A stretch of 42,432 nucleotides of DNA, from the NCBI GenBank assembly GCA_023231475.1, contig JALJEE010002490.1, positions 1-42,432 on the forward strand, given 5' to 3'. Below the pieces are notes generated by a model that saw only the letters and a list, made by a program, of their open reading frames with translations, had not been told where the DNA came from and did not search any database. This document shows, one piece after another, positions 1-42,432 of this stretch. How positions within the stretch are numbered: position 1 is the first letter of the stretch; every line of letters begins with the position of its first letter. The DNA is from Seison nebaliae. Lineage: Eukaryota. The position numbers and the translations under genes were made by a program.

Positions 1-417
1 TCAATTATTGAAACAATACGTGATGTCGGGACAGAAGAATCTACGGACACATTTCTAATTCTCCATTGTCGAACACATATTACATTTACATCTCTTCCCT
101 CACTTCTTTTCTATAATTTTAATGAGACGATTACTCATACGTAAATAAACTTCACATCTGACTCGAACGCTTCATATACTCGTTCCCAAATGCTTCGACC
201 TCCACCGTTTACATAAGTTCACATAAATAAGTCATTACCCGATTGACATCTGAGCGATGCTTAATCGGGCAATCTAAATCGGTTGAGCTTCGTCGCATAT
301 GGGTTTAATTGATCGTGACGCGACTGTGTTTATAAGTCACATCTTGTAACTTTACGAGAACATTATCTAACAAGTTGTTTGTAATCTTATACGTTGAGTT
401 GTAGTAGGATCGTTACA
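1..417. mobile_element. Possible LTR or other repeat end (tentative)
   Basis: Non-coding and less AT-rich than flanks. Ends in ...GGATCGTTACA at 417 (reverse complement TGTAACGATCC), resembling TGT...ACA LTR termini. No partner end or target-site duplication is visible. Confidence 0.2.
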
Positions 418-755
418 GTATAATAAATTTCAAAAGCATGCGAAATATCTGAATGGGAAGGTATCTATACATTTTATTTCTATTTTTATCATTCGAATAT
501 TTAGCTCATTCATTCGTTGGGATGGATTACAATTCCATATTAAACCAGTAACGGTTTTTTTTATGATTAACAGGCATTGAGTGGAATGTTGATAATTAAC
601 ATTAACCAAATTTCAAAGCTTTAGATTAAGTTTATTATAAGAAATTTGAATGGAATTTGATATTTCTTCAATTTCCTAAATTTCATCAATTTGAAATAAA
701 ATAACATGATAATTTGTTGTTTTTGAATCTTGGGATATCTTGACAGAATTGGAAG

Positions 756-3160
756 ATGAATATTCATCAAATAGAATCCTGGCGAGATCTGTTGAAGAGT
801 CGATCAGTGGAATTGGAGAAGATAAAACGTTTCGCCATTCCTGCACCGACAGAAGGTTTCAAGAATATTTTCCGCAAATTTCTCCTCCACAACGGTAATC
901 CGACGGCTTGTGTATATGAATATTGTTCTCAGCGGAAGATTCTACCTCCCAATATCGTCGAATCTTTCCACATGTTCACAAATAGTTGTTCCTCCGATTT
1001 TTGCTTTTCTGTCGAATTTCCTCAAATCATCAAATTTCCCATCGCGTATGGAAAAAATAAGAAACGAGCGACAAATAATGCGGCAATGATCGCTATGATA
1101 TATTTGCTTGCATTGCACGAGGAAGAGATTCTCGATATAAAATATGATATTAATTCCTTATACGATTCCGATTATCAATTACGTAAATTGGATAAAAGTG
1201 ATGCAGAATGGTTAATTTCTGAATCGTTACGAATTCACAATGAACCAGAGAATTATATGAAGTATCTCAAGCAAAAAATGAAAGAAATTGAGGATATTTC
1301 TATTTTGTTCCGGCATGCCAAAGAGTTCACTTATGCTGACATTATGGCACTTCAGAAACTTCGATGTCGAATGCCACGCTATCAACTATTGAAAATGGGA
1401 AAACGTTATCATTTTGAAACATCATTTTCATCAAAATTGAATACTCTAGATATGAGTAAGCCGATTTCTATAACGATAAATATCGAATTCGATGAAACGA
1501 ATGATATTACGAAAGAGTTGTCCATCTCGAATAAAATAGAACATTCTCATAACAGTTCATGTGAATTGTTGGGGGAGAGAAAAATCTGTGACTGGGCACT
1601 GATTTATCTATTGAAAGCCATCGTCAACGTCCAACGACAACAGGAATTATCAACGATGTTTGATCGTATAAATTCGAATATAATCAGAGAAATTCAAAAC
1701 AATGCTTCCATCATCGTTGCATTGGCACGTGCAGGAAATCAAGAATATTTTGGAGCGATTCTACAAACCTCAAAATCAGGAATTGGTGGATCGAAGATCG
1801 TAGCTTTTTCTTCATGTGCTGCCGGTGTCCATCAACATCGTCCCAAACAATTTTTCCAGGAGAATGTTAATTGTAGTGGTCGATATTTACACGACATGAG
1901 TATCATCACAACATTGAAACGATCATTTTGTATGTATCTGACAAGAGAGATCGAGAAATACAATACTTCATCTTATTCGATTTTCGAGAATGTTTATCCT
2001 GAACAACAGAACGTCATCTCATTTAAACGTTTCGGAAGTATTCGATTAAGAAAACGGTCAGATATCTGGTTCAATTTGTATCTGAATTTCATTCCAGATG
2101 GTGGGGCGAAAGATCTTTGTGATTTCATCGATGAAAATAAATTGAATAATGTTCCTGTAGATCAAGTAGCATTTCTGGAGAATGTACAGAGAGATGGATC
2201 GAATGAAGATGTAGAAATGAGTGATGAAACAGTCAATCAATTAAAAGAAGCAGTTGAAAATGAGAAGAAATTATGGAGTAAAGGTTGTCATATTCATAAT
2301 CTTCATGAATCTTATGCTCGAGATCGAGTCGCTCCATTTCATGTGAAGAATGTGAAATTTAATCAATCTACTTCTCTTCTCAATGACGAGGAACATAGCT
2401 CTCTTCCAATGTCATCATGTGATAAAATCCTCCAATGGCAAGTGATCGGATGGCAAGGTGGTTTACTCTCTTCAATCATAAATCCTATTTATATGAACAC
2501 GATAACTATCGCTGACAAAAAATTCCATTATCAATCTCTCTGTTCATCATTCTGTTGTCGCCTTGTCGATTTCCGTTTGAATGAGAAACTACCAACAGGA
2601 TATATCGTTAAACATCCATATATTGGACGACCATTCTCTGATACGAAATTCCCAAAACTAAGCCATTTAATTAGTGATGTGCAAATTAAATTAGAAGGTA
2701 GTCCGAGAAAAATACAAATCAATTCCAAAAATCCTTATATGATTCTTTATGCGGCTAATCATGAAAGTTGTGAATCGATCGATACGGCGAAAGGATTAGA
2801 AGCCAAATTCTCGGAAAAGAAAACTAACGCCAATACATTAACTCCTATGATATGTAAATTGGGTAATTTCAATAGATTCCGTATCGCATGGAGGAAATTG
2901 AACGATGGAATCGCCCAAACTCCCGAACATCGCGCTTATTATAATGAATTTGTCAAAGAGGTCAATTATCAACAATTGAAGAAGAAAATCAGTGAGGAAA
3001 GTGGATATTCGTTAGCGAAACAACACTTCCGAGAACATGTCGAAATAATTCAGTTAATTTTCATTTTCATTTCTTAAAAAATTCATTTTCTTATTTTAGA
3101 TTTGGAAAATGGAAATCTGCATCTCATTTGCTCAATCGATTTTCGATACCTATCAATTAA
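756..3160 (+). CDS. ADAR-family dsRNA-binding protein with degenerate deaminase domain (ADAD1/ADAD2-like)
   Basis: N-terminal dsRBD (NPTACVYEYCSQR...GKNKKRATNNAAMIAM). Deaminase motifs LHDMSIITTLKRSF, FNLYLNFIPDGGA, MSSCDKILQWQVIGWQGGLLS. Intron 3053-3099 (GTTAAT..TTAG) restores the ADAR-like end QFGKWKSASHLLNRF; stop at 3158-3160. Confidence 0.85.
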
Positions 3161-3570
3161 CCAAAATCAACTATAATCAACATTCAAAGATCTCTTTATA
3201 AAATAAACTCTTCTAAGAGAAAGATTTATCCATAAAAATTTTTGTTATAATATTCCAATTTGCCTTTTTTCCTAACAATTTTCGTTAAACTAAAATTCTA
3301 CCAATTTATATTCCAACTAATTTTCGAGAAGTAAAATATCGAAAACGAACGATAACTTAAATCCATTTTCTAAACTTCTAAACTTTGAATATTCTCATGA
3401 TGATTTTGATAAGAAATTATAAGATACAGAAGTAGATAAGTGTAAAAAAGTGTTAATAGTTGTGAGAATCGTTGAAGACAACGACTATTATTCTAGTATA
3501 AACTCCCTAACAAGTTCTTGTCATTTTTTTTGGAAAAAGTGTATTTTGTTTCCAAAAGAGTGATGACGAT

Positions 3571-3810
3571 AAAGAAGAAGTAGAAGTGTCAAAAAATTTT
3601 GTTAAGTAAGAAGTAGAACTGTCCTAATTTGTAAGAAAAGAGAGCAGAGGTGTCCTATATTGCAGAAAAAAGAAGTAGAAGTCTCCGTAATGCTTGAAAG
3701 AGGAGTTAAAATATCTATTCTGATAAACCAAAAGAAGTAGAACTGTCCGAATGAAAAGCGTAGAATTGTCTGTTTTTGAAGAAAAGATCAAAATGATTGG
3801 AACTGTCCCG
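3571..3810 (+). repeat. Degenerate tandem array, core AAGAAGTAGAACTGTCC, ~31-bp period, ~8 units
   Basis: GTAGAAC/GTGTC-like cores start at about 3580, 3613, 3644, 3675, 3705, 3737, 3760 and 3797. Confidence 0.8.
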
Positions 3811-4019
3811 CATTCAAATTTGCTTGAATTATTTGGCGAATTCAATTTGTATTTCAAAATTAGTTTGATATTGGACGAATCGGTGAGTAATAAATTTTTG
3901 TTCTGAATTTTTTATGGAGTTCTAATTTTTGACACGGAAGAATTTTTGTAATTAAAGTTCAATTTTTGAGCATTTAAAAATATTTATTAAAAATTTTCTG
4001 TTCTAACAAAAAAAAAAGA

Positions 4020-4382
4020 ATGAATGAAACTCTCCGAACGAACACGGAAGGATTTGAGAAGAATGTGGGGAAAGTGATCGAAGGCAATTCACTTATGTTA
4101 CAATCGCCATTAACCAGAATGTTCGATAATTTATACACATATTCGTCTGGTCGTTGTCATAAATTTGATGGGAAATATCGAGAATGTCAAGCGAATTATG
4201 GTCCAACAAGAAGTCGAGAAATGTGTCGATATGAGTACGAGGATTTGAAGGAATGTGTATTTCTGGAAAAGACACACAAACGTCATTTGATTATACAGGA
4301 GGAACGTGAGAAACAAAAAAGAGCATTTTTACCATCTCCTGAATATGATACGTTCCATCGAAGGAAATTTCATGCAATTTGA
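4020..4382 (+). CDS. NDUFS5: NADH:ubiquinone oxidoreductase subunit S5 (15 kDa)
   Basis: 120 aa with twin CX9C motifs (CHKFDGKYREC, CRYEYEDLKEC) followed by KTHKRHLIIQEEREKQ...PSP. Intronless. Confidence 0.8.
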   Translation: MNETLRTNTEGFEKNVGKVIEGNSLMLQSPLTRMFDNLYTYSSGRCHKFDGKYRECQANYGPTRSREMCRYEYEDLKECVFLEKTHKRHLIIQEEREKQKRAFLPSPEYDTFHRRKFHAI

Positions 4383-4538
4383 GAAAATTAGAAAAATTTT
4401 AATTTTTTTGTGATTGGAATTTAGATTGACTAGTTCAACTTACATTTGAGAAGGAATTGTTGAAAATAAATTGAAACTTTTCTTTCTTCCTTTCACTTTC
4501 TTTTTATTTTTCATTTCATATTTGTCATATTAAACGTC

Positions 4539-4706
4539 ATGTGTCACAAAGTCAAATGCCAAAAATGTCAGAAATGGACGTGGGCCGGATGTGGTCAACA
4601 TGTCGATCAAGTTCTCCTTTCCCTCAATCTTCTTCTTTCATTTCGTGCTCAGGTATTGAGAGGAGTAGAACCGAAAGATCGTTGTACTTGTCCGAAGAGA
4701 AGATGA
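4539..4706 (+). CDS. 41-aa Cys/His-rich microprotein MCHKVKCQKCQKWTWAGCGQHVDQVLRGVEPKDRCTCPKRR
   Basis: ATG at 4539; exons 4539-4610 and 4653-4706; 42-nt in-frame intron GTTCTC..TCAG. CxxC, WxGCGxH and CxC motifs. Below the ORF-track length cutoff. Confidence 0.75.
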   Translation: MCHKVKCQKCQKWTWAGCGQHVDQVLLSLNLLLSFRAQVLRGVEPKDRCTCPKRR

Positions 4707-4822
4707 ATTAAATTAATTCATAATCATTCAACTCACAATTAATTAGTATACGAGAAGAGAATTAGTTCCAATTAAAAATCTTATTCATTCTACATTTAAA
4801 AAAAAACATATAAAACAAAGCA

Positions 4823-6058
4823 TCAATAGTAGAACATTCCTAATAATTTTTTAAGTTCTCTCATTTTTTTCGAGGCGATTTCTTTCGCCATTTCTCCATT
4901 CGTCTTTATCGTTCGATAAAGTTCTCCTTCCAAATATTTCTCATTTGAACTCAATAATTCTTTGTAAATGGAACGAATTGGTTTGAAATGTTCAATCAAT
5001 TCAGATGTTAATAATCTCTTGTATTTAAATGTATCGATATTCGATGGTAATTGAGAGATAATATCATCGATCGATTGTTTCGTCATTAACGAATGAATTT
5101 TCAATAAATTTGAAATTCCTGGACGTTTCTTCTCATCATAATAGATGTCACTTATTGAATCAGTTACTGATTTTCTAATTTTTTTTGAAATTTCTTCTTC
5201 CTCATCGATGATGGAGATGGTGGAGAATTTATCTTTCGATGATTTGGACATCTTCTCCTCTGGTCGTCTCAACGAATTGATCTTACTAAATTCATCTAAT
5301 TAATTAATAGAAACAAATAAGAATTAAGAATTAAGACAAACAAAAAGAAAACTTAAGAGAATTTGAGGAATTACAAAAATTTCCGAATTTGTATATTGGT
5401 TGAATTTACGTGCAATGTCTCTAGTGATTTGGACATGTTGAACATTATCTTCTCCAATCGGTACATGAGTAGAACTGAAGAATTTAAATTTGTGATTAAG
5501 AGAAATGAGAACTCGTATAATAAGATATCAGCCGCCTGTAAAATTGGATAAGTGAAGAGACCGACAGTTGCTTCTTCCCGATTTTTTGATTTCTCCTATG
5601 AAAATGATTAATTTGAATAAAAGAAAATTTAAATAAAACTTTGAAATGATGTAATTGTTTCAATCGAGAAATTGTTGTAAAATTATTGAGAATTGTTTGT
5701 AATTCTGAATGTTCATTCACCTGTTAATAGAAGATAAGAATGAATGTAAAGAAATGAGTAGAAATAGAACATCTGATTGGAGGAATAATGTGGATTTATT
5801 GGGATGGATACCTGAAGCGACTAAAGAAGCGATCATTCGATTTATATTTAATTTCAATTTATTTCCATCATGAAATTCAGTTTTTTGAAAATCAGGAGGA
5901 ATCGATGTTAACGAATGATAATCAACAACTGACAAATATAATTTGTTGTCCTTCTCTTCTTGCAAATCTCGCCAGAGAGTTATGGCACCAAAATAATTAC
6001 CAATATGAGGAACACCTGTAGGCTGAATACCAGAGAAGACGATTCGTTTCAATGACAT
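4823..6058 (-). CDS. WARS2: Mitochondrial tryptophanyl-tRNA synthetase
   Basis: VFSGIQPTGVPHIGNYFGA (HIGH motif), GLFTYPILQAADILLY, HVPIGED, KMSKS. Introns 5721-5770, 5596-5639, 5475-5512, 5296-5352, all GTT..AG. Confidence 0.93.
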
Positions 6059-6217
6059 AATCGAACTGATAAAGAAAATTTATATTAAAAACGCATAATT
6101 TATTATGATCGATCTATCAATTAAAAATAGATGGGAATAGTAATAGAAATACTAGAAAAGAAGAAAGTAGATGAATGAATCATCTCTCAATTTATGAAAA
6201 GAAGAACGGATAAATTG

Positions 6218-6256
6218 AGGATAAATCTGGAGGATAAATCTGGAGGATATATTGGA
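6218..6256 (+). repeat. 13-bp tandem repeat (GAGGATAAATCTG) x~3
   Basis: gaggataaatctg gaggataaatctg gaggatatattgg seen directly. Confidence 0.7.
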
Positions 6257-6571
6257 AATTAATCGATTTTATTAATATGTGGACATCGATTCCCAAATAA
6301 TAAAATTATTATCATGATTAACAAAAAAAGAAAAGAAAGGAAACTGTTAGGTATTAGGTTCAACAAAAGAAAAATATTCGAGAAAATTTTAACAATAATA
6401 AAATTCACATTTTTATTCACATTACACATTTGATTTCCACCTCCAAATTTTAGAAGAAAAAATAAAGATATTCTTTTCAATCTCCCTCTCGACTCATTCT
6501 TCTTCTTTTGATAGTCCAACGAAAATTGTTGTTATTATTATTATTATTATTATTATTGTGTTTTTCTCTCA

Positions 6572-8251
6572 TCAATCATTTTGATAATTTACCCAACTAA
6601 TTCGTTTGGAATTGGGAGAACATTTTCTCGGATAAATCGGTTCATCATTCAAAGGACATTCAACATCTTCACGACTATCCAAATTCATATAATTATTATT
6701 ATTATTATTATTATTATTATTGTTGATGGAGAGATTGTCTTGTTCTTTTTCTTTCGCTTTTCTTAAACGATCAATAATTGGAATAAAAATTAATATTAAT
6801 CCAGATGCAGCAATAAATACTCCACAAGTGACATAAGTTAAAGTATAAGATTCAGTTTTATCTCGTAACCATCCACAGAAAGCTGGTCCGCCCAACGTAG
6901 CAAAACCTTGGAACATTAAGGTAAGACCGAAAGAATTAGTCAATTTATCAATTCCAAATTGATCCACCAACAGAATGGGTGTAAGAAGAACATAAGAACC
7001 GATGAAGAATCCGAACCAAACCGAATAAAATAAGAAAACACCGAAATTAATACAAATATAATCTTGAATTATTGTCACAATTCCACATAATGTCAACGAC
7101 GATGAATAGAGGAAGAGTACCGATATTTTGGGATGATCTGCTAAAAGACCGAAAAATATTCTTGCAACTGTATTGGCGATACCAATAGCTGAAATGAGCC
7201 ATGCCGCTTGTGTTGTTGGAATTCCACGTTCTTTTGCTTGATCAACAATTAATAAATATGGTACATTATAACCGATCATTGTTAAGATGTTACTAATAAC
7301 GATGAGAACGAATTTCATGTCATGGAAGAGTGATGGATCTAATAATTCTTTCATCACATCTCTTGTTTCGATGGACCAATAACGAACGAAACTTGATTTT
7401 GGTTTTATTTTCTTCTCACTATTTTCGATTAATTGTTTTCTCACGCTATAACTTTCCTTATCATCTTCAACAACATCTCCAGCCATTTGATTCATAAAAT
7501 CCGTTTTCTCTATTACTCGTTTCTTATAATATTCTCGACGCATATCAATCTTACGACGAATTACTTCCGCTGGTTCCGACGGTAATGGTTTCATAATCGT
7601 TCCAAATAAGACACATTCAAATATTATTCCAGAGATAAGTAAAACCGTTCCACGCCATAAATATTCTCTTAATAAATATTCGGTGAAAGGAGCAAAAAGA
7701 AATGTTCCAATTCCAGAACCACAAACCGCTAAACCGGTAGCGAATGCTCGTCGATTTTCAAAATAAAATCCAACACTGACAATAGCGGGAAGATAAACGA
7801 GTCCCATTCCAAATCCTCCAATGACGCCCATTGTCAGAAAAAGCCAATTAACTTCAGTGACGAAAGAGGAAGCACAAAAACCGATAGCAGCAATTACGGC
7901 ACCAGACATTGTTGTTATTCGACAACCAAATTTATTCGTTATCATCGAAGCAATCGGTCCTGATATGAATGTCACTGCAGGAATTAATGCTCCAATCCAA
8001 CTCATAATAGCTCTTGATGAATCGAAATATTTGATTAGAGGTGGAACGAGTACACCGAATGAATAGACAACACCATCGGCAATGACATGAATTAGGAATG
8101 AAGCGATGACAATGACCCAACCCCATCCACCATCAGGTACAGGACAATCAATTTCTACCGCCGTATCTTCAATATGCAATTCATTTGTTGATTGTTCTTT
8201 AATTCTTCGGATTTCTCTTTTTTCCGCTTTCGTTAATTTTCTCTCGTCCAT
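6572..8251 (-). CDS. Monocarboxylate transporter, SLC16 family (MFS)
   Basis: PDGGWGWVIV signature, YFENRRAFATGLAVCGSGIG, about 12 hydrophobic segments. Intronless. Likely start MDERK at 8251 because the track's upstream start is not ATG. C-terminal poly-Asn. Confidence 0.92.
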   Translation of the reverse strand: MDERKLTKAEKREIRRIKEQSTNELHIEDTAVEIDCPVPDGGWGWVIVIASFLIHVIADGVVYSFGVLVPPLIKYFDSSRAIMSWIGALIPAVTFISGPIASMITNKFGCRITTMSGAVIAAIGFCASSFVTEVNWLFLTMGVIGGFGMGLVYLPAIVSVGFYFENRRAFATGLAVCGSGIGTFLFAPFTEYLLREYLWRGTVLLISGIIFECVLFGTIMKPLPSEPAEVIRRKIDMRREYYKKRVIEKTDFMNQMAGDVVEDDKESYSVRKQLIENSEKKIKPKSSFVRYWSIETRDVMKELLDPSLFHDMKFVLIVISNILTMIGYNVPYLLIVDQAKERGIPTTQAAWLISAIGIANTVARIFFGLLADHPKISVLFLYSSSLTLCGIVTIIQDYICINFGVFLFYSVWFGFFIGSYVLLTPILLVDQFGIDKLTNSFGLTLMFQGFATLGGPAFCGWLRDKTESYTLTYVTCGVFIAASGLILIFIPIIDRLRKAKEKEQDNLSINNNNNNNNNNNYMNLDSREDVECPLNDEPIYPRKCSPNSKRISWVNYQND

Positions 8252-9900
8252 TTTGGAAAAGAAGATCCGATTTATTCGGAATATAAACACAAAATGATTT
8301 ACCACAAACTTCTTGTTCTTTTGGTGATATTAAATGCAAACTTATCTTTTAGTCTTTTAAGAAAGAAACGTGAATTCTGAATTAAATCATTCTTTTTCAT
8401 TTTTTCATTTCAATAGAAAATTCTTAATCTCAAATTTTAAGCTTAACTTCTAATTGGAAAAGATAAAAATAAACCTGTTCTTTTTCTAAAATTTCACTCA
8501 TTTCTTACTGAAAATAAGAGACATTTGTATCTTTTCTCCATCTTTCATCTCTCCATGAATTAATCTCTTAATTAACTTAACATTTTATCAAATGTAAGAT
8601 TTACTCTAAAATAATTTTGAAATTAAATTTACTCTAAAATAATTAAAGCACTTTGAATGATTAATTGAAATTTTTAATTAATTTAATTAATTTGATGAAT
8701 ATTTTTTTTGTCATGGGAAGTTCATTTGAATTTAAAAGAATGTTTAAAAATTGATGACTAATTAAAAGTTAAATGTCATGGAATTGACAGTTGATCTGAA
8801 TATAAAATTATTTTCCATATCGAAATTACAATTGAAATTACTTCAAATCATTTTCCGATTAAGATATTATTCGAATTGAGTTTAATGAAGATTCAATTAT
8901 TTCATATTAATCTGAAGAATTGAACGTGACAAATTTAGGAGATATGCAAACATTTCGGTTAAACGTAGACAGAAAACAGCTAAAGAGATGAAGTCGATGT
9001 AAAAAAATAGTGTAGTAGAAGTATGATGGCACTTTTCCCATGTCACTTACACATGGTAAACCATTTCAATCCCACATAATACTCTTGTAGACGAAATCGG
9101 TTTCTTTTTGTTCTCTCTTCAGACATTGAACCTTCTCTCGCTCTCTACTCATACCACAACATTTCCTTCGTACAAATATTATTTCTATATGTATTCATCA
9201 CAAGACGGATATACATATGTCATTCTTTCTCTTTTGTCATTAATGAAAAATTCATTCATATGATATCCAATTCCGTTATGTAACCATTAATAATTCATAA
9301 TGATAATGATCATCATCATCATCGTCTTGTTCATGTTGATGATATCGATGAGATCAATATAAAATTCTAAAGAAATTTCCATATGAAGTTATCCAATATA
9401 ACCATAAAAATGATAAATTGAGACGATTATTGAATATATCGATAATCGTTTCTTTTACCATCGTCCATACCTCGATGTCTATATAAGGCGAATGATTATT
9501 TTCGATGTTTGTTCTATGTTGATTGTTATTGTTGATGATGATGAAAAAACAAAATTTGTAAATGATCATTTCTGATTGATAAGGAGAGGATAAGACGATG
9601 TGAAGGAGATTTTTTTCTTTTCCATTTCCATTTGAAAAATTCTAAAGAAAAATTTTTTTTTCTCTTTTTTCAGATTATATTCTTCTTTCACAAATTAATG
9701 AAATAAATTTGAATTAGGGGATAGTTTGTTGAAGAAGAAATTAATTAGTTTATTCCATCAGAGAAATAAATGAACAAAGATTGTTAGGTAATTTTTCAGA
9801 GAACATTCAACAATAATATTCAATACAATCATTTTCAAAAAATCTCATTCAATCAAATCCAAATTATTATTTAATTTATATTAAAATAATTTCTCTAAAT

Positions 9901-11064
9901 ATGACGAATGAGAATGAGACGGAACAACAACATGACACAAGTCGTAGTCATAGTCGTGAATTGTACACGAAATATGATTTGAAAGAGATTTTGGGTAAAG
10001 GCGTTAGTAGTATCGTCCGTCGTGGAATACAAAAGAGTAGTGGAAGAGAATTTGCAGTGAAAATGATCGAATTCGGTTCAGAAGAGACAGACGAGCAAAA
10101 AGCGTTGAAAGAGTCGACATTGCGAGAAATTTCGATTTTGAAGGAATTGAATGGACATGCAAATATCATCAATTTACAAGAAGAATTTCTCACTCCTCAT
10201 AATTGTTTCATCGTTTTCGAAATTTGTCGTGGTGGAGAATTATTCGATTATTTAACTAGAGTTGTTCATTTGAGTGAGAGGAAAACAAGAAATATTATGA
10301 CGCCCATTCTCCAAGCGGTGAAATATATGCACGAGAAGAATATCGTTCATCGAGATCTCAAACCGGAAAATATTCTATTAGACGAACATCATCAAGTAAA
10401 AATTACAGATTTCGGTTTTGCCGAATGTGTCCGAAATGATGAGAGTTTGAGAGATTTGTGTGGAACTCCGGGATATTTAGCACCCGAAGTTCTCTCATGT
10501 TCAATGAATACAAATTCGAAAGGTTATGGACGTCCAGTGGACATGTGGGCGTGTGGTGTTATTATGTACACATTAATGTCGGGTTCTCCCCCATTTTGGC
10601 ATCGGAAACAATTGACAATGTTAAGAATGATAATGAAAGGAAATTATACGTTTGATGGAGCGGAATGGTTAGATGCGACCGATGCCTCCAAAGATCTCAT
10701 TCGACAAATGTTGACGGTCAATCCGAAAAAACGGATAAATGCAACCGAAGCTTTAAATCATCATTTTTTAGCTGGTGCCAACACTGATAATGAAAAGAAA
10801 TTCAAAGCACGTTTTGTATTGAGATCGAAATTAATCGCTATCATGTTCATTGTCGCCATGAAACATCAACGACTTCAACCGAGAATTGTGAAAGGTGAAG
10901 ATATTATCGCCGATCCATATCGATATAAAACTCTTCGGAAGATTATTGATGGTGGAGCATTCTTCGCTTATGGTCACTGGGTGAAACGAGGCGATCAACA
11001 GAACAGAGCGGCTCTTTTCGAAATGGAGAATCGTCGAACGGTTCTTCAAACATCCAAAGCTTAA
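9901..11064 (+). CDS. PHKG: Phosphorylase b kinase gamma catalytic subunit
   Basis: LGKGVSSIVRR, HRDLKPEN, DFG, LCGTPGYLAPE, PPFWHRKQLTMLRMIM and the calmodulin-binding tail AYGHWVKRGDQQNRAALFE. Intronless CDS. Confidence 0.95.
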   Translation: MTNENETEQQHDTSRSHSRELYTKYDLKEILGKGVSSIVRRGIQKSSGREFAVKMIEFGSEETDEQKALKESTLREISILKELNGHANIINLQEEFLTPHNCFIVFEICRGGELFDYLTRVVHLSERKTRNIMTPILQAVKYMHEKNIVHRDLKPENILLDEHHQVKITDFGFAECVRNDESLRDLCGTPGYLAPEVLSCSMNTNSKGYGRPVDMWACGVIMYTLMSGSPPFWHRKQLTMLRMIMKGNYTFDGAEWLDATDASKDLIRQMLTVNPKKRINATEALNHHFLAGANTDNEKKFKARFVLRSKLIAIMFIVAMKHQRLQPRIVKGEDIIADPYRYKTLRKIIDGGAFFAYGHWVKRGDQQNRAALFEMENRRTVLQTSKA

Positions 11065-11219
11065 TCTCTATTTTTCTCTCGTTCTTCCTTTTTCATTTAA
11101 ATTTAAAATTTTTCAATTGTCTCCTCAATCATTTTATGCAGTTTATTCTTCGAAAACGTTTATTTCTAATTTAATGTAAATAGTTTCGGCAACGTTCTTT
11201 ATGCAACTTCTCTCCCCCC

Positions 11220-11223
<4 letters not shown>

Positions 11224-11252
<29 letters not shown>
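11224..11252 (+). repeat. (TC)n microsatellite
   Basis: About 14 consecutive TC units. Confidence 0.9.
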
Positions 11253-11255
<3 letters not shown>

Positions 11256-11518
11256 ATCGATTCTGGTAAAAATCTCAATTGGACTATAATATCATCGACA
11301 ATCTATTTAATTTATCCAAATAAATTTTAATTTTGAACAAATAATCAAAATCATTTCGAACGATAATTTGAATTCCTTCAAAAAATATTTTCGTTTTTTT
11401 TGTCTCATAGTAATGTCAAATGTTGTGAGTGTGATGTAGAATGGAATGGATGATAATTTGAACATATAAACCGTAATCCTTCCGATTAATGATAAATAAA
11501 TTTTAAATTAAATTAGTA

Positions 11519-13270
11519 ATGAATTTGTCGTTAATTCATTGGAGGAATTTTGTCACCTTAATTTTGATAATTCTCATCAATTCCCATAAGAATGAAGCGA
11601 ACGACTGTAACAAAATGTTCATAGGATCATCTTTCGTCTGTAAATGTACAATTGATTTTTGTGACTCACTTCCCATCCTCCATCGTTTGAATGAAACAAT
11701 TTTTGGATTTACATCTGATAAAGAATCATTGCGATTCAATCATATCAATTTTACTTTTACCAAATCATTTATTCATGAACATCAGGAAAGAGTTTCCATC
11801 AACATTAAGAAGAAAAAGCAGAAAATCATTGGCTTCGGTGGCGCATTGACTGATGCGAGTTTATTGAATTTAGGAATAAATAAATTTCAAATTATCAATT
11901 CTTTCTATTCTCCAAATGGAAGTGAATATAATTTGTTACGTCTGCCAATAGGCGGTACCGATTTCTCAACGGAACCATATACTTATAATGATGTGGAATT
12001 TGAAGATTTTAATTTAACTCAATTCAAATTAAAATTGGAAGATATCGAACTAAAAGTTTATTTTTTTTATTCCATTTAAATCTACCATTATTCATAAGAT
12101 ACCTATCATTCAATTAATTAAAGAAATTCAAACGGATTTGAAAATTATTGGGAGTAGTTGGTCTGCTCCTGAATGGATGAAGACAAATCGACAATTTCGA
12201 GGGAAAGGTCAATTGAAAGGAGATCCGTTAATCCAATCACAATATTATTCCACTTGGGCTGATTATTATTTGAAGTTGAATTTATTTAATTATTTTATAC
12301 ATTTTTATTGATATTTGAAGATTTGTCAATTCTTATAAAAATTTCAATATTTCTATTTGGGCTTTAACTGCTCAAAATGAACCGACTGATGGTGAAATTA
12401 AAGGATTCTTATTCAATTCGTTAGGATTTACAGTAGAACAACAACGTGATTTCCTCCATTATCATTTATTGCCAAAACTATTAAATAATGGAGAAGAAAA
12501 GATGAAAATTTTCATTTTAGATGATAATCGTTTAATGTTACCACAATGGAGTAAAATCATTCTACAAAACCAATTTCTTTATAACCATATTTATGGTATA
12601 GCAATTCATTGGTATTTAGACGATTTCGTATCACCATCAGTACTCACTCTCACACACAATCTATTTCCAAATCATCAACTGTTGGCGACGGAGGCATGTG
12701 TCGGTTTCACTCATTTCCCCAAATCCGTCATACTCGGTGATTGGTATGGAGCGGAAAATTATGCTTCGAAAATTATTGACGATCTAAACAATTGGGTGAC
12801 AGGTTGGATTGATTGGAATTTGATTTTAAATCAGAATGGTGGACCGAATTGGGCGAACAATTTCGTTGACGCTCCTCTCATTTCAATGAACAACGGAACA
12901 TTTTACAAACAACCTCTCTATTATGTTATTAGTCATTTTAGGTTATTATTATTCTCAATTATTGTTGCAAATGATTTTTTAATTAAAATATTTTAAAGTA
13001 AATTTATTCGTCCACAATCATACAATGTTGAAGTAGTTCATTCAATTGAAGATTTTAAAGTAGTCGCATTTATTTACGGGAATGAATTGTCAATTCTAAT
13101 TCTCAATAAGTTTATTCAATTTTTATTGAAACATTATTTAATTAATCTTCATTCAAATTTTTTTCAGATTTTCACAGAAAAGAAATATCCATTTCGATAT
13201 TAACGATGATAAATCGTTCGACATTATCGTTACTGCCAATTCAATAACTTCCTTACGTCTTGGAATATAA
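11519..13270 (+). CDS. GBA1: Lysosomal glucosylceramidase (GH30)
   Basis: Signal peptide, VCKCTIDFCD, QKIIGFGGALTDA, RLPIGGTDFS, catalytic TAQNEP and ATEACVG, GWIDWNL, GGPNWANNFVDAP. Introns 12056-12098, 12275-12320, 12942-12998, 13110-13167. Confidence 0.93.
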
Positions 13271-13399
13271 TTTCCGAATCAACAAATTATTTCTAGTGAA
13301 GTGATTTCTATAGAATTTGTACAATTTTTCAATATTTTCTTATTTGACGAATTTTGGATGACTAAAATTAATTAAAAGAAAAATTATATTTTATTACAC

Positions 13400-14698
13400 T
13401 TATCTAATATCTATTGAAAATTTATCGACAAGTTTCTTTTCGATTCGATAATGCATTTCATTCACTTCTTTTTGTGTTAATGATCGTTCCATATTTCTAT
13501 AGACAATACGATAACATAAACTTCGTTTTCCCGTTTTTGAATGAGTGAATTTGTCCATTAGTTGAATTCTTTCGATATTCTCATTTCCAATTGAGAGGAC
13601 GATATCGTAGAAATCTTTCTCGTCAAATAATTTCTCGTCATTAATCCAAAAGGAAATGTCATTCGGACATGGTGGATAGATACTTATTGGTTTATATTGG
13701 ACATCTTCTTCTGAATCATCGAAATAGAATTGAGAAAGAAATCCTTCATCCGTCGTCCAGAATAATCGGATATCTGGAATATTATAGAGGAACATGGCCA
13801 ATCGTTCCAATCCAATTCCGAAAGCCCATCCAATTTTATTTTGATGTGGTAAACTTTGTTCGATGATTCCTTTCCTCATTATTCCACATCCCAACAATTC
13901 TATCCAATCCTTTTTCGATTCATCAGAAAACATCACTTCCAATTCCCAACTAGGATCAGTAAACGGGAAATATGCATCGACCCATTTCCCTTCAATTCGA
14001 TTTCTATAATTTTTAAATTATGAAAAATTTTTAAAAAAAAAATTCGACTTTTTTGAAACTTTATTCGATTTACCATTTTCGAAAAGATATTTCACTAAAT
14101 TCAAAAGAAGATTCTTCATATCTTCTTCCAACATTTTCTCGTTTATCGTCTCATTCTGATCGATGACATGAACTGCTTCCAATTGATGAAATATCGGAAA
14201 ATGAGTTCCGTCTACATGATCTCGACGATAAACGTCTCCGAATAAACAGAAAGAATTGAACTTCTTCAATGTCTGGACTTGATGGGCGGAGGTGTGTGAA
14301 CGAAGTACTTCGTTTTCATTCAAATAAAATTGTTCTGATGGTGAACGACTTCCATGAGATTTTGGAACTAATAACGAATCGAAATTCTCTTCACAACTCA
14401 CAATTGGATTATTGAGTGAAATTAATTTAAATTCTTTTCTATCTTTTGAATCGATTATTATCGAAATGAAGGAATGAATAAAGGAACTTTGTTTGAAATA
14501 ATTCTCAATTCGTCGTCTCAAATGCCAAAGAGGATGATATTTTTGATGGAGTAGTTTCTTGTCTGTCAATTTGAGTACTCGATCAGGAATATTATAAATT
14601 TTCTTGTTTTTCTTCTCTAAAATTTGAGAGAGAATTGTTGGAGTTGTCAGACGATGACACTCTTTCGACGAATGAAACAAAAGAGAAATTAATTTCAT
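13400..14698 (-). CDS. FARS2: Mitochondrial phenylalanyl-tRNA synthetase
   Basis: LRSHTSAHQ, GDVYRRDHVDGTHFPIFHQLE, WVDAYFPFTDPSWELEV, GWAFGIGLERLAM and C-terminal anticodon-binding domain. Introns 14443-14487 (in-frame, inferred) and 14004-14048 (alternative 13990-14073). Confidence 0.93.
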
Positions 14699-14732
14699 CT
14701 ATTCTTGTTAAGAAAGAGAAAGAAAAGAAATT
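14699..14732 (-). promoter_or_regulatory. Putative intercistronic or trans-splice acceptor: pyrimidine tract, then AG directly before the FARS2 ATG
   Basis: Minus strand reads CAA TAA AATTTCTTTTCTTTCTCTTTCTTAACAAGAATAG ATG. The TACO1 stop overlaps AATAAA. Confidence 0.45.
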
Positions 14733-15761
14733 TTATTGTAAATTATTATTCACTTCAATCACATCAGATAAATCCTCTAATTTCTCAATGATACTCTCCA
14801 CAACTCTCAATCGATTATCCAAATCATCCTCATAGATCAATGTGGCTTCTTTCACTACTTTCCTTCTCAAACCACTGTTGATGATATCGAACGATTTGTT
14901 TCTCAACGTTTCTTCAATTTGTGATAATTTATGTACATGACAAATAAACTGGAAAAAAATATAATAAATAGACAATTTAAAGAAAATTTGAAAAAAAATT
15001 TTTAAACTGTCAAAAATTTTTCATCTTTTCCTTCTATCGTCACATCATCGGCTTCCATGTCGATCGCTCGATCAGTAGCGACATTTATAATTTCTTCTTC
15101 ATTTTTCAAATTCAAATTTTCTTCTTTACAAAATTCTTCCAATTTGATTACTACCGAATATTCATCATGGAACCATCGTTGAACATTATTCATTGTCATT
15201 TTTGGACTAAACATTTTCAAAATCTCAAAATGATAATTTAGGATGAACAAAATGAACCTTGCATTTTTATCTTTTATCTTCCTCAATATCGCCATGATGT
15301 TACCTTTAGTAATTTTTGAATTAACACCAGAACAAGTTAACAATAATCCCAAATCACCATAGAGAATACATTCCATGAAATAATTCTTATTTCCTGCTTT
15401 CTTTCAAGAAATTTCAGGAGAAAATTTAATGGAAACAATTCCATAAAAAAACCATCTTTTCCAATATCCTAGTGATCGTTGCAGCAGGCATATTCATCCT
15501 CTTACATTCATTCACAACTGATGCCAATTGTTTATTGACTTTCATATCAGTCGATTGTCCATTATCTTACATAATATCATAATAATGTGAAGAGAATAAA
15601 AGATGGAAACTGATCGATTGAATTAATCTCGTTCGTAATTGGGAGAAGATTTTTGATCGTGCCAAATCGTTCGATTCTTTCACATTCTTAATATTCTGCC
15701 AATGTGCATGACCTTTATATCGATGAATTATTTTCAATATATTCCATCGATAACATAACAT
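14733..15761 (-). CDS. TACO1: Translational activator of cytochrome c oxidase 1 (YebC/PmpR family)
   Basis: KGHAHWQNIKNVKESND..RSKIFS, NKQLASVVNECKRMNMP, end LEDLSDVIEVNNNL. Introns 15566-15610, 15401-15452, 15207-15257 (in-frame, inferred), 14949-15007. Confidence 0.85.
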
Positions 15762-15762
15762 T

Positions 15763-15807
15763 ATGAGAATTCAAATGAGAATTCAAATGAGAATTCAAAT
15801 GAGAATT
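15763..15807 (+). repeat. 12-bp tandem repeat (ATGAGAATTCAA) x3.7 immediately upstream of the TACO1 ATG
   Basis: Seen directly. Confidence 0.85.
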
Positions 15808-15890
15808 TTTTGAAAAAAAAAATTATTGCTACAATAAATAACGCTTTTATTCGAAATAAAATTTATTTAAAATTAAAAAAAAGTTTGAAA

Positions 15891-18041
15891 TTAATTGTTC
15901 GTTCCTTTACCTAATTCGATCGCTTCCATGATTGATAGTGGTTGCCATATCGAATCGCGATAAGTGATGATATTTCCTCTTTCGAATCGAATGAAAATAT
16001 CACCCAAAACATAAACCGATTTATCTAAAAACAAAATATGAAGAGAATTGGAAGAAATGAATCGAAACTTTCTATCAATTTATTCGATGAAAGAAGAAGT
16101 ATATTATGTTCTGTCGCTTTCGCTTGTAACACGTCTTTAATATCCATCGAACTATTCGAATGGAAATTTACCATCTTTGTTTGAATCAAATCGATATTCA
16201 ACTTGGACGATTTCATTCGTTTCTTATTTGAATAACAAGTGATCTGATTCTTCGTCATCTTCTCCTTCATCATTTGAAGAGCTAAATTGAAATTGTGTTG
16301 AATGTCTACCTCATTAAGAATAGATGATGGAATTCCATTTTTCCATTCTTTATACCATTTCCCCACCAGATAATTGCTACAATTCTCATTAGATAACCAT
16401 TCGTATAAGAAGTGGAGCCATTTGGGAAAGAAATTCTCATTGAACATTTGAGCGAGGAAATTGGATGGAATTAAATTCGACCATTCCATCAAAATATTCC
16501 ATTTTTGTAATTCCTGATGGTTTTTCGATAGATCGATCTCTTTCAAATTTATCGATAATTTTGGAATAATATTTCTCAAAATGAATGTTTCCCAATCACT
16601 CGATTTCCATTCCTCCTTCCATGGTAATAACATTTCGATGATTTGATGATTTGTCGACGGTTGACAATCCCAATCGGAATCGATGAAAATATTTGAAAAT
16701 TTCCGTTGAATTACAGAATATGTTTCTTCCAATTTATTATCATTATCATTTCGAAGAAACTTCTTCCAATTTAATGTCCATTGATGAACAGGTAATGAAT
16801 CGTTTGATGGATTCCAATCATTTTCGAGAAGATAATTAATTTTTGGAATAATTAAACTATCGAGACAATAATCATAAATAATTTCTGGAATTATCATCTT
16901 CCACAAAGTGAAGAATTTATGTAAATCTTTCGATTTTCCATTCCAATCAGTTGCGATGCCTTTTCGCACATGAGGCAACCAAGTCTCCCAAATGAATTGA
17001 ATATAATTTGTAATTCCATTCATGGAATGGACAGATGGACCGAGAATTCTTTCACAATCTAAAAATCGATCGATATTATTTTCTGGATATTTCAAAATAT
17101 TCCAATTTATCATCTCTTCATTCTCATTCATCATCTCGATCATTAATGATAAGGGAAGATGATTAAGATCATAAACGGATAATTCAGTTTCGAATATCTC
17201 CAAAAGAATTCCAATTTCTTCTAATTTCTTATCGAAATTTTTCTCTTTATAAATCTTATCGATCAAATCGAAGAAATTATTCACATTTTCTAATTGTTTG
17301 TCCAATGATAATTGTTCATCATTCAAATTATTCAATTGATGTCGAATATTCTCTCGATTTTGTTCGTCGATTTGTTTATTTCGATTAATGTCCAAAATCT
17401 CCTTCTCCAATTCCTTTATACTTTTATTTAAATTAATACGCAATTCTTTCACATCGAAATGATGATATTTCTCTTCATCGTCTTCCGATTTCGTCATTTC
17501 ATTTTTCAAATCGAATAATTCAAATGATTCTTTCCCTCTCATATCGATGATCTTCTCGTTCTTCTTTCGAGAACCGTTCGATAAATTCATCAATAAATTC
17601 CTTTCGATTTCATCTTCCTCACCCATCTCATCATCGATAATCATTTTTAATCGATTCTCTTTCTTTCTTAATCGTTTCCTCTTAAATTGAATCTCTTCAC
17701 TATCATCAAATTCCACCACATTATTGAAATTGATCAATTCATTGACTGTTCGAATTTTTTGTCTTTTTTCTCTTCGAATTTGTTTCTTCTGTTTAAATAA
17801 ATAAATGAGAAATATTTAAAAATAATCAACTAACATTCTCTTCGTCACTTACTTCTTTTTCTGAACGATCATCATTTCGTTTATTCACCTTGTCTCTCTC
17901 GTCGCCATATAGACCGAGAGCTCCTTTTCCTTGTCTAGGCTTCGCTACGATCGGATCAGATCGTCCCTGCAAATTCTTCCCAATTCCTTTGCCTTGCACG
18001 TAACCCATCTGCTCCATCAACTTTTTTCCCAAATTACTCAT
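15891..18041 (-). CDS. TFIP11: Tuftelin-interacting protein 11 / Ntr1 (spliceosome disassembly factor)
   Basis: G-patch ([23 protein letters not shown]), coiled coil, GCFC domain (WLPHVR, IIPKL, FFPKWL, WYKEWK). Introns 17789-17834 and 16025-16068; stop at 15891-15893. Confidence 0.88.
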
Positions 18042-18833
18042 CTTTTTTCAGTTATCTATTTGATAATTCCGTTTTTTATTCGAATACTTTTCGTAAGTAT
18101 AAACTGAAAAACGGAATATTTTCTATTAATTCGAACACGCTCAATATTCAATTTTCACAATTTCATTTTCTTTTAAGAAGATTTTAATTTAAGAACTGAA
18201 TTTGAGAAATAAATAACTACAAATCGTTATTTCTACTTTATTTTATGGAATTTATTCTATTTGATTTAATTCTCTTCTATTATAGAATACAGTTAGAATA
18301 AAGTTAATTATAAATTCATTCTTTTATAATAATGAAACGAATAAGAATTTCGATGGATAATCATCGAATTATAGATTGAATTAATAAATCTATTTTATAA
18401 TAATTATAACTTTCCATTTATTCAAATATTAAAAAAAAAAGGAAATAAGAGAAATAGTTGATCGTTCAAATAAATTAGTTTCAAAGAATGTTTTATTGAA
18501 AAAGTACATTGGTAGATGAGAGGGATATGAGATGCGCTGAAAAGAAGCTAATCTATAAGTGCATCTATATCCGAGATGATAACATGAGGAAATTGAAAAA
18601 AAGAAAAACTTGATGATTGAAAAAAAACATGATGAGGAAAATTTAGAGAAGAAAAAAATGTTCAGTAGATTCGTATTATTTTCAAGTTTAATTCATTCAG
18701 TGAAAGAAACTGATTCGATGAATTGAATGAAACTCGTTTTGTCAAATGAAAATAAAATGTTCGTAAATCGTCGACACATTATTTGTTATGAGTAACTTTT
18801 AAAATGAAATTAACATTTGATGGTATGTACTAT

Positions 18834-25039
<6,206 letters not shown>

Positions 25040-26734
25040 ATTTATACCAAACGTAATTTCAGTAAGAAATCCGATTCATAAATCTAATGTTGACGAAAGT
25101 GTAAAAAGTAGTTAATGTAGAGGAAAGAGGAGTTGGGATAATATTCGATTGGAACAAGAATAACGAACGAAAATGGGAAAGTCGATCTAAGGCAGAAAAA
25201 GGAAAAACTTTCAAATATAAAGATTCGACTCTCACAGAAGTTATAGCTGAAAGGTACACAGAGAATGATGGCCAAATTATATTCTTTCATCGAGAAGCGA
25301 TGTAAGTGAGCAAATGTTAATTATTACGAAAGAGAGGTCGTAATTTCACATTTTGTTTTTTTATAAACGCATTCCCCGTTAGAAAATTAAATCTTTTCTT
25401 CCATTTGCACATACCATAATTGTAAGAATATAAATAGATAGATAGATAAATGCTAGATATTTATATGTATGTGCACACTCTATCATCTCGTCGATGGGAA
25501 CGATATACAACAATTCTTTATATGTTGTGCATAATACCGTGCAGAAGGAGATCATTCCACATACTATTCGTCTAATGATTAGGCGAAATTCGTACAAAAG
25601 TTTATGGCTCGACCTCTTCACATCATCTTTCCCAAATCATTCGTGTGTTATGATGAATGGTTTAATTTCCACGTCCTGCTTCTCTCACATTCTCCTTTCT
25701 CTCTTTCTCTCACTTTTTCGGGGTGTTCTCACCAGGAATCTTCATTATATTTCTGTTAGATCAACTAACAGTTATAGCGGCAGTGTTAAAGAGAAGTTGA
25801 GAAAGATTTCTGACAACTTTCATAACTCAGATAAAAATCTTCAATGGATAAAAAAGATGAGTAGCTAGATAGTTAATAAGTACTATCTTCTCTTCATTCC
25901 TATTTAGTCGACCTCTTCTCTTCTCTCCCCCTCTATTCTCTTAATTATTTATGAAATTTATTAGAGTTGAAAGAGAAATATTTCCACACCGCTCAAACTA
26001 AATTAAAGTTGCATATCTGTTCCGTTTTCTTTATGATTTTCCGTTCTCATTCTTACTCACACAAGTCCCGGGTGAAGGAAACTCTTCGTTCCATATGAGA
26101 AAACCTTTAAATTTCCAACTCTCTCACTTGGTGGCAAGAGAAGCCATTTCTAAAAACATCTACTTCCAAAATGCACATTAAAAGAGAAATGTTAGAAACG
26201 ATTATTATCATTATCATCTCTCCACACATTATCTCACGACCAATACTTTCGTCTGTATAAATTATGAGAATTTGTTATGATATAGAGAAGGTCGTCATCT
26301 CAGTACACGTTACTACGTAACAGTGATTATGAGAAGAGGAACAATCGGCAGCTTATTAGAATGAGAGAGTTCACAAAATTCATTTATCATTTGATTGATA
26401 GCTACAGTTCATCAGTGCACAGTTAATCATTATCATCCATTTCTCTACCAGTCATTTGACATGGAAACGCCGATCTTCCTTCAGGCTCTTAATGATCTTT
26501 TGAGCAGTCATTAACCGAACACGATGATGATTATTTAACTTACTTTCTCAATTCCATTCTTTCCTCTCTAAACACAATAATTGATGATCGCTTCAAAATT
26601 ATTTATTAATAAAAGTAAAATATAATCAAATAAATTATTTAATGTGAGACGTCTAAAGATGAATAGAGACCACGTAGATTTTTTTTTGATGAAAGATCCA
26701 AAATAAAAACGTTATTTTGTTAAGATAATATAAA

Positions 26735-26757
26735 TATATATATATATATATATATAT
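26735..26757 (+). repeat. (TA)n microsatellite
   Basis: About 11 TA units. Confidence 0.85.
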
Positions 26758-27177
26758 CCATAAGAAATGAAGGTGGAAAAGGAATAAAAGGTGATATCGA
26801 ATTTATTGAATTACATTTGGTAAAATTGACAATTTTCAGGTAAGAAAAAAATCCAATTTGATTTTTCGAAAAAAATTTTTTTCTTTCATAAAACTTTCCC
26901 AAATCCAGATCATGGAAATTCTTTATCAATTGTTTCCATTTGACGTATGATATTTAATGGGTTGGATGGTATTCTGGAAAGATGTGTCACGTGTTTGTTC
27001 AAATTTCTGATAAATATTCTCGCCCAAATTATTCAAACGAATTTAGTTTCTTTTTATTTTCAGGAAGATTTCCACAATATCGATATTTGTGAATGTAATA
27101 TGAATTAGTATGAATGAATATGATTGGAGTGAATAAATAAAATCATAAATTTTATACAACAGAATTTCATTTTCTCA

Positions 27178-27353
27178 TTAAATTGAAGAATTGAAACACG
27201 TTTCATCTAAACGACAATCAGACGATCCGACAATTACTGGCCGTTTTCCTAAATCATTCATTTCATTCGATAAACGATGAACATCTTTCCGTCGCTTTAA
27301 TGGAGCTTCACTCTCATCAACATCATAAGGAATATTATAATTATAATTATTAA

Positions 27354-27387
<34 letters not shown>

Positions 27388-28967
27388 ATTATTATTATTA
27401 TTATTAATATTATTATTATTATTATTGTTGTTGTGTTTATTATTATTTGAATTTGTTGAATAGATGATATGAGGATTATTTAGAGTAGAGAAATTGGTTG
27501 TCTCAATTAAATTCTTTAAGATTGTTGGAAGTTTATGATTATGAGTTGTATTATTTGAATTTAACATCGATAAAATTTGTTCATCTTTCTCATCATTATG
27601 TCCGATATCGTTCAAATTTTTCTTATTCTCTCCTTCTTTCAAAAGATAATCGGTTGTATATTGAATGGTTTTAGGAAAGAATGATGATGATTTCTCACAT
27701 TCTTTATTATTAACGTTTGGAGAAATTCGGATACTAGAACGTTTCCGATTCGCGTTGCTCATATTCGTATAAGATAAATCATCAAATTTCTGATCGATCG
27801 TCAACAGATCGGGCTTGAAGAGACGGAAGGTGTTCATTGTCGGTATTCGTTTCATTCGTTCCACATTTGGATGGAGAGATGACAATGGAGTGAACAAAGA
27901 TCCACGTCTCATTGATGTTTCTGGTTTGATATTACCCATTTGGAAATCATTCAATTGTGCGAGATATTTCAATGCTGGATGTCCCAGACGACCTTTCAAT
28001 TCATTTGATATACTTATCGTTGGAATATCATCTAATAATGGAAATAATTGTAATTAAATTTATTCAATATTATTTTAACCTTTATCATTTTTCCCATTTT
28101 CCAGATTTGATGGAAATTGTGATGAATTCGTTATACCATTTACATTTGTATTAAATTGTCGATTTGATTTGGTTGTTTCGATTCGATTGTCTAACTTGTG
28201 ATTTGGACATATATTCCAATTGGGATTGATGGTAGTCTGATTTTGTTGTATTGGCGAATGAAGAATATTATCAATGAAATTTTTGATATTTGCTGTTTGT
28301 TTCTCGTCGATGACTGGTAAGAATTCTTCTTTTATACTTTCATCAATTTTGGGAATATGATTTGGTTGAATTGTTCCTCCTTCCAATGAATGATCCGTCT
28401 CCTTAAATTGATCGAATTGTGATGGTTGTTGGACATTTTGATTGTTCTGAAATTGAGGAAGTTGATGGGCTGGTATCAATGGCATTTGCTCACTAATAGA
28501 AAGACGATTATTACTTTGATAATTTGAGACATCATTACCCGAATGATTCGGATCTTTGAAATTAATTATGGGAATATTTTTATAAATATAATTCAAAAAT
28601 TCATCTGGATCATTCATAGTCGTTGAAGATAATTCATTGTGACAATTCTCCAATTGATTAACTTGTTTTTGTTGTTGTTGTTGTTGTTGTTGTTGATGAA
28701 TTTGTAAAGCTTCTAAACGATTTCGTTGTTCGTCGATGAGATGAGGCAAATTGAATTTTAAAAATTTTCGTTCGTTATGACCATTTTTTAGTTGATTATC
28801 ATTATTACATTCGTTAAAAGATTGATTAGGAATAAATTTGTCATTTGTCATTTCTTTTTTAAATTTATGATTTTGTTGAAATTGATTTCTTTCATGATGA
28901 TTACATTGTAAATGAATCGGATCTATATTTCCACTTTTTTTCATCGATGACGGATTAATTTGTGATG

Positions 28968-29000
<33 letters not shown>

Positions 29001-30517
29001 GGAGATGTTGAATTTGTTGTTGTCGATGTGAAGCGGAGAAAGAAGAAATATTTGAACATAATTTCATTTGTTTGAGACTTCGAATGATATGATTTCGAAT
29101 AAATCGATATTTTTGATTTAGAATAATGGAATAAATTGCATAATAATCATCAAATAAATTTGAATTAATACTCTTCAATACTTTATATTTGACACCCTCC
29201 AATAGACTACTATTCTTCTCATAATTACTTTTTGTAATAATTCCTTCTATCGTCTTCTCAAACGCCTCCTCTGCCAATAATCGTTCACATTCTCCATTTC
29301 TAAGAACGCCACCAGTAAAAACACGTGCCGCTTGATCATTCAATAACATTCCCATATTTCCATTCGATTTCAAATAAGAGAAGAACATAGGAGAACAATT
29401 CATACGGAACCAATCATGTGAAGCGATTTGTTTTAATGAGAGTCTCTCATTCGGATCCACTTTCAATAATGATGAGATTAATTCTTTCAAATTATTCGAC
29501 AATCTCTTCGGCATATTATATACACCTGAACATACTTTATCTTTCAATTTGGGTAGATCGTCCGCATAAAATGGGAGACATCCACTCACCATATAATACA
29601 ATACGATGGCCGACGACCACACATCCACATATTCAGGTTGATAAGCATTTCCGCGAAATAATTCCGGTGCCGCATATGGTGGAGATCCACACCACGTCTT
29701 CAATAAAACATTATTTGTATTCGCTTCAATAAATGAGAAAATTATTAAGAATAAAATATTGAATAAAACCTTCAGCTTTATATGTTCGTGCAAAGCCGAA
29801 ATCGGCCAATTTTGGCGTCATATTCTCATCGAATAAAATATTCTCCGCTTTCAAATCCCGATGAGTAATTCCCAAACGATGACAATGAATGAGTGCACTC
29901 ACAATTTGCAAATAGATATCAGCCGCGATATTCTCCGACATCGCTCCTTTTGAACTAATATAATCTAATAAATAGTAATGAAAAAAATGTTAAATTTTAA
30001 TATGGAAATTCAATTTTAAACCATAAAGATCTCCATTTGTTGCATATTCAGTTATAATATATACATGATTGCGTGATTCCATCACTTGATGCAATGTAAT
30101 GATACATGGATGTGACTGCACTTTCTGCAAACTGAAAACAAATAAAATTGAATATTTAGAGAATGGAAAAATGAACGTTAAAATTTCCGTTTTTAAACGA
30201 TCGTGTCCTTCTTTTTTCAACACTTCTTTGTCGATGATCTTCACCGCCACTTTCTGATTGATGAGGGAATGCATTGCCAATTTCACCGTGGCAAATGTAC
30301 CACACCCAATCGATTTGACTAATTGATACACTCCAATTTTATTATCTTTCTTCCTCTCCATATTGGGGACGGTCGTTGACAGATTTCTATTAGTATGCAT
30401 TTCTGTCATTTGATTGTTCCCATTTTCCTTCCATTCCTTCCTTTCCACCTTCCCCGTAATATCTCTACATATTTCACGTACGCTTTCATTATAATTCAAC
30501 TGACAATGTACATTCAT
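27178..30517 (-). CDS. AMPK-related Ser/Thr kinase, salt-inducible kinase (SIK)-like, with poly-Q/poly-N tail
   Basis: IGCGTFATVKLA, VAVKIIDK, HRDLKAENIL, DFG and the SIK-type activation loop LKTWCGSPPYAAPELF. Introns 30132-30176, 29965-30021, 29724-29769, 28032-28079. Confidence 0.82.
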
Positions 30518-33449
30518 CTCATTCTGATGAGGAGAAATTATAATTAAAAAATCGACAAACTAATTTGGAGTTGATGAAGAAAATGAGAAAAACTGCAAAT
30601 AAAGTTCAAATATAATTCAAATAAATGATTCGATATTAATCCTCTTAATTAACTTCCTCTAACAGTTGTAAGAGGAGAGTCTAACGAATATCAAACAGAA
30701 ACTTCTTTTTCCGAAAGAGACTTTGTTGAAACTAAAAAAAAAATAAGTTTAGAAAATTAGAAAAAAATCATTTTCAAAACTCAAAAACTAACAAGAGATG
30801 TTATATATATAGAATAAAAGTTAGAGAAGAGAATGTTATTTTTACAAAGAAATTTCTTCTTCTCATAAAATCAAAAATAGTTAAGAAAAAGAACAATTTC
30901 CACCCTGTAAAAAAAAGGGGGCGAAGGAATTTCACTTGTGGAAAAAGACGAGTGTGTTCTGTGCATATCAATGAAGACATTCTTTTACATAATTTGTTTT
31001 AGTCTGATTCTTATAATTAATATGTAATATTTATTATGTAAAAGAAACTTGAAACAAATCGATTATATAAGAGAATATCATTTTTTCTCAAATAAAAAAA
31101 AAGTACTTGCTCTTTAATTTGTACCAATGTATTAACGATGATCTTTTCTTTTATTTTTTTTTCAGAAATTACCATGTACAAATTACACATTAGAAATATG
31201 TGGATGAGAAAGGAATACGTAGAGTCAATAGTATCAGTGCATGTACGCTTATAACCATATTTGAACAATCGTATCATTATTTTACTACCATATGTGTTCA
31301 TTTCATGTACCTAATTGTCTGCATATGATGAGTTTTCATTAATAACATTCATATAGTCGTGTGTATGCGTAGGAAGGGAAATGTATGAACATCCTTGAAG
31401 AACATCAAAATTAATTATTCTTATTTAAACTTTCATTTTTATATATATCACCATCATCATCGACTATTTTCATATGAATTGAACTAGCAAATCTGTCAGT
31501 GTTCTATGTCATCTAAAACATATCATTTCCATTTATTTGTTATGTAATGATATTCTTGCAATCCCTTCTGTCTCATACAGATCGTTAGTGCATTGTTGGT
31601 TAGAGGAGGAAGTGCCTCCCTTCCCCTCTACAATCCAACATTTCGATGAGAGTGCTAAGTCTCAGCTCATATGCTAGACTTCATGACAGACGCAACAATG
31701 TCAATGGAATGAAAATCCATTAAAATTTAATCATTCAATTACCTCAATACTTAATAATTCATCATGAAATACAACGAATAATTTTCATATTATTTCTCGT
31801 TTACAACTTGTGTGTAAGAAGGAGTTGTTTTATTTCTACCGCTGTTACTCCAATAAGAAAAGTTCATTTCTTTTTTTTGCACTTCATTCCATTCAAATTC
31901 AGGCAAATTCAAATTACTTACTCGAACTCGAAATTGAGTTCAAAAAATATTCTACTTACTTAACTTGACATCTCTTCATTTCGTCTAGATTGGAATGAAT
32001 TGAATTTTCTAAGTAAATTATTTTCCCATTAATCTTTTCAACTAAACTATCAATTTAGGAACACCAAACAAACTTCTTCTCATCAATATGTGATAAAACA
32101 TCAAATGTTCTCCTTTATCTTCATTCAACTACATAATATTAACATCTTATATATTCGAGACTCTATTTTAATAATGGCCTTGTCTTCTGATAATACAATG
32201 TCGTTCAATATAACAATTAATCACAAAGTCTCACCTTCTGTGGATCAATCCATTTCGTCTTTTCCTTTTTCTCATCCTCCAACCACTCCCTTAACTTCAC
32301 TACCTCAATATTCCACTCAAATTACAAGCTGCAACTAATCAAAGTGAATTAATCAAAGGAGAATTGTTATCTTAAAAAAAATCCTCGAAAATCTTCTGAA
32401 AGAAAACTCTCAATCTTCTCTTTCCTTCATTTCTCCCTCTCTCTTCATTCGTAACGAATTCCATGCGATTAAGCGTAAGTAAAATGGTTGAAAAAGAAAA
32501 GAAAATCAAACTTTTTCGTCTTGTTTTTCAAGAGAATAAATATTCAATTATTTCTTCATGATTGTTTTCAAAACATCTCCACCCAAAAAAAATCTACACG
32601 AAATCGAACAGATAAACAAATTTAAATTCTCCTTTTCTCTCTTTCTTTTTCCATTGGAATTCCTGTCAATTTTCCTCCCCTCGAAATAAAAACACAATTA
32701 CCTTGACAAAGAGCAAAAGTGACAAAACGGCTTATTAATTTCTAAATAAATTAGTTTTTTATCGATCATATTCGGACAATGCCCAAAACATGGAATTTGA
32801 TCTTGTTCCATTTATTATTGCACTCTCACTAAAAATGATAAATCAGGAAAATTCCTTTTGATTTTATGTTAAATGGATGTCTCTTTTTTTATGCCATTAA
32901 TATTTCTGCTGTTCGCATAAAAACAAGAGGGAATTGAATAACCATATTATTTCCACCATTTCCAATTTTTATTCTTTCCTCCCACACTAATATTTTTCTC
33001 CTAAACAAAATATTTACTCGAATTCAAATTTCTCTCTTGATTACAGATATCACAATCATCTATCATCCTTCAATCACGAAACATCTAGAAAAATTTCATT
33101 TATCATCATTGTTGATCATCATCAACACTAATTTAATGGAATAATAATGATTAGATCTTTTTTTAATTAAGTTTTCCCAAATAAACAACTTCAAAAAATT
33201 TTATTAACATTTCTCAAATTTTTTCTGTTTTTGATTCTAATTTCATGAACTTTGTACAAAATATTTTCATTCTTCTGAAATTAAAACTAACTAAAATTTT
33301 CCGACAGAATTTGACATTGAAAAATTGTAGAATTTTACATTACTACACACCACAACTAAAAAAGTGAAATTCATTAATTAATGTAAATTGTTGAAAGTTG
33401 AATGAAATAAATTTAATAATAAAATGGAAATATTTGAAAAAATAAAAAT

Positions 33450-34652
33450 TTATGAGTTATTCTGATCATTCTTCACATCATTACAGAATTGAGAAAATCG
33501 TTCAAGAAACGGTTTTAATAAATTCGTATCATTTACACATGATTCCATTGTTGGTGCCATAATTGGATTGAAATGATCGTCAAGTTCAATTGGTACAGAT
33601 ATTTTGTTAGTTGATGGATGAATGGAGAAAGGAGCTTTTAATAAATGATTAATTCCTTTACTCACATTCATATCGATTCGTGGATATGTATAATGAAGAA
33701 TGATTTCCATTTTTAATAATTCAAACATATTCATTTGTTTACTAATGAATTTCCAGAGATTATTCCATCGATCTTGACTGCCTTCGAATTTTTGGAAAAT
33801 GTTTTCTGTCAATTCATTTTGATTAATATTATCGGGAAGGAATTGAAGGAATTTATTCCATCTGATTTCGTCTTCTAAAATCTTCTGCTTCTTCGTCAAA
33901 TAATCTTCCACATCCGATTCTTGCATTATATTATAAATTTGTTCGACATGAAAAGGAAGTGGAAATCTGATGGAAATTCGTTTCTTTTTATTTTTCGGAA
34001 GTTGTATATATTCTACAATCGACGCTCTTATTTCACTCGACATAATTCTCGCCTTTTTATCCGATACCCAACAATGAATTCCACGACGGCCACTAAACAC
34101 CCATAGTAAATGATGGAAATCATAAACAGTTTTGAGAATATTTCCGATAATTTTCATGGCGAAATTGGCCAACCACCAACAATTCTCACAAACCGCTTTA
34201 TCCTCACAACAAAATCGAACATCGTCATAATCGGTCAAATCGATATCGATAACGAAATCTCGTTGAATTGGCACAAATAATTTATTAGATAAATTTATCA
34301 TAATATCATTAGCAAATGGTTGATTTAATGATGTATCGAATAATTCATTGTCTATAAGAATTTTAGAGGAAATATATTTCGTTGAATTCTTTCGACTCTC
34401 AACTCTCGAATGAAGTGAAGGTGGAGCGGAATAGATCGGACCAATTTCGATTCGTGTCGGTTTCAATAACTTCAACTGATTGCGAAATTCATTCGCATTT
34501 CGATAACTCTGATATCGACAGAATCGTCCATCAGTTCCTTCCTTCGAAATTACAATGCAAAATTCTCGTAAATAGAAGATGTCAGGTAAACCATATCCCA
34601 ACCAGTTGAAGAAGTCATCAACTGGAAATATTGTACTATAATATTTGTCCAT
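33450..34652 (-). CDS. PRIM1: DNA primase small (catalytic) subunit
   Basis: RDFVIDIDLTDYDDVRFCC, CENCW, WVFSGRRGIHCWV, YPRIDMNVSKGINHLLKAPFSIHP. Probable hidden 45-nt intron at 34352-34396. Confidence 0.95.
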   Translation of the reverse strand: MDKYYSTIFPVDDFFNWLGYGLPDIFYLREFCIVISKEGTDGRFCRYQSYRNANEFRNQLKLLKPTRIEIGPIYSAPPSLHSRVESRKNSTKYISSKILIDNELFDTSLNQPFANDIMINLSNKLFVPIQRDFVIDIDLTDYDDVRFCCEDKAVCENCWWLANFAMKIIGNILKTVYDFHHLLWVFSGRRGIHCWVSDKKARIMSSEIRASIVEYIQLPKNKKKRISIRFPLPFHVEQIYNIMQESDVEDYLTKKQKILEDEIRWNKFLQFLPDNINQNELTENIFQKFEGSQDRWNNLWKFISKQMNMFELLKMEIILHYTYPRIDMNVSKGINHLLKAPFSIHPSTNKISVPIELDDHFNPIMAPTMESCVNDTNLLKPFLERFSQFCNDVKNDQNNS

Positions 34653-35332
34653 TTCACTTCAACAAATCTTTTTGGGACTTAAATTTGAATTATTACCAAA
34701 ATTTTCATTCCGATATTTATTTATTTTCGATATTCTTTTTTAGAAGTTTTTATCTCTTATCTTAAGTAGATATTTTTATATTCTAAAATTACAATAAAGA
34801 ACGAAGCTGTTAAATATTATTTATTAAATTTTTTAAAAAAGATTCTTAAATATATCAGTTTGATGTTTATTTTATCATCATAACCATAATAACTATAAAA
34901 ACTTCAGGATTTTAGAGATTTCATTTTTTCCTACGATCCCACAGAATCTATGCCAATCGATCGGGAATCACTCGCGGAATTACACCGGTTGATCAACAGT
35001 GGCGAGGATCGAATTTTTTTTTACATTATTTTCTACTTTTTCCCGACGGGAATTTTAATCATAAATAATAATAATAACTGTCAAAAATAATGATACAATT
35101 AATTCTCAAAATATTAGGAATTATTAATATCTATAAATTATTATTATTATTATTATCATAATTTATTATCATGTCATCAAATGAATGTTAATTTTTTTTT
35201 CTATAAAAATATTCGTTCATAAAATTTTTTTCCTTTTAACGGTTTCAAGAATCTTATATTTATAAATATCATAATTTTGTTATTTGAAATTATTTATATA
35301 TATTATTTGTGATTTAACTATCATTATGGATA

Positions 35333-35892
35333 ATTTTTTTTTTATTAATACAACAAATCCTCGCGGGGTAAATAAAAAGGAAACGAGATAATTCATCAGA
35401 TGAGTTATTGGAAATAAGTGATTTGCCTTGATCCACATGGGTACGTAGAGAGTCAGGAATGAAGGAATCAATATTAAAGTTGTTAATCATAGAGCGGGCG
35501 GCCTCCAGAGAAGTAGGTACCGTTAATGAATAATAAAGCGAAAAGAAGTTGATAGCAGAAGAGAATATCTCACATTGATTAGAAGATGGAATCGGAAAAT
35601 CGGAAGAAGTTACAGATTCTAGTAATTTAACGTACCTAACCGCGAGAAGAAGTGGTATGGGCTTCAGCTCCGAGATAGAGAACATGAAGGCTCTGTTGAA
35701 TGGTTTACCACAACCGAGTAACATCCGTATTGTTCTGTTGTATGTTCGATCGAGAGATCGTAATGACTTATGAATTGACGATAATGAGGCAGCGAGGCCA
35801 TAGAAATCACAGCAATAAGTTATAAACAATCGAAGTTTCAGCGAAATAGGAAAGAATTTGCGACGATGAAAGAAAGAATAGAACATCCGCAA
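35333..35892 (-). mobile_element. 5'-truncated non-LTR retrotransposon (LINE) fragment, post-RT region
   Basis: LKLRLFITYCCDFYGL...LDRTYNRTIRMLLG resembles the segment after the RT domain in L2/CR1-group LINE ORF2. Higher GC than flanks; minus strand ends in AATAAA merging into an A-run near 35333-35345. Confidence 0.55.
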
Positions 35893-36155
35893 AAATGTAT
35901 AGAATCATGTGTTAAACATTCTGAATTTTCATGGTTCAACTCAATGATAAGAGAAAGACGAAAATTAATATAAGACAATTGTAATATAATAAGAAAAAGA
36001 ATAATCGACGAAAAAGTGATATTGAATGATTAAATGATAGAATAAAACGATAAATTATTTATTCAAAATATTAAAAGAAAATTTTCATTAGTTTCACAAT
36101 TGCCATGAGAATTATAACTGAACTGTAATTTCACCTTTGACAAAATCGTCTCATT

Positions 36156-36473
36156 TCAGTTCGATGCATATTGCCCTAACGCATTAGGAGTTGTCGTATA
36201 TGTATTACGCCCCTTACTACTTGTTGTAGCAGTTATTTTTATGGAAGGTGTTATAACTTTTGCAAGATTGCAATTTTTATTGCACTTCTTACCATATTCA
36301 TTTAAGCCATTACAATTCTGATCGCTCATACAGTTTTCAATTTGTCGGATATTGATGTTTAAAGATATCTTTCTATTATTGTTGATCTTATAAAATGACA
36401 TATATCGAGTATCTTCACCTCTCAATAATTTCATCATAGTGCTCCATCCAAATAATAGAAGTATCAGACGCAT
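36156..36473 (-). CDS. Possible small secreted orphan protein (105 aa)
   Basis: ATG start, short hydrophobic N-terminus, four Cys, Thr-rich tail. No recognisable family. Confidence 0.25.
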   Translation of the reverse strand: MRLILLLFGWSTMMKLLRGEDTRYMSFYKINNNRKISLNINIRQIENCMSDQNCNGLNEYGKKCNKNCNLAKVITPSIKITATTSSKGRNTYTTTPNALGQYASN

Positions 36474-36864
36474 TCTTTATTCGCTGATGAATTTTAGAAA
36501 ACTGAAATTAAGAAAAGTAAATTATTTCGTTTATCTAAAAACAGACTTTTTGGATAAATTTAATAGTAAATCTCGTACTAATGAACATCATGATTTATCA
36601 ACAGACATATTGTATCATATCGTCTATAGAGCAATAATTTATAGTTAGGTCAATATTGGGATAATATTAAAAGTGCATAATTATTCAGTAAAAAAGTTCA
36701 ATCTATTCCTCCTCATTATAGTCATTTACGTAGGTGGTTGGAGATTTTGCACAAATACAGATCTAAATAAATTCCAATTCTTTTACAGTGAGTTTTTTAC
36801 ATGATGATGCAATAACATAATCTCATAAATTTATTTTCATTTATAATTGAATGCTTAGAAAAAA

Positions 36865-39026
36865 TCAGTCAGTTTTTTTCTCATCTTTCCATTTGAACAT
36901 TCTTTCAAGTGTTTTCGAATATCTTGGTGCGACCTTTAAAATGAGATTTAACATTTGTTTAAAAATAATTTAAATGAGAACTTTTGATACGATAGATAAT
37001 AATTTGGCATCTTTACTTTCAGCGCTGTCTGTCTTTTGGAATAAAGGTTTGATCGTCGGATTTTGTTCATCTTTATATAAATCTTTCAAATGACGTACAA
37101 GAGACTAGAAAATGGAATGTAATCAAAGAAAGTTTAAAAAAGAAGAATGTGAACGATTTGACTATTATCTTCAACTCGTTTAATTTGTTTCTTGACAATT
37201 TTATTCGCTCTCTTTTTCAATAAACGATCGACTTCCGGATAATCTCGTAACACTTCATGAAGATCACTCTTGTGAAGAATGAACAATGCGGAATATCCTT
37301 TCGATATGACATCGGCTGTTCGTCGATTACTATTACCAATCGCCAATAAACTAATTTCACCGAATACACTTCCCTTTCTCAAAGTTGCTACAACTTTCCC
37401 ATTTACTCGAACAATCAATTCACCACTATTCACTATATACATTTCTTTCCCAACTTCTCCACATCGACAAATGTAGTCACCAGGTAGACAGAGCATTGAT
37501 TTCAATTTCAAAACTAAATTATATAAAACATTCTTCTCACAATTCTAAAATAATTTATTAAATCGATCGAAGAATAAATAAAGTAAAACTTGGAATAAAT
37601 TTACTTTTCTTAACGTTTCATAATGGACATAAATTGCCACGTCAGTTTGAATTCGAGCCGGTAGAAATTGTAGAACTTCATCTTCATCTATCGGAAGAAT
37701 TAAAAATTCAGATGAATTCCAAGTAAAAATAATTCCCACCGATTAAATCACCAACCTAAAGTCTTACACTTTTCCCAATTATACAAATACCAATCTCTCA
37801 CTTTATTTAACAATTTATCGGGCACTTGCAACATTTTTAAATAAGACAATGAGAGATCAAGTGCTCGATGGAACGCCATTTTATTAGCACGGGCTGATTG
37901 TATAATATCTTTCATTTGACCGATGAGAAAAGCGAAGACAAACACACTGACGAGCCACGCACTCGTCATAAATAAGTATTCACCACTATTCGTTGGTCGT
38001 GGATTGTTGCCGATTGACGTGGCCAATTTGGCACATAAATAAAATGAGACGACATAATGATTCGTATTGATATATTTCGTTGCATTCAAATACCAATTAT
38101 TCTCGATTCCTTTCGCTTTCTGAATAGGAATCACCGTTTTCTCCTCGTACAATGAGAAGACGTAATAAATACAACTCTCACAATGAATAAGGAAGATCAT
38201 ATATTGGAATGTTTCCAACATTCTAATTTTCAAATCATAATTTGCATTTTAATTAAATAATAATAATAATTAATTAATCTATTTATATATCGAAGAGAAA
38301 AATAAGAAACCTTAAAAAATGATTCCATCGTTTGACATGTTGATCTAATCTCATGAAAAATTCCACGAACGATCCCAATTTCAAAAAACGGTTCAATCTC
38401 AATAAAATCGCATATCGTAAATATGGAATTAGATAAAGTAGATCGATCGGTACACAACTGAGAACATCGATCTTGAAATAGCCACTATGAATATATTCAT
38501 ATCGTAGTCGTTTCGTATCTTTTATCTCCAATCCATCTTCAATGTAACTCTTTCTCATTTTCACGAAAATCATATCCATCAAATAAATGAAATCGCATAA
38601 AATGTCCATGCCAATCCATATTAGTCGATTCTCATCATTCCATACATATGAGAATGAGTATCTGAATGTGATGGTATAACATTGGAACATGTAAGCCAAA
38701 CTGACAAGAAACAACCAAAGTAGATATGGAATATTTTGAGGATCGATCGCAGAAATAAATAAATTGAAAAAGATCACACGAAAATAATTTCCTTTTACAC
38801 TCACCAATTGAGCGGAATTACTTTCGTCGTCATTCAATTCATTCAAATTATGATCGATTTTATCGCCGATCGATTCATCTGAATCTGATTCACCATCTGA
38901 CTGATATTGGACTAATGATTTAACGAATTGTTGCCGTTCTTGTAATTGATCAGCTATCGAACTTAAACGAGAACGAACAAACGACGAACGTTTACTCTCC
39001 AAATTGAACGTAGTCGACGACGACAT
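36865..39026 (-). CDS. Cyclic nucleotide-gated channel beta subunit (CNGB/TAX-2-like)
   Basis: S4 LLRLNRFLK, pore LATSIGNNPRP, FVFAFLIGQMKDII, CNBD GSVFGEISLLAIGNSNRRTADV. Introns 38223-38310, 37688-37755, 37545-37589, 37105-37154, 36934-36981. Confidence 0.88.
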
Positions 39027-39887
39027 AATAGTTCGAGAAGAAAAATATTATTAGATAATTTCCATTTTGAGCATAATGTTTTTCCGAATGAGAATCATCT
39101 TCTGAGAGAAATCGATAAGAAAATGCCATTTATTCTTATTCTTTTATTCACCGAATAATTCTATTTCTCTAAAATGTTAGTTTATCTTTAAAAAATATGC
39201 ACAATTCTTTTCGCTAAAGAAAAACTAATTAACTTATTTTCCATATTTCCCCATATAGAAGAATTTATTTACTTACAATTAATATATATAATAATTGATA
39301 TATCGTCACTTTATTGGCATGAATTAGATCATATCTTTATTATAAACATAAAACATTGTATATTTTCTACTTGTCTCTCTCGAACGCTAAATAATTACTT
39401 CGTAATGTCTTCCGAACTTTTCACACCGTTGTATATTTATCCTTCATACGTCCACCTACTCATTCCATCCATCATATTCTTGATACTTGTCCTTAATTAA
39501 TATCTTTTCGTTTCGTTTTATGTTACTGTCGAATGGATTATCATTTTTCGTTTTGAGAAAAAAATTCTTTTATCTCTAACATGAGCTAACTCATGTAACT
39601 TTATTTTTTTCAAAATAATTAATTTCTCTCATCTTTTATAACAATCTTTGGTGTAACTGCTACGTGAAGTTTAATTCCCATCTGAAAACGGTAGCAATAT
39701 CCTAAGAATAAATGATACATCTTAACTATTTTGTAATCCTAAATCGTCGTATTTAAAATTTGGTTTATTGGTTAAAAGATCTTACCAATAAACGATCAAG
39801 GTTTTTCTACAACTCTAAATTATCAAGCGTATAACTAAAGAACCATAAAATTTACAAATTTTAGTATGCACACATGAGGGTTCGATT

Positions 39888-40065
39888 GGACAGTTCCACT
39901 TCTTTTTTAAAACTCCTTTGGACAATTCTACTCCTTTTTTTACACTTCGATGGACACTTCTACTTCTTTTTAAGAAATTTTGGACAGTTCTACTCCTTTT
40001 CTTAAAAATATCAACAGTTCTACATCCTATTTGGAAATTATACGGACAGTTCTACCCCTTTTCTT
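39888..40065 (-). repeat. Second, inverted copy of the ~31-bp array (GGACAGTTCTACTYCTTTT x6)
   Basis: Units start at 39888, 39920, 39952, 39982, 40012 and 40044. Followed by the perfect palindrome CGAACTGCAGTTCG at 40074-40087. Confidence 0.85.
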
Positions 40066-40160
40066 GAAAATACCGAACTGCAGTTCGTTAAAAATAATAA
40101 ACAACTCGGAACATTAGTGTAATTAATTTGTTCGAATATTTAATGAAACATTGAAATTAA

Positions 40161-41327
40161 TTATTTTAATTTTAGTAGTTTAATTAAATAAAATGATTTG
40201 TACGCAGCTAATGTGGATGCGGCTAAACCACTTTCGTGTGCTTCACAATTATGTTCCATATCGAATAAAGTATTCCGACGTCGGCGACTCAAATAACTAT
40301 TGTAACATCCAAATTCATTCTGCCAAGATATAATCAAATTGAATCGTTCAACGGTGAAAGCGTTGATTACTCCATTTATTCCGGATAATGTTACTAGAAT
40401 TATATGAAGAAAATGAAAATGTTAATTGAAATTTTTTGAAAATTAAAAATAAACATTCTTCCAGAAAAATATCATGATAGCCATCAGCAACTGTTCCGTT
40501 TTCATTTAGACGATTCAAATCCTTCAGAAAGCCATGTCCAGCTTTTTCCATTTTTTCTTTTAAATATTCTTCTGTAAATTCTTCTTTCGAACAATTCGAT
40601 CGTTGCATGAATAGGAAATAGAGGAAGGAATGAGTGAGAATGTAATTCTCTTGAGATAATCCTTTATTCATATAATCTAAACATTTCTCCAATTCTTCAC
40701 ATCTAATTCAAATAAGATTAGAAACATGGAAATCTTTTTTAAAATCTTTTCGAGGAACTTTCCACGAATGTCTTGAAAACATAAATCGCCAAACTGCTCA
40801 TCATATTCGAATCCTTCATTTAAGTCATTCGCTAATTTTTCATCCGTATCATAAGTTCGAAATGGTAAAATATTCTTCTCGAAATTCTGGTTGTCCTTCA
40901 ACACATAAGAGAATTGATGGAAATAATGAGTATCATCTTTCATTTCTGTTACTTTTCCCATTATATTGTGAATTCGTTCAATTTGTATTAATTGATTCGT
41001 TAAGATTTCTTTCTGTAAGAAATCTCGATAATCATCATCCAAATTATTCACCTCATTCTTCATTATACGATCTGTCAATAATTCGCTGGATAGGAGAAGA
41101 AAATCTCGAGCCACCTTAAATCCGAATGTGCCATCGAGATTTAACGTCTCAATCGAATGTTCATAATGGTCAATAAGTTTATTTAGACTTTTGTCACTTC
41201 GTTCGATAATCGACAGAATTACCGTTTTATTATAATTGGTCCGTTTATTTATTAAACGAACTGGTAAAAATTGGGAAGTGAATGTTAACAAACAGAACAG
41301 ACTGGTAATTGAAAGAATATTTCTCAT
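40161..41327 (-). CDS. UPF0764 / C16orf89-like secreted protein
   Basis: Signal-like MRNILSITSLFCLL, LNLDGTFG, YILTHSFLYFL, DIFLEE, ISWQNEFGCY, CEAHESGLAASTL. Introns 40703-40758 and 40394-40454. Confidence 0.65.
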
Positions 41328-42432
41328 CACATCAACATTAATGGAATTCTTTTTGAAAGAGAGATGATTCAATAAACGATCAGTGAACAAAAGTTACAAT
41401 AAAGAACATTAAAGTAGAAAAATTACCTAAATTTAAGTATTGTGACGTAATTGTTCGATCATCAAACTGGTTCTTTCTTCCATCATTATTTTTTCTTTTC
41501 ATGTACGTATAACCAACATCAATAACATATTAACTCGCTGAATAAAAAATTCGAAAAATATTTGTCCAACCTTCATTTATGGAACTATTCAATATCTTCA
41601 TTGTTTTATTGTCGCAGTTGAATAAAAATTATGAAAGGATGACTCTTCATTCAACCAAAAAAGTATTTCTGAAACTTATTCTCACATATTAAAATTCTAT
41701 CAACTATAGTTGAAAAGAGAAAAAATTTGGGGATTCGATAATTGGAATGATAATTAAAATAAGAAATATTATTAATCCTGTCAGGTTTATTCTCAACATG
41801 TTATACATTACGATTAAAACATTGTAATGAAGAATCATGTTAGTGTGAAATTAGTTGAAGAGAAACAGAAATTATCCTTTTTTAGAACATCTTATCGGCA
41901 GTCTAGGAATATGGTTACCTACAATTTTAAAAATTAAAAGTTCTTGATCAAAAAAGTTAAATCAGATTTTAGCAAAGTTTCTAATGTTTAGAAATAGTTC
42001 TAATAATTTATCTTCAATTCGGATGATTGTTCATTTACGATTCCTTCATATGGGAAATAATTAATTTTTTATCGAACTTTTAGTTTATTTTAATACCTAA
42101 TTCACAGACAAAGTTAGTATTCTGGATGTAGAGAATAAAAACACATTAATTTTAATTAGGGAAATCAAATATAATGAAGTAAGAATTATTATAATTAAAA
42201 ATAATTGAAATTACATATAATGTGAATACTTAAATCGACTTACGAACTAGTCAAATTAAGTAAAATGTTAAATGATATATTAATCTGTAACCGAGAATCT
42301 AGGAAAAAAAGGCGCCCAGCTTGATTTTTTTAGAAAAACGGAAAAAAGGGCGCCTGTTTTGTACTACAACTGTCCGTTTAAAGTAGATATTTAATAAGAA
42401 GTATACGTATTTATGCTTAATATCAGAATAGA

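What the first reader, a model, noticed from the sequence alone, without database searches (positions are those of the whole stretch)
3053..40758. Rewired 5' splice-site code: introns start GT-pyrimidine (GTT/GTC), not GTA/GTG
Seen: across 12 genes I reconstructed 46 introns; 42 start GTT and 4 start GTC. Examples are GTTAAT (3053), GTTCTC (4611), GTTTAT (12056), GTTGAA (12275), and collagen GTTTTT, GTTAGT, GTTAAA, GTTTGA, GTCAAT, GTCATT, GTTCGT. Most boundaries are forced independently by Gly-X-Y register or conserved motifs. Positions +4 to +6 are nearly free. Known: the eukaryotic U2-type consensus is GTRAGT, and the +3 purine faces U1 snRNA nucleotide 6. AT-richness alone would favour A as much as T at +3, so the absence of A is not compositional. 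Inference: this spliceosome has switched +3 specificity, through altered U1 nucleotide 6 (U to A or G), an altered U6 ACAGAGA region, or changed U1C/LUC7/PRP8 contacts. Caveats: one FARS2 junction has an alternative GTAAAT donor, and five in-frame introns were inferred partly from this pattern. I cannot tell whether this is already published for the lineage.
Basis: partly seen in the sequence, partly recalled or inferred. Interest (0 to 1): 0.9.

Follow-up and report, generated by a model that had tools for sequence, protein, structure and literature searches.

The report
GTT intron starts in a rotifer
In this stretch of DNA from the marine rotifer relative Seison nebaliae, all 43 introns I could rebuild begin GTT or GTC instead of the usual GTA or GTG, including old introns shared with humans, which likely means its splicing machinery reads intron starts by a changed rule.

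Summary
Confirmed in the window. I rebuilt 43 introns in 11 genes: 40 start GTT, 3 GTC, none GTA or GTG (chance 1e-10 to 2e-6). Twenty-six have no in-frame GTA/GTG alternative, and a model blind to +3 picks GTY in 41 of 43. Stored proteins for two genes give the same nine junctions. One stored protein is named Seison nebaliae. All four GBA introns match human GBA1 in position and phase, so old introns were converted in place. Exon ends are A-rich, +4A is not favoured, and a published BUSCO table scores METTL16 missing only in Seison among 25 syndermatans. Most likely mechanism: a U1 snRNA with a purine at nucleotide 6, as in Entamoeba, plus exon-side U5 pairing. This organism's U1 and U6 were not seen, so the mechanism is untested, as is the genome-wide extent. 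The scan noted GTT donors before in protists (Bonamia and others); my searches found no report for an animal. New variant of a known kind.

The parts
756..3160 (+). ADAR-like deaminase gene; 1 intron 3053-3099 (GTTAAT..TAG, phase 2)
   Evidence: Pfam A_deamin; frameshift forces the intron; no GTA/GTG alternative
4539..4706 (+). Small Cys-rich gene (41 aa); 1 intron 4611-4652 (GTTCTC..CAG, phase 0), in-frame and stop-free
   Evidence: Sequence; top composition score of 9 joins; retention possible; no Pfam hit
4823..6058 (-). WARS2; 4 introns, donor-acceptor 5770-5721, 5639-5596, 5512-5475, 5352-5296, all GTT
   Evidence: Pfam; PDB alignment runs to the first donor; all four recovered by the +3-blind model
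11519..13270 (+). Glucocerebrosidase (GBA); 4 introns 12056-12098, 12275-12320, 12942-12998, 13110-13167, all GTT, all at human GBA1 positions and phases
   Evidence: Model identical to stored P0136 and best by HMM in 4 of 4; human alignment with intron coordinates c.588, c.761/762, c.1388/1389, c.1505
13400..14698 (-). FARS2; 1 intron 14048-14004 (GTCGAA..TAG, phase 2); alternative GTAAAT at 14073 with acceptor 13990
   Evidence: Human alignment keeps the residues after acceptor 14004; GTC join 8.7 bits better
14733..15761 (-). TACO1; 4 introns 15610-15566, 15452-15401, 15257-15207 (in-frame, stop-free), 15007-14949, all GTT
   Evidence: Pfam TACO1 domains on separate exons
15891..18008 (-). 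TFIP11; 2 introns 17834-17789 (GTTAGT) and 16068-16025 (GTTTCG)
   Evidence: G-patch and GCFC domains; an in-frame GTAAGT lies 18 nt upstream of 17834
18834..24851 (-). Collagen IV alpha chain; 15 introns, donors 24794, 24252, 24170, 24056, 23766, 23653, 23437, 23005 (GTC), 21091, 20691, 20449 (GTC), 20244, 19532, 19329, 19136
   Evidence: Gly-X-Y register; NC1 HMM picks these joins in 3 of 3; 13 of 15 recovered by the blind model; 23437 unresolved
27178..30527 (-). SIK/MARK-type kinase; 4 introns 30176-30132 (in-frame, stop-free), 30021-29965, 29769-29724, 28079-28032, all GTT
   Evidence: Pfam; kinase HMM picks these joins in 3 of 3 tested
36867..39026 (-). Cyclic-nucleotide-gated channel; 5 introns 38310-38223, 37755-37688, 37589-37545, 37154-37105, 36981-36934, all GTT; in-frame GTAAGA and GTAAAT decoys lie in conserved coding sequence
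   Evidence: Stored P0121 (named Seison nebaliae SNEBB_001649) maps to these five introns; ungapped alignment to CNGB1 across 37755 and 37589; HMM
40161..41327 (-). DUF4735 gene; 2 introns 40758-40703 and 40454-40394, both GTT
   Evidence: Pfam DUF4735 on two exons

Best explanation
The introns here start GT plus a pyrimidine (40 T, 3 C of 43) after an A-rich exon end, and the organism likely reads them with a U1 snRNA whose nucleotide 6 has changed from pseudouridine to a purine, most likely A. Shown: the +3 rule in this contig, the A-rich exon ends, the absence of a +4A preference, and that at least the four GBA introns are ancestral. Inferred: the rule is genome-wide. A changed U1 would pair with GUU in the normal register. 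The A-rich exon end would then pair with the uridines of U5 loop 1 and make up for weak pairing to the U6 ACAGA box, which would lack its m6A mark if METTL16 is really lost. Short intron length (38-88 nt, median 48) would supply the rest of the specificity by intron definition. Old introns would have drifted to GTT through a relaxed stage in a T-rich intron background.
For: +3 is the only strongly constrained intron position after GT (0.78 bits against at most 0.22 for +4 to +10), and purines are absent rather than reduced, which needs a selective reader. GTTAGT, the exact complement of an A6 U1, is a joint-top hexamer (4 of 43), and +5 G is enriched (p 0.008). A canonical U1 5' end barely separates true donors from 113 decoys (AUC 0.58); A at nucleotide 6 gives 0.78 and G gives 0.66 (partly circular and confounded by intron T-richness). 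In the one published lineage with +3 U that I found, Entamoeba, U1 carries ACAAAC (bioRxiv 10.1101/2022.06.08.495308; abstract, passages and section 14). By contrast, +4 switches in yeasts left U1 unchanged (PMC10581693 passages). Exon -3 A and -2 A are enriched after correction for codon position (p 1e-4 and 5e-6); U5 loop 1 pairs with these exon positions (10.1101/212811 passage). METTL16 is scored Missing only in Seison of 25 syndermatans (PMC12256650 supplement), and its loss shifts usage to U5-strong sites without +4A. Weak hint of conservation: three low-depth diverged contig pieces that end at a donor run to +3, +3 and +6.
Against: No U1, U5 or U6 of this organism was seen, so the central step is untested. 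Most lineages with atypical donors keep a canonical U1, including Mamiellales green algae. Only 4 of 43 donors are GTTAGT, so pairing to any U1 beyond +3 is weak, and an Entamoeba-type AA change scores as well in the pairing test (AUC 0.82). U6 G44 also contacts +3 (PMC9803359) and could be the selective reader instead. BUSCO 'Missing' is unreliable for a long-branch species: LSm2, which is probably essential, is also Missing only in Seison, and 76 BUSCOs are missing only there. SNRNP27 and PRP8 are Complete, and +4 shows no U preference (17 of 43 against a 0.50 background), unlike yeasts that lost METTL16. The sample is one 42-kb contig. Junctions rest on frame, homology and stored gene models whose own basis is unknown.
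Confidence: 0.45

Rival explanations
1. U1 is canonical and the +3 pyrimidine is chosen later, at the U6 step: after loss of U6 m6A, G44 of the ACAGA box would pair with +3 U (wobble) or +3 C (Watson-Crick), or the box itself has changed, while U5 holds the A-rich exon end.
For: U6 G44 contacts +3 in activated spliceosomes. Roy and Bowser note that GUUUGU could pair better with an unchanged ACAGA. It accounts for both U and C. METTL16 is scored Missing. The exon ends are A-rich.
Against: Yeasts without METTL16 changed +4, and their donor keeps +3 A (GUAUGU). A continuous helix predicts +4 U and +5 G, but these are 17 and 7 of 43. G-C pairing would favour C, yet C is rarer than the intron background predicts (40:3, p 0.07).
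Confidence: 0.25
2. The snRNAs are ordinary and proteins set the rule: altered U1C, LUC7 or PRP8 contacts, or a TIA-1-like U-binding factor, would favour U directly after GU in very short, U-rich introns.
For: Entamoeba U1C is strongly diverged. Positions +8 and +9 are T in 30 and 29 of 43. Several splicing BUSCOs are scored Missing in Seison (SNRNP40, splicing factor 45).
Against: A general U-binding factor would not single out +3 while leaving +4 to +7 at background. No spliceosomal protein that reads the donor could be compared.
Confidence: 0.15
3. There is no switch: +3 is merely relaxed and T-rich, or the pattern is local to this contig or built in by how the introns were chosen.
For: Intron bodies are 50% T. 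One contig only. My search windows were anchored on hand-built models. Two junctions tie or nearly tie with GTA donors, and a crude blind model made 10 other calls in these genes, 5 of them GTA/GTG.
Against: Relaxation predicts about 14 A at +3; none is seen (p at most 2e-6). Twenty-six introns have no purine alternative. Homology rejects in-frame GTAAAT and GTAAGA decoys. Four of the blind model's five extra purine calls cut conserved coding sequence in GBA and CNG. Eleven unrelated genes on both strands agree.
Confidence: 0.08
4. The donors are read by a normal U1 shifted by one base (GTTAAG type), or the introns are young insertions from one GTT-bearing mobile element.
For: GTTAA starts 6 of 43 donors. 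Shifted-register classes were noted elsewhere by this scan (unchecked).
Against: No donor is GTTAAG and +6 G is 3 of 43, at background. The four GBA introns sit at human positions and phases. Donor hexamers are diverse (25 kinds).
Confidence: 0.03

Closest known systems
Entamoeba GUUUGU donors with co-evolved U1 (5'-AACAAAC-3'); Roy and Bowser, bioRxiv 10.1101/2022.06.08.495308 (abstract, passages, section 14)
   Same: Near-universal U at +3 in GT-AG introns of an AT-rich, host-associated lineage.
   Different: Entamoeba is intron-poor with a rigid donor (88-90% GUUUGU; +4 U, +5 G and +6 U fixed) and a fixed branch-point distance. Here the organism is an animal, only +3 is fixed, C is allowed, +4 to +7 are loose, exon ends are A-rich, and genes hold up to 15 introns. 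U1 is known there and unknown here.
Saccharomycotina +4A to +4U switch linked to loss of METTL16 and SNRNP27K; Parker et al. 2023, PMC10581693 (passages)
   Same: Lineage-wide change of one donor position; no +4A preference; METTL16 scored missing.
   Different: That switch is at +4 with an unchanged U1 and occurs in intron-poor genomes. Here +3 changes, +4 has no preferred base, and SNRNP27 is scored Complete.
AG//GU (U5-strong) class of 5' splice sites in plants and animals; PMC9803359 and PMC11732430 (passages)
   Same: Information sits in the last exon bases, with weak U6 ACAGA potential.
   Different: There it is one of two classes and +3 is loose. Here it looks like the only class, -1 is more often A than G, and purines are excluded at +3.
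Standard U2-type introns with GTRAGT donors
   Same: GT-AG ends, ancestral positions, mostly YAG acceptors (32 of 43), core proteins such as PRP8 and SF3B1 scored Complete.
   Different: +3 is pyrimidine instead of purine; 11 of 43 acceptors are AAG; no branch-point motif stood out.

Membership tests
U2-type (major) spliceosomal introns | GT...AG termini | tested here: met
   43 of 43; GC donors never ranked first in the 13 HMM-scored junctions
U2-type (major) spliceosomal introns | Purine at donor +3 (GTR consensus) | tested here: not met
   0 of 43
U2-type (major) spliceosomal introns | Positions shared with other animals | tested here: met
   4 of 4 GBA introns match human GBA1 position and phase; the other 39 were not tested against a source
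U2-type (major) spliceosomal introns | Removal from transcripts at these junctions | tested here: inconclusive
   Supported by frame, homology and two stored proteins; not shown with spliced reads
U12-type (minor) introns | RTATCCTT donor (recalled motif) | tested here: not met
   No donor has A at +3 or this motif (hexamer list)
Entamoeba-type transformed donors | U at +3 in nearly all introns | tested here: met
   40 of 43 U, 3 C
Entamoeba-type transformed donors | Rigid GUUUGU(U) hexamer | tested here: not met
   0 of 43 are GTTTGT; 25 different hexamers
Entamoeba-type transformed donors | U1 snRNA with a complementary change | not testable with these tools
   No snRNA in the window; no whole genome held
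+1 shifted-register donors (GTTAAG type) | Consensus displaced by one base, with G at +6 | tested here: not met
   GTTAAG 0 of 43; +6 G 3 of 43, at background
METTL16-loss type donors | METTL16 absent | tested here: inconclusive
   BUSCO Missing only in Seison of 25 species; false negatives are likely in this species; not searched directly
METTL16-loss type donors | Preference for U at +4 | tested here: not met
   +4 T 17 of 43, below the 0.50 intron background

The most novel reading that the evidence does not exclude
Seison is the first animal whose major spliceosome has inverted its +3 rule genome-wide: ancestral introns were converted one by one from GTR to GTY together with a rewritten U1 5' end and loss of U6 m6A, leaving a donor defined by only an A-rich exon end plus GUY.
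Probability: 0.35. Interest if true: 0.87.

Novelty: new variant of a known kind. Interest (0 to 1): 0.7.

Why it matters
The +3 purine of intron starts is among the most conserved splicing signals. Published switches are in intron-poor single-celled organisms with rigid donors. A switch in an animal that keeps many old, loosely defined introns would show that a spliceosome and thousands of its targets can change together without intron loss. It gives a cheap, direct test of an open question: whether U1, U6 or proteins decide +3. One look at the U1 and U6 genes and at METTL16 in the public assembly separates the main explanations, and comparison with acanthocephalans, bdelloids and monogononts would date the change. 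In practice, gene finders trained on GTA/GTG donors will mis-call exons in this lineage.

Tried and rejected
Sequencing-run search: no RNA holder listed. The two runs that cover the stretch showed no joint that skips one of my introns with GT..AG ends and behave as DNA; two other runs gave nothing laid. Rfam scan of the window: 0 matches. A U1-like motif in viral contigs gave 9 chance hits, none a U1. In prokaryote genome contigs 5 of 10 hits were real U1 genes from other eukaryotes, all with the canonical 5' end; they served only as a reference and say nothing about this organism. A scan for rotifer relatives in metagenomes covered 1 of 64 parts and gave mostly unrelated kinases. I examined only 1 of its 80 loci: L076, a mollusc-like PHKG fragment with two donors, GTAATC and GTAGGT. 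So there is no rotifer control. The collagen NC1 search did not return this organism's own collagen model. Branch-point search: top 5-mers were CAAAT, TTCCA and TCTTC, with no clear motif. The U5/U6 see-saw was not significant (p 0.11). Shifted register and mobile-element origin were rejected (see rivals). In one search the small gene was given out of frame; the corrected scan also found no family. Literature searches that found no report of this pattern in Seison, rotifers or any animal. Term look-ups in Mauer et al. 2021 (PMC8351084), Herlyn et al. 2025 (PMC12256650 main text), Olthof et al. 2024 and Larue and Roy 2023 showed no mention of GTT donors or of Seison splice sites. I saw passages, not whole texts. 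Subscription journals are mostly not held, including a syndermatan genome-annotation paper that I only recall, and bioRxiv supplements were closed; either could hold a splice-site logo.
Full report
Organism. The window is a whole 42,432-base contig. Its intronless PHKG protein groups with rotifers on a long branch (100/98 support, 30 of 120 hits used). The stored protein of its CNG channel gene carries the source name Seison nebaliae SNEBB_001649. Seisonids are crustacean-dwelling relatives of rotifers and acanthocephalans with compact, gene-reduced genomes (PMC8351084 passages; PMC12256650 passages). No whole genome was available.

Observation. I rebuilt gene models by hand from six-frame translations and named them with Pfam. 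This gave 43 introns in 11 genes, 38-88 nt long, median 48. All are GT-AG. Position +3 is T in 40, C in 3 and never A or G (list). Chance is 1e-10 from the window's GT sites, 8e-10 from intron composition and 2e-6 under the most pyrimidine-rich later position.

Is it circular? Four checks ignore +3. First, 40 of 43 introns must be removed because they hold a stop or shift the frame, and 26 of 43 have no in-frame GTA/GTG alternative within 45 nt upstream or inside the intron. Second, a composition score blind to +3 ranks a GTY donor first in 41 of 43; the two exceptions are ties of 0.1-0.2 bit. Third, profile HMMs from homologues pick my join in 13 of 13 junctions tested in GBA, collagen NC1, the kinase and the channel, three of which had only one candidate. 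In the channel, in-frame GTAAAT and GTAAGA lie 15 and 12 nt upstream of GTT donors, but the bases between encode residues that align without gaps to CNGB1. Fourth, a crude ab initio model blind to +3 recovered 34 of 43 introns exactly. It also made 10 other calls in these genes, 5 with GTA/GTG; four of those five cut conserved coding sequence and one is the known tie at 23437. The stored CNG and GBA proteins give the same nine junctions as mine, though how those models were made is unknown. Still open: COL4 23437 and CNG 36981; FARS2 14048 and TFIP11 17834 are favoured but not forced.

Age of the introns. Human GBA1 has introns after c.588, c.761, c.1388 and c.1505 (variant tables in PMC12394313 and PMC4228056). 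These fall at K196/I197, K254, S463 and R502 of the human chain, which align with the four junctions here in position and phase. So these GTT introns are ancestral and their donors were converted in place. I recall that the three collagen NC1 introns also match vertebrate positions, but did not test it.

Rest of the signal. After +3 the donor is nearly background: +4 A 13, +5 G 7 (p 0.008, uncorrected), +6 T 23 of 43. The exon side is informative: -3 A 25 against 13.1 expected, -2 A 29 against 14.5, -1 A 23 against 14.9 and -1 G 14 against 8.4, with expectations taken from codon-position frequencies. Acceptors are TAG 23, AAG 11 and CAG 9; no branch-point motif stood out. Low-depth contigs of a diverged lineage (about 85-90% identical in exons) occur in the two covering runs. 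Of the 16 listed pieces (of 289) and 9 listed joints, three end at a donor, at +3, +3 and +6. This hints that GTT is shared, but depth is under 5, one side is only 22 letters, and I infer that the last aligned letter matches.

Mechanism. Position +3 faces U1 nucleotide 6 early (recalled) and U6 G44 later (PMC9803359 passage); U5 loop 1 holds the exon end (10.1101/212811 passage). I favour a changed U1 (0.45) for three reasons. The only published +3 U lineage I found, Entamoeba, has a complementary U1. The known cases with unchanged U1 mostly concern +4, which U6 reads. And GTTAGT, the complement of an A6 U1, is a joint-top hexamer. A pairing count agrees (AUC 0.58 canonical, 0.78 with A6, 0.66 with G6, 0.82 with AA at 5-6) but is partly circular. 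A published BUSCO table scores METTL16 Missing only in Seison among 25 syndermatans, with SNRNP27 and PRP8 Complete (PMC12256650 supplement). That fits the lack of +4A and the A-rich exon ends, but LSm2 is also Missing only there, so it may be a false negative. Rivals are selection at U6 G44 with a canonical U1 (0.25), protein-set specificity (0.15), relaxation or local artefact (0.08) and shifted register or mobile origin (0.03). None of this organism's snRNAs was seen, so the mechanism is inference.

Comparison and novelty. It works like the Entamoeba system in having +3 U, but fails its rigid-hexamer feature (0 of 43 GTTTGT), and U1 could not be tested. It is a U2-type intron set by termini and ancestry, and fails the GTR consensus. 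My searches found no report of GTT-dominant donors in Seison, rotifers or any animal (term look-ups), but the library lacks most subscription journals and bioRxiv supplements. I obtained no rotifer control, so I cannot say whether the trait is limited to seisonids. The scan's own notes list GTT donors in Bonamia and shifted-register classes in other protists, and nothing for this genome; these are unchecked.

Verdict. Observation confirmed; interpretation partly supported; new variant of a known kind; interest 0.7. I put the chance that the rule is genome-wide at about 0.9.

Noticed in passing
window, acceptors of 11 introns (e.g. 12098, 12320, 12998, 20645, 22960, 23717, 24207, 29724, 36934): A quarter of acceptors (11 of 43) are AAG rather than YAG. 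PRP8 Gln1594 sets the -3 pyrimidine preference in yeast, so this residue is worth checking in Seison.
   Followed up: partly
window 4539-4706 (+): A 41-residue Cys-rich gene with one in-frame intron and no Pfam match; family not identified.
   Followed up: partly
window 14733-14698 and 15891-15761 (-): TFIP11, TACO1 and FARS2 lie head to tail on one strand, with gaps of about 130 and 35 bases; this could mean polycistronic transcription with trans-splicing, which is reported for rotifers.
   Followed up: no
window 35314-35904 (-): A 196-codon open frame without a start, higher in GC than its flanks, with no Pfam match; it looks like a decayed retroelement fragment (impression only).
   Followed up: partly
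window 11300-25200, runs X1 and X2: Low-depth contigs about 85-90% identical to the exons point to a second, diverged lineage in the same DNA; they could supply orthologous intron sequences.
   Followed up: partly
window 9901-11064, 6572-8251, 33450-34652, 4020-4382: PHKG, a monocarboxylate-transporter-like gene, the primase small subunit and NDUFS5 have no coding introns, while collagen IV keeps 15; intron loss is uneven.
   Followed up: no
PMC12256650 supplement, BUSCO sheet: Besides METTL16, splicing factor 45 and LSm2 are scored Missing only in Seison, SNRNP40 in Seison and one bdelloid, and ZMAT5 in Seison and both acanthocephalans.
   Followed up: no
L010, L011, L013, L015, L017: Five bacterial MAG contigs in the prokaryote genome collection carry animal-type U1 snRNA genes, which indicates eukaryotic contamination.
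   Followed up: partly
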